From positions 31,248,001 to 31,305,525 of the forward strand of contig NC_086101.1 of assembly GCF_963921235.1 (NCBI RefSeq): DNA of 57,525 bases, written 5' to 3'. Of the stretch, positions 1 to 57,525 are shown in pieces. The position numbers were made by a program, and so were the translations under genes. Each line of letters opens with the position of its first letter. Position 1 is the first letter of the stretch. Origin of the DNA: Mobula hypostoma (lineage: Eukaryota). The notes beneath the pieces are model-generated. The model was not told the DNA's origin. It saw nothing but the letters and a program-made list of their open reading frames with translations, and searched no databases.

Positions 1-150
1 ATATACCTCAAGCATGTCCCTTCATAGCCTCCACTCTAGAGAAAACAGACGTAGCTTCTCCACTCTCTGCATAGCGGAACTGCTCCATTTTAAGCAACGT
101 CCTGGTGAGTCCGTTCTACGCCCCTTCCAGCACGGTCACATCAGTTCCAT
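1..150 (-). mobile_element. CR1 LINE ORF2 3' fragment, decayed
   Basis: Resembles the antisense CR1 3' region seen at 52700-52800 (cctggtgagt...ccccttccag). Confidence 0.5.
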
Positions 151-344
151 ACTCCTGTGTACCTGATTGTTTCAATGCCAGTTACTGGGTCACTTCACAA
201 CTGGAATGGAAAATGGAGTTGATACTTTGGCAGCCATTAGCCTGACTGTGAAGGGGTGGATATGACGGAAGTAGATCCTGCTTGGATTGGACTGTAGATG
301 TGCAGTCGTACTGGAAGGGATAGCTCCTGCAAATGCAGTTTAAT

Positions 345-2670
345 GCTTACCTAGTTTTGGGATCACATGAATACCAAGGCTGTCATCTGAAACCCGATGG
401 GGGACCAATATGCCTGCGGGCAGGTTTGTTAGAGCTGTTGGGGAGGGTTTAAACGAATTTGGCAAGGGGTGGGAACCAGAGTGAAGGGACTCGGGGTAGG
501 ACGGATGGTAAAAAAGCAAAGATAGCGAGCAGCCATACTGTCAGGAAGGGCAGGCAGATGATGGGACAAAGTTGCAGCCAGCAGGGTGAATATCAGTGCA
601 TTAGGCATGCAGAATCAAAAAGGGTAGCAAACACGGTACTCATAAAGTGTTATATCTCAATGCACGGAGCATAAGAAATAAGCTGGATGATCGTGTTGCG
701 CTATTACAGATTGTCAGGTATGATGTTGTGGACATCACTGAATCATGGCTGAAGGATGGTTGTAGTTGGAAGCCGAAAGTCCAAGGTTACACATTGTATC
801 GGAGGGATAGGAAGGTAGGGAGAGTGGGTGTCATGGCTCTTCTGGTAAAGAATGGTATCAAATCGGTAGAAAGATGTGACATAGGAACAGAAGATGTTGA
901 ATCCTTGTGGGTTGAGTTAAGAAACTGCAAGAGTAAAAGTAAAAGTCTCTGGCAGTTAAATACAGGTCTCCCAACAGTAGCTGGGATGTGGACCATAGAT
1001 TACGATGGGAAATAGAAAAGGTGTGTCAAAAGGGCAATGTTATGATAGTCATGGGAAGTTTCAACATGCATGTCAATTGCAAAAATCAGGTTGGTAATGG
1101 AGCTCAAGAGTGTGAGTTGGTTGAATGCCTACAAGATGTCAAAAGTTTTAAGTTCCTTGGGGTCAATATCACAAGTGACCTGACTTGGTCCAACCAAGCA
1201 GAGTTCACTGCCAAGAAGGCCCACCAGCACCTTTACTTCCTGAGAAAACTAAAGAAATTTGGCCTGTCCCCTAAAACTCCTACTAATTTTTATAGATGCA
1301 CTGTAGAGAGCATTCTTCTGGGGTGCATCACAACCTGGTATGGAAGTTGTCCTGTCCAGGATTGGAAGAAGCTGCAGAAGATCGTGAACACGGCGCATCA
1401 CATCACACAAACCAATCTCCCGTCCTTGGACTCACTTTACACCGCACGCTGTCGGAGCAGTGCTGCCAGGATAATCAAGGACACGACCCACCCAGCCAAC
1501 ACACTTTTCGGCCCTCTTCCCTCTGGGAGAAAGCTCAGGAGCTTGAAGACTCGTACGGTCAGATTCGGGAACAGCTTCTTTCCAACTGTGATAAGACTGC
1601 TGAAAGGATCTGGGCCGTACCCTCCAAATATCCGGACCTGCCTCTCGGTTTTTTTTGCACTACCTTACTTTCCTTTTTTCTATTTTCTATTTATGACTTA
1701 TAATTTAAATTTTTAATATTTACTAATTTGTACTATTTTTAATATTTAATATTTGTAATCCAGGGAGCAGGAAGCGCAGAATCAAATATCGCTGTGATGA
1801 TTGTATGTTCTAGTATCAATTGTTTGGCGACAGTAAAGTATAAAGATGGCTTTTTAGAGCAGTTTTTCGTTGAGCCTACTAGGGGATTGGCTATACTGGT
1901 TTGGGTGGTTATGTAATGAACCAGAGTTGATTAGGGAGCTACAGGTAAAAGAACTCTTAGGAGGCAGTGATCACAATGATTGAGTTCAACTTGAAATTTG
2001 ATAGGGAGAAATTAAAGTAGCAGTATTTCACTGGAGTAAAGGGAATTACAGTGGTATGAGAGAGGAGTTGGCCAAAGTAAATTGGAAGGAGATGCTGGCA
2101 GGGATGAACAGAGCAGCAATGGCATGATTTTCTGGGAAAAATGAGGAAGGTACAGGGTAGATGTATTCCAAAAACAAAAAAAAAATACTCAAATGGCAAA
2201 TAGTACAACCATGGCTGAAAAAGGAAGTCAAAACTAATGTAAAAGCAAAAGAGAGGGCTTACAACAAAGCAAAAATTATCAGGAAGGCAAAGGACTGGGA
2301 AGGTTTTAAAACCCTACAGAGGGTAACTATAAAAGAATTATTAGGAAGGAAAAGATGAAATATGAAAGCAAGCTAGCAAACAATATCAAAGTGGATAGAT
2401 AGTAAAAGCTTTTTCAGTATGTAAAAAAAAAAGAGAGCTGAGAGTGGATATAGAACCACTAGAAAATGAGGCTGGAGAAGTAATAACAGGGGACAAGGAG
2501 ATGACAGATGAAATAAATGAGTATTTTGCATCAGTCTTCATTGTGGAAGACAGTAGCAGTATGCCTGAGGTTGTGTGAAGGAAGAGAAATGGGTGCAGTT
2601 ACTATTACAAGAGAGAAGGTGCTCAAAAAGCTGAAAGACCTAAAGATACGTTAGTCACCTGGACCTACTG
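345..2670 (+). mobile_element. CR1 LINE (end of ORF1 plus APE endonuclease region of ORF2), decayed, interrupted by Rex1
   Basis: LYLNARSIRNKL...YDVVDITESWL is the CR1 APE N-terminus. The sequence resumes at 1843 (gatggctttttagagcag) and is collinear with the CR1 copy starting near 17725. Confidence 0.9.
1139..1842 (+). mobile_element. Rex1/Babar LINE 3' end nested in CR1
   Basis: FKFLGVNITSDLTWS...KKAHQHLYFLRKL...[10 protein letters not shown] is the Rex1/Babar C-terminal region. Flanked by AAGATG at 1133-1138 and 1843-1848. Confidence 0.85.
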
Positions 2671-2859
2671 TACTGTAGTCTCTACTGTAGTGCTCTGTGA
2701 CTCTAGACCCATGTATCTGATCCTAAAGCCCAGTGAGCAGTCCCATAATACCTGCTTGTGTAAAATGCACTCATTTGCTGAGGTTAGGCCACTTGTGCAT
2801 TATCTAAATATTTTTCTTGTTAATGCAGCATAATTGATTATATTTCTTATCCAAATCAG

Positions 2860-3168
2860 GTGGAAGGGAAGTAGCGACTGGCAGCTTTGGCTCTTCGATG
2901 TTACTGGATCCCAAATTTACAGTCAATCACAGCAAGGAAGAAGTTGTTTGGGAGTGGAAAAATTGGAATAGCACCAAATCTCTGGTTATTTTAGATCACG
3001 TCCCTAGTAGACCTTCCATGTTTCCAAGTGAACAGTTCGAACACCGTTTACAGTTCAATATTTCTAATGGCGCGCTGACGATAAATCCACTGGAACGCCG
3101 TGATGAAGGAATTTACATCGTATATGTACAGGGAGAAAAGAAGAAAGAAGTAGTTTTGCACGTTTACG
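2860..3168 (+). CDS. Exon: Ig V-type domain lacking the canonical disulfide
   Basis: Acceptor tttcttatccaaatcAG, donor G|GTGAGT, 309 nt, phase 1/1. C-strand VVWEW, D/E/F strands [24 protein letters not shown] (DxGxY), no Cys, as in CD2/CD58/SLAM/CEACAM N-domains. Sequons NHS, NST, NIS. Confidence 0.9.
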
Positions 3169-6100
3169 GTGAGTTATCTTGCTTATTTGTGATGCTATAT
3201 GTGAAATACTCATCAAATTGCCTGCCATTGTTTCTGTTTGAGGGTAAGTGGGATATCGGACCTAAAGACCAAAATACGGAAGTTGAATGTAGCTGTTCAT
3301 TCAGCCAAGGTGGCTATGATACATCTGGCAGCCCACAGGGAAGCCTGCACGGCGAAATGGTCCGGCGTCTATCCCTGGACTGGTGAGGTGCGAGATGAAG
3401 AACTGTTGTCTGACCTGAGGGTTGAATTTTGGGGGAGGGGGGTGAAGCGGTAGTGTGGACTGATGGGAAAACTGCGGAATTCAATTGGAGGGAGGATGGA
3501 TGGTGAGGGGAGAAAGGTGTGCAAATGAAACAGTAGGATTATTGCAGTCTCTGCTGAGCCTCAGTCCCATTCCATTCTCCCCCACCCCACTCTGAAGTAT
3601 GTCTGTGACAATATACTTGTGAGATCAGCAATGTGTTCTACTTTTCGTGACCCTTATTGCTGAGGCAGAGACTAGGACATTAGTAAGTTGCCTGTGGGGA
3701 AGATGAACGGCATTAAGATTGGTGTTTGGGTCTGGAGGATGCTCCAGAAAGAGAGGGAGGAATGAAGACCCAGAGAACTCTGAAAACTATTTTGCATATG
3801 AGGAATGAGCATTCGGAGGAAGCTTTCCGGGCAAGTACAATTACAGCGATTAATTGACATTTGTACAGGTACTTGTATTAAAAGGTATGTGGGCCAGATG
3901 CAGGAAGTTAGACTAGCGTGGTTAGACATCATGGTCGGCATGGAGGAGTTGAGTTAACGGGCCTGTTTCCATGCTCTATGACGTTGACAAACACTGACAA
4001 CCTCCTGTTCAGGGGCTGTGTTGAAGCTTTGAGTCAGCTCAAGGTGATGAGGTGGGGTGTGGGGGGCAGCCGGGAAAGTGTGTTAACAGAAAACAGGGGC
4101 AAGGAAATTGAAGTGTCCTTGGCATTGCATCTCGGAAGATACCTGGTCTTTAGGAGGATTTAGTGGAATTTGAGGAAGTATCCAACATTTCAGTCGGGCT
4201 AGGCAAATCAGGAAGCTGGTAGAAGTTTTCAGAATTCTGAGTGCTATCGGGAGTTGAGAGAGGAAATCCAGCTTGCACTGGCAGCAGGTTTGAGAACCGG
4301 AAGCCACAGGGGTACAGTCACTAGCAGCAACATTTCTCATCTCGTTATGCTGAGCATTGCCGCTCCCCGGGGCTGTGTGCCCAGCCTAATACCGTTCACG
4401 CTGCTGATGCAGAGTGATTGCGAGATCCAGTTCAAACCGCGTCGTCGAGTTTGCAGATGACACAACAGTGGTTGGCCTATCGGGAACGATGACTAGGAGT
4501 ATAGAGAGGAAGTGGAGTGGCTGGTGCATTGGTGTAAGAAGATCATGGAGAAGACCAAGGAAATCTTGTGGACTTCAGAAAGATGCAGACAAACCATCCC
4601 CCTCTGTGAATACATCACTCCCCATGTAGGGAGAGTTAAGTGCACCAAATTCCTGGGAGTTCACATCAAGGATGACCTCACCTGGTCCCTTAATATCACC
4701 TCCCTGAGCAATAAGGCACAGCAGCATCTCTACTTCCTAAGAAGATTGAGGCAAGCCAGGTTCTCCCTCCTCCCCCCACCTCCTCCCTATCTAACTCTGT
4801 TTTACAGGAGCACATTTGAGAGTGTCTTGACAAGTTGCATCTCCATTTGGTATGGGAGCAGTCGAGCATCAGACCAGAAGTCCCTACAAAGTACAGTGAG
4901 AACAGCTGAGAGGATCATGAGGGTCTCCCTACCAGCCATCAGGGTCATTTATCAGGAGTGCTCTTAGTATTATTGAGGAATCCCCCCCACCCCCCGCATT
5001 CATCCAGCATCGTCTTTGACTTTCTACCATCACGCAGGAGACTACGATGCATAAAAGCATGAATGGATAGGATGAAATACTTTCTTCCCCTAGGCCATTA
5101 GGTTTCTGAACTCCCTGCCACATTGTATTCAAAATGCCACTGGTTAATCTGTTCCATACCTTACAATATTTAATGTTTTAAATATTGTATCTTGGCTGGA
5201 CTTGAAAAGGGCTGTTCCCTTTAAAATATTTAAAAATGTTATCCTTGTTTTTATAAGTTATTGTGTGCTATGTGTGTTGTATGCTTTACATCCTGGTTCG
5301 GAGAAATGTTGTCTTGTTTTTATATACATTATATGATTATATACTTCATTCATTCATATATATATATATATATATATAGCGAAATGACAAACTTGCCTTG
5401 CCAATCCCAAGAAAGCTCTGGACCTTTGTGAACCAGACCTTTAGGTCCACTGTCATTCACATATCGTCATCAAGCACAGGAACAATTCATTTGGCCAACA
5501 GTGTCTACACCCGTCTACATTAATCCTGCACTAATCACATTTTACTAATCCCAGTTTACCCTCTCCACATTTGCATCAGCTCCTTATAGGTTTTACCAGT
5601 CACCTACAGTCTCTATAAAAAGTATTCACCCCGCCCCCCAGAAGTTTTCATGTTTTATTGTTTTACCACATTGAATCACAGAGGATTTAATTTGTCTTTT
5701 TTTTGACACTGATCAACGAAAAATATACGTGTGTCAAAGTAAAAATGGATCTCTACAGAGTGATCTAAACTAATTACAGATATAAAACAAAAAGTAATTG
5801 ATTGCCCTTTCAAATCAGTATTTAGTAGATGCACCTTTGGCAGCAATTACAGCCTTGAATCTGTATATAGGTCTCTATCCGCTTTGCACATTTGGACACT
5901 GCAGTTTTTCCCCATTCCTCTTCACAAAACTGTTCAAGCTCTGTGAGATTGCATGGGGATCGTGAGTGAACAGCCCTTTTCAAGTCCAGCCAAGAATTCT
6001 CAGTTGTATGGAGGTCTGGCCTCTGACTTGGCCACTCCAGGGCGATAACTTTGTCGTTTTTAGGCCATGTAAGCCTGTGTAGCTTTGGCTTTATTCTTGG

Positions 6101-9100
6101 GTTCATTGACTTGCTGGAAAACAAATCTTCTCCCAAGTTGCAGTTCTCTTGGAGACTGCATCAGGTTTTTCTCCAGGATTTCCCTGTATTTTGCTGCATT
6201 CATTTTAACCTCTACTTTCACAAGTCTTCAAGAGCCTGTTGCAGTGAAGAATCCCCACAGCACGATGCAGCCACCATCATGCTTCACGGAAGGATGGCGT
6301 GTTTTTGATGATGTGTGGTGTTTGCCTTGCACCAAACAGTGTTTAGTCTGATGGCCAAAAAGCTCAATTTTGGTTTCATCAAACCATAGAACCTTCTAAC
6401 AGCTGACTTCAGAGTCTCCACATGCTCTCGGGTAAACTCTAGCCGAGATTTCACGTGAGTTTTTTTTCAGCAATGGCTTGTCTTTGCCATTCTCCCATAA
6501 AGCTGTGACTGGTGAAGCACCCGGGCAACAGTTGTTGTATGCTCAGTCTCTCCCATCTCAGCCACTGAAGCTTGTAGCTCCTCCCAGAGCTGATTCACCA
6601 GCAGTTGGACCTTCCAGATACAACTGTATTTTTACTACAATCAGTTGAAACACCCTGACTGCACACAGTGACCTCTGTTTAACTAATGAAGTGATTTCTA
6701 AAACCAAATGGCTAGCCAGTGATGATTTGGTGTGTCATATTAAAGGGGGTGAATACCTGCGCAGTCAATTATTGTGTGTTTTATATTTGTAATTAATTTA
6801 GATCACTTTGTAGAGATTTGTTTTCACTTTGACACGAGTCGTTTTCTGTTGATCAGTGTCAAAAAAAAACAAATTAAATCCACTGTGATTCAATGTTGTA
6901 CAACAATAATACATGAAAACTACCAAGGGGGCTGAATACTTTTTCTAGGCACTGTGTACAAGGAGCAATGTAGTGGCCAATTTGACCACCATTAACCTGC
7001 TACGTTTCATTGATTTAAATATTAGCTCTATTTGTCATACGTACATCAAAGCATATGGTTAAAATGAGTCATTTGTGTCAATGAGGAACACAGTCCGAGG
7101 ATGTGTTGGTCATTGACATAAGAGTTGTCATGGTTTTGGCAACATAACATGACCACATCTCTCTAACCATAACCCTTATGTCATTGGAATGTGGGAGGAA
7201 ACCAGAGCACCCAGAGGAAATCCATGTGGTCAGAGGGAGAACACAAACGCTTTACAGACAGTTGCAGAAAAAGACTGGGACACTCCTGTCTCTCCTGTGT
7301 TTCCCTCCCAGTGCCCTGTTACCTGTTCACCCGCTTCCTTCCTCTTTGTTGCAGCTGAAGAGAAATTACAAAATAAATTGACTTTAAAAATGCGCTGCTC
7401 GTGTGTAAATTGTAGCACATACAACCATGTTGCATAAAGGCAGCTCATTTTTTCCTGCATATTTGATACAAAGCACCAAGTAAAGTTTTGTCACAAGACT
7501 TGGAAGGAGAAAATGGCGACGCGACGCAGCTCGCAGCAGTCACTTCGGTGAATGATATCTGTTACTTGTCAAGTAGGATGCCGTGCACAATCCTGATTTG
7601 ATGGAGACAGATGTGAGAGCACGGAGGAACATCTGGTGAAACTTCTGAAATGCCGCTGCTACTGTGTGATCTGAAATCTCCCAGAGGGGAAGGCCCCGAG
7701 TCATCGGCTTTGCTTGTTGCTCAGCGGCCGGGGCGGGATCAAAGTGCTCGGCAGAAATGCCGCTCGGTGCTCGGCGTCGGAGGGCTGGTCGGAGGCTTGA
7801 AGTTTTCAGACGGACTCGGAGTCGGCTGTGGTCGGGTGCTCCAATGCTCCAAGCAAGTTTGCGGCGCTTCCGTCTGCGTGAGATGATGGAGCTATCGGGA
7901 CTTGAGACTTTTTTTTTACTGTGCCCATGGTCTGCTGTTTATCAAATTACGTTATTGCTTTGCACTGTTGTAACTATATGTTATAATTATGTGGTTTTGT
8001 CAGTTAGTCTTGGTTAGTCCTGTGTTTCTGTGATATCTTTCTGGAGGAACATTGTATCATTTTTTAATGCATGCATTTCTAAATGACAATAAATGAGGAC
8101 TGAGTGTCCTCATAATCTAATCTAAGTAACTGTAGTTCACTAATCTTATTTTCCTCTTTAGAAGAGCTGTCTGACGCTATGATATTGGACAACTTCAGCT
8201 CCCTCAGTTCCACCATCCAACTCACCTGTAACGTCAGCGGAGATCCACTTAAGTATCAGTGGCAGTACAATGGAGGGGAAATCTTGGAGCGTCACCAGCT
8301 AATGGACGGGAACAGAACTCTTATTGCTTCAAAACGTGACTGTGGAATCTTCACCTGTGTGGCAACCAATCTCGTCAACTCTGTGAGGGCAAATTACACC
8401 CTAACTGTTCCTGGTGAGTTTGCTTTACGGATAACAATCTGGGTATATTTCTGTTATCGCTTGCAGTTGATGTAATGTTGAATGCAACTTGAGCAAATCA
8501 GCACAACAGCAGCAACACAGATTTGGGGTTTTCAGGATTACAGTTCAGATGGAGATCACTGAGCCCACCAAGTCTAAACGCTCAGTTTCAGGCTCCCCTA
8601 CCTGCTGTGACCTTATTGATGTACCTCATTATTTTATAAATGTCTCCAACGCTGCCCGCATCTTCCAGGAGAAAGATGCCTAATGTATCTAGCCTCTCCA
8701 GTCCCAGTAACAGCCTCATAAATCTTTTTCCCTCTCTTTTCAGTTTAATGACAACCCCTTGCCATACAAATCCTTTTCTTTGAGATACTTATCCAGACCC
8801 CTTGAACACTAAAATTAAATCCTTCTCCATTATGACCCCTTAGCAAAGCAGTTCAGACCCTAATCAGTTAGATTCTTCCAACCATCTCCATCCTATGTCA
8901 TCTTGTTTTTACCCTACCTATCTAATCTATCCATACCCTTCTGTTTTTAAACACTATTATCCATCTGATGTCCTCTATTCTTCCAAGGAGAACAACCCTG
9001 TCTTAAATGCACTTAGTCTATTTCTGACACTTTTCTCCCTTTTCTGAATCTCTGGGGATGAACTGTCTACCAATATCTTTTATAAACTTGTCTACTCTTA

Positions 9101-12100
9101 CAGCTATCTTGACTATACTTCTTCCCACCTTGTCATCTGTTAAAATTGCCATTTCCTTTTCTCAGTTCTTTCGTCTCCTCCAAATCTGTTCTCAGGGTGA
9201 GGCTTTCATTTCAAATCTGTTCTCAGGGTGAGGCTTTCATTCCAAATCTGTTCTCAAGGTGAGGCTTTCATCTCAAATCTGTTCTCAGGGTGAGGCTTTC
9301 ATTTCAAATCTGTTCTCAGGGTGAGGCTTTCATTTCAAATCTGTTCTCAGGGTGAGGCTTTCATCTCCAGAACATCAGAGATGCCCTCCGTCTGCAAAGA
9401 ACATGGTTTCCCTTCCTCTACCATTCACGCTGCCCTCACCTGCATCTCCTCCATTTCCGGACATCTGCACTTACCCCATCTCCTGCCACACGAACAGGGA
9501 TAGAGCTGGGAGTTCTTGTCCATGCCTACCATCCCAAGAGCCTTCGCATCCAGCACACAGTTCTCTGCAACTTCTGCCATCTTCAATAGGATCCCGCCAC
9601 CAAATACATCTTTATGCCTAAACCCTCCCACTGCTCTCTGCTTTCTGCAGGGATCACTCTCTCCATGATTATCTTGTCTATTAGTACCTCCCCACTAATC
9701 TCCCTCCCTACCGAAAGTGGAAGTAGTGCTACTGTTGCCCATTCACTTCCTCCCTTACATACATTCAGAACCTCAAACAATCCCTCCAGGTGAGGCAGCA
9801 CTTCACCTCTGAATCTATTGGGGTTGTCTACTCTATTCAGTGCTCCCGATGCGACCTCCTCTACATTGATGAGACCCAGTGTAGATTAGGGGACCACTTT
9901 ATCGAGCACCTTCACTCCATCTGCAACAAGCAATACTTCCCAGTGGCTAACCATCTGAATTCCAGTCCCTACTCCCATTTCAAGATGTCAGTTCATACCC
10001 TCTTCTACTGCCACGGCAAGGCCACTCTCAGATTGGAGGAGCATCACCTCCTATCCTGTCTGGGTAGCCTCCTACCTGATGACATGAAAATCAATTGTTC
10101 TAACTTCTGGTAGTTTTCCCCACTCCCTCTTACCTCTTCTTCCTTTCCCCACTTGTTCCCATCTTGCCTCTTCTCCTTTCCTCACTTGCCTATAACCTTC
10201 CCCAGTGCTGCTCCTCCTTCCCTTTCTCCCTTTGGCCGATCATTCGCTCCTTTCACATCCTTCCTTCAGCCCTCTACCTTTTCCTCCTTTAACCTCAGGG
10301 CCTCTCACTTCATCTCCCACCCACCTGACTTCACCTTCCAGCTTGTACTCCTTCCCCTCCCCCACACTTACTCTGGCTTCTTCCCCGTCCTCTTCAGTCC
10401 TGCTGAAGGATCTCAGCCCAGAATATCGACTGTTTATTCTGCTGACCTGAGTTTCTCCAGTATTTTGTATGTATGACTCTGACAAACAGCCAATGTGTAA
10501 AAGACACATTGTGCAAGTAAAAGAAATACATAATATTCAGAACGTGAGTTGTGGAGTCCTTGAAAATGAGTCTGTATGTTGTGGAATCAGTTCAGAGTAG
10601 TGGAGAGTGGAGTTATCCATGTTGGTTCAAGGGAGACTTATGGTTGTGTGGTCAACCTAAAGCTCTTGTACCTCCTGCCCAATGGTAGTGGTGAGAGGGG
10701 AGCATGGCCTGGATAGTGGGGGCCAAGTGGTTAAAGCATTGGACTAGTGACCTGAAGGTTGTGAATTTGAGCCCCAGCAGAGGCAATGTGTTGTGTCCTT
10801 GAGCAAGGCACTTAACCACACGTTGCTCTGCAACGACACTGGTGCCAAGCTGTATGGGTCCTAATGCCCTTCCCTTGGACAACATTGGTGTCATGGAGAG
10901 GGGAGACTTGCAGCATGGGCAACTGCTGGTCTTCCATACAGCCTTGCCCAGGCCTGCGCCCTGGAGAGTGAAGACTTTCCAGGTGCAGATCCATGGTCTC
11001 GCAAGACTAACAGATGATGATGATGGATGCTGCTTTCCTGGGGCAGCGCTCCGTGTAAATGTAGACACAGGCTGTATATGTTGTTCATGCGCTTGCTGAA
11101 GCTTGGCCCAAAGTTTTGAACCTCCAACTTTAGAATGTGAAACCTCTTTAGACCATTTCGAACTATTTTCCAGTTTAGGCAGTTGGTGCGAAATCACTCG
11201 TCTCCTTTCAGATCTTCATGTTCTGTCTTCAGTCCTGCATTTCTTCACTTTCTTGGTAGGGCAAGTCGTCCTGTTGGCTGCAGACTTTCATTGATTCCAT
11301 TATGTTTCTTGTGTTTACTATGCCTGCAAGAAAATGAATCTGAGTTGTATATGGTGACATATATGTACTTGGGTTATTAATTTACTTTGAACAAGACCGG
11401 ACCTGTAGTAGTGTAATTTATCTTCAGAAAAACAAAGCAAGAAATAGTAGAGTCAGGTCTATGCTTTACATAGGACTTTGGATGGTGTTTTGAAATAAGG
11501 GCTAGTTCCTTCTTTGACAATTATGAAAATAAGGAGAATGGTCTTGCCTCTTGTTAAGTAATGCATGCAAAAATCTTTCCCCTTCCTCTGTGATTCTTCC
11601 GCATCCTTCCACTTCTCTTACTTTGGCATAGTCATCGAACTGTTGGATACTAATAAACATACTCATGGTCGTCTCGTACTCCAACTAGAAATAACAACAT
11701 TTCAGTGATAATTCTGGCTATTTTGTAGGTTAATTATTAAGTGGTGTGATGCAGTTGCTGCAGTAAAACTGGTTTCTAGAAAATATTCAATTAGCTAAGC
11801 TATTAGAAAACTTACTGACTAATTACATGTAGGTGATTATATAAAATTAGAAGCAAACACAGCAAAGTTAATCTACAAGAAAAATAACAATTTTACGCTA
11901 ATCCAGCATTTGGGGTGTCACAGTACTGTAGAGTTTAGTGTAATGCTATCACAATGCCAGTGACCCAGGTTCATTTCCCACTGCTGTCTGTAAGGCATTT
12001 GTATTGCAGGAGTTGATAGCTTTCATGGTCATTTCTCTGGTGCGCTGATAGATTCTTTCAATTTATTTTCATATGCAGGCTTTCTCCCCGAGAACATCGC

Positions 12101-15100
12101 AATTGTGGTCCTGTTTATCATAGAGCTCGGGGTTTCGCTGTATCGTATCGTGCCAGTGCTTCTTTGCTGCTGGAAAAAGGAATTGGGTAAAGGTATCCAT
12201 CACTGTATGAATTATATTTAAATATAAACACTCAGTTAACATTGGGCTCTGGAAGGGAAGTTGCTAATGAATAGCGTCAAGTGAATAGGGCGTGGGTTTT
12301 TAAAGATAAGCTGATGGAATCTGGGAAGAGATGTAATTCCAACTCCAGGGCAGCAAGGGACATTTCGGAGTTTAGTCCAGTGGATGAAGGGAAGAGAATA
12401 GTCACAGGACAGATGAACAGTCTCAGTCAGAGCCATCCATGGGTTCAGTGTACTTTGCAGGGAGATCTCTGGGTGAATGATGGAGACATCAGTGAATTGG
12501 GGTTATCATTGCACCTCTGCATAATCTTTGAACAAACAGTTTGCTGGCAACACAGGACGTAGTGATGATTAGTTCAGCGCAGGCGGACCTTGTGATGGTC
12601 ACTTAAGCCAGTGTTCACACTCAGTCCATTAGACATGAAATGGCTGAGATGGAGGGTAAACCATGGAGAGGGAGTAGGAACCCAAGAATATCAGAAGCAG
12701 GAGGTAGCCATTCAGCCTTTGTCTGAACATTTACCTCTCTCAGTTACCAGCCCCAACCCATATCACTGCATTGTGTTAACCTCTAAATCAATCTTTGCCC
12801 TAAAGGTAGTTGGTGACAGAATCTCCACAGCCCTTTGGAGAATCGCAAAGGTTACCAAACCTGTTTTTCCACCCGCCTCCCCCCCCCCATCTGTCCTGAA
12901 TGGCTGAGACCTTATTCTGAGCCTGTCATTCCTCGTTGAAGTTATCCCAGACAGGATTGCCATCAACTCCACTTCATGATAAGCAAGCCCCACTGAATGT
13001 TTCATAAGGATCTCCTGCTCTCCTTTTCTGCCATGGAGGTTTATAGGATTAATCTTTAAATGCTGAACCTGAACTCTCTTCCTCTTATCCCACATCTACC
13101 CGTTCCTGAGTGGAGGAAACCAGATCTGTACATGTGTTAAAAGTTGGAAGAAATTGCTTTATTAGACTTGATTAGGGATAAATACAGAGAGAAAAACAGT
13201 TAATGAATATAGTAAGAGACAATGTACATAATCACCAAGCCAATTTACGCAAGGGACCACAAATATCCACCTGCCTTTTCCAGTCACCCCTCACCCATCT
13301 TGATGTCCTTGTGCCTCTGTCTCCAGCTCTTACCACCAGTCACTGCCCAGCCTAAGAGAAGGTTCCCTTTTGCCTAAAGAAACTGTCCCTTTTTATACCA
13401 TTTCAAGATCTTTTACTCTTAATACTTTCCCATACAAACTTTTCCCCCCCCATTTTCTACTCGGAAAGCTGTAGACTAGTACTCACAATAAATTTCCAAA
13501 ACATTGCTGAGACTAGTTCCCTTGTGCTTTCTCAAAGCATACACGTTCAGGACTAACTCCCTCCATTTTCTCATATAAGTTTCTATTTTGTTACACATCT
13601 TGGCGCATACTGAGGAGGAATTGAATATAACTCTTTCCTTACAGGGCAGCATGTTGATTTCCTTCCTAATCAATGTCCACACCTGTAACTTAATTTCCGG
13701 TCATCTGTGCACAAGGGCATTTGGGTCCCTCTGAGCACCAGCATCTTTTATTCTGCCCTTTTCTCCTACCAAGGTGAGAGTGATGATGCAGTGGGAGCAA
13801 AGGATTCAGCGATATTGAAGAGGATGTGATCTAACACCTGACTGAGTAGCTTCTGAAGCATGGATACGTGGATATGAATTTCAAAATGTCATGGGAAGGG
13901 ATTTGAGGAAGAAACTTTTCCAGGAGTAGGATTGAAGATTGGAGTATGGGTGAGGAGCAAATCAAGAAGGCAGCTCGCCACTACATTCTTGCAGAATAGA
14001 AAGAGAATCGTAAATGTTGGCCCCACTAGCAACGCCTGAATGAATTAAGAGAAGAAGAGGTGTCCCCTGGATGTAGTGGTGGTGAATTCCTAGGATCTGG
14101 TTCACCAGGTATCATTAGGCTCCCTGGACAGCCTTTACTCTTTCTATATTCTGTCCCTTCATTTGGGCAGTTCTTGTAACAGGAGTAACAGTTTGCATGC
14201 AGGACCACAACACTGCCCAGTGCCTGTGAGCATCTGGGTTCAATGATGTTGCAACCCTCAGCATCAGAAGAGGCTTCAGGATCAGACATTGAAACTTTAG
14301 TGGTACAGCCGGGGTTGGTTATTGTCACTAGTGACAAGACTGTGTCACTAGTGACTGCTACTTGATAATGAGATTACACAAGATACTAAAATGTAAGGTG
14401 TTTCCCTCTGTTGTGTTTTGCCCCTCCCTGAACTCCCCTCTCCTCTTTTCTGTCTCTTCTCCCCACCCCCCCGCCCCCCCCCCCCCCCACCAGCCCCTCA
14501 CGTTGTTGCTGTTGGCTGTGAGATCTTGCTGATTCCTGTGTGGAACCATTTTTCTGCCTTTCACATATTGAATGTTCTCGATTTGTTCCTCTGTAGCCCT
14601 GATGAGCAGAAAATGTTTGCTGTTCTTGAATCTTACTGATGTTCTGCTTCTTCTCATTATCTTCATTGCTTTCATATACTGGATTATGGTTAAAGGTAGG
14701 TGCACAGATATTATTTACTTGGAAAATAATGATCACTTCTGCACTCAGCAGGGTAACTGGAATGGAATGAGTATCTCAGTACATTGTGAGCTGCTTTACC
14801 TGGAACACCAGCACCTGCAGTCCTCAGCCCCACAGCCCTTGTCGGGAGTGGAGTGGGGTGGGTGGTGTTAGGGAAACCTGCTGAAGGATTAAACTTTAAT
14901 AGCTGAACATCAGTGATTCAGTTCAAAGCTGTTGGTCACAACCAGCGTGGTTTGGCCCAGTATAGATTAGTTTTGTGAGGTCAGACTGGGTGGCAGAAGG
15001 CATTTGAAGAAGTTTAAGTTGAAGCTCACGGAACTGAAGGTGTGTTCTAGCCCGGGTTAGATAATTGGTTTAGTGGTGGGATGCAAAGTGTGGGGATAAC

Positions 15101-18100
15101 CTGCAGGAGCTGTGGTTCTAGGATGTGACTAATGCACAGATGATCTGCTGGATGAGCTCAGTGAGTCGAGCAGTGTCTATGGGATGTGTGTGGGAGGGGG
15201 AGGGGTTGTTGTTTTGGATCGAAATCTTGCACCGCACTTGGGACATGGCTAATTCCTTACCAAAGAAGATGCTGCTCATTCCGCTGAGTTCTCCCCAGCA
15301 GATAGTTAGTTGTTCCAGATTCCAGCATCTGCCATCTCTTGTCTCTTAGGATGTGACTAACGGTGTTCTGCACAGATCTGTGTTGGGGTGTAACTAGTCC
15401 CCAGGTTTCAGTGCTGGATGAAGTGTGGTAGGTACAAGCTCATCACCGTGCTGACCACTGATGCAGAGATGGGTGTCATTTTGAACTGTGAACTGCAACA
15501 ATAACTCCCAGTGACTAATAGATCGAGCACACAGATGAAACTGACCAGAGGGTTTCACTGCAATTTGGCTTGGACTTCAAAAAAAAAAGAAAATTTAAAA
15601 ACTATTTTAAAAAGAAGTTGAATAGTTAGAAACTATTTTAAAAATAAGTTGAATAGTTAGAAGCAGTTGGAGGCTTAATATTCCTGGAATCTGTATTCAT
15701 GGATCATTAAAATGTCACAAATAGAGAAAATTGGGTACTGGAATGGTGGTCTTCAAACCCAGAACACTGGAGTATAGGAGGGTAGAAGTTATGCTGCAGC
15801 CAAGCAATATCCTGGTTAGACTTCATTGGAGTTGGGAGCAGTTCTGGGCCCAAAAGTGAGAACATTGCATTGTTGGCATCAATGTGCTGACACACTCAGA
15901 ATGGGAGAGTAATGACTTGGCCATGGGATGAAGGGATGAAGAAGGAATCTGATGGGAAATAAATGCAGCCCAGACATGGTCATTCACATACCTAAAACCA
16001 ATGCAGAAATCATAATGCTGAGGACTGGGATTACTGCATCTTATTGGTTTGAGTGCTGTTTCAGGAAAGCAGCATCTATCAGCAAGGATCCCCACCATAT
16101 TGGTTATGCTGTCTTCTCACTGCTGCCATCAGGAAGGAGGTACGGGAGCCTCTGGTCCCACACCACCAGCTTCAGGAACAGTTATTTCCCTTCAACTATC
16201 ACGCTCTTAAACCAAAGGGTCAATCACCCTACCTACTGATTCCACAGCCTATGAACTCACTTTCAAGGACTCTACAATTCGTGTTCTTGATATTTATTGC
16301 TTATTTATTTATTATTTTTTTCTAGTTTTGCATTTACACTTTGGTTGTCTGTCGTGGTGTGCAGATTTTCATTGATTCTGTTATGTGCCTTTGTATTTAC
16401 TGTGAATCGCCACAAGAAAATAAATCTCACGGTCGTGTGTGGTGACATGTACTTTAATAATAAATTTACTTTGAACTTTTGGGGGAGGGGAGGAGAAGAT
16501 GGCGACGCGGCGCGACGCAGCGCCCATGGCCGCTCCAAAATGATATCATATTTGTTAAGTAGGGACTGTGACAATCCCGATTTGATGGAGACAGACGTGA
16601 GAAGCACGGAGGAACATCTGGAGAAACTTCTGAAATGCCTGCTTCGCTGCCGCTGCTACTGTGCAATTGAGAATCTCCGGAGGGGAAGGCCCCAAATCCA
16701 CGGCTTTGCCTATTGCCTGTTGCCAGGGCCAGGGTCAAAGCACTCGGCAGAGATGGTGCTCGGTGCTCAGTGTCGGAGGGCTGGTTGGAGGCTCAAAGTT
16801 TTTGGACAGACTCGAGAGTCGGCTGTTGTCGGGTGCTTCCAGGGTGCTGCATCGGCAAGTTTGCGGCGCTGGAAGCTCATAGCAGGGAGAGTTTTTTTTC
16901 TTTCTTCCTTCTACTGTCTGCGTGAGATGATGGGACTTTCGAGAGACTTTGAGACTTTTTTTTTTACGGTGCCCATGGTCTGTTCTTTATCAAATTACGG
17001 TATTGCTTTGCACTGTTGTAACTATATGTTATAATTATGTGGTTTTTGTCAGTTTTTCAGTCTTGATTTGTCTTATGTTTCTGTGATATCGTTCTGGAGG
17101 AACATTATATCATTTCTTAATGCATGCATTACTAAATGACAATAAAAGAGGACTGCGTATCCACATAATCTAATCTAATTTCCTTTGAAATACTGTGTGA
17201 ACTGATTTTGTTTTTCACTTTGCTGCAGGTGTTGCCTTTATATCAGTGTTGGTTCTATGCACCATGTCTGCGCAGCTTCTGGCTTTGATTCTACCATTCA
17301 TTATTCGGAAGTTAAGTTGCCCATCTATTAAATATCTCCAACAATTTCTCGGTAAGGAGCAGATCATTAAATTATTGAAATTTCCAATCTGATCAATGAA
17401 ACAATCTCTAACCATCACACCATCTATACTTGTCAGGGGCATGGGACTGGATTTTATACATCGTTGTGGTCATCGCCTCAATCGCGTTCTTTGTGATTTA
17501 TGGAAACAGTGAGTTTGCTAAGAGCTCTTCATTTCTGTTCTGACATTACAAGCTTCTGATCATCTACACTGAAGTGATCACTCCCAACGATTAAATTCAG
17601 ATCTGTGATATCTTTGCAAATTCTACTGCCCTAATAACACAGGTGTGACAGTTTTGGTGGTGAACCTTGAATTATCCCACCCAGAGTGGATTCAGTCACC
17701 TTGCTTTCATTGCTTCTTCCAAGTGATGCTCAGTGTTGGATCACAAGAGAGGGAATGTGTTGAATGCCTACGAGATGGCTTTTTAGAGCAGCTGGTGCTT
17801 GAACCTTCTTGCGGAGAGGCTATCTTAGATTGTGTGTTGTGTAATAACCCAGATCTTATTAGGGAGCTTAACGTGAAGGAACCTTTAGGAGGCAGTGATC
17901 ATAATATGATTGAATTCATACTGCAATTTGAGAGGGAGAAGCATAAATCACATGTATCAGTATCACAATGGAATAACAGGAGTTACAAAGACATGAGAGA
18001 GGAGCTTGCCCAGGTGGGTTGGAGAAGGATACGGGTGGCGATGATGGCAGAGCAGAGGTGGCTGAAGTTTCTGGGGATAGTTCACAAGGCACAGAATGGA

Positions 18101-21100
18101 TATGTCCCACAGAGGAAGAAGTTCTCAAATGGCAGGGATAGGCAACTGTGTTTGACAAAGGAAGTTAAGGACTGTATAAAGCCAAGGAGAGGGCAAATAA
18201 GGTAGCAAAAGTGATTGGGAAGCTTTTAAAATCCAACAAAAAGCAACTAAAAATAACAATAAGAAGGGAAAAGATGAAATATGAGGGCAGACTAGCCAAT
18301 AGTATAAAGCAGAATACCCGAAGTTTTTTCAGTTACATAAAGAGTAAAAGGGAGGTGAGAGTTGATATTGGACCAGTGGAAAACTGTTGGTGAGGTAATG
18401 GGGGATAAAGAAATGGCAGATTAACTTAATGGGTACTTTGTATCTGTCTTCATTATGGAAGACATTAGCGGTGTGCCAGAGGTGTTTGAGTTTCAGGGAG
18501 CCAGAGTGCTGTTGCTATCACAAAGGAAAAAGTTCCAGGCAAAGGTCTTAAGGTGGATGAGTCACCTGGGCCAGATGGACTACGGGCCAGAGTCCTGAGA
18601 GAGGTTGCTGAAGAGATGACAGATGCAGTGGTCATGATGTTTGCAGAATCACTTGATTCTGGCATGGTTCCAGAGAACTGCAAGGTTGCAAATGTCACTT
18701 CAATCTTTAAGAAGTGAGGCAGGCCAAAGAAAGGAAATTATTGGCCAGTTATCCTAATGTCAATGGTTGGGAAAATGTTGGAGTTTAATATTAAGGATGA
18801 GGTTTCAAGGTACTTGGAGACTAATTGTAACCCTCAGGTTCTGTCGGCTGCATAAGTCTGGGGAAGACAATCTCTGGCCCCGCCAAACGTGTGAAATTGA
18901 GGTGCAAAACCTCCTGTTTGTGTGGATGCTACGTGATTTGTTACCCTGTTACAAATCAGTATCATGAAATAACAAACAGTACACCATATGCAATTAAACT
19001 ATTTAGCTTTATAATTCTTAATTTGACTAAAGGGTTAGTAAAGAAAAACAAAAAGAAAAAGGTCCATTTTAATGGAACAGTGTAATGTGCACAAGTTGGA
19101 GCTCATGGTTTCCCTTTCACCAATCCTCCTTCGATTTCTACGGGCTTCGTCGACTCCCGGCTCAACTCCAAGTCCACTCCTTTCTGGTGTCTTCTCTCTC
19201 CTCCTCCCACCGAGCAGAAGACCCAGATCACCTGAGTGTCAGGCACACCCCACGGAAACACACTCCACTCACTGAATGACTCACTTTCCAAAGCCCCCGT
19301 TATCTCTAACCATAACCCAAACACTGCTTCTACAGAAAGACCATTACATTAGCAGTGAAACCTTTCCCAGGGTGTTAAATGATAAAATAAGCCAAACTCA
19401 GCATGGTTTCGGTAAAGGGAAATCTTGCCTGACAAATCTATTGGAGTTTTTCAAGGAAGTAAAAGCAGGGTGGACAAGGGAAAGGCAGTGGATGTCATTT
19501 ACTTGGATTTTTGGAAAGCGTTTGATAAGGTGCTACACATGAGGCTGCTTAACAAGATGGTGTTACAGGAAAGGTACTGGCCTGGATAGCGGAATGGCTG
19601 ACAGCCAGGAGGCAGCGAGTGGGAATAAAAGGGGCCTTTTCTGACTGGCTATCGGTGACTAGTGGTGTTCCTCGGGCATTGATATTGAGACCACTACTTT
19701 TCACATTGTTTGTCAGTGATTTAGATAATGGAATTGATGGCTTTGTTGCCAAGTTTCTGGATGATACGATGATAGGTGGAGGGGTTGGTACTGCTGAGGA
19801 AACAATGCGATGCAGCAGAACTTAGACAAATTGGAAGAATGGGCAAAAAAAGTGGCAGATGGGATACAGTGCTGGGAAATCTATGATAATGTATTTTGGT
19901 AAAAGGAGCAATATTGCGGACTATTTAAATGGGGAGAAGGTTCAAACATCAGAGGTGCAGAGGGACTTAACAGTCCTTGTGCAAGACTTCCAGAAGCTTA
20001 ATTTAGAGGTTGAGTCTCTGGTAAAGAAGGCAAATGCAATGTTGGCATTTATTTCAAGAAGAATAGAATATAAAAACGGGGGGATAACACTGAGTCTTTA
20101 TAAGACACTTGCCAGGCCGCAGTTGAAGTATTGTCCATAGTTTAGGGCCCCATATCTCAGAAAAGATGTGTTGTTATTGGAGGGAGTCCAGAGGAGGTTC
20201 ACAAGGATGATTTTGGGCATTAAGGACATGTGAGGAGTGTTTGGCAGCTTTGGGCCTGTACTCGTTGGAACTTAGAAGAATGCGGAGGGGGGAATCTCAT
20301 TGAAAGCTATCAAATATTGAAAGGACTAGATGGGGTGGATGTGGAAAGGATGTTTCTGATGAGGAGCAGAATCCAGAACTAGAGGGCACAGCCTCAAAAT
20401 TGAGGGGCGACCCTTTAGAACAGGTAAGGAGGAATGTCTTGTACCTGTGGCATCTAGACTTTTATGTATGTAGAGCAGGCATATTACTTTGTTACTGGAT
20501 GATTAACAGCAACTAACAGTAACAATCCTACATCAGTTCCTCATTGTCTGTGCAGATTGTACATGAGGTTGTTCTGTAAAGTGCCTTTGGATGGGTTACT
20601 ACATCCTAAAATCTTTTTTCAGCAGCAGTTAGTCTGATCAATCATTCTAGTTACACCCTCGCCCCACCCTCTATATCTATTACTTCACTTACTACACTGC
20701 ACTGTAGTATAATGCTGATTTCATTGTAAATACAAGCTGGTGTTTGAGTGCATTTTACTCCTATATAGTTATTGAACATTGTTGTTTTCAGTTGCTTGCC
20801 ACGCCAACAAGTGCACAGCAAATTTAGAATTTAGTGAATAAAGCTGGTTGTTAATAGAGATATGAGGGGAAGTGGGGGCCCTGTATCAGGTCACTCAATG
20901 ACTACACCATATCCATTTTCAGATCCAGGATGTGACAGCAGCCCGGAAACCTGGAGAATATTCTTCTTTACAAGGATTTGGACTGCGGTGATTTTCTTAT
21001 CCGTTGTGGCCCAATACTGTAAGTGTCAAAATTATCAAATCATTCAGCATTTCCATCCTTTCCCCAGGAACTCGGTCTCAGTGAAAACTTTTGCCGGTTC

Positions 21101-24100
21101 TCACTAGCACTTCAGCTTCTGAAAGGGAGAAGTAGGGAAATCATCAGCTGGTTATCGGGTCTGTCCCGTACTGGCTGCTGGTTATTGGGTCTGTCTCGTA
21201 CTGGTTGCTGACGTTTGGGTCTGTCCCGTACTGTTTGCTGACGTTCGGGTCTGTCCCGTACTGTTTGCTGACGTTCGGGTCTGTCCCGTACTGTTTGCTG
21301 ACGTTCGGGTCTGTCCCGTACTGTTTGCTGACGTTCGGGTCTGTCCCGTACTGGTTGCTGACGTTCGGGTCTGTCCCGTACTGGTTGCTGACGTTCGGGT
21401 CTGTCCCGTACTGGTTGCTGACGTTCGGGTCTGTCCCGTACTGTTTGCTGACGTTCGGGTCTGTCCCGTACTGGTTGCTGACGTTCGGGTCTGTCCCGTA
21501 CTGGTTGCTGACGTTCGGGTCTGTCCCGTACTGGTTGCTGACGTTCGAGTCTGTCCCGTACTGGTTGCTGACGTTCGGGTCTGTCCCGTACTGGGTGCTG
21601 ACGTTCGGGTCTGTCCCGTACTGGGTGCTGACGTTCGGGTCTGTCCCGTACTGGGTGCTGACGTTCGGGTCTGTCCCGTACTGGGTGCTGACGTTCGGGT
21701 CTGTCCCGTACTGGTTGCTGACGTTCGGGTCTGTCCCGTACTGGTTGCTGACGTTCGGGTCTGTCCCGTACTGGTTGCTGACGTTCGGAACAGCTCCGGC
21801 CTCTATTTCGCTGAATCCTGCTGGACCGTTAGTACAGAGCTGCCTGAATATCCCAACTGGTGGGATATCAGACTTGGGTTTAATATCTCTGCATATGTGG
21901 TGAAACTTATTTTGTGCAGCAGTACATTGCAATGCATATTAGTGAAAAAATATATAAATTACGAGAAGAAACCTATATAAACAAATTTGAAAAGTAGTGC
22001 AAGAAGAGAACAAAAAAGAAAAAATACTGAGGTAGTTGCATGTTCATTATATATTCAGAAGTCTGATGGCAAAGGGGAAGAAGCTGTTCCTGAATCGTTG
22101 AGTGTCTCTCTTCAGGCTCCTGTACAGCCTCCTTAATGGTAGCAACGAGAAGAGGTCATGTTGCATGTTCTAGGTGATGGAGGTCCATTTTAATGATGAA
22201 TACTGCCCGTTGAGGCATTGCCTTTTGACTGTGTCCTTGATGCTGGGGAGGCTAATGCCCACGATGGAGCTGGTCGAGTTTACAACTTACAGCAGTGTTT
22301 TCTGATCCTGTGCAGTGGCTTCCAAACCAGCCAATGATAGAGCCACGCACATAAAAGTTGCTGGTGAACGCAGCAGGCCAGGCAGCATCTATAGGAAGAG
22401 ATACAGTCGACGTTTCGGGCCGAGACCCTTCATCAGAACTAACTGGGGGAAGAGATAGTAAGAGATTTGAGAGGGGGAGGAGGAGATCCGAAATGATAGG
22501 AGAAGACAGGAGGGGGAGGGATGGAGCCAAGAGCTGGACAGGTGATTGGCAAAAGCGATACGAGAGGATCATGGGATGGGAGGGCTAGGGAGAAAGAAAG
22601 GGGGGGGGGGGAGCCCAGAGGATGGCCCAGGAGTATAGTGAGAGGGACAGAGGGAGAAAAAGGAGAGAGAGAAAAAAATTAATAATAATAAATAAATAAC
22701 GGATGGGGTACAAAGGGGAGGTGGGGCATTAGCAGAAGTTAGAGAAGTCAATGTTCATGCCATCAGGTTGGGGGCTACCCAGATGGAATATAAGGTGTTG
22801 TTCCTCCAACCTGAGTGTGGCTTCATCTTGACAGTAGAGGAGGCCGTGGATGGACATATCAGAATGGGAATGGGACTTGGAAATAAAATGTGTGGCCACT
22901 CGGAGATCCTGCTTTCTCTGGCGGATAGAGCGTAGGTGTTCAGCGAAACGGTCTTCCAGCCTGCGTCGGGACTCGCCAATGTATAGAAGGCCACATCGGG
23001 AGCACCGGACACAGTATATCACCCCAGCCGACTCACAGGTGAAGTGAATGATAGAGCCAGCTAGAATGCTCTCCACAGTACATCTGTAGAAATTTGTGAG
23101 CGTGTTTGGTAACGTACCAAGTCTCCTCAAACTCCTAATGAAATGTAGCCACCGTCGTGCGTTCTTTGTAACTGCACCGATATGTTGGGCCCAGTATTGA
23201 TGTTCAGAGATGTGGACTCCCAGGAGCTCGAAGCTGCTCACCCTTTGCAGTGATGAAGACGTGTGTGCATGTGCGTCTGTGTGTGTGTGTGCACTGCCTC
23301 AACGACTATCGCCCAGTTGCGCTCACTTCGACAGTGATGAAGTGCTTTGTGAAGACAAATTGCAGTGGGTCCAGGTCCTTGTTTAGGCAGAAGTTGATTT
23401 TGGCCGTGACCAAAACTTCCCCTTCATAAAGTACACCATCAATTCCTTGGTCTTACTGATGTTGTTGCAGCACTACCCAACCAGATGATCTAACTCGCTC
23501 CTGTAAGCCTCCCCATTGCCATCTGAAATTCTGCTAACACATCGGCAAATTTATAGAGGCCATTTGAGCTGCGCCTAGCCACACGGTTGTGTGTATGGAG
23601 ATTAGAGCTATGGGCTAAGCATGCATTCTTGAGGTGCACCAGTGTTGATTGTCAGCGACAGAGAGATGATTATTTCCGCACTGACTCATCTAGTGAGGAA
23701 GTCGTGGATCCAGTTGCAGAGGGAGGTACAGAGGCCCAGAACTTAGAGCTTGTTGATTAGAACTGAGGGCATGTTGTGTTGAATGCTGAGCTGTAATCAA
23801 TAAACAGCAGCCTGACACAGGTATTGCTATTGTCCAGGTAATCCAAGGCCAAGTGAGATTGCATCTATTGTGCTGATAGGCAAATTGCAGTGGGTCCAGG
23901 TCCTTAGGCAGAAGTTGATTTTGGCCATGACCAACTTCACAAAGCACTTCATCACCGTAGAAGCGAGTGCAACTGGGCAATAGTCGTTGAGGCAGCTCAC
24001 CTGCTCTTCTTGGGCGCTGGTATGATTATTGCCCTTTTGAAGCATGTGGGAATTTCCAGCTGCTGCAGTGAGAGATTGAAGGTGTCCTTGAACTCTCCTG

Positions 24101-27100
24101 CCAGTTGGATGTGTTACGTACCCCGTAACTGGGTTGCCAAACCAGCAGAAATGGACCACTTAGTTGGAGTCTGGATTACTGGAACTAAGAAAGTTTTATT
24201 AAAGAAATAAGTAACGCAGTACTCTAATCCTAAGGATATGAATGCAACAGGTTAGCAATGATAAAACACACATGTACACAGAATTAGGATAATAGGAATC
24301 AACCAAGCTCTATCGTAGTCTAGGGGTAAAATGATCAGTCTCAAGTGACACAGAGTTCAGTTCAGCTGAGTGCAGTTCGCAGTAATCGCTGTTGTGCCAT
24401 TGGAGAGAGAGAGCGCGCGAATGATGATATGCAAATCGGATTCAAACAGACCTTTGATATTCCTCGCAGTTAGCTTTCGGGCGAGCCCTTTTTAATGTCT
24501 TCTGAGGTCGCCGACTGTGACCCTTCCGTTCCGGATACGATCGTTCTTCCGTGGTGAACCCGGCACCCAGGCAAGGGCGGACACGCACACCAGGTTCCCG
24601 CCGATCGTACCTTTTCACCCTGTGCGTCTATGGTCGGTCCCGCGATCAGACCTCCAAACTCCCACCAACTTGTGGGGGCACACCGCTTTTCCAGGGTCTC
24701 GTTATCTCGTGATCTCGTGGTGTGTGTCGTGCCTTAGCGAACCTGTTCCTTTTATCCCCCTGCTGGGGTATCGCCTGTCCATCAAACTGCAAACATTTCA
24801 GGTTCAAAGCAACCGGTCTGTCAATACTTGGAACTGTGTCTCTTTTCATTAATCTCTCTCGTCTGTCATTAACATTTTGAACGCTTCTCCCTTTGTCTCT
24901 CTTATCTCTTTCATCAGCATCAATCTTCTGATAACTTGGTCTTTCGTCACAGATGGAAAAGGTTTTCAGTTTCCTACCAGCTGCACCAAGAGGGGCCCGA
25001 CACGTTGCAAGGGTTCACCCTCTTGAAAGATGTTCTGGTGTGACCTCCGCAGACAGAGCTCAGAGGGTCGCCAGGTACTACAGGGATTCACACAGGTGTA
25101 GTTTTATTCTCCCTTTCAAAGTGAGCATAAAAAGCGTTGAGCTCATCTGGCAATGAGACATCACAGCCGTTCATGATGTTGGGTTTCATCTCGTTGGAAG
25201 TAATGGCCTGCGAGCCCGACTAGAGCTGATGTGCTTCCAATTTCGTCTCTAGCCTCAATCAGTATTGTTTTCTCGTTCTTAAAAATGGCCTTCTGTATGT
25301 TGTATTGGGACTCCTTGTGTGGTTCTGGATCACCAGTCTTGAATTCCACACATCTAGCCCTCAACAGACCTCGAATCTCCTGTGTTATTCGCGGATTTTG
25401 GTTTGGGTGTATCCAGTGTGTTCTCGAAAGCACACGTTCACCCACACAGGTCTTGATGAAGTTGATGACAACTGTAGCATGTTCATTCAGATTTGAAGAT
25501 GAATCCCTGAATATTGCCCAGTCCACTGACTTTTTTAAAAAAATTGGACTCCTGTTGGATTTGGTTCTGTCTCTGCAGAAGCTGTCCAACCTGCTGAGTG
25601 TTTCCAGCATTTCCTGTTTATATTGATTTTTTTTTGGCTTTAATTAATTGCTTGTATTCCTTTCAAAACTATTTTTTTTTCACTGATTTAAGTTTCATTG
25701 GTTTTAATGTTTCTGGGTGGGGATTGGCTTTGGTACCTGAGGTTTCAAGAGTGGTTTTGTGGGCAGAGCTGGTTTCAGTTAGTATGTCTCACCCTGTCAC
25801 AAGCGTGATCCTAGGCCCTGCTTGACCTGGAGCAGACTTGAGTAGTGGGCTTGGGTGTTCCAGTCCGGAGAAGGTGAAACTGTGAGGAAACTGTGGACCT
25901 GGCTCCCTGTTGGGAAAATTCTGACTTGTGTTGGGCCTCACTGTAGCAGTAGAAAATGCCACAGATAGAAAGGACAGAGTGGAAATGGGGCAACTGGTAT
26001 GTGAGGGGCACAGGCGCAGACTGAATACGAGTTGGGGGGGGGGGCGGTGGTGGAACAACAAAGTTGTGACCCAATCTGCATTTAATCTGTACTCTGAACA
26101 CAGGGCACTGAACTGGGCGGGAAGAAATATAGGTGGGTCCCTGCTTCACCTGGAAGGACGGTTTGAGTTCCTGGTTTGGGGAAGAGAAACAGTGAAAGGA
26201 GTGTTAAATCTTGAAATTGCCTGGGAAAATGCCACAAGATGGAGACTGCATGGTGGGGGTGGACGATCAGGGCGGGCAACAGTAAGAGTTCCCTTTAAAA
26301 TGCTGGAAGTGGAGGGGAAGGGAGTAAGGGTCTGTTGGGACCTCACAGGAATTGGAAAGTTTGTTACTGAAGGCAGGGGGCACTCTGACCTCAGTCCAGG
26401 AGAAAGGGGTAAATACAGAGGTTGGGGAAATGCAGGAGTTGTGGTTATGGGCTGTGTGCACAGTGTCTGAGGAGAAGCCAGGGTTCAGGTGGAAGGAAGA
26501 GCTTTCAGAGGCACCTGCGCAGAAAGTTTCTTCAGTGGAGCGAATGGAGAGTTTCACCCAAGCGTACTGCACATAGCACTGCTGTTTGCAACACCTCACA
26601 GGAAATGAAATGCACAGACTGTACACATGAACTGATTGATTTATAAGGGTCAGGCAGGAGCACTGATACAGGGAATAGTGGCCTGAATGGGAGAGAGATG
26701 ATCCATCTTCCCATGGGGAAAGCCTTGCTCCGGAGTAATGAGAAGGGGCAGATTTCCTGATCCAGCTCCCAATGCAAGTTGAAAGACTGTATCCAGCCAA
26801 GGGGTTTCCATCCAGTTTCAGGCACTGGCCAGGGAAGCAGAATTTCCTGGTTTCCTCCTAGTGAAACACCCTGGGAGGCTTACTTGTGGGCCTTGTGAGT
26901 AAAGTGGCTTTTCTGTTGATGGGTTAATCTTTTGCTGCCCAGTCTGGTAACCAGAGATGCCATCTGCACTTAGTGCTAACTGTGAGGCAAGGATGTAGAG
27001 AAAAGACCAGACTATCTGAACAAAAGAGTCAATTGTACCTGTTTAGAGCCTGGTGGTGAGATGCAAATAACCCCTGACAATATTGTGCATTATATATCCA

Positions 27101-27794
27101 GAATTTATAAAGAGCTTTTACTTCATTTCAGGTAGAGACAAACGTGGAAGTGAGGATGGCAGTACTGTCAAAGGAGAGCAGGTATGTAGTCAATGCGAAT
27201 TGCTGCCATTTGTTATAAAGTTCATTTCCTGTGTTAAGCTGACTGACACAAACCCCCACGTTAACCCAAACACAATTCATAATGCTGCTGTCCCTCAGGT
27301 GCAGCCCAGGGAGAACGTCAGCATCTGGGCTGATCTCTGTGGGCGGCACAGTAGCGCAATGCTTTTACAGCGCCAGGTTCGGTTCCTGCAACTGTCTGCA
27401 AGGAACTTATACGTTCTCCCGGTGACTCCATTGCTCTCCACCGGGTGCTCCACGCTCCTCCTATGTCCCGAAGACACATCGATCAGTAGGTTGATTTGCC
27501 ACAATGCTGTAATTGGAAACGGAGTCTTGTTGGATCAGAAAGGCCTGTTACTGTCCTGTATCTCTTAAATAAAATAAAATGCTCACATTCCTGAATCATT
27601 CCAAATTTGTGCCTGGTTCTTAACACTGATGCTGCCTTTGATCGTCTGTCTGTATCTCCCCCACCGAACAATGCTGCTCTTGATTGATTGGGATTTGCCG
27701 TTCCAAATAACAATATACTTCATTTTCATTTTAGGATGATGGAGAAGTGCAGGAATTGAAGCAGTCTGCACCAGATCACCCAGATGATCAATGA
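2860..27794 (+). CDS. Spliced gene (5' exon outside window): IgV + IgC2 + five-TM membrane protein with CD47-like topology and a CD2/SLAM/CEACAM/HepaCAM-like ectodomain
   Basis: Exons 2860-3168, 8162-8413, 12079-12192 (or -12186), 14597-14695, 17229-17351, 17437-17508, 20923-21018, 27132-27181, 27735-27794. All have canonical AG acceptors and, where internal, GT donors; phases match and the join has no internal stop. Translation: [103 protein letters not shown]/[288 protein letters not shown]. Confidence 0.8.
3760..3985 (+). mobile_element. CR1-type 3' tail fragment
   Basis: Ends gggcctgtttccatgctctatgac, like the CR1 3' end at about 56070-56110. Confidence 0.6.
4290..5395 (+). mobile_element. 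Rex1/Babar LINE 3' fragment with (TA)n tract
   Basis: [11 protein letters not shown] (RT motif) and [14 protein letters not shown]...[11 protein letters not shown]. (TA)n at about 5357-5378. Confidence 0.85.
5607..6954 (-). mobile_element. Tc1-family DNA transposon, internally deleted, long (~200 bp) TIRs
   Basis: Left end TA|CAGTCTCTATAAAAAGTATTCACCCC; right end reverse-complements to CAGTGCCTAGAAAAAGTATTCAGCCCC. Minus-strand transposase remnants [14 protein letters not shown] (about 6350-6395) and [17 protein letters not shown] (decayed DD34E motifs). Confidence 0.92.
7170..7270 (-). mobile_element. V-SINE (HE1-like) fragment
   Basis: gtgggaggaaaccagagcacccagaggaaa is the antisense of the V-SINE core GGTTTCCTCCGGGTGCTCCGGTTTCCTCCCAC. 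Confidence 0.75.
7502..8125 (+). mobile_element. Non-autonomous LINE-tailed retroelement, copy 1
   Basis: Starts GGAAGGAGAAAATGGCGACGCG, CpG-rich, ends AATAAA...(AATCT)n. Closely matches 16481-17179. Confidence 0.8.
8162..8413 (+). CDS. Exon: Ig C2-type domain
   Basis: Acceptor ttttcctctttAG (TAGAAG tandem acceptor), donor G|GTGAGT, 252 nt, phase 1/1. LTC...YQW..NG...GNRTL...[11 protein letters not shown] pattern. Sequons NFS, NVS, NRT, NYT. Confidence 0.9.
9060..10470 (+). mobile_element. Penelope-like element 3' part (GIY-YIG), decayed
   Basis: [36 protein letters not shown] is the Penelope GIY-YIG endonuclease, followed by a pyrimidine-rich spacer and a degenerate hammerhead at about 10396-10432. 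Confidence 0.88.
9181..9366. repeat. 31-bp minisatellite x6 (CAAATCTGTTCTCAGGGTGAGGCTTTCATTT) inside Penelope
   Basis: Unit starts at 9181, 9212, 9243, 9274, 9305, 9336. Confidence 0.95.
10480..11065 (-). mobile_element. Rex1/Babar 3' fragment interrupted by a SINE
   Basis: gagcatggcctgg...gatggatgctgctttcct matches the antisense Rex1 copy at 30415-30900. Confidence 0.7.
10716..11015 (+). mobile_element. tRNA-derived SINE with CORE-like domain and RTE-like tail
   Basis: A-box-like GGCCAAGTGG, degenerate B box, GTGTCCTTGAGCAAGGCACTTAACC (CORE-like), 3' CCATGGTCTCGCAAGACT. Confidence 0.7.
12079..12192 (+). CDS. Exon: TM1 ([38 protein letters not shown])
   Basis: Acceptor ttttcatatgcAG. Two in-frame phase-1 donors: after 12186 (GTAAAG) and after 12192 (GTATCC). 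Hydrophobic run followed by CC and a basic KK stop-transfer. Confidence 0.82.
12680..13130 (-). mobile_element. CR1 3' fragment, old
   Basis: caagaatatcagaagcaggaggtagccattcagcc resembles the antisense CR1 3' end at 52290. Confidence 0.55.
14597..14695 (+). CDS. Exon: TM2 ([33 protein letters not shown])
   Basis: Acceptor tttgttcctctgtAG, donor AAAG|GTAGGT, 99 nt, phase 1/1, strongly hydrophobic. Confidence 0.8.
16050..16480 (+). mobile_element. Rex1/Babar 3' end
   Basis: [11 protein letters not shown]...[11 protein letters not shown]...TSFRNSYFP; tail aataaatttactttgaacttt. Confidence 0.85.
16481..17179 (+). mobile_element. Non-autonomous LINE-tailed retroelement, copy 2
   Basis: Starts GGGGGAGGGGAGGAGAAGATGGCGACGCG, ends AATAAA...(AATCT)n. 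Homologous to 7502-8125. Confidence 0.8.
17229..17351 (+). CDS. Exon: TM3 plus cytoplasmic loop ([41 protein letters not shown])
   Basis: Acceptor tttttcactttgctgcAG, donor G|GTAAGG, 123 nt, phase 1/1. Confidence 0.82.
17437..17508 (+). CDS. Exon: TM4 ([24 protein letters not shown])
   Basis: 85-nt upstream intron with branch-point-like CTAAC, acceptor acttgtcAG, donor A|GTGAGT, 72 nt, phase 1/1. Confidence 0.8.
17725..20440 (+). mobile_element. CR1 LINE ORF2 (APE to RT), decayed, interrupted by a solo LTR
   Basis: [12 protein letters not shown]...[11 protein letters not shown]; [18 protein letters not shown]; VTSGVP...[10 protein letters not shown]...KFLDDT. Confidence 0.92.
18826..19377 (-). 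mobile_element. Solo LTR inserted in CR1
   Basis: Begins TGTAACCCT, ends AGGGTGTTA with the terminal CA and TSD partly lost. CR1 sequence (gagactaat/gataaaataagcc) is continuous across it. Orientation tentative. Confidence 0.7.
20923..21018 (+). CDS. Exon: extracellular loop with Cys plus TM5 ([32 protein letters not shown])
   Basis: Acceptor ccattttcAG, donor T|GTAAGT, 96 nt, phase 1/1. Confidence 0.8.
21147..21788. repeat. 30-bp minisatellite, about 21 copies (CTGGTTGCTGACGTTCGGGTCTGTCCCGTA)
   Basis: Near-perfect tandem units with variant blocks CTGTTT/CTGGTT/CTGGGT; the first two units are more diverged. Confidence 0.98.
22346..23046 (-). mobile_element. 5'-truncated Penelope-like element, young, with 13-bp TSD
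   Basis: [37 protein letters not shown] (GIY-YIG). TSD AATGATAGAGCCA at 22333-22345 and 23047-23059. Confidence 0.93.
22404..22441 (-). ncRNA. Minimal type I hammerhead ribozyme motif in Penelope terminal repeat
   Basis: Minus strand reads UAGUU-CUGAUGA-AGGGUCUCGGCCC-GAAAC-GUC-GACUG: intact core, stem I UAGUU/GACUG, stem II GGGU/GCCC, palindromic ACGU in place of stem III. Confidence 0.75.
24112..24951 (-). mobile_element. Solo LTR (840 bp) with 4-bp TSD
   Basis: TGTTACG...CGTCACA termini. TSD GATG at 24108-24111 and 24952-24955. Minus-strand GATAAAAG near 24750 and AATAAA near 24195. Confidence 0.9.
25880..26580 (-). mobile_element. Penelope-like fragment, highly decayed
   Basis: Antisense similarity to the GIY-YIG region of the copy at 9060-10470. 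Confidence 0.5.
27132..27181 (+). CDS. Exon: cytoplasmic tail 1 ([17 protein letters not shown])
   Basis: Acceptor ttttacttcatttcAG, donor CAG|GTATGT, 50 nt, phase 1/0. Places basic residues directly after TM5. Confidence 0.72.
27340..27575 (+). mobile_element. V-SINE (HE1-like)
   Basis: GGCGGCACAGTAGCG head, ccgggtgctccacgctcctcc V-core remnant, CR1-like tail with (taaaa)n. Confidence 0.7.
27735..27794 (+). CDS. Last coding exon ([19 protein letters not shown])
   Basis: Acceptor cttcattttcattttAG, phase 0 matches the previous donor, TGA at 27792-27794, then AT-rich 3'UTR-like sequence with AATAAA at 28125-28130. Confidence 0.7.
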   Translation, partial: DDGEVQELKQSAPDHPDDQ

Positions 27795-28811
27795 TCTCTA
27801 CCACCTCATGTAGAGTGGTCGTCATGTCCAGAGTACCTTTCCCTTTAAAAACCACATACATCTGAGCAAAAATACTTGCTCTTTTGGTTTATAAACTGGA
27901 AAACTCAGGCAGACACTGAATAATGCATTTGACTTTTTAAAACTTTATATGTTCAACATTTTTAGCACTTTTAGAAAGTAAAATTACTTTCTGATTGCTG
28001 AAATTACCGACAGGAAAATGTATCTGGGCCACTTGTGCAATACACAAAAAATGGGAGGATCTCTGTGGGCGTATTTCTTGTTAGTATAACTGATACATTT
28101 CACTGTACGTTTGGACACATGACAAATAAATCTGAATCTAGAATGTTCTTACGGTGGGTGGACTGAAGGTGTTTTCAAAGTGATTTGAACCCCCCTCCCC
28201 AGCCCACAAATGTGTTGAATCTCACTGGTGTAAAAGCATCTGCACCAGATACAGTAAATTGCACTAATACATTCGCAAGGGGCGTGCCTCAGCTGGAAGG
28301 AAGGTGGTGATGAGGAATTTGTAGGGGAAAGTGGTTGCATGGATAAGTGGGGGAAAACAAGCAGATAAAGTCAGAGTGATGCCTGCAAAAGGTGGGGAGG
28401 AAAGGAAAGATATGCTTGGTGATGGGATCCTGTTGTCCATTTCTATGCTTAGATGCTGCTTGACCCGCTGATACCCTCCAGCATTTTGTGTGTTGCTCCA
28501 GATTTACAGCATTAGCAATTTTTGTATCAAAAAATTATTTAAATTTTTTAACTTTTTATAAAATTTAGTATTATGTTTACTTAAAGCACATTTATGACAG
28601 TTTATAAAGCTGAGATGAAAATCTTACAGCTGATTTGCTGTAGGTGATGATTTTGTACTCTGATGACACAGCTTTTGGAGTATTAAAGGCCATGAGTAAA
28701 TGTTATTGTCTCTGTAGCTCTTTTGTCATACACTGAGCTTTTAGTTTCAAAATTACTTTGAAACCAGCAAATGCCTTGGCTATTTCTGCCTCTATATTGT
28801 GATTTTTGTAT

Positions 28812-29695
28812 TGTTACATACCTCAAGGAGACCTGTGATTTTTTTTTTGTGAGAATGATGTAATGGTCTTTTGGAGGTCACCTGATGTAATTTGCCTGCT
28901 GATGTGAGGTGACGTGATGACATGTGCCCCACGGGGATATAAGGGAAGACCCCAGATGACGCAGTTTAGTTTTTAGATTTCCAGTTAGAACGTACTGTGT
29001 CTCTGTTTCTGTTGCGTATTTATTTTATGACGCAGTTTCATTTTTAAGACGGTTGTTACGTTCTGTTGCAAGGTACAATAGTGCTGGATTGGCAATTTTT
29101 GCTAGATATGATGATGTACCTTATTCCAGCGGTAGTAGAAGGGAGAGTGAAGACTTTATTGAAGTACTGGACCCGAAGGATTGAGAGGAGTCAGTTTCGT
29201 TTGGCAGTTTAACAAAGGATCGACCTTATTGAGTCTTTGTTGAAGGAGTAGTGACCTGCATCAAAGATAACTTTTGCCAAAAGAGAAAAGAGTTCATTCA
29301 AAGGTTTTCTCTCTCTAAAAGAAATTAAGGTAATTTGTTTTAAACTGTTTATTTCCTGAATCGTGAATCCTTCGGTCAGAACCAACTGGAAAGTCGCGTC
29401 TATGAAGAAATCCTTCTCCAGAGAAGTCTCTCCCAATTGAATGTATAAATCTGTTGCACTTTCGAATTTACCACTTTAAGAACTATATCCAACTTTACCG
29501 CTTTAAGAACTGTTTTCGCATTTAACGCTTTAAGAACATGTGCCAAGTGATGATTTGTTGAACGGCTGCATAGCGGTTAACTTGCAGTTAAGGTTTTCGT
29601 TCGTTTATTTTATCGTTTATCTGTGTTTAATAAATGTTTGGTTGTTTTTATATAACCTGTCTCGATTGATATTCATTGTTGCTGGTTACATAACA
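28812..29695 (+). mobile_element. Solo LTR (884 bp) with 4-bp TSD
   Basis: TGTTA...TAACA termini. TSD GTAT at 28808-28811 and 29696-29699. GATATAAG near 28936 and AATAAA near 29629. Confidence 0.88.
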
Positions 29696-30414
29696 GTATC
29701 TCCCTCTGCCTCGTGAACGTTAAATATCAGAGCTTGATATTTGCATTTTCTCCGCGGAATTTGAGTGTGTACAAGCAAGAGCGACCTTCAGACTGGCCTG
29801 GAGAAGTCAGTGTTCTGTGTAAGTGTTGGAGGGGGTTGCTGCCACTCTGAAGAAGCTGCTGTGCCAGTTCTGATCTCACTTCAGCCCCACGCTTCTGATC
29901 TCCGGGCCCCTGGTGCAGAGCAAGGTGTGCCAGTCTGGAAACCTTGTCAGTTTGCTCCTGGTTCTGCCTCAAGGCCCAGGAAGTAGACCATTCATGCCTC
30001 TGCCCAAGCCAACAGCCTGCCCCAGTTCTGAGAATTAGTGCATGTCTGGGTTTGTAGGACAGAGTACACAGTGCCCCCTGGCTCACTGGAGATCTTCAGC
30101 GATTGGTGACACCACAGGGTATGATGTGCATCTTGTAAGGGTGATGAGTTAATTTGGTGTATTTTTTAAAATATTGAATAGAGAAAGATCTAAATATTGT
30201 AAATATGTCTAAACACTTTTTTTAAGTGATTGATTTTGGAATCACAAGGACAACTGCGTGAAAAAACCAGCGGGTGAGGGAAGAAGCTCCTAGTCTCAGT
30301 GGGAGAACCCTGAAGAGATGTACTTTCAAACCTGACATGACCAGAGTCATTTGCTGAAACATTGGCCAACACTAGAGACAGCAGGTCCATATTAAAAACC
30401 CCAGCCACCACCAG

Positions 30415-30900
30415 AGTTCAAAGTTTAAAATAACTTTTATCATTAGAGTACAAACAACCCTGAGATTTATTTTCTGTGGCGTGCTCAGTAAGTCAATAGA
30501 ATGGTAACTACAACAGGGTCAATGGAAGATCAGCCAGAAGACAAACTGTGCAAATACAAATATAAATAAATAATGAGAACATGAAATAACAAGATAGAGT
30601 CCCTTAAAGTGAGATCATTTGTTGTGGGAACATCTCAAAAGAATGAGTGTAGTCATCCCCCTTTTTGTTCAAGAGCCTGATGGTTGAGGGGTAGAAACTG
30701 TTCCCGAACCTAGTGGTGCGAGTCCTGAGGTCTTGTACCTTCTGCCTCATGGCAGCAGCATGAAAAGAGCATGGCCTGGGTGGTGAGGATCTCTGATGGA
30801 TGCTGCTTTCCTATGACAGTGTTTCATGTTGATGTGCTCACTGGCTGGGAAGGCCAAATGCACTACCTTCTGTAGATATTCCATTCAAAGACATTGGTGC
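30415..30900 (-). mobile_element. Rex1/Babar 3' fragment
   Basis: Antisense tail gttcaaagtt... and antisense of the LPSGRRYRS region. Confidence 0.75.
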
Positions 30901-31389
30901 AGCCAGAGAGAGGGGTGACATCCACTGACACTAAAAAAACACAATAGAGAAAGGTCTAAGCATTGGAACTTGGCTCAAGGTATTTTGCCTCCAAGATATT
31001 TTCCACCATCGTGACAGAGATAAGGATGGCAGGAAATTTTTCAAGTGAGCCACAATCAGTCAGGCAAGGAGAGGGTATTCCATCATGTTCTGACTTGTGC
31101 CTTGTCAATGATGGAATGATCTTGGAGTAAAAATGTGAGCATTTACAACAGGTCTGACCTGCTCCTGTGGGCAAGGCACTGATGGAGCTGTTCCAGTTGA
31201 CATTCACTGGTTGCAAGATTAAGAAGGGAATATGGTAGCCCAAAGATTGGTAATTGTTTTCTTAGAGTCACATGCACTAAGGTAAAATTATTTTAAAAAA
31301 ACGCTTTGTTTTGCAAGCCATTGAACAGGTCACCACATCAGTGTGTTGTGCTGTCACAAGAAACAATATCGATGCAAACACCTACCACC

Positions 31390-32265
31390 CCACCAGCCTC
31401 CGCGTTCAGCACATAATTCCCTGAAACTTCCGCCACCTCCAACGGGATCCCACCACCATGCACATTTTTCCCTCCCCCTCACTTTCTGTGGGGATCGCTC
31501 CCCACGTAACTCCCTTGTCCATTTGTCCCTCCTCACTGATCTCCCTCCTGGCACTTATCCTCACAAATGGAACAAGTGCTCCACCCCTTCCCTTCCTACC
31601 ATTCAGGGCCATAAACAATCCTTCTAGGTGAGGGGTTACTTGCTGTGTTCAGTGCTCCTGGTGTGGCTTCCTGCATATTGGTGAGACCTGAAGTAGATTG
31701 GGAGACCGCTTCACTGAGCAGCTACACTCTCTCCGCCAGAACAAGCAGAATTTCCCAGTGGTCACCTATTTTGATTGCACTTCCCAATCCCATTCTGATA
31801 TGCCTATCCATGCCCGCCTCCACTGTCGTGATGACGCCACACTTAGGTTGGAGGAGCAACACCTTGTATTCCATCTGGGTAACCTCCAACCTGATGGCAT
31901 GAACATCGATTTCTCAAACTTCCAGTACTGCCCTCCACCCCCACCCTTCACCATTTACCATCCCCTTTTCCCTCACTTCATCTCCTTGCCTGCCCATTGC
32001 CTCCCTCTAGTGCTCTTCCATGGCCTTCTGTCTCTTTCACCAATCAACTTCCCAGCTCTTTACTTCTTTCCTCCCCCTCCAGGTTTCACCTATCGCCTGG
32101 TGTTTCTCTCTTTCCCCTCACCTTTTAAATCTACTCAGCTTTTTTGCTCCAGCCCTGCCAGAGGGTTTTGGCTGAAAACGTCAACTTTTTCCTCCATGCT
32201 GAGTTCCTCCAGCATTTTCTGTGCGTTGCTCAGATTTCCAGTATCTGCAGATTTTCGCTTGTATG
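31390..32265 (+). mobile_element. Penelope-like element 3' part
   Basis: LGDRFTEQLHS...[27 protein letters not shown], same C-terminus as the 22346-23046 copy. Confidence 0.88.
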
Positions 32266-33479
32266 TCAAAGCAGTTACAGAGAAAGGGCAGAGCAGGTGC
32301 TCAATAAGGTGCAAGGCTATAACAAGGTCATTGTGAGATCCAGATGGCATTAATGTGTATTAGGTTCAGGTTGGATCCTCTGAGGTGTTGATGCCCTGTG
32401 TCAGGCTGGGGCATTCCAAATTCTTGCTGTGAAGCTCAGATTGTGAGTGACCTGTTGGTTAGAACATGGCACTGTCCCTTATACTTGTTGTAGGGAAACA
32501 TTAACGAAGACAAGATCAAAATGCTGCAATATCAACAAATAAGTTATGATCTCACTGGTTCCTTATAATCGAACAAGGGAGGTTTGGGTAGTTTCTCTGC
32601 CTGAGTTTGGCATGAACTCATCCAGGTAGGGAACCCAGTCACAGCTCAGAGACCCCCCACCCAATGCACTATATAAGCACTATAAATCATGTGGTGTTAG
32701 ATGAAAATATTACAGATTAGATATAAGATGTGACCTCTGAATTCTGTATCCTACAATTTAATTCCTGGTACAAACCTGTCTCTACCCAGGAGGTCAATCT
32801 TATTTGCAAGCTGCTCATAAAATCTAAATATAATTTATTCTTAACTTCAGGTGATTTCAAACAAACCTCACCAGTGACCAAAACTCCCCTTCTCCCCCAT
32901 CCACTCTCTCCCGCCCACCCCCCTCTCCAGGAGGTGATGCTTTTTAACCACCTGTACCCGGCAGGCCCGGTGAGATAACATTTACTATGGGCCATTTTGC
33001 TTCAACTATACTGAGACAAATATATTTCATCGTACTTCCTTGATGAAACATACAGAAGTTGTATTTATTAGAAAACCTGAGTTGACAAAGTGCCGTCTAC
33101 TTTGTCAGATGCGCTTCACCAGCCGAGGAAACTTGCCGAAGAACACGATGTTTAACTTCTTGAGAGGTGACCGGGCGATGCCTGTCCTCAGTTGAGTCGT
33201 TTATTGCCCAGATCAAAGTTTCTTTCACCATCCCTTGACAATGATCTTCCCGTTCTAAGTCCTGACAGTGTCCCGTCATCAGCAGTAGGGTGTGATAAAG
33301 ATCAGACCTCTGAGCTCTTCCGTGTCAATACGGAAAACGCGAGGAACTCAGATCGCACAACGGGAGAGAATCAGGGATAATGGTTCAGGTCTATGATCTT
33401 CCTACAACCAATACAGTATAAGGAATTCAAAGTACATTTATACTGTAAATAGCAGGTTCATTGAACCACGAGGACAAAT

Positions 33480-34023
33480 GAGGTCACTATCAGCACACCT
33501 CTGTCCCAGGATACTGCCGGACTTTTACTGCTGTACCATTGAGAGCATAGTCACCAACTGCATCTCAGTGTGGTATGGCAATTGTCCCGTATCGGACCGC
33601 AAAGCACTCCAGCTTGTGATGAAAACTGCCCAGCGGATTATTGGCACCCAATTGCCCACCATTGAGAACATCTACCATAAACGCTGCCTCGGCAGGGCGA
33701 AAAAGCATTATCAAGGATGCATCTCACCCTAACCAGGACGTTTTACTCTCCTCCCATCCGGTAGGCGTTACAGGAGCCTCCGCTCCCGCACCAGCAGGCA
33801 CAGGAAGAGCTTCTTCCCTGAGGCCGTGACCCTGCTGAATCTCACATCACAGCGCCAATTGTACTGTCTCAGTACTTTTATATTTGTGTACTTTTTATTC
33901 GCAGTTATTTTGTAAATAGCACTATTCTTTGCATTTCCGGTCAGATGCCAACTGCATTTCATTGGCTTTGTATCTGTACTCGGCGCAGTGACAATAAAGT
34001 TGAATCTAATCTAATCTAATCTA
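33480..34023 (+). mobile_element. Rex1/Babar 3' end with (AATCT)n tail
   Basis: FYCCTIESIVTNCISVWYG; AATAAA followed by aatctaatctaatcta. Confidence 0.88.
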
Positions 34024-34589
34024 TGTTTATTTCACGGACAAATTATGTCCCATTTCAATATTCTGCTTTATTGATGCGTATAGAGTGGAGTATTTAATGG
34101 GTATAAAGTGTACGTTCGGGTCAATAACGCACAGTTTCTGATACCCCCAAAGGCTCAGTTCAAACGCCGACCGCAAATCCCATTACTGACCATGATACTC
34201 GGACTCTAGCCAATGATCTTTACGGAACACACACCTGACCCCTAATGTCCTGGGCTCTCACTCTCAAGGTTCTTCCTCGCCGACAGTCTGGTCTCCAACT
34301 CCTCCAGCACAAAGCAAGACCCAAGTGTAATTTATGGCGCCCTGTGTGTGTTCCTTTATTAAACAATCTGTGTGCCGTTGTATTTCCTGATGCCTTTTCT
34401 GTGTAGAACGTTGGAACTGCCGACTCCATGCTCCTGATCGGCATAATTTCACACAGAAAACATCGGTAGTCCTCTTCCTTGGCACCGGCTGTGTAACGTA
34501 TTCTTTGGCTAATGTGGGATTCAGCGTCGCCGAAAGTTTCTTTGAATCACAGTCTGGGCTTCACACTTTCCGCTGGAGACAGTAAATGA

Positions 34590-35230
34590 CAAGACCATTA
34601 AGAACACTGATATACAGAGGGACCTTTGGACGCAAGTCCACAGCTCCCTAAAACTAGCAATATAACGAGGTAGGGTGGTAAAGGAGTACAGCTCACTTCC
34701 CTTCATCAATTGGAGCAAAGTCGGGAAGTTATGTTGATTTGGTTAGGCTACGCTTGCTGTATTCTGTGCAGTTATGGTCGCCATATTACAGGAAGGATGC
34801 GGAAGCTTTGGAGAGGGTGCAGAAGAAATTCATTAGGACGTTGCCTGCATCAGAGTGTATTGTTTATAAGGCGATGCCGGACAAATTTGGACTGTTTATC
34901 TGCAGTGCTGGAGGCTGAGTGAGGTTTATAAAAGTATGCATCATATGTAGAGTAGACAGTTCCCATTGTGGAAACATCGAATACTAGAAAACATACCGAA
35001 GTTGGGAAAGTTAAAAAGAGATTAATGAAGCATGTTTTTATGTTCCACGGAGAGCGGGGGCTATGTAGAGCATACTGCCAGGGGTGGTGATGGAAGCAAA
35101 TACGATAGTCGCATTTAGCACACGAACAGATAGGGAATGGGAGGATGGAGACCGTGTGCCTGGCAAATGGAATTAGATTAATTTGACATGATGGGCATTT
35201 GACATGATGCTCCTTGTTCGGTGTTCCGTG
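34590..35230 (+). mobile_element. CR1 3' fragment, old
   Basis: tgtgcagttatggtcgccatattacaggaaggatg...ttggagagggtgcagaagaaattc (VQxWSPYYRKD..LERVQKKF). Confidence 0.75.
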
Positions 35231-35554
35231 TGAATAGAAATACCTGTAAATTCGTTTCTTAACCGGAGCTATAAATCGTAACCCAGAGTGGGCGTCCGAT
35301 ATCAGATCACTATCGAGAAATGCAGAGGGCAGTTAACGGGCTGGATATGCTTCTGCAAAGAAGCACGGTCAGTCAGGTCACCTATGACTTCCTATCAGTC
35401 GGTTCTGTGTTTTGAGGTGTTGCTATCTCTGGTGCGCGTTAGCACCAGGCTCCGGGTAAACATTGCCCGCATTGAAAGATAAAATCTACCTCACCATCAA
35501 CCAATGTCAACTAAAGACTATGTGGTTACTAAAGCACTGAAATATACAGAATAT

Positions 35555-35900
35555 CAGGTCAGGTCAAGTCTTTTTATTGTCATTTCGACCATAACTGCTG
35601 GTACAGTACACAGTAAAAACCAGATGACGTTTTTCAGGACCATGGTGCTACATGAACAATACAAACTACATTGAACTATGTAAAACAACACAAAACTACA
35701 CTAGACTACAGACCTACCCAGGACTGCATAAAGTGCACAAAACAGTGCAGGCATTACAATAAATAATAAACAAGATAATAGGCACAGTAGAGGGCAGTAG
35801 ATTGGTGTCAGTCCAGGCTCTGGGTATTGAGGAGTCTGATGGCTTGGGGGAAGAAACTGTTACATAGTCTGGTCGTGAGAGCCCAAATATGTGTATGTCA
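35555..35900 (-). mobile_element. Rex1/Babar 3' UTR fragment
   Basis: Antisense repeated tail (tcaggtcaggtcaagtc), TTTATT, and the antisense SFFPQAIRLLN region. Confidence 0.75.
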
Positions 35901-36299
35901 TGCTCCGTCCTAGAAGAAGTAAGACGTTAGTTGTTGAAAATGAAAATAATTTTGTCTTTAAAAAATAGTGCATGTCAGAGAGAGAGAGGAATACTGGTCC
36001 ATCTGGATAATTCAGCGCCAAGATAGGGGCAGCCTGTCTGGGAATGTGTGGTTGGTAAGGAGGGGATTGAGAATGTGAACTCAATAAAGTTCAAAGGCCA
36101 GAAAATCTGCAACACACACTAAATGCTGGAGGAACTCAGCAATCCAGGCAGAGGATGAAGGGTCTCGCCCCGAAACGTCGACTGTTAACTCTTTTGCCTG
36201 GTCTACTGAGTTCGACAGAATTCTCTTGACTCAACGCTTGGAGCGTGGTCTTGCAACTGCCACATTTGTTTGGTCAGGGAGGCAGGTACAAGAAGTGTG

Positions 36300-37040
36300 A
36301 AACTTCAAAGTAAATTTATTATCAAATTACATAAATGTCACCATATACTACCCTGAGATTCAGTTGCTTGCACGCATTCAAGGTAGAACAAAATAAATAC
36401 CATAGAATCAATGAAAATCGACATTCAAAGACTGACAACAAATGTGCAAAAAATTCAAACTGCAAATACAAAATAATAATAATAAATAAACAAGTAAAGA
36501 GATATATTGAGAACATGAGATGTAGAGTCATTCGAAAGTGAGTCCATAGGTTGTTTGAACGATTCAGAGTTGAGGTGAGTGAAGTTACCCACACTGGTTC
36601 AGGTCCCAGTTGAAGGGTACTAACTGTTCCCTGAATCTGGTGATGTGCGACCTAGGGCTCATGTACCTCCTTCCCAATGGCAGCAGTGAGAAGAGATGGT
36701 GAGGGTCCTTGAGAATGGACGCAGCTTCTTTGCGGCAGTGTCCTTGTAGATATGCTCAATGGTAGGGAGTGCTTCACCTGTGATTAACAGGGTTGTATCA
36801 ACCACTTTTTGTAGACACTTGGGCTTTGGTATTTCCGTGTCAGGCCATGATGTAACCAGTTATGATACTCTCTACATTGCATATTTTGAAGTTTGTCAAA
36901 GGTTTAGATGGCATGCCGACTCTGTGCAATCTTCTAATAAAGTAAAGGCATTTTTGTGCTTTTTAATTGCACTTACATGCTGGTCTCAGGACAGATCCTC
37001 TGACATGAAAACACTAAGGAATTTAAAGTTAGTAACTCTC
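36300..37040 (-). mobile_element. Rex1/Babar 3' fragment
   Basis: ttcaaagtaaatttatt is the antisense of the tail at 16455-16480; continues into coding remnants. Confidence 0.75.
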
Positions 37041-37049
37041 TGTTTTCTA

Positions 37050-38290
37050 TTGGTTAACCAATCCTCTATCCATACTAATACATTACCCCCAACTCTGTGT
37101 ATCCTTATCAATAAGTCTTTTATGTGACACTTTATCGAATGCCTTCTGGAAATCCAAGTAAATAACGTCCGTCTGTTCCCCTCTATCCACTGCGCTGGTT
37201 ATATCCTCAAGGAGCTCCAGTGAGTGTCATGGTCCAGTTCGTGATGTCCACATTCCGGTTCACGATCCAGTCCATCAATCCATATTTCAGGTTGCCTCGC
37301 CTCGCCTCGCCTCCATCACTGTCAAGTTCAACTGCCGGAGCAAGATAAGGAACTATCTATCGTTGTTTTGAAATGTCTCTGTGTCCACACCTTCACTAGG
37401 TAGGTCCGGCCATTTGCTGCTACCTAGTGCTGAGAACCGTCTCGTCGTGTTCTGCATTCTGTGTATGAGTCCCGACCCTACGTCCTGTTCCCAAGGAGGG
37501 GTCCTGGCTCTGTGTTCTATGTCCCTGCATTCCTGTCTCTCCCTTGACCAAGTCAAGGCTTCCAGCTTTGTGTTCCGAGGTTCCTGTTTCCCAAGACCAC
37601 ATCATGTCTTTGCCTAGTTCCGGAGTCCGAACCTGAGTCAAGACCCTGGTTCTGGAACCTCGTCCAGTCTCTGGCTTGGAGTCTGAACCCAAGCCTCGTC
37701 ATGTCCTCACCTCGAGGAACCCAAGCCTCGTCATGTCCTCGCCTCGAGGAACCTAAGCCTCGTCATGTCCTCGCCTCAAGGAACCCAAGCCTCGGCTCCT
37801 TGTTCCCAGTTCCATGTCCTGGTTCTGCTATCCTAGTCCAGTCCTAGCCCAAGCCCTGAATCCTTGTCTCGTCCAGGGCCTGTGTCATGTCCAGCGTCCT
37901 TTCTTCCCCACTTTCCTTGTTTGCTTAACTCTAGTCCTAGTCCTGTTCCTAGTACGTCAGTGTCTGTGTCTTGCATTTGGGTCTGCTCCAACGCCCACCT
38001 CATGACAGTAAGTTTGTCAAACAGGACCTGCCTTTGCTGAATCCACGCTGCATCTGCCTGATTGATCCATTTATTTCCAGATGCCTCGCTATTTTTGCTT
38101 TAATGATAGCTTCAAGCATTTCCCAACTACAGATGTTAAACTAACTGGCCTATAGTTACCTGCCTTTTGCCTACATCCTTTTTTGAACAATGGAGTGACA
38201 TTCCCTCTCTTCCAATCTGCCGGGACCTGCCCAGAGTGCAATGAATTTTGGTAAATGATTACCAACGCGTCTACTATAAACACCCCCAAT
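37050..38290 (-). mobile_element. CR1 RT fragment interrupted by an LTR-like element
   Basis: VPADWKRGNVTPLFKKG...GNYRPVSLTSVVGK. Confidence 0.88.
37225..38007 (+). mobile_element. Solo LTR-like element (783 bp) with internal 32-bp tandem repeat
   Basis: Perfect TGTCATG...CATGACA termini. TSD GTGAG/GTAAG (one mismatch). 32-bp unit recurs at 37691, 37723, 37755, 37787. Orientation tentative. Confidence 0.82.
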
Positions 38291-38639
38291 TCCCTCACTC
38301 CGGAGTAATGAGAAGGCTGAGGGCACGTTTTTCACCGTACATGTGACAATAATCAACAGGCAAGATATTTCCTGCCTACTGAGTACTTGCTGTGTTTTCT
38401 GTGTCGATCACACCATCTTGTTTGTGGGCTCATGCTACAATGTGACCTCACTTTGACCCCTCACCCCGCCGGTTCCAGAAGATTTCGGGAGAAATCCTGA
38501 AATTCTCTCTACCTCAGTGCTGGAACACCCAAATTCCAGGAGGAACCAGAAAGTCAGGAAAAGGTGTAGCTGGAAGTCAGAAAGAGGAAAGAAGCAGTGT
38601 CTCTATAGGGAGTATTCTACAGGGACCCCATTCTCACCC

Positions 38640-39560
38640 TCAACAACTGTAACACTGAGGAGCAGATCGGAGGCAGACTGGAAAGGTGCAAAAATAGAGG
38701 GGTTATTGTCATGGGTGACTTCAATCTCCCTAATTTTGATTTCCACCTCCTTAGTGCAAAAGGGTTAGAAGGGGCAGAATTTATTATGTATTGGCCCACT
38801 AGAGGAGGGGCCATACTGGATCTGATGCTGGGCATTGAACCAGGAAATGGTCAGATCTCTGTGGGTGAGCATTCCATGACCACAACTCCTTGACTTTCAC
38901 CATAGCCCTGGACAGGGACAGGAAGAGACGGTATGGGAACTGAGACAGGTGCACCCAGGGGAATGAATGCAGTAATGTGGGCTGTTGTTTAGGGAGTCTT
39001 TGCATGTGTTTGTCCCACTGAGTAAGTGATGTGGAATGTCTAGTCAAAAGAAAGGAAGAAGCTTACTTAACATTTAGGAAGCAAGGATCATACAGGGCTT
39101 TAGTGGGTTACAAGATAGCTGGGAAGGAGCTGAAGGAGAGCTAGAAAGGGGCATGAGAAGTCCTTGGCAAGTAGGATGAAGGAAGACCCCAAGGTATTTG
39201 ACATGTATATGAAGAGCAGGATGATGCCCAGAGGGAGGACAGGACAGATCAAGGATAGTAGAGGAGAATGTGTGCTGGAGTTAGAGGAGATGGGGGCAAT
39301 CCCTAATGCATACTCTATCTTGCTTCAGTTACCACCAGTGAGAGGAGCCCTGTGGAATGTGAGGGCAGTGTACAACAGGCTCATGTGTTGTAACATTAAG
39401 GAAGGGGATGTGCTGGAATGTTTGGAAAACATTAGGATATATAACTCCCCAGGGCCAGATGGGATATACCCCAGGTTACTACGGGAAGTGAGCAAAGAGA
39501 TTGCTGCATCTTTGGCGGTGATCCTTGCATCCTCACTGGCCACAGGATAGTACCAGAAGA
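38640..39560 (+). mobile_element. CR1 ORF2 fragment
   Basis: MGDFNLP...PTRGGAILDL; SPGPDGIYPRLLREV. Confidence 0.85.
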
Positions 39561-39564
39561 ATGA

Positions 39565-40370
39565 CCTTTCAAATCGTGTCAAAGGTTTCAAAGATACATT
39601 TAATGTCAGAGAAATGTATACAATATACATCCTGAAATTATTTTTCTTCACAACCATCCACAAAAGCAGAGGAGGGCCCCAAGGAATGAATGACAGTTAA
39701 ATGTAGAACTCCAAAGTCCCCCCCAGCTCCCCCTCCCACACATAAGCAGCACCAAAGCAATGATCCCACCTCCCCCATCAGCAAAAAAGCATCGGTGCCC
39801 CCACTGAGCACTCAAGCGTGCAGCAAAGCATCAATAAAGACACAACTTGCAGTACTCCAAAGACTGCTCGTTCACCTGCTACTTGACATACCACAGGCTC
39901 TCTCTCTCCCTAATAAGGGAAAAAGAGGTGTCCCGGTTTCACAGCAAGGGGGAGACATAGAAATCAACTTGCTGATTTATGATGTTAAAAGTCTGTTGCG
40001 TAGGTTTTTCTGAGCTCTGTGCCCAAAGAACTCAAGTCTCTTGCTGCTTTCGATCTTCTGTTTCCCACGACACACCAATTTGCTGCGGAGGCACCGACCC
40101 CGGGTCTGCCCGCCTCCAGAGCCACAACATCGCAGAACCCTGAAGGCGCACTAATCTTCTAGGCTGCGTCCTTGGCATATCGAACAGCTGCCAGTTGTGA
40201 GGCCTCGAGAGCGGTTCCCATTCCCACAAAGAACCGAAGTCAGCAGGTAACTCCAGGTCAGGATCTTCGAAAGAAACCTGAAAGGGTAAAATAGAGATAT
40301 TAAAGATAGAAACAGAGCTGTTTCTGAAGATGCAGGCAAAGGAGTGGCTGTTAGGCACCATCCTCCTCCT
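39565..40370 (-). mobile_element. Non-autonomous LINE-tailed retroelement (second family)
   Basis: Minus strand starts AGGAGGAGGATGGTGCC and ends with a Rex1-like ATTAAA...TTTGAAACCTTTGA tail; no recognisable protein. Confidence 0.65.
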
Positions 40371-43275
40371 AAGCTCCTTGGAATCTAATGTCACTGCACA
40401 CTTTTCTAGATTGAATTCCATCTGCCTCCTCTCAGCCCAGCTCTGCATCTTATCATTGTCTCATTGTAACCTACAAAAACTTTCTACACTATCCACTTCA
40501 CCACCAGCCTCTGTGTCACCTACAAACTTACCCTTCAACCCCCTCATCCAAGTCATTTCTAAAATCACAAACAGCAGATCCCCATAGAACAGTTTTACTC
40601 AATGATCTCCAGGCATAATATCCTTTTTGTGAACACCATGAAAAAACTCTTTGAAATTCCTTCACGGTTCCTCATACATTAGCCAACTCCTCCCTCAAAC
40701 CGCTGTAGTCTTTCTTGTTTCAGCATTAAACACTGCTTTTAGATCGGACATCTACACCGTCTATCTGTGTGGACACATTTGTCTTCTCAATTCCAGCCAG
40801 TCTTTAAGATGCAGCTTTGTTATTCATGACACTTTGCTCATTGTCTGCTTCCCTCCTAGCCCACTGAGGTATATATATGACATCCTGTCTTTGCCAATAC
40901 AATTCCTGACAACTGAAACCACATTGCCCTCTATTTTGAAGGATATAATGAAATATAGTAAAACAAAGAAACTCTTTACATTTCATAAACATTTTCTAGC
41001 TGCATCCAATTCCAGCTGTGTAGCAACGAAGGCTATGTGTGCAGGAGCATCTCAGTTACTGTGTGGCCACACACCCGTGCATCTCAGAGGGAACACTAAT
41101 TGAAAATATCAGACATTGTCAGCAGTTACTGTGTGGGCAGGGGGACCCAGCAAGGTGGCTGCTCCAGGTTCACGGGCAACAGTTCATGTTCGGAGCCATG
41201 ACAGAACATTGTCAGAATAAACTGACAACAAATCTCCCAGTCCCTTTGATTGATCTGCAGGAGGGTTTGTGGTGGGCTCTATTTGAATGGTTACAAGGAC
41301 TTCACCCTGATGACATCCCCTCCTGGACTGTCCTTTCAATCATTGACCAACCACTGAAATGAGTCCAGCTCATTTGTGTTCACTCCCATTCCGGCTGGGG
41401 TGGTTGCTTTCAGATGCTGTACGTAATTTTTTCTCCCTCTCTTGGTTTCATTGACCTTGCCATCCAGGTGTGGAAGTTGATGACTCCTTAGTTACCCAAG
41501 GCTGGTTCTCTCTGTCAAATGCATTTAACTGGAATGTATTTTTTTTTGAACATCATGAAAAAAACTCTTTGAAACTTTTCCACTGTTCCTCAACTGATTC
41601 ATCTGAGACAATGAATCCCACAGATTGACTACACTCTACTTAAATAAATTTCTCTTCATCTTTGTTCTAAAGGGATGGCCTTCTGTTCTGAGGCTGTGTT
41701 CTCTGGTCTTAAACTCCCCTACTATAGGAAATATCCTCACCACATCCATTCTCTACATCCCCTACTCTCCCCACAGGGTCCCCTCATCCTATCTGCCCAC
41801 ACTCCACACTCCACCTTCCTCTCCTTTCAAATTCCATCATCTTCCTCTCTGTCACCTTTCACCTCCCACCCTCTGACACTATTCCCACTCTCCCATCCAC
41901 CGTTTTCCTATCTCCCCGCCTGAATTCACCTAACGTTCCCCAGTTCTTGCTCCGCTCCTTCCCTCACCTTTATACCATCTCCCTTATATCCAGATGAAGG
42001 GTCGCGATCCGAAATGTCAACTATCCGGTTCCTTCCGTAGATGCTGCCGTGGAGTTTCTTCAGCATCTTGTATGTGCCAGGGAGATGGGTGTTTGCCCGA
42101 GTCTGGGACAGTTGCTGTAGAGCCGGATTCTACCACATGATGGCGATGGCGAGCTGTGCATGGGCCTGTGCTGTTCCACGGCGCGCGACCTCCACCTGCT
42201 GCCAAAAGCCGGTACTGCAGGGTGGCAGTAATTCAACATCCTTGGTCCGGCTGATGTTCAACAAAGTCCAGACTGGGAGCGCGGAGATTCGAACGTGGCT
42301 CCTGGTTCTATGGAAGGAGTTATGGGAAAATATCAGTATGTATATTGAAGGTGTAGAGAAGATCCATCAGTGTGCCTAAAGTATCATTGAAGTGGTTTTT
42401 GAAACAATGAACTGAATTCCCATGGTTAACACATAAAGTGCGGGCAGAATTCAGAGAGAAACACACACAACATGATGGAGGAGCTGAACATGTCAGTCAG
42501 CAGCAATGGAGGGAAATGAACAGCAGAAGCTTTAAATGAGATTTAGTGGAGGGAATCAGAATGCGACAAGTTTGGTCCAGTCAATCAGGAGAAATGTTTC
42601 CAGTGGCAGGAGTGTAGTGAACCGAGATCAAAGACCGAAGCAGTAGAGTGAATGATGGGAGGTATACTTCCAGATGTGATGATGCCAACACTGCTGACCT
42701 GGCCTGTTGAGTTCCTCCAGCATTTTGTGTGTATTACCTTGACTTCCAACGTCTGCAGGTTTTCTCTTGTCTGTCATACTCCTGGCTAGCTTCCCTCATT
42801 CTCCACTCCAGAAACTTTAGTTCTTCTAGCAATGCTGCCTGAGCCAGATTGACAGTCTGCCTTTCACCCAGTGCCCACTGAGATGTTTCATCCACTCCTA
42901 TCCAGTCTCTTTGGAATGTTTAACACTTTCCTTACCAGTGCTCTGGGTTGAGATTCAGATGATTCTGTGCAGGGTCCTCACCTTGGTTTCACCTGCTTCT
43001 ACCCAATGTTCTGGGACTCCGGACATTGGTCAGAAAATGGAAACAAATCCAGAGAACCATGAGGTAATGGCACTGGGGAGGTTCAACAAGAGTTCAAAGT
43101 TCAAATTACATCTATTTTCTGTGACAAGAGTCTTTGACGAGGATGGCTTCATCACAAGTGCCGGAGTATCTGAGTCTGGTATCGAGACACTGTCTCAAAC
43201 AGGACCAAGAAATTGAGCACAAAACAAACTCTAGACAAAATTACTGGTAGGTTTACAATGGAGTACTGAACATTG

Positions 43276-46200
43276 TTCTTCTTCTTCTGACTTAATGGTG
43301 GTTGACAGTCCAACTTAAAGGTGCATTACTGCCACCAACTGGACTGGACTGTGGTGTAGAGGACTGGGAGATAAACCCCCTACTTTAGTTCTTTATCAAA
43401 TGAAAAAGCCCTACAAATTGTAAATAATGAAAGACAATACTGTGAATTAAAGTCACTTGCATAGCTTAGTAAAGTTTCAAAATGAAATCTATCAACCCCC
43501 AAAGATAGTAGTGCAGCCTGCATTTGCTTTCTTTCAACCTTATATGCTTCACATTGTAAAAGAATTTGTTCAACTGTTTCATAATGTTGACAAAACTGAC
43601 ACAATACAGAGTGATGTTCTCCGACAAGATACAAGGAATAATTAAGCATAGTGTGCCTAATTCTAAGTTGAGCCAATATAATTCCTTCCCTTCTTGTTTT
43701 ACCGTCTTCTCCCATCAACCCAATAGTTTTGTGTATTCTGTAAAGGTGTCTCCTCTTATCTCACATGTCTTGCCATAATCCCCTCATTCTTATCCCTACC
43801 AATCCCTTAGCTTCTGATTTGCTAAGTGGAAGGTCTATATCCACAATTGAACTTTTAACAGCCTTTTTAGCCAAACAATCAACCAACTCATTCCCCTCGA
43901 CACCTCTATGTGCAGGGACCCATAAAAAGAGCACAAGTAGACCAATACTTTGAATGTGAAATAAAGCTTGTTGTGCTTCCAGCACTAAATCTGACCTACT
44001 ATTAGAATGACCTGTTTTAAAACTAATCAAAACTGAAAAAGAATCTGAACAAATTATAACTTTGTAAGGACAGATTTCCTCCACCCATTGAAAACCCAAA
44101 ATGATGGTAACCAATTCTGCTGTATATCACAATAATTTCCTTATCATACTGATGAACCAACAGACTCTCAGGATCCTTGGATTTTATTAAATCACGTAAC
44201 CTCAAATCAACTAAAGTGATTCGAAAAAAACCAAGGTGGGGTTACTGAGTAATCTACAGTGGGACGTATTGCATACTCCAGCAAACCTGTATTCGTAGTG
44301 ATCAGAACCCAGCCACCCAAAACTAGAAACACTCTTCTTGTGATGATCCCAATAGTCCTCCAACACACCTTTAACAGGATGATCATTTCTCTGCTCCCTT
44401 AAATTAACCTAGTATGTTAACATCGACTTCAACCTCACAACTGTAAGGGTAATTGCCCCATTTCAACCAGTAAAGCTGAAACAAGAGACGACGTTACTGC
44501 ACCACAACAGAGTCTTAAAGCCTGTGCTTGCATCACATCCAAATATTTTAAATTTGAAGATGAAGCTGATCCATAAGCCACACAGCCATAATCAAGAACA
44601 TATCTAATTAAACAAATATAAATGGTCGACAGATTTTCATGTAGTACCCCAAGAATTCCCACATAGAGCCCAAAGGATATTTAATGCTCCTTTACATTCA
44701 TCAATTATTTTCCTGATATGGTTCTCCCATGTCAGCTTATTATCCAGCCACATGCCAAGAAATCTTTACCACTGACGCTTCTTCAAGAGTTTGACTATAT
44801 AATTTCAAATCAAGTGCAGGACTATTGATCCTCTTTGTAAAACATACAACTTGTGTTTTAGCTACTGAAAACTTAAAATCCCATCTATTTGCTCACTATT
44901 TGATCAAATTAAATTGAAATCTCTACTTCTAATCCATCATCAGCAAAATGTGATTTATCCACCCCAGTACCTATCTCAGAGAAAAAAATCATTAATCATA
45001 ATATTAAACAATAGTGGGCTATAAATACTGCCTTGTGCGGTTCCATTCTCTATCTAATAGAAGCCCGAATACCTTACCTATCCTTACCTGCATAGACTCT
45101 CCAAACAAAAAACTCAGGAAGAAATTATATAGCCTTCCTCTCACTCCTAATTTCCACAATTTAATCAAAAGATCATCTCTTCATACGCTTTTTCAATATC
45201 AAAAACACACTATTACAATTTCTTTATTTACTTGTTATTTCCTAATATCGTCTTCCAAACAAAAAAACTGAATCCAATGTCATTCTACCCTTCCAAAATC
45301 TACTCTGATAAAATACATTTCTATTTCCCAAAATATAATTCAACCGCTCTATTAACACACGTTCCCATAAATTTACACAAATGGGACGTTAGTAATATTG
45401 GTCTATAACTAGAAGGATCCCAAGGGGGTTTCCCAGGTTTTAGAATAGGAACTACTACTGCAATTTTCCCATAAGGGAAGATGGCCTAAACTCCAAATAT
45501 AATTCAAAAATGTTAATATTATCTCAAGAGAGTTGTCGGTCATATGTTTAAATATACAATACCATATACCATCCTTTCCTGGAGCAGTCTGACCTGTACA
45601 ATTAATAGTTTTCATAAAATCACACAAAGGAAACTCTACATCACTAATACTCTCATCGCTACAGCTGCTTCCAACACATCAGGGTATTCACTTTGAGCCT
45701 TACCCCTACGTTGTTTAGCCTCTTCACTTAAATTACCCTGATTATGAATTGAAGCAAATGACCAAGCCAAAAACTCAACCTTCTTTGTTTCAGTAACAAT
45801 CATATGACCTTCTTTAATCAGTACTAGAATGTTATTAGTCCTATGAATTCCCCCCCATTTTCTTAATCATTCCCCAAACTTCTCCAAGTGTAATAATATC
45901 CCTTCCAATACTATCACAATATGACCTCCAGTAAACCTTCTCATAACCTTCACCATTTTCCACAACATGGCCTGTGCCCTTTTATACTTAATAAGGTCAC
46001 TGAGAGAGTGATACTTCTTAACTTTCCTAAACACCTTATTTCACTCCCTAATTGCCTCTGCACACTCCTCAGTCCACCACGGTACAGCCTTTCTCCTATT
46101 AATGCCCTTTTTAGTGGGAATCACTTCCACCACAGTCTGATGAATAACGTAACATAACCTCTCATTGCAGAAATCCACATCATCTTCAACATTCAGCCCA

Positions 46201-47500
46201 TTCATCACAGAAAACCTTAAACTTCCCCTAATTTTCTCTACCAAAATTCCACCTCCTAAAAGTGGTCTCCTGTCCCCTATATAACTACCCACCCAAGGTG
46301 ATAAATATAGGAAAATGATCACTCCCAAATGTTTCATCTCCCATGGCATCCCGCTCACTCACTCCAGCCAGAATGTTTGAAACTGAAGTTAAATCTATAG
46401 CAGTTTTAGAACTATTATGAAAATTAAGTCTCATACCCCTCCCATCATTGTGACACACAAGATGGGAAATATCTAAAAATTTTTCTACAATCAAACCATT
46501 ACCATCTTTCCGCAAACAACCCCCCACTTTGTGCATTAAAATCCCTACATCTTAGTGAGCTAGAGCCACATACACTTTCTAGTAAATCAATCGAAAACTT
46601 TCCACAAAGGTTGTAAATTTACCACTTTAGTACCCCTACATGTTGAGTTGAATACTTGTACTACTGATGCCTCATACACTTCATTCACATCCACAACTCC
46701 ATATCCTACCCCTTTTCTTATAAAACTTGCAACACTGCCCCCTCTGCCAACTAACCTATCACGTCTAATTACAATATAATCCTGCAAAGAAAAACTGAAA
46801 CATGCTAACCAGGTTTCTTGAAAATATATAACATCAGGTGGATTCAATAAATCAGAAATAAACTTCTTAAAGTCTTGACCCTTAGAAATCTGGCTTCTCA
46901 CATTCCACTGCCATATTCCTAATCCCATTATGTTCCTTCCCAAGCAGACTGGGATACAGCTACCCCATCTATTAGAGCTTCATTGACAGATTCCCACATA
47001 ACGCTAATTATACCAGGATACGTCTCTGCAGCTTTCACAATAATTTTAATGTGCTCAGTACGACTAGACGTCTGAACAGCAGAATTCACCACACCCATTG
47101 TAAACATCACAAACTTCATTTTATCAGCTAGTAAACTATCTTTACTAAGAGAACTGTAATGCCCACATATAGTCTCTGACTGGTAATATTTCATCAACAT
47201 TTGGTTTAACTTTTTTTGCAAGGCCTCTGCATAAGACCTAACTGTACTTTAACCTGTTGATCTTCAGTTCACTTCTTAAGCACTTCACATCCTCTATAAG
47301 CTGCACTAAGTTCTCCACAATTACAACAATTAAACTTTATGTCTTCACAGTCTTCATACTTATGTTCCTCACCACACATGCTATGCCTTAATTTCCCATG
47401 ACTTACTGCTGCAACATGCCCAAACATTTGTAACATCTAAGCAGAGGTGGAATATAAGCTCATACATTATAACTAGCATACCCGAAGCTATCAGGGAGAG
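43276..47500 (-). mobile_element. Nimb/I-clade LINE with ORF1 zinc-knuckle remnant, APE, RT and RNase H; decayed
   Basis: QWNVRS...PDVIYFQETWL (APE), TAPGKDGI (RT), IICSDS...FLWVPAHRGVEGNELVDCLAK (RNase H), LLRCYKC near 47430. 3' end GGTGGCAGTAATGCACC...(AAG)n. Confidence 0.88.
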
Positions 47501-49349
47501 GTCTTATTAAATGGTAATCATGTTTTGAGCATGAAGAAATGAGTATTTAAGGAGCACCTGAAAGTGGTTCGGTGCTCAATCATAAGCCTACTAGTGATAT
47601 CATCTAGTGTTTGCTTTGAGCTCAGACCCAGTTTGATACCGTGTCTCGAACCTTGGTTTGGATAGCCCTTGGTCCAAACCATCCTCATCAAGGACTCTCG
47701 TCACACCAACAGGAAAGGCAGGTTACAATTGGATCCTGATGGCTTTGTGATCCTAAAGTTCTTTGGAAGTCAAGAATGAGGTGTAAAACTTGTAGTTAAT
47801 CATTGTTTGAAGAGTGTGTAAAAAAACAAGAAGAGAACAAAGAGAAGGCAAAGGGAAAATTGTTTTTTTTGTCTCACACTCAGAATAGATATTACATAAA
47901 ATTCCAGTGATAACCATTAACTAGAAAAAGAGTTAGATTCAAGCAGTGTGACACCTGCTGCTGCAAACGAAGTTTCTAGAGAAATACAGAAGCAGCTCTA
48001 CCATAATTACTGGAAAACTCACTGAGTAATAACACTATGTGGGTGATTCTGTAAAAATACAATCAAGCACAGGGAAGTTAAATTGCAAGAAAAGTAACAA
48101 TTTACACCCAATTGAATAGTACTGAGTCCTAAAGGAAGCAACAGGCCTGGAGGGAAGATGATGTGCAATTTCCAGAGCTCATACTGAACCTCACTGGAAC
48201 TGTGCAAAAGGGCAAAGATTGATAAATGCACTGGGGTATATACTTGCCCATCTTTGTTTCTGTATCGTTTTTCATTGATTCTATTGTATTTCTTGTGCGT
48301 ACTCTGAATGTCTGGAAGAAAATGAATCTCACAGTAGCATATGGTGAGACATACATACTTTGATGATAAATTTGCTTTAAACTCAGTTCCTGCAAAGATG
48401 ATGGAGGCAGATTCCCCCACCACAGTTAAACAGGACTGCAATGTGTACTCGAAGAGCCTGGAGATGCAGGGCTTCAAACCCACTGCCGTGTGATGTCAGT
48501 GCGTAGCTCTCGAGGCAGTGTGGATGAGCTGAATTACTTAAAGGGGACTTTCTATCATTCCTAGGAGATATCAAGCTGCCTTTCAGAGGATGAAAAGGAG
48601 ACTTTGATGAGAATATAAGAGGGAATACCAGGGTTTAAGACCAGGAAACTACCGGTATTATCTCCCTTGTTGGAAGAACTAAATCCAGGGATATGCAGGG
48701 AAGCTGAGATTGGGGGGAGTGCAGGTATCACAGTAGAGCGAAAGGGAGGGATGAGGCTGTGGGAAGGTCTGAAATGGGGGGGGGGGTGAGAAATTGAATC
48801 GAATCCAGTCAGGGCTGATGAGTGAACGGTACTCAGTGCTAGTCACTCACAGGTGCAGTGGAGTTTTGGATGACCGTGAGTTTACAACGAGGGAGGTTGT
48901 TGGACTGTACAGGCAACAGTAGCAAGGATGAGGGTTTCAATAGTAGATGGGCTGAGGTGGTGAGGACTCAGGCAACCTTAAGAGTGTGATATAGGTTGTG
49001 TCTGATGCTGTGGGGTTCAGAGGTGGAGTTGTACACCATGGAAACAGGCTGTTTGGGCCAACACATCCATAGTGAAAAGATAGTGGAGTCAGACTCCCCC
49101 ATTACATTTGCCAGTCCCATCTGCCCCCGTCCTCTTGGCATCTATCTCAGAACTTATCCAGCTGGCTTCTGCATCCTGAAAGCCAAACATAACATGCGCC
49201 AGTCCAAAGTATTTTTCTGAACTACTAAGGAAACTGCAATCCTGAGGACTAGGAATATTTCAGAATTCTGCGGTGAGATGACCAGGAAAGGGAAAGTTAG
49301 AAACAAAACAAGTCATTGTGAAACTTACAAGCCTAATATTTACAGATGT

Positions 49350-50125
49350 GTAAACATGAAATGGTTAGCTAAAGTTAACATCAGACAGCTTTGAGCAGCA
49401 GCCAAGCAGAGAAAAGAGGAGGTGCATAGCAGGTATAAGCAAGTAGGAACAAATGTGGAGCGTATGGAGTATAAGTGGTGCAAGAGAACACTTAAAAAAT
49501 AAATCAGGAAGGTAAAAGAAGGCATGAAGTTGCCCTAGCAGACAAGGTGAAGAGGAATCCTAAGGGATTCTACAGATACGTTAAGAGCAAAGGGATTGCA
49601 AGAGACAAAATTGGTCCTCTGGAAGACCAGAATGGTAATCCATGTGTGGAACCAAAGAGATGGGGAGATCTTAAACATATATACACACATCTGTATTTAC
49701 TCAGGGGACAGATACAGAGTCTTTAGAAGTGAGACCCTATACAGATTACAGAGGAGGTGTTTACTGTCCTGAGGCAAATCAGGGCAGATAAATCCCCAGG
49801 GCCTGAAAAGGTGTTCCCTCGGACCCTACAGGAGGCATCTGCAGAAATTGCCGGGATGCTAGCAGCAATATTTAAGTATCTTGAGCGACAGGAGAGGTAT
49901 CAGAGGATTGGAGGATAGCCAATGTTGTTCCACTGTTTAAGAAAGGCTCCAAACATAAATCAGTAAATTATAGGCTGACAAGTCTGATATCAGTAGTGGG
50001 AAAGTTATTGGAATGTATTCCAAAGGACTGGATATATGAGCGTTTGGATAGGTATGGATTGATTACGGATAGTCAGTGTGGCTTTTTGTGTGTTAGGGCA
50101 TGTCTACCAATTCAATGGAATTTTT
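49350..50125 (+). mobile_element. CR1 ORF2 fragment
   Basis: gataaatccccagggcctga and gaggattggaggatagccaatgttgttccactgtttaagaaagg (EDWRIANVVPLFKKG). Confidence 0.85.
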
Positions 50126-51299
50126 GAGTCGCTGAAGAGGGAGAGCACATTCTTCAACGTTGTAATTATCCTCCACTATTAATGAGAAATATACTGATAG
50201 TCTTTAGGAGTCTATAAATACTTGTCCTGGTAAAATTTCAGCACAGAATTTATTGTGAAAGCCCCTGATGTAAACATGTGATATTTCATGTACTCTACCT
50301 CTGTCCCTCTAATTCATGTTACATAATTCTAGGATTCCACAGGATCAAAACACATGGAATAAAAAGTCAAAGCCAACAGCAGAAGTATTTAACAGAGGAA
50401 AACATGAAGAATCGGGAAAAGCATATAAACCACATCTTACAAAGTGAAATGTGCTGCAGGGATATTTCTAACATTGAGAACCTTCTAAACCACCTCACCC
50501 TGAGCTTTATAAACAGGAACATACAGCAGAGACACATAAAATAGTGCTGGACCTTTACACACACCTCCTGTGTTATTGATTCCATGCTGGACACAAGAGT
50601 CTAGGATGGATATCCAGGCCGTGAACGGGACGGTTGGGGATTTACTGGAAAGACACCAAAAATAAAAGACACCAGCTATGTGGAATTATCAAAGATGATG
50701 TATTTTATCCTCCACACAACAAAGAACTAAGAGACTGATCAGTGTTCAGAACCATGAAAGGTTTGATGGAGCTGATAATTGTCTCCAGCAGCAGGAGTGC
50801 CTGTAAACCCTGGGGCAGTGTGGGGGGTTTACCAGAACAGCTGGTGGAAATGCAAAGGAAATAAAATTCACAGCAAACTGTTGTTGTCTGGAATTCATTG
50901 GCAGAAGATATGGAAGCAGAATCAGGAGTTACACCATTATGAAGAAGGTAATAGGAGCCTTTGAAATGGGGCATTTGTCAGAGACCCCCTCTGTCCTCAG
51001 TTTAATGAATACTGAGCCCAATATGATGATGAAATCTTCACCTGCTGTCTGTACCACTACATCCATTCCTTTGGCAGGAGCTCCATCCCAGACTGTGCAC
51101 CCTTTCTCCCAACTCCAGAATCCCCACCTTTTGGCCTTTCACACTCCCTCAATCTCTTCATTCCTCTCTGCTGATAAGACATTGATCAACCCGATTGTCA
51201 CTAGACAGTTAGAGACCTTTCTTCTCAGAGAGACGTCCCCTGCTCAGGTTCCAGTTTTGTAGTGGTCCAGTCCTGCAGAGCTCACCTGAAGCCAGAACC

Positions 51300-51660
51300 A
51301 GCCGACCAGACTCATCTGTCCCTTTTCACAATTTCACCATCAACAATGATGTCACAACAGATGAATCATCTTCACCTCTTCTTTGAAGGGATCATTCCCT
51401 TTGAAACTTCCTGGTCCAGGCTTCCATCCTCATCAACCATTTCACGTTGTGTAATACGTATCCATACAACAACATGAAGAACTACACATTTGTGTACACC
51501 TCTTCTCTTCCCACTATCTAGGGACTCAAACACTCTTTCCATCTGAAATACTTGCATTTCTTCCAATCTCGTGCATTTGGTTTCACAATGTGCCCTCTTC
51601 TACACTGAAGAAGCCAAACAGAGATTGGATGATCACTTTGAAAAGCATGTATATTCACAA
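51300..51660 (+). mobile_element. Penelope-like fragment, old
   Basis: ctctacactgaagaagccaaacagagattggatgatcactttg resembles LYIGETxxRLGDHF. Confidence 0.55.
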
Positions 51661-52289
51661 GAACGCACATGATCATGAGTAACTAGGAGAGGGAGTAGGT
51701 CATCAGGTCTACCGATCCTGAGTGATCCATGCTGATCTTCACTCCTCTTCAGGGACATTTCCCCACACCCACCTTTCCCTCCTCCTATCCAACCTTTATC
51801 CACATCCATTTTACGTAATTCAGTGATCCAACCTCCACCACCTGCTGAAATAGAAAATTCCTGAGTCTACTCCCTCTGAGAGAATAAATTTCTACCTAAC
51901 ATGGAGGGGCAACTGTGCTCCTTTTAATTCTCCAGCTGAAATGTTGACTGTACATTTTTCCATACATGCTGCCTGGCCTGCTGAGTTCCTCCAGCATTTT
52001 GTGTATTGCTTGGCTAAAATTACGAGTCTGTTAACTGCAGTCTCTGCTCAGTCAGGGGCATCAGACCTTATTGTCCACGTTAATGAGCTGCATGGTACAC
52101 GAAGACTCACCCAGAGCAGAGAGGGGCCGCTCCCTGTATAGGATAACGTTAAAATAGTGAGCATTACTTCTGTTTCAGGAAAACAGTTCGACTCTCCCTT
52201 GCTGTGTAGATGCAGGAAAGAACTCAACAGTGGGAGTTAAAGCTAAAATCCTACCTGTTAGACTTGTTATTTTCTCTTCTGGTGTTCCA

Positions 52290-52818
52290 TAAGAACATAA
52301 GAAATAGGAGCAGGAGTCGGCCATCTGGCCCATCAAGTCTGCTCCGCCATTCAATAAGAGCATGGCTGATCTGGCCATGGACTCATCTCCACCTACCTGC
52401 CTTTTCCCCATAACCCTTAATTCCCCTACTATCCAAAAGTCTATCCAACCTGGTCTTAAATATATTTACTGAGGTAGACTCCACTGCTTTACCGGGCAGA
52501 AAATTCTACAAACTCACTACTCTCTGGGAAAAGTAGTTTCTCCTCATCACCATCTTAAATCTACTCCCTCAAACCTTGAGGCCATGTCCCATAGTTCTAG
52601 TCTCACCTGCCAGTGGAAACAACTTTGCTGCCTCTATCTTATCTATCAGTTTCATAATTTTATATGTTTCTAGAAGATCTCTTATTCTTCTGAATTCCAG
52701 TGAGCACAGCCCCGTGTGACTCAATCTCTCCTCATAGTCTAACCCCCTTATCCCTAGAATCAACCTGGAGAACCTCCTCTGCACCGCCTGCAAAGCCAAT
52801 ATACCCTTCCTTAAGTAA
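52290..52818 (-). mobile_element. CR1 3' end
   Basis: LALQAVQRRFSRLILGIRGLDYEERL...SLEFRR; antisense tail cataagaacataagaa. Confidence 0.88.
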
Positions 52819-52959
52819 GCTGGGCAAGCATAATGAAAGAAACAACCGTAAAAGCTCCGGTAGGGAGGGGGTGGGGTGGTCTGCTTATCTGCCGTTTCCG
52901 TATTTGTTCCAACAACCAAGTATATTCTGTGTTTATGAAACAACTGCTCTGCATATCTC

Positions 52960-53381
52960 TGTCAGGATGCTGGAGCAGGGATCCAATCACAGACACAGTA
53001 TTGTGCACACGGTGATATCAATTGAGTAACAAATTCCGAGGTGCAAACAAAGTCAGCATCAAAGTTCAGGCAGAGATCAAAACATCCAGAGAAATCCAAA
53101 AACCAGAACCGGGAAACAGGCAGAGTCAATATTCAGACAGACAGAGTAGATACAAATGCTGGAAAGGCTCAGGAAAATTCACTGGCTCAACCTAGCAACA
53201 AAGAGGTGAAAATGCAGGACTGAAATACACTGAGCAATGAACAGACAGGCGGATGATAGGTGGAGCACAATGAGACACAGGTGGCAGCAATACAGGTAAT
53301 AATGAGAAACAGGTGAGAGATGGAGTACTCAGTAATACAGGGGCCGGAGTAGAGCAGGAGCGGGGACAGGAGCACATGGCA
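52960..53381 (-). mobile_element. LTR-like element related to 37225-38007, opposite orientation
   Basis: Its left end reverse-complements to gtgtctgtgattggatccctgctccagcatcctgaca, similar to the right end of the 37225 element. No clean TSD. Confidence 0.5.
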
Positions 53382-54699
53382 ATACAAAACTTCTCCTTCT
53401 TGGAGACTGAGTCTACAGGTTCGGGGGTTCACTTAGCGTCGACTGGCGAGTAACAGTGGTGTATTTTGTTGGCCGTGCGCACTGTGGCCTTTGCACGCGG
53501 GTGATGGGGTGAGCTTAAATGTTCCAGGTGGTTGATAGGTATTGAAGGAACCAGTTGCTTTTTCCAGTTTAGTATCAAATTTCCACAATCAGCCCAATAG
53601 AACCAGAAATAATTCCGACGGGGGAGATATATTTGTGTTATAGAGTTCTATTCAGTAATTCTACATGCACCATTGTTTCCAATGTTCATTGATTTGATAT
53701 TTTTTATTCTTCACCTTCCTCCCTGTTGGAAACATACAGCCTCTGACAGAACTGCATCTCTGGCTGCACAATCGTGTCAGTTTTCAATCGCAACAGGGTC
53801 GATTTCTGGCATTTTATTTGCATCTGTCTCGGGCCACATTCTGGGTGAATTTCCGACCGTGATCAGTCGGCAGGTTCAGCTGGGTCACTGTCTAGGATGA
53901 TCGCCATTTTCATGGTCTCAAATTGCAGCATAAGGACGAGGTCACCCCGCAGGTCCTTGCCTTCAGGATCCGTCTGGTCTCCCCATATTCTGACTACGAG
54001 GAATACCCTGTGCGTGGTTCAGACCTGTTTCCCGGGAGTGTAGATTCCTCAGGCAGTTCAATGCAGGCATGCACCCTGGGAGAGCCCCAGGCCGAGAGCC
54101 CCACACTGCTCAGTGTCGGGGACACCACACTTTGCACAGCAAATGCAGTTGGAAGCCTGAGGACTGATAGCCACATTACCTAAGAACTTAATTAGAAGGA
54201 ATGTGCTGTAGGGGCAGAGCATGCAGACTAAATTGGGGAAGTTCACATTTGGTGTTTTAGAAACAACTGCCTTAGTGGGGCTAGCTCTTACATTATCCCT
54301 ACCGAAATCCATGGTTTGTGTGAAGAGGTACCGAATACAGAGAGGACATTTGGAAGTCTCAGACGCCGGAGCAGGATTGTTAAAATGAGGCATGCAACTT
54401 TTGAGTCCTGTCTGGCCGGTGAAGAAATCGGACTGCAGCGGGAGGAGGACAGTTGATTTATCGCCAGTTAACTAAACTTGCCCGCCCGTTAACTGCTGCT
54501 GTCCTGGTCATGACTGAGGTAGACAAACCCGGTTTACGGATGGCTCCAGTCGCTGGAAAGCCGGTGCCCAGGGGGTGGGGAGTTGCTGGGCTGAGCCCAG
54601 TCACAGGAACAGTCCTGCAGCAACAGGAGAGGGTAGTTCCAGCCAGCTGGCTGAACTGGCAGTGGTCACATTGCCTTAGCACCATGAAACAAGTCAGCT

Positions 54700-56110
54700 A
54701 AAGAGATATTTAAATCATCCTTAGTGACTGGTGAGGGACTGGAGAATTGGAGGATTCTGATATTGTTTCGCTGTTTAAGAAAGGCTCTAAAAACAAACGA
54801 GGAAATTATAGGCCGGTGAGCCTGACTTCAGTAGTGGGAAAGTTATTGGAAGGTATTCTAAAGGACCGGATATATGAATATTTGGATACAGACAGACTGA
54901 TTAGGGATAGTGAGCATGGCTTTGTGTGTGGTAGATCGTGTCTAACCAATCTTAGAGTCTTTCGAGGAAGTTACCTGGAAAATTGATGACGGTAGGGCAG
55001 TGGACGTGGTCTACATGAACTTTAGCAAGGCATTTGACAAAGACTGGCATAGGAGGTTCATCAAGAAAGTTCAGCCGCTCGGCATTCAAGAAATTGTCTT
55101 TGTGGGAGAAACTAGAAGGCGGTAGCAGATGACTGCCTCTCTGAGCTGAGGCCTGTGAACAGTGGAGTGCAGCAGGAGTCGATGCGGTGTCCAATGTTGT
55201 TTGTTGTCTATATGATCTGGATGATAATGTGGTTAATTGGATCAGCAAATTTGAGGATGACATTAAGGTTGGAGGCATAGTGGACAGCGAGGAAGACTGT
55301 CAGAGTTTGTAGTGGGAACTGGGCCAACTAGAAGAAAATGGGCTGAAAAAATGGCAGATGGACTTTAGTACAGACAAGTGTGAGGTGTTGCACTTCTGTA
55401 GGACCAACCAGGGAGGTCTTACACAGTGAACGGCGTTACACTGGGGAAGGCAGTAGGACAAAGGGCTCTGGGAGTACAGGTCCATAATCTAATGGAAGTG
55501 GTGTCACAGATAGATAGGGTGGTAAAGAAGGCTTTTGTCACATTGGCTTTCACAAATTAAAGTACTGAGTACAAGAGATCAGATGTTAAAGAAGTTGGTG
55601 GGGCCTAATTTGGAGTATTGTGTGCAGTTTTGTTCACCTACCTACAGGAAATATGTAAATAAGGAGAAAATTTACAAGGCTGTTGCCAGGACTGGAGGCC
55701 CTGAATTATAAGCACAGATTGAATAGGTTAGTACTTCATTCCTTGGAACATAGAAGATTGAGATGAGATTTGCTAAAGATATACAAGTTATGAGGGGTAT
55801 AGATAAGGTAAATGCAAAGGCTTTTTCACTGAGGGTGACTGGGACTACAACTAGATGTCATGGGTTAAGGGTGAAAGGTGAAAAGTTTAAGAGAAACATG
55901 AGGGAAAAAGTCTTCACTCTGAGGATGGTGAGAGTGTGGTGCATGCGAGCTCGATTTCAACGTTTAAGGAAAGTTTAGAGAGGTACATGGGTAGTAGGGG
56001 TATGGAGGGCTATGTTCCCGATTGGATTATGCAGTTTAAAAGGTTCAGTATGGGCTAGATGGGCCAAATGGACTGTTTCTGTGCTGTACTTTTCTTTAGC
56101 TCTATGACTG
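54700..56110 (+). mobile_element. CR1 RT and 3' end
   Basis: GNYRPVSLTSVVGKLLE...SEHGFVCGRSCLTNL; 3' tail ctctatgact. Confidence 0.9.
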
Positions 56111-57300
56111 TATACACAGACTCTCGGGCAGATGCAAATGGAATGACTGTGTGGATGATAGGGTAGCTACAACAAAGCTGGCAGATAGAGGGAAAAGCCC
56201 CAGTGGGGCAGCCTCTCTGGATAAAGATCTGGGAAGCAGCCCATCAAATGAAGACCATTGTTATTCACGTAGATGCACAGCAGAAAGACTCATTTATGTC
56301 TACCACTTTTAATAATAAAGTGGACCAGTTAGTTTCATGTATGCAAGGTTCCATGCGATAGAACAATATGTACATAACATGGCTGGTCATTTGGGAGTGC
56401 ATGGTACGATCGAATGGCTAAGCAACTACTTGCTCCTGTAGATTTGACTAAAGAACACGCACAAAATGCTGGAGGAACTCAGCAGGCCAGGCAGCATCTA
56501 TGGAAAAACTTGGAGTCGACGTTTCGGGCCGAGACCCTTCGGAAGGACTCAGATGCTGCCGGGCCTGCTGAATACCTCCAGCGTTTTGTGTGTGTGCCTT
56601 GGATTTCCAGCATCTGCAGATTCTCTCCTGTTTGTGACATGACTAAAGAAGTTGCTACCGTGTGTGATATTTGTCAGCAGCTTAAAAGACAGTACTCCCC
56701 GAGAAGCTAACTGCCCATATTAAAAGTTGGGGGAAGGTGGGGAGGGGTGAAGCTGGCCCAGCCCAGATAGAGCAGATTGATGACATCGGGTCCCTGCCAT
56801 GGCAGCAGAGATGAAAATGTTTGCTTACCATGGTTTAACACCACATCGGGCCTGTTAAAGGCAATTCCTTGTACACAGTTGACCAGGATCACACATTGAA
56901 CAGATTGTAGAAATTAATTAGTTGTTATGGGGACCTTCAAGGGATACAGTTGGTTACTGGGTCTCATTTCTCGGCACAAGCTGTGAAAGACTGGGTTGCC
57001 AATAAAGGCATCAGGGCTGATCGAAGGAACGAATGGACTTTAAAAACAACAGGTTTGTTTATTGACACCTTACAGGGGTGGCTGACTGTACTCTCCCAAG
57101 CCTTGTCCACCCTGAACAACAGACCAAGGATCACCGATGACCAGGATGATACAGTGTACCCCGGGACCGGACCGGAGGAAACGGGCACTGAAGAAAGGGC
57201 TCCCACGGTAGGTGGGGAAAGTATGAGTGCACTTTCCAATTACTCCGGTTTGCAAGCGGGTAGCAAACGGAGCTGGTAACACATACTGGGTATCGGTACA
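56111..57300 (+). mobile_element. Endogenous retrovirus pol remnant (RNase H plus integrase), ERV-L/class III-like
   Basis: YTDSRADANGMTVWMIG*LQQSWQIEGK...LWIKIW...VIHVDAQQK...FNNKVDQL (RNase H); VHNMAGHLG...CDICQQ (HHCC); QIDDIGSLP; GSHFSAQAVKDW..NKGI. Contains stops and frameshifts. Confidence 0.8.
56456..56639. mobile_element. 184-bp palindromic Penelope-terminus-derived element with 11-bp TSD
   Basis: About 44-bp inverted arms (56456-56499 vs about 56551-56594) around a hammerhead-like spacer. TSD TGACTAAAGAA at 56445-56455 and 56640-56650. Confidence 0.85.
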
Positions 57301-57525
57301 AGGGAAAGACCGTCCGGTGAGTTTAAACAGGGAGAATTTTCCAAACAAGACTTAATTCAATCTTTGTAGACCAATAATAACAGATACTTTGTTTACTCCC
57401 AGGTGAAATAACAGCCCTGGAATTAATCCTTCCAACCGCATGGACCTTCCGCTGATTGGCAGTCACCGTCTGGAGGTGCCAGAAGAATATACTAAGACCG
57501 ATTATAGAAGCAGAAGACGTCCTCT

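Follow-up and report, generated by a model that had tools for sequence, protein, structure and literature searches.

A ray gene encoding two Ig domains and five predicted membrane helices belongs to a large, uncharacterised elasmobranch family

The window (the whole 57,525-nucleotide stretch of Mobula hypostoma DNA analysed here) contains nine plus-strand exons, between positions 2860 and 27794, that join into 390 codons without a stop, and our analysis confirmed that they form a genuine, intact gene encoding a predicted cell-surface protein. From its amino-terminal end the protein comprises a V-type Ig domain without cysteine and a C2 Ig domain, which are followed by five hydrophobic helices and then an acidic tail that has no tyrosine. 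As judged by sequence, the gene belongs to a large, fast-evolving family, which our searches found only in sharks and rays, whose members combine Ig domains with a five-helix anchor. The account that we favour, and consider probable, is that the window holds exons 2–10 of an intact elasmobranch member of this family, with the leader exon alone lying outside.

Every exon is preceded by a pyrimidine tract and an AG acceptor and followed by a GT donor, and exons 1–7 (numbered within the window) are all phase 1-1 and of a length divisible by three. The nine-exon open frame is far above chance expectation. Exon 1 (2860..3168) encodes the membrane-distal V-type domain, with three N-glycosylation sequons, and exon 2 (8162..8413) the membrane-proximal C2/I-type domain, with four more; together the seven read NHS, NST, NIS, NFS, NVS, NRT and NYT. 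Exon 3 (12079..12192) supplies TM1, which has a Glu and an Arg in the helix, and the start of a cytoplasmic loop (KKELGK); exon 4 (14597..14695) supplies the loop segment ALMSRK and TM2, with the family motif WI..KG at its end; and exon 5 (17229..17351) supplies TM3 and a cytoplasmic loop of 15 residues. TM4 has an exon of its own, the 72-nt exon 6 (17437..17508; score 2.5), and no other hydrophobic exon of compatible phase lies between exons 5 and 7. A 10-residue extracellular loop containing Cys326 and then TM5, with an Arg, come from exon 7 (20923..21018), such that each membrane helix of the gene occupies one exon. Exon 8 (27132..27181; phase 1 to 0) encodes 17 juxtamembrane residues, and the last coding exon, exon 9 (27735..27794), encodes 19 residues of acidic tail and the TGA stop. 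The introns are long (up to 6 kb) and filled with transposon debris.

An earlier note, made from the letters of this DNA, had proposed these nine canonical exons, their continuous frame and the resulting domain order, as well as the seven sequons and the positive-inside loops, and all of these were found as described (26 loop residues inside, 13 outside). Hydropathy (peaks of 2.36 for TM1 and 2.70 for TM2), the positive-inside loops and AlphaFold2 modelling, which placed five helices in the family model at moderate confidence (helix pLDDT 55–85), supported a topology of five helices with the N terminus outside and a short tail. The tail is 36 residues long and contains no tyrosine and no ITIM, ITSM or ITAM.

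The gene has an end-to-end counterpart in Hypanus sabinus, LOC132394453 (P0219, annotated 'uncharacterized protein'), to which the window protein is 74% identical over residues 7–390. All nine exons mapped to the Hypanus locus with identical AG/GT borders (16 of the 16 internal splice sites conserved), at positions 17981-18289, 26303-26563, 29781-29894, 32384-32482, 35955-36077 (a 100% identical translated match to exon 5), 36163-36234, 39714-39812, 44859-44908 and 47737-47796, the last ending at the same stop, and their translation is the RefSeq protein. Because the exon chain equals the Hypanus RefSeq model border for border, the gene is better called uncharacterised than hidden in the relatives of Mobula: the earlier note had termed it a hidden gene, and that description fails, orthologs and dozens of shark and ray paralogs being already in RefSeq as predicted 'uncharacterized protein LOC...' entries. 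Its remark that it recognised no named gene of this architecture held up: our database and literature searches turned up no named, characterised gene with it. The leader exon was not found in positions 1-2859 or elsewhere in the window when the N terminus of the ortholog was used as the query; colinearity with Hypanus places it ~5 kb upstream of the window. Searching by tblastn revealed no paralog elsewhere in the window.

The relatives, all of them known as Gnomon predictions in RefSeq, formed ~95 clusters of proteins, representing at least 15 shark, ray and skate species, and none of those found came from chimaeras or bony vertebrates. Full-length Pristis paralogs are 42–46% identical to the window protein, and the membrane part alone matched annotated family members at E=1e-30 to 1e-43. 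The common plan is one to several cysteine-less V domains, usually one C2 domain, a conserved five-helix domain in which each helix has its own phase-1 exon, and a short tail that lacks tyrosine. Around this plan the number of V domains varies from 1 to 4, the C2 domain is sometimes absent, and there are 3, 5 or 10–12 helices, with five in most paralogs. The Gly of the KG at the end of TM2 is nearly invariant, and a motif resembling E-[LVM]-Q-E-L is repeated in family tails. The genes are clustered and number dozens per genome. Some members carry automatic names (HEPACAM2-like, CD48-like, CEACAM1-like, contactin-like, VEGFR2-like, unc-89-like), which are misleading, and we found no published description of the family.

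These comparisons also bear on whether the model might be a chimera that joins Ig exons from one gene to helix exons from another, as the long, transposon-littered introns between exons might lead one to fear. We regard this as highly improbable: phase runs on unbroken from exon to exon, an independent annotation of Hypanus contains the same chain and no other gene was called in that 57.8-kb locus, the layout of Ig domains followed by five helices is found again in the ~95 clusters, and the cysteine covariation described below ties the two halves together.

The Hemitrygon akajei ortholog (P0151) departs from the plan in a way that raises a second alternative. There the TM4 exon is broken and the 3′ third of the TM5 exon is lost, and in all three RefSeq isoforms the RDKR tail exon comes immediately after TM3, TM4 and TM5 being absent. 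Because exons 6 and 7 of the window gene are both phase 1-1, skipping them would keep the frame and leave the tail inside, so the main product in vivo might likewise be a three-helix isoform. However, the Hemitrygon isoforms skip these exons because the exons are damaged there, whereas in both the window and Hypanus the exons and their splice sites are undamaged, the Hypanus RefSeq model includes them, and most paralogs have five helices. The case that the earlier note named as a refutation, transcripts that omit helix exons, is in part realised in Hemitrygon; in the window both exons are intact, and we consider a predominant three-helix product unlikely.

The rate of change at this locus could also be read as decay. 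Between the window and Hypanus, dN/dS was 0.79 overall and 1.21 across the helices, and exons diverged more (12.9%) than introns mismatched (8.9%); together with the loss of the TM4–TM5 exons in Hemitrygon, these values would suit a family member that is decaying or functionally relaxed and whose frame, as in a nascent pseudogene, is open by chance. Yet 151 substitutions across 389 codons have left the frame open in both species, an outcome expected with P ~0.005 under random change, and all coding indels are in frame, unlike those of the introns, of which 81% are out-of-frame. Moreover, every internal splice site has been kept, and dN/dS is 0.5–0.6 in the V domain, the C2 domain and the tail. 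A nascent pseudogene is thus quite unlikely, and we retain the reading of an intact gene, with the proviso that a dN/dS above 1 in the helices and the exon loss in Hemitrygon could indicate that this ortholog group is under relaxed constraint.

To place the domains among known proteins we combined profile searches of the window exons with remote structure and language-model searches, in which the window protein was represented by the Hypanus ortholog P0219 and by the paralog P0157. The V exon matched Pfam V-set at E=1.5e-5, slightly below the cut-off, and weakly matched CD4 D1 and CD48 among PDB sequences; the C2 exon matched Ig_3 (7e-9) and I-set (7e-8) and, in the PDB, Ig domains of contactin, CEA and Robo. 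The helix exons searched singly against Pfam gave only noise. At the level of fold, both Foldseek and VIA matched the ectodomain to CD2, CD58, CD48 and SLAMF6 (NTB-A), with TM-scores (by target) of 0.62–0.82, and the top Foldseek match was CEACAM1 (E=2e-12, TM-score by target 0.72). Pfam Receptor_2B4 was also detected in the Hemitrygon ortholog at 29.9 bits, above the cut-off of 21, and the CD2/SLAM/CEACAM character that the earlier note had assigned to the ectodomain is thereby borne out.

The likeness to these receptors ends at the membrane. Like CD2, CD58, CD48, 2B4 and SLAMF6, the window protein couples a V domain that lacks the B–F disulfide to a disulfide-bonded C2 domain, and CD2/SLAM genes are likewise clustered, fast-evolving immune genes; but those proteins have a single-pass or GPI anchor where the window protein has five helices, and its tail lacks the ITSM tyrosines (TxYxxV/I) that SLAM receptors use for signalling. 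CEACAM1 and CEA resemble it in having a cysteine-less N-terminal V domain with one or more C2 domains and in forming a rapidly evolving multigene family, whereas they are single-pass proteins with ITIM/ITAM tails or are GPI-anchored, with neither a multi-helix anchor nor a disulfide between Ig domain and membrane region.

Such a disulfide is suggested for the elasmobranch family by its cysteines. The C2 domain of the window protein contains Cys125, Cys163 and Cys168, of which Cys125 and Cys168 form the canonical pair, leaving Cys163, in a DCGxFxC motif, to spare. The cysteine of the TM4–TM5 loop (Cys326) is a conserved feature of the family and shows strong covariation with this spare C2 cysteine, the two being kept or lost together with the exception of two family members that have the loop cysteine and lack its C2 counterpart. 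This covariation in sequence suggests a disulfide staple in the style of CD47, in which Cys163, in the EF loop of the C2 domain, would bond to Cys326 and hold the C2 domain against the helix bundle. The ectodomain would then be fixed in its pose relative to the helices, which is the effect that the bond from Ig domain to TM4/5 loop has in CD47.

To our knowledge, CD47 and poxvirus OPG166 are the only other vertebrate-type Ig proteins on a five-helix anchor. In both, as in the window protein, an Ig domain sits directly on the anchor, the N terminus lies outside and the short tail has no tyrosine motifs. The link from Ig domain to TM4/5 loop is established for CD47 and, as the covariation suggests, may have a counterpart in the family. 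One membrane helix per exon, as seen in the window gene, may also be the layout of the CD47 gene, for which a search of papers found no source. CD47 differs in being a single gene, as opposed to a multigene family, and in having one disulfide-bonded IgV domain, whereas the window protein has two Ig domains, the distal one a V domain without cysteine, and the putative staple cysteine of the family is an EF-loop residue of its C2 domain.

The earlier note had left the choice between a divergent CD47 relative and an independent family of five-helix Ig proteins, and had reported no clear sequence identity to CD47, which our searches substantiate. The Pfam CD47 transmembrane family (PF04549) matched neither the window exons nor 10 full-length relatives (E<=1), and was not among the 25 most-matched Pfam families of 52 family membrane domains (E<=10); a profile built from 22 membrane domains matched no PDB sequence at E<=10. 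Foldseek likewise did not place CD47 among its 75 PDB matches at E<=10 or among the matches listed from the Swiss-Prot AFDB, AFDB clusters and Atlas, nor OPG166 among those listed from BFVD, and CD47 did not figure among the 50 entries listed once VIA had re-aligned the matches, although these negatives at the level of fold are weak, the pLDDT of the model being 74. Only four close relatives emerged when the membrane region of P0157 was taken as the query of a word-indexed search, which was uninformative on remote homology. This lack of a sequence or fold link to CD47 tends to favour a family that is independent or only very remotely related.

Two further observations lean towards CD47. The V-set_CD47 profile (PF08204) matched the window C2 exon at 16.7 bits and the C2 domains of 4 of the 10 relatives at 15.8–18.2 bits (E=0.002–0.012 for these five), all below the cut-off of 21. 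In addition, when the helix part was searched by itself with a language model, the CD47/OPG166 cluster came first for two family members that are only ~15% identical to each other, with scores of 0.67 and 0.66; Atlas language-model scores below 0.9 count as leads only, and the other top matches were single-pass Ig proteins, so context may leak into the comparison. Set together with the shared plan, in which an Ig domain immediately precedes TM1 and the five helices are followed by a short tail, and with the likely disulfide to the TM4/5 loop, these matches make it possible, though doubtful in view of the absent PF04549, PDB, Foldseek and VIA matches, that the family is a true, highly divergent relative of CD47 that inherited the helices, disulfide and exon layout and gained a CD2/SLAM-like V domain. 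This question concerns the origin of the family and is compatible with the window gene being an intact elasmobranch member of it.

The function that we propose is read from the architecture. With the N terminus predicted outside the cell, the distal V domain would, by analogy with CD2, SLAM and CEACAM proteins, be the surface that binds a partner on an apposed cell. Because the tail is without ITIM, ITSM or ITAM, any signal would have to travel laterally, by way of the helix bundle, into associated membrane proteins, and a buried Glu/Asp in TM1 may pair with the Arg of TM5 in that bundle; alternatively, the protein may mainly be a displayed ligand or marker. The clustering, the copy number, a V-domain count that differs among members and a dN/dS close to 1 suggest that the family serves in immunity or self-recognition and evolves under either diversifying or relaxed selection. 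A more speculative reading, which we think less likely than not, is that sharks and rays possess a large, clustered and rapidly diversifying set of Ig receptors whose five-helix platform is CD47-like and bears an ectodomain stapled to it by a disulfide.

Cartilaginous fish represent the oldest living lineage of jawed vertebrates and their repertoire of innate receptors is poorly charted; the present family adds to it an undescribed candidate family of immune receptors. CD47 is so far the sole vertebrate Ig protein on a five-helix anchor that we know of, and the part that the anchor plays in its signalling is under debate. If the platform does share ancestry with CD47, then CD47 would be the lone bony-vertebrate survivor of an old recognition class of five-helix Ig proteins, and the elasmobranch family would be a polymorphic self/non-self or paired-receptor system operating without tail tyrosine motifs. 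A family with the plan of CD47 also offers, in its members with 3, 5 or 10–12 helices, natural variation with which to probe the purpose of the anchor. As a separate observation, a bird protein with 'three helices' (P0141) proved not to be a relative: it is SLAM-like, and its helices are one helix-plus-KKRRR unit repeated three times, a prediction artefact.

Nine open segments on the forward strand, spanning 2860–27794, form the gene; a pyrimidine tract and AG precede each and GT follows, with a TGA closing the last. Exons 1–7, of 309 (V exon, 2860–3168), 252 (C2 exon, 8162–8413), 114, 99, 123, 72 and 96 nt, the last five encoding TM1–TM5, are each entered and left in phase 1, the 50-nt exon 8 moves the phase to 0, and exon 9 holds the stop codon. 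When we scanned all phase-compatible AG…GT segments between exons 5 and 7, the 72-nt TM4 exon was the sole strongly hydrophobic candidate. The spliced frame runs for 390 codons with no stop and predicts a cysteine-free V-like domain, a C2 domain with three cysteines (Cys125, Cys163 and Cys168) and a stretch of five hydrophobic segments, followed by an acidic tail of 36 residues that has no tyrosine and no tyrosine motif. The proposed inside loops carry 5, 3 and 3 lysines or arginines and the outside loops 1 and 0, and the seven ectodomain sequons and loop sequences quoted in the earlier note were all recovered in the spliced product.

We searched the V exon against 1.84 billion representative proteins, which returned many proteins of ~400–470 residues sharing this layout. 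A second search found P0219, the 459-residue ortholog from Hypanus sabinus (LOC132394453, labelled 'uncharacterized protein'), which aligns with our model from residue 7 to the final residue at 74% identity, spanning TM4, the NNPGCDSS loop, TM5 and an identical stop position. The window is colinear with the genomic locus of this ortholog, with 84–89% nucleotide identity in exons and introns alike (window 1–38279 corresponding to 15313–55805 of the locus, on chromosome CM057978.1 at ~150.09–150.15 Mb), which indicates a source species fairly closely related to this stingray yet distinct from it and from Hemitrygon akajei. All nine exons have a positional counterpart there whose AG and GT borders are identical, and the translated counterparts give the RefSeq protein. 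The gene model is therefore real and complete except for the leader exon: no signal-peptide exon was found within the window, and that of P0219 sits ~5 kb upstream of the equivalent of the window start. The gene had been described as hidden; since RefSeq already predicts it in a relative, it is hidden solely in the sense of being unstudied.

A profile built from 27 full-length members retrieved 102 proteins, of which ~95 belong to the same family, all of them from elasmobranchs (Pristis, Hypanus, Hemitrygon, Mobula, Amblyraja, Rhinoraja, Scyliorhinus, Heterodontus, Carcharodon, Cetorhinus, Mustelus, Chiloscyllium, Hemiscyllium, Stegostoma and Heptranchias). The next matches were teleost NCAM2 proteins (E ~1e-15), through the Ig domains only. 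Members from one species share a single chromosome or scaffold, and their architecture varies, with 1–4 V domains, a C2 domain present or absent, and 3, 5 or 10–12 helices. Databases call them 'uncharacterized protein LOC…' or give automatic names (HEPACAM2-like, CD48-like, CEACAM1-like, contactin-like, VEGFR2-like, unc-89-like) that are misnomers. A full-text literature search found no description of such proteins. The earlier note was largely right about the architecture and in recognising no named gene that has it, no characterised counterpart having emerged. We assign the gene to an unnamed elasmobranch family combining Ig domains with five helices. Five ray paralogs of ~700–790 residues (P0005, P0182, P0185, P0190 and P0233) have 10–12 predicted helices with the WI..KG-type motif repeated, which suggests either that the symmetric helix exons were duplicated internally or that separate gene models were fused. 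Many ray members also carry an E-[LVM]-Q-E-L-[KQR] motif in the last exon (GEVQELK, ELQELR, EMQELQ), for example at 27735–27794 in the window. We rejected one bird SLAM-like prediction, P0141 (Calidris pugnax LOC106899986), as a multi-pass relative: its three 'helices' are an identical helix-plus-KKRRR unit repeated in tandem, probably an assembly or gene-model artefact that could wrongly pass for a multi-pass Ig protein.

The assignment of the ectodomain fold to the CD2/SLAM/CEACAM type holds. The distal exon scores 25.6 bits against V-set (cut-off 26) and the proximal exon matches Ig_3/I-set; the V domains of relatives also match Receptor_2B4 and SLAM, with the Hemitrygon ortholog reaching 29.9 bits for Receptor_2B4, over the cut-off of 21. 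An AlphaFold model of a Pristis paralog (P0157), made from a 27-sequence alignment, has two Ig domains and five helices, with a mean pLDDT of 75.5 and values >90 across most of both Ig domains.

Rays and sharks share a conserved membrane domain in which TM2 is followed by a WI..KG motif and the TM4–TM5 loop carries a cysteine. This domain had been likened to the CD47 pentaspan, and the five helices stand, but our searches matched it to no known protein and found no link to CD47 in sequence or fold. PF04549, the Pfam CD47 transmembrane region, was absent from 10 full-length proteins and was not among the 25 most-matched families for 52 isolated membrane domains at E≤10; no PDB sequence matched the membrane-domain profile at E≤10; and a helix-only model (pLDDT 74) had no convincing fold match in the PDB, AFDB Swiss-Prot, AFDB clusters, BFVD or ESM Atlas, neither CD47 nor its poxvirus counterpart OPG166 being among the matches listed. 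Two observations are leads toward CD47 rather than evidence. The C2 domain repeatedly matches V-set_CD47, the Pfam CD47 Ig-like domain, below threshold. When only the helix part served as query for a language-model feature search, the top-ranked cluster was CD47/OPG166 for two members with ~15% mutual identity, scoring 0.67 and 0.66 against a threshold of 0.9. That the other hits in that search have a single membrane pass and Ig domains suggests leakage of context into the comparison. The gene resembles CD2/SLAM/CEACAM proteins in its ectodomain and CD47 in its anchor, yet on the tests applied it does not qualify for either group, and any kinship with CD47 would be distant; by analogy, it may work like a hybrid of the two.

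The third C2 cysteine lies in a DxGxYxC motif (here DCG), a position that in Ig domains falls within the EF loop, at the end that faces the membrane. Both this spare cysteine and the TM4–TM5 loop cysteine are present in 66 aligned family members and both are missing from five (Pristis P0025, the lamniform pair P0042/P0201 and the Scyliorhinus pair P0200/P0212), a distribution that implies at least three independent events; two members lack the C2 cysteine alone and none the loop cysteine alone (Fisher p = 1.4e-6, ignoring kinship between sequences). This covariation points to a likely disulfide stapling the ectodomain to the helix bundle, which would mirror the established Ig-to-loop disulfide of CD47. 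Within the gene's own subfamily a TM5 arginine is accompanied by a TM1 aspartate or glutamate in 13 of 13 members, which would fit an intramembrane pair, though the pattern is confounded by shared descent.

The ortholog of Hemitrygon akajei (P0151) is a natural three-helix variant. At its locus the TM4 exon turns into unrelated sequence after ~24 nt (48417–48545), the TM5 exon has unrelated sequence in place of its final third, donor included (53930–54075), and all three RefSeq isoforms splice TM3 to the tail exon; because both lost exons begin and end in phase 1, the isoforms stay in frame and keep the tail inside. Skipping of TM exons, which the earlier note had held would count against its model, thus occurs in part in the annotated isoforms of this ray, where the exons are broken, whereas the TM4 and TM5 exons of the window are both intact. 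In addition, the V exon is duplicated at the Hemitrygon locus (13747–14073 and 23915–24214).

Against the Hypanus ortholog we obtained a dS of 0.171, a dN of 0.134 and an overall dN/dS of 0.79 (V domain 0.59, C2 domain 0.60, TM1–TM5 1.21, tail 0.49). In the introns, 8.9% of aligned sites differ and indels number 9.4 per kb, only 19% of them multiples of three, while coding indels are all in frame; with 151 random substitutions, the frame stayed open in only 0.5% of simulations. The frame is therefore under selection while the protein changes fast, a combination often seen in multigene families of the immune system; the helices may also be under relaxed constraint, or gene conversion may have occurred. 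Clustering, copy number and rate suggest an immune or self-recognition role. The protein would sit N-out on the cell surface, its V domain binding a partner as in CD2, SLAM and CEACAM proteins and its C2 domain stapled by a disulfide to the helix bundle, and it might serve as a ligand or marker on display or instead work through the bundle, which would associate laterally with other proteins of the membrane.

The window also contains repeats. A 30-bp minisatellite in intron 7–8 (21155–21788; 21 copies, 97% match) gives rise to long artefactual ORFs of 262 aa (reverse strand) and 232 aa (forward strand), repeating [10 protein letters not shown] / [10 protein letters not shown], and a 31-bp tandem repeat (5.9 copies, 96% match) lies at 9181–9364, in the intron that follows the C2 exon. 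Three similar ORF fragments, at 22729–23241 (reverse), 9790–10113 (forward) and 31698–32336 (forward), resemble the remains of a Penelope-like retroelement, and the first encodes a nuclease domain of the GIY-YIG type (Pfam E=1e-5). Intronic LINE endonuclease and reverse-transcriptase debris occupies 17645–20380, and an RNase H fragment lies at 43761–44114 on the reverse strand.

Follow-up and report, generated by a model that had tools for sequence, protein, structure and literature searches.

A Mobula hypostoma gene with one predicted membrane helix per phase-1 exon belongs to an unnamed shark and ray family of Ig-superfamily proteins with a CD47-like five-pass anchor

The window analyzed here is a 57,525-nucleotide stretch of Mobula hypostoma contig NC_086101.1, and across all nine exons that it contains (Table 1) the spliced product matches RefSeq protein XP_062904360.1 (P0225) with 100% identity. 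This protein is the product of LOC134346727 and is listed as "uncharacterized protein"; the gene is thus already present in RefSeq without a name, and the exons are real parts of it. A sequence-only reading of the window had described five consecutive exons, each carrying one hydrophobic helix, followed by two short tail exons, and this description holds in every respect: AG acceptors and GT donors flank all five exons, whose lengths are multiples of 3 and whose phase is 1/1, the first two bases of each completing a split codon; one hydrophobic stretch is encoded per exon (5/5); and both tail exons are present with AG/GT borders, exactly as in the RefSeq model. The V exon is identical to residues 53-154 of XP_062904360.1. 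The TM1 exon encodes a linker, then helix 1, then a basic stop-transfer stretch, and both of its donors are matched by isoform models of Mobula birostris, X1 corresponding to the 114-nt form and X2 to the 108-nt form. The split codon of the TM3 exon gives a near-invariant first Gly, and most of cytoplasmic loop 2 is encoded by the same exon. Between the TM3 and TM4 exons lies an intron of 85 nt, which measures 87 to 89 nt in three other batoid loci.

Table 1. Exons of LOC134346727 in the window (position 1 is the first nucleotide of the window)
Feature	Coordinates	Strand	Length	Phase (in/out)	Remarks
V-domain exon	2860..3168	+	309 nt	1/1	Pfam V-set, E 1.5e-5
Membrane-proximal C2/I-set Ig exon	8162..8413	+	252 nt	1/1	Pfam Ig_3, I-set
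TM1 exon	12079..12192	+	114 nt	1/1	108 nt via alternative donor 12186
TM2 exon	14597..14695	+	99 nt	1/1	
TM3 exon	17229..17351	+	123 nt	1/1	
TM4 exon	17437..17508	+	72 nt	1/1	
TM5 exon	20923..21018	+	96 nt	1/1	First residue is the extracellular loop-2 cysteine
Tail exon 1	27132..27181	+	50 nt	1/0	XP_062904360.1 residues 407-423
Tail exon 2	27735..27794	+			XP_062904360.1 residues 424-442 plus stop codon TGA

Could five such exons be chance hydrophobic ORFs with chance AG/GT borders? Comparable ORFs do exist: a lenient scan returned about ten hydrophobic phase-1 ORFs per 30 kb, one of which (16944-17069) is a dispersed-repeat copy, so a pattern scan is insufficient as proof of an exon. The proof is instead a comparative one drawn from sequence, made up of RefSeq identity, family alignment and orthologue conservation. 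The exact identity with the RefSeq model, full-length homology to proteins from eight other species and conserved exon maps refute the chance reading, to which we assign practically no probability.

We put the probability at about 0.85 that LOC134346727 uses the five exons constitutively as coding sequence and that its product is an Ig-superfamily surface protein crossing the membrane five times, N-out and C-in. The predicted domain order, in which we place equally high confidence, runs from a V domain resembling those of CD2/SLAM proteins through a C2 domain and five helices to a short tail of 36 residues that contains no tyrosine. The V domain is a V-set domain of the CD2/CD4/CD48 kind without the canonical cysteine pair; its exon matches Pfam V-set with an E value of 1.5e-5, and its best matches among solved structures in the PDB are CD4 D1, CD48 and CD2. 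PDB matches of the C2 plus TM part are Ig domains of contactin, CEACAM and ROBO, not CD47. AlphaFold2 places helices at residues 242-273, 281-309, 313-337, 343-373 and 381-414, to be compared with TM exon spans of 239-276, 277-309, 310-350, 351-374 and 375-406, and only helix 4, at its cytoplasmic start, and helix 5, at its end, extend across an exon border. Both AlphaFold2 runs give five helices, in agreement with a hydropathy scan, with the bundle itself modeled at low confidence (pLDDT about 50-70). The predicted topology follows the positive-inside rule, basic residues being located in loops 1 and 3 and the tail and acidic ones in the TM4-TM5 loop. The lead-in to helix 1 consists of an aromatic residue and then Pro and acidic residues; a Pro-Gly-Phe linker is confined to this subfamily.

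Homology places the window gene in an unnamed multigene family, which this analysis encountered in sharks and rays only and whose proteins carry V and C2 domains of CD2/SLAM-like type on a five-pass anchor. A search with the V exon returned 182 proteins at E<=1e-3, many of them about 400 aa long with five hydrophobic segments, and members occur in Mobula, Hypanus, Hemitrygon, Pristis, Amblyraja, Scyliorhinus, Mustelus, Heptranchias and Pristiophorus. The 168-aa TM domain of the window gene aligns end to end with members from other species (30-48% identity, E down to 5e-36), and in three other rays no TM exon is missing from the orthologue, exon identities range over 58-94%, and all indels are of whole codons. 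The same layout of one helix per phase-1 exon is found in four other mapped loci (L001-L004), from a skate, two sawfish paralogues and a sevengill shark, where phase 1 applies to all junctions between the signal exon and tail exon 1, and phase 0 to that between the two tail exons. It is very probable that each domain and each membrane helix of this family lies on its own symmetric phase-1 exon. Members vary in the number of V domains (one or two), in the presence of the C2 domain, and in loop lengths and tails, and alternative tail exons are seen in the models of Hypanus LOC132394451. The first match outside the family is fish Ly-9, and weak Pfam matches to Receptor_2B4 and SLAM occur within it. 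In RefSeq, members are named "uncharacterized," "HEPACAM2-like" ("HEPACAM family member 2-like") or "CEACAM-like"; VEGFR2-like, contactin-like and hemicentin-like are among the misleading names that automatic pipelines now also give to family genes.

Two cysteines are conserved at 90% or more in the family: a spare cysteine of the C2 exon, located in a D-C-G turn just ahead of the F-strand cysteine, and the cysteine of the TM4-TM5 loop. Among 33 non-redundant genes, both are present in 27 and neither in 4, no gene (0/33) has the Ig cysteine only, and the remaining 2 combine the loop cysteine with a different extra Ig cysteine (Fisher p = 4e-4, uncorrected for phylogeny). Judged from this covariation alone, the two residues probably form an inter-domain disulfide, which would tether the ectodomain to the helix bundle in the manner of C15-C245 of CD47. 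At the top of helix 3, where the TM2 and TM3 exons join, a Gly is likewise conserved in at least 90% of the family.

Since each helix is an in-frame cassette, single helices would be removable by splicing, and such removal would give a different number of helices and move the tail and the loop cysteine across the membrane. The sequence-only reading had predicted that skipping any one exon keeps the frame, and RefSeq models of other species bear this out, as they lack exactly one TM exon: TM2 in P0035, TM3 in P0053, and TM4 in P0073 and P0222. Isoform X3 of M. birostris lacks exactly the TM4 exon, the deletion in an Amblyraja isoform equals the mapped 87-nt TM4 exon, and one model (P0003) lacks both TM4 and TM5. 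All these isoforms are computational RefSeq models (XP_ records). At the M. hypostoma locus, none of the three isoform models skips a TM exon. Unlike the shark and ray family, CD47 has, to our knowledge, no reported isoforms with a skipped TM exon. The models also bring up the question of whether this gene lineage uses TM4 and TM5 only optionally or is losing them, the working product being three-pass as in SKINT1. At the closest Hemitrygon akajei locus, 3/3 models (P0003, P0179 and P0180) join TM3 straight to the tail, which would stay intracellular with three helices too, and TM4/TM5 use may therefore vary. Yet both exons are intact with good splice sites and are retained in all M. hypostoma isoform models; in M. 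birostris, Hypanus sabinus and a second H. akajei locus they are conserved (58-94% identity), every indel there being of whole codons; and the loop cysteine encoded by TM5 is near-invariant across the family, all of which makes a three-pass product improbable.

How does this five-pass protein compare with known systems? The CD2/SLAM family (CD2, CD48, 2B4 and Ly-9) shares the cysteine-less V domain followed by a C2 domain, and its genes have phase-1 domain exons, as does the ray gene. SLAM/CD2 proteins cross the membrane once or carry a GPI anchor, and SLAM receptors use tyrosine switch motifs for signaling; the ray protein, in contrast, has five helices and a tail without tyrosine. The SKINT proteins (butyrophilin-related; Skint1-11 in mouse) also combine V-type and C-type Ig domains with a multi-pass anchor in a lineage-specific expanded cluster. 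SKINT1 has B7/butyrophilin-type IgV and IgC domains with three TM regions and is restricted to placental mammals (PMC4382165, PMC5960712), whereas the ray protein has five helices and comes from elasmobranchs. In Foldseek, alignments of the model with Skint3, Skint4 and Skint7 cover its Ig and helical parts, with TM-scores of only 0.27-0.30 and rmsd of 14-21 A, so that the Ig domain accounts for the match; SKINT clusters are also among the language-model neighbours of the TM domain. Membership in the SKINT family is ruled out by the CD4/CD48/CD2-like V domain without a cysteine pair, the five helices and the elasmobranch range.

CD47 (integrin-associated protein) is the human "don't-eat-me" protein. 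The linker before its helix 1 contains aromatic, Pro and acidic residues similar to those of the shark and ray family, and in both proteins an Ig ectodomain directly precedes a five-pass anchor, with the N terminus outside and the C terminus inside (predicted for the ray protein). CD47 is described as the only immune-system receptor with five passes and as having a fold without parallel; a C15-C245 disulfide links its Ig domain to the TM4-TM5 loop, and it has an SWF loop (W118, F119) and, at the top of helix 3, a GLG motif (G191) (PMC8410850). In the human gene, the constant part comprises exons 1-7, which code for the ectodomain (IgV in exon 2) and the multiple-membrane-spanning domain, and the alternative tails come from exons 8-13 (PMC10902115), leaving five exons for five helices. 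The CD47-like layout proposed by the sequence-only reading stands in part: five anchor exons followed by short, alternatively used tail exons match the CD47 exon counts (a comparison of gene plans by counts from papers only; PMC10902115, PMC11685207), and the ectodomain, a V plus C2 pair, departs from the single IgV. Further resemblances are a TM4-TM5 loop cysteine accompanied by an unpaired Ig cysteine, and a conserved Gly at the top of helix 3. They differ in that the shark and ray family has two (sometimes three) Ig domains of CD2/SLAM V/C2 type versus one CD47-type IgV, with the spare Ig cysteine in the E-F turn versus the A strand, and forms a large family expanded in elasmobranchs versus a single conserved gene.

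Common ancestry with CD47, which had been read from the shared intron pattern, did not find support in direct searches. PF04549, the CD47 transmembrane region, has no match in full-length family proteins (7 queries, E<=1), in isolated TM domains (22 queries, E<=10) or in single exons; PF08204, the CD47-type IgV, gives only sub-threshold scores on the C2 domain (16.7-18.5 bits versus a cut-off of 21). The family profile retrieves no CD47 chain from the PDB at E<=10. CD47, whose five-helix bundle is represented by PDB 7MYZ, is likewise absent from the Foldseek searches of pdb, AFDB Swiss-Prot, BFVD and the atlas and from VIA-align wide, a weak negative because the query model has a pLDDT of 64 and a pTM of 0.42. 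In ESM-Atlas, queries with the TM domain alone from two family members that are about 40% identical both give CD47/OPG166 as the best named cluster, with scores of 0.70 and 0.66, far below the lead threshold of 0.9. The other origin suggested for the layout, serial duplication of a TM exon, receives no backing either: hhalign between exon profiles gives a probability of at most 4.5%, and there is no inter-exon DNA similarity. On sequences and models, the architecture appears CD47-like, with shared descent from CD47 as a possibility only.

Where did the five-pass anchor come from? One possible answer, though less likely than not, is that it shares ancestry with the CD47 membrane domain and inherited its exon layout, either as an old paralogue or as a phase-1 exon block shuffled onto exons for a CD2/SLAM-type ectodomain. 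An equal number of helices and a like topology, the five constant exons followed by alternative short tail exons (PMC10902115), the loop cysteine that covaries with a spare Ig cysteine as in C15-C245 and the near-invariant Gly resembling G191 (PMC8410850) all point this way, as do the lead-in to helix 1 and the top named ESM-Atlas cluster. Only 7 residues are common to human and viral CD47 membrane domains (PMC8410850), and with such fast divergence a failed sequence search is to be expected. Against it stand the Pfam, PDB-profile and fold searches without CD47, Atlas scores far from the threshold, a spare Ig cysteine in a different strand and an ectodomain of another type. Phase-1 symmetric exons are, moreover, the default for Ig-superfamily genes, and the shared phase alone is weak evidence of kinship.

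To the alternative that the anchor arose independently of CD47 and converged on a similar build, we give roughly an even chance. A single-pass CD2/SLAM-like gene, with signal, V, C2, TM and tail exons all in phase 1, would have gained four helix exons. The ectodomain argues for this route, with CD4, CD48 and CD2 as structural matches, weak 2B4/SLAM Pfam matches and fish Ly-9 as outgroup, and so do the classic basic stop-transfer stretch at the end of the TM1 exon and the uniformly negative sequence and fold tests for CD47. Mammalian SKINT provides an Ig-superfamily precedent for a multi-pass anchor gained independently (PMC4382165, PMC5960712). However, the helix exons are mutually dissimilar, so that duplication is not visible; the CD47-like details (loop cysteine, helix-3 Gly and tail splicing) are many for pure coincidence; and the language-model lead is CD47 rather than SKINT. 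More tentatively still, the five-pass fold of CD47 may not be unique: a portable phase-1 helix-per-exon module may have joined CD2/SLAM-type ectodomains in early cartilaginous fishes and expanded there, with exon skipping switching the helix number and thereby the membrane side of the tail and tethering cysteine.

This large, old shark-and-ray family, carrying different Ig domains on a five-pass anchor, offers a natural comparison set for CD47, which it resembles in its plan of one helix per exon, its loop cysteine and its alternative tails. The exon plan provides a simple annotation rule for family genes. The family also raises questions: what is a five-pass anchor for, is it an ancient shuffled module, and can the splicing of single helices change the topology of a surface protein?

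The five membrane-spanning exons of LOC134346727 are each open in one frame of the forward strand and bounded by an AG acceptor and a GT donor. They are of phase 1/1: two bases that complete a split codon open each exon, and a single base that starts the next split codon closes it. A lenient pattern scan returns ~10 hydrophobic phase-1 open reading frames (ORFs) in 30 kb and by itself is no proof. One of these ORFs, at 16944-17069, is hydrophobic, has AG/GT borders and mimics a TM exon; it sits inside a dispersed repeat with two copies in the same orientation (16488-17100 and 7502-8047, 75% identical), one preceding the C2 exon and the other preceding the TM3 exon. The translation of the V, C2 and TM1 to TM5 exons spliced together is 100% identical to P0225 (XP_062904360.1, LOC134346727 isoform X1, 442 amino acids), and the two tail exons match the C terminus of this protein exactly. 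The 168-residue domain encoded by the five TM exons aligns end to end with paralogues from other species at 30 to 48% identity (E down to 5e-36), and each TM exon is kept in the orthologues of M. birostris, Hypanus sabinus and Hemitrygon akajei with 58 to 94% identity and whole-codon indels only. A chance origin of the TM exons is ruled out by the identity to the RefSeq model, the end-to-end homology of paralogues and the conserved exon maps; the five TM exons are real. Splice borders, reading frame and identity to P0225 thereby confirm the positions, lengths and phases that the sequence-only reading had assigned to them.

Exons of LOC134346727 in the window
Feature	Positions	Strand	Length (nt)	Phases	Remark
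V-set exon	2860-3168	+	309	1/1, as TM exons	upstream of the TM exons
C2/I-set exon	8162-8413	+	252	1/1, as TM exons	5' of TM1
TM1 exon	12079-12192	+	114 or 108	1/1	108 nt with second donor at 12186
TM2 exon	14597-14695	+	99	1/1	
TM3 exon	17229-17351	+	123	1/1	
TM4 exon	17437-17508	+	72	1/1	
TM5 exon	20923-21018	+	96	1/1	
Tail exon 1	27132-27181	+	50		downstream of TM5
Tail exon 2	27735-27794	+			includes the stop codon; downstream of tail exon 1

No signal exon was found in window positions 1-2860, and the leader residues of P0225 are absent from the window, the leader lying upstream of it. The window is vertebrate DNA with many LINE fragments. One of them, in sense orientation (17609-20140, forward strand), occupies much of the TM4-TM5 intron and has a weak reverse-transcriptase match at 19553-19822; its first part, 17609-18202, where Pfam gave no match, may be the end of an endonuclease domain when read by eye. 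Directly 3' of the TM5 exon, within the 6.1-kb intron preceding tail exon 1, lies a minisatellite (21155-21788) in which a 30-nt unit recurs 21 times with 97% matches; its long open frames on both strands could be mistaken for coding sequence. The same intron holds a reverse-strand ORF with a GIY-YIG nuclease domain (22732-23298), suggestive of a Penelope-like retroelement. Within an AT-rich region (43383-47248; GC 0.35 to 0.39) lies a reverse-strand LINE that encodes an RNase H domain and an endonuclease/exonuclease/phosphatase domain.

With the V exon as query, phmmer yielded 182 proteins at E ≤ 1e-3, from RefSeq models of rays, a skate, a sawfish and sharks; many of them comprise ~400 residues and combine either one or two V domains with a C2 domain and ~5 hydrophobic segments. 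In databases they are called "uncharacterized protein," "HEPACAM family member 2-like," "CEACAM-like," "contactin-like," and similar names, and a literature search found no paper describing this elasmobranch family. Because its translation is identical to P0225, the window gene is already annotated, yet it is unnamed, and the elasmobranch family to which it belongs is itself undescribed. In several models from Hypanus, Hemitrygon and Mobula, namely, P0001 (941 amino acids), P0005 (753 amino acids) and P0002/P0178, the Ig domains are followed by 8 to 15 hydrophobic segments. Read-through may have fused tandem family genes in these models, or their anchors may truly be duplicated.

How widely is the arrangement of one helix per exon kept? 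Four family proteins were mapped exactly onto their own DNA: P0198 of Amblyraja radiata, P0009 of Heptranchias perlo, and P0204 and P0157 of Pristis pectinata. All four loci have one exon per helix (81 to 126 nt). Their signal, V, C2, TM1 to TM5 and first tail exons are joined to one another in phase 1 throughout, and the two tail exons meet in phase 0, the same as in the window. The TM3-TM4 intron spans 85 to 89 nt in four batoid loci, including the window, and the sevengill shark has one of 1.96 kb; in the window it is 85 nt (17352-17436), and it is 87 to 89 nt in the skate locus L001 and the two sawfish loci L003 and L004. Amblyraja radiata has one more phase-1/1 exon (L001:32864-32917, 54 nt), placed after the TM1 exon and before the TM2 exon. 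It lengthens cytoplasmic loop 1 by 18 residues, meaning that the anchor tolerates new symmetric exons inside it. In the AlphaFold2 model of the window protein, the five helices fall in the five exons, one each; the sole parts to run over an exon border are the start of helix 4, on the cytoplasmic side, and the end of helix 5. The plan of one helix per symmetric exon has been kept since at least the split of sharks and rays.

The sequence-only reading had offered serial duplication of one TM exon as a source of this plan, and it finds no support here: hhalign profile-profile comparisons among the five TM exon blocks gave a probability of ≤4.5% for every pair, and no second copy of any TM exon occurs in the window. 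The duplication signal of short hydrophobic exons fades quickly, so such a duplication may still have taken place.

Since all these exons are symmetric, leaving out one of them keeps the frame. Among the isoforms, all of which are computational RefSeq models, the X2 models of Pristis LOC127585900 and LOC127585773 are without the TM2 and TM3 exons, respectively, and that of Amblyraja LOC116990216 is missing 29 residues, which correspond to the mapped 87-nt TM4 exon. The X3 model of the M. birostris orthologue of the window gene is without the 24-residue TM4 exon, and the codon at its junction is what the window bases predict; X1 and X2 of the same gene differ by two residues, corresponding to the 114- and 108-nt TM1 donors. 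One Hemitrygon locus is modeled without both TM4 and TM5. The predicted frame-keeping skip of a single TM exon is thus borne out by models of other species, and all three M. hypostoma isoform models retain the five TM exons. The five isoform models of Hypanus sabinus LOC132394451 (P0184, P0092 and P0185 to P0187) have the five-pass domain in common, and it is just the last tail exon that varies among them.

Helices 1 and 3 are each followed by basic residues, which also occur throughout the tail, and the TM4-TM5 loop is acidic, a charge pattern that agrees with an N-out, C-in topology. The tail of the window protein has no tyrosine. Across 33 nonredundant family genes, 27 have both a TM4-TM5 loop Cys and a spare Cys adjoining the F-strand Cys of the membrane-proximal Ig domain, and 4 have neither; the spare Ig Cys never occurs alone, and the loop Cys does so in 2 genes, each with another extra Cys near the A strand. 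This co-occurrence (Fisher P = 4e-4, with no phylogenetic correction) supports a putative disulfide between ectodomain and loop, resembling the C15-C245 disulfide of CD47 (PMC8410850).

Does the anchor share descent with the membrane domain of CD47? In human CD47, constant exons 1 to 7 encode the ectodomain, with the IgV domain in exon 2, and the multiple-membrane-spanning domain, followed by alternative tails from exons 8 to 13 (PMC10902115); another study gives 11 exons (PMC11685207). The former numbering leaves five exons for five helices, so the five membrane-domain exons that the sequence-only reading gave for CD47 agree with published work in number; a literature search on CD47 introns turned up exon counts but no phases. 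This parallel in number with the five anchor exons would fit common ancestry. Sequence searches speak against it: Pfam gave no match to the CD47 transmembrane region (PF04549) in the window exons, 7 family proteins or 22 TM domains, neither the family profile nor single queries retrieved a CD47 chain from the PDB, and a profile search of 5.8 billion proteins returned family members only. Fold searches (Foldseek against pdb, AFDB Swiss-Prot, BFVD and atlas; VIA-align wide) likewise gave generic helical bundles or Ig matches and no CD47, a weak test because the bundle is modeled at pLDDT 50 to 70. The sole positive signal comes from the ESM Atlas, where the best named cluster for the TM domain alone is CD47/OPG166, with 0.70 for a sawfish member and 0.66 for the window protein, both well below the tool's threshold for anything beyond a lead. 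At its top, helix 3 has a Gly that is nearly invariant; this Gly, the loop Cys and alternative tails, as in the Hypanus isoform models, echo CD47 as analogies, not alignments. The window gene fails those tests of CD47 family membership that were feasible, and we put the chance of shared descent of the anchor at about one in three.

Convergence on a CD47-like build is a credible alternative, because multi-pass anchors have arisen repeatedly in Ig-superfamily genes. SKINT1, confined to placental mammals, combines IgV and IgC domains with three TM regions (PMC4382165, PMC5960712), which implies that such anchors were gained more than once, and Foldseek aligned the C2 and TM model with mouse Skint3, Skint4 and Skint7 over both the Ig and helical parts, at low TM-scores. 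The ectodomain is CD2/SLAM-like, with PDB matches to CD4 D1, CD48 and CD2, weak Pfam matches of family proteins to 2B4 and SLAM, and fish Ly-9 as the first match outside the family. Whatever its descent, the anchor of this elasmobranch family works like CD47 in its build and, judging from its cysteines, probably also in its disulfide tether.
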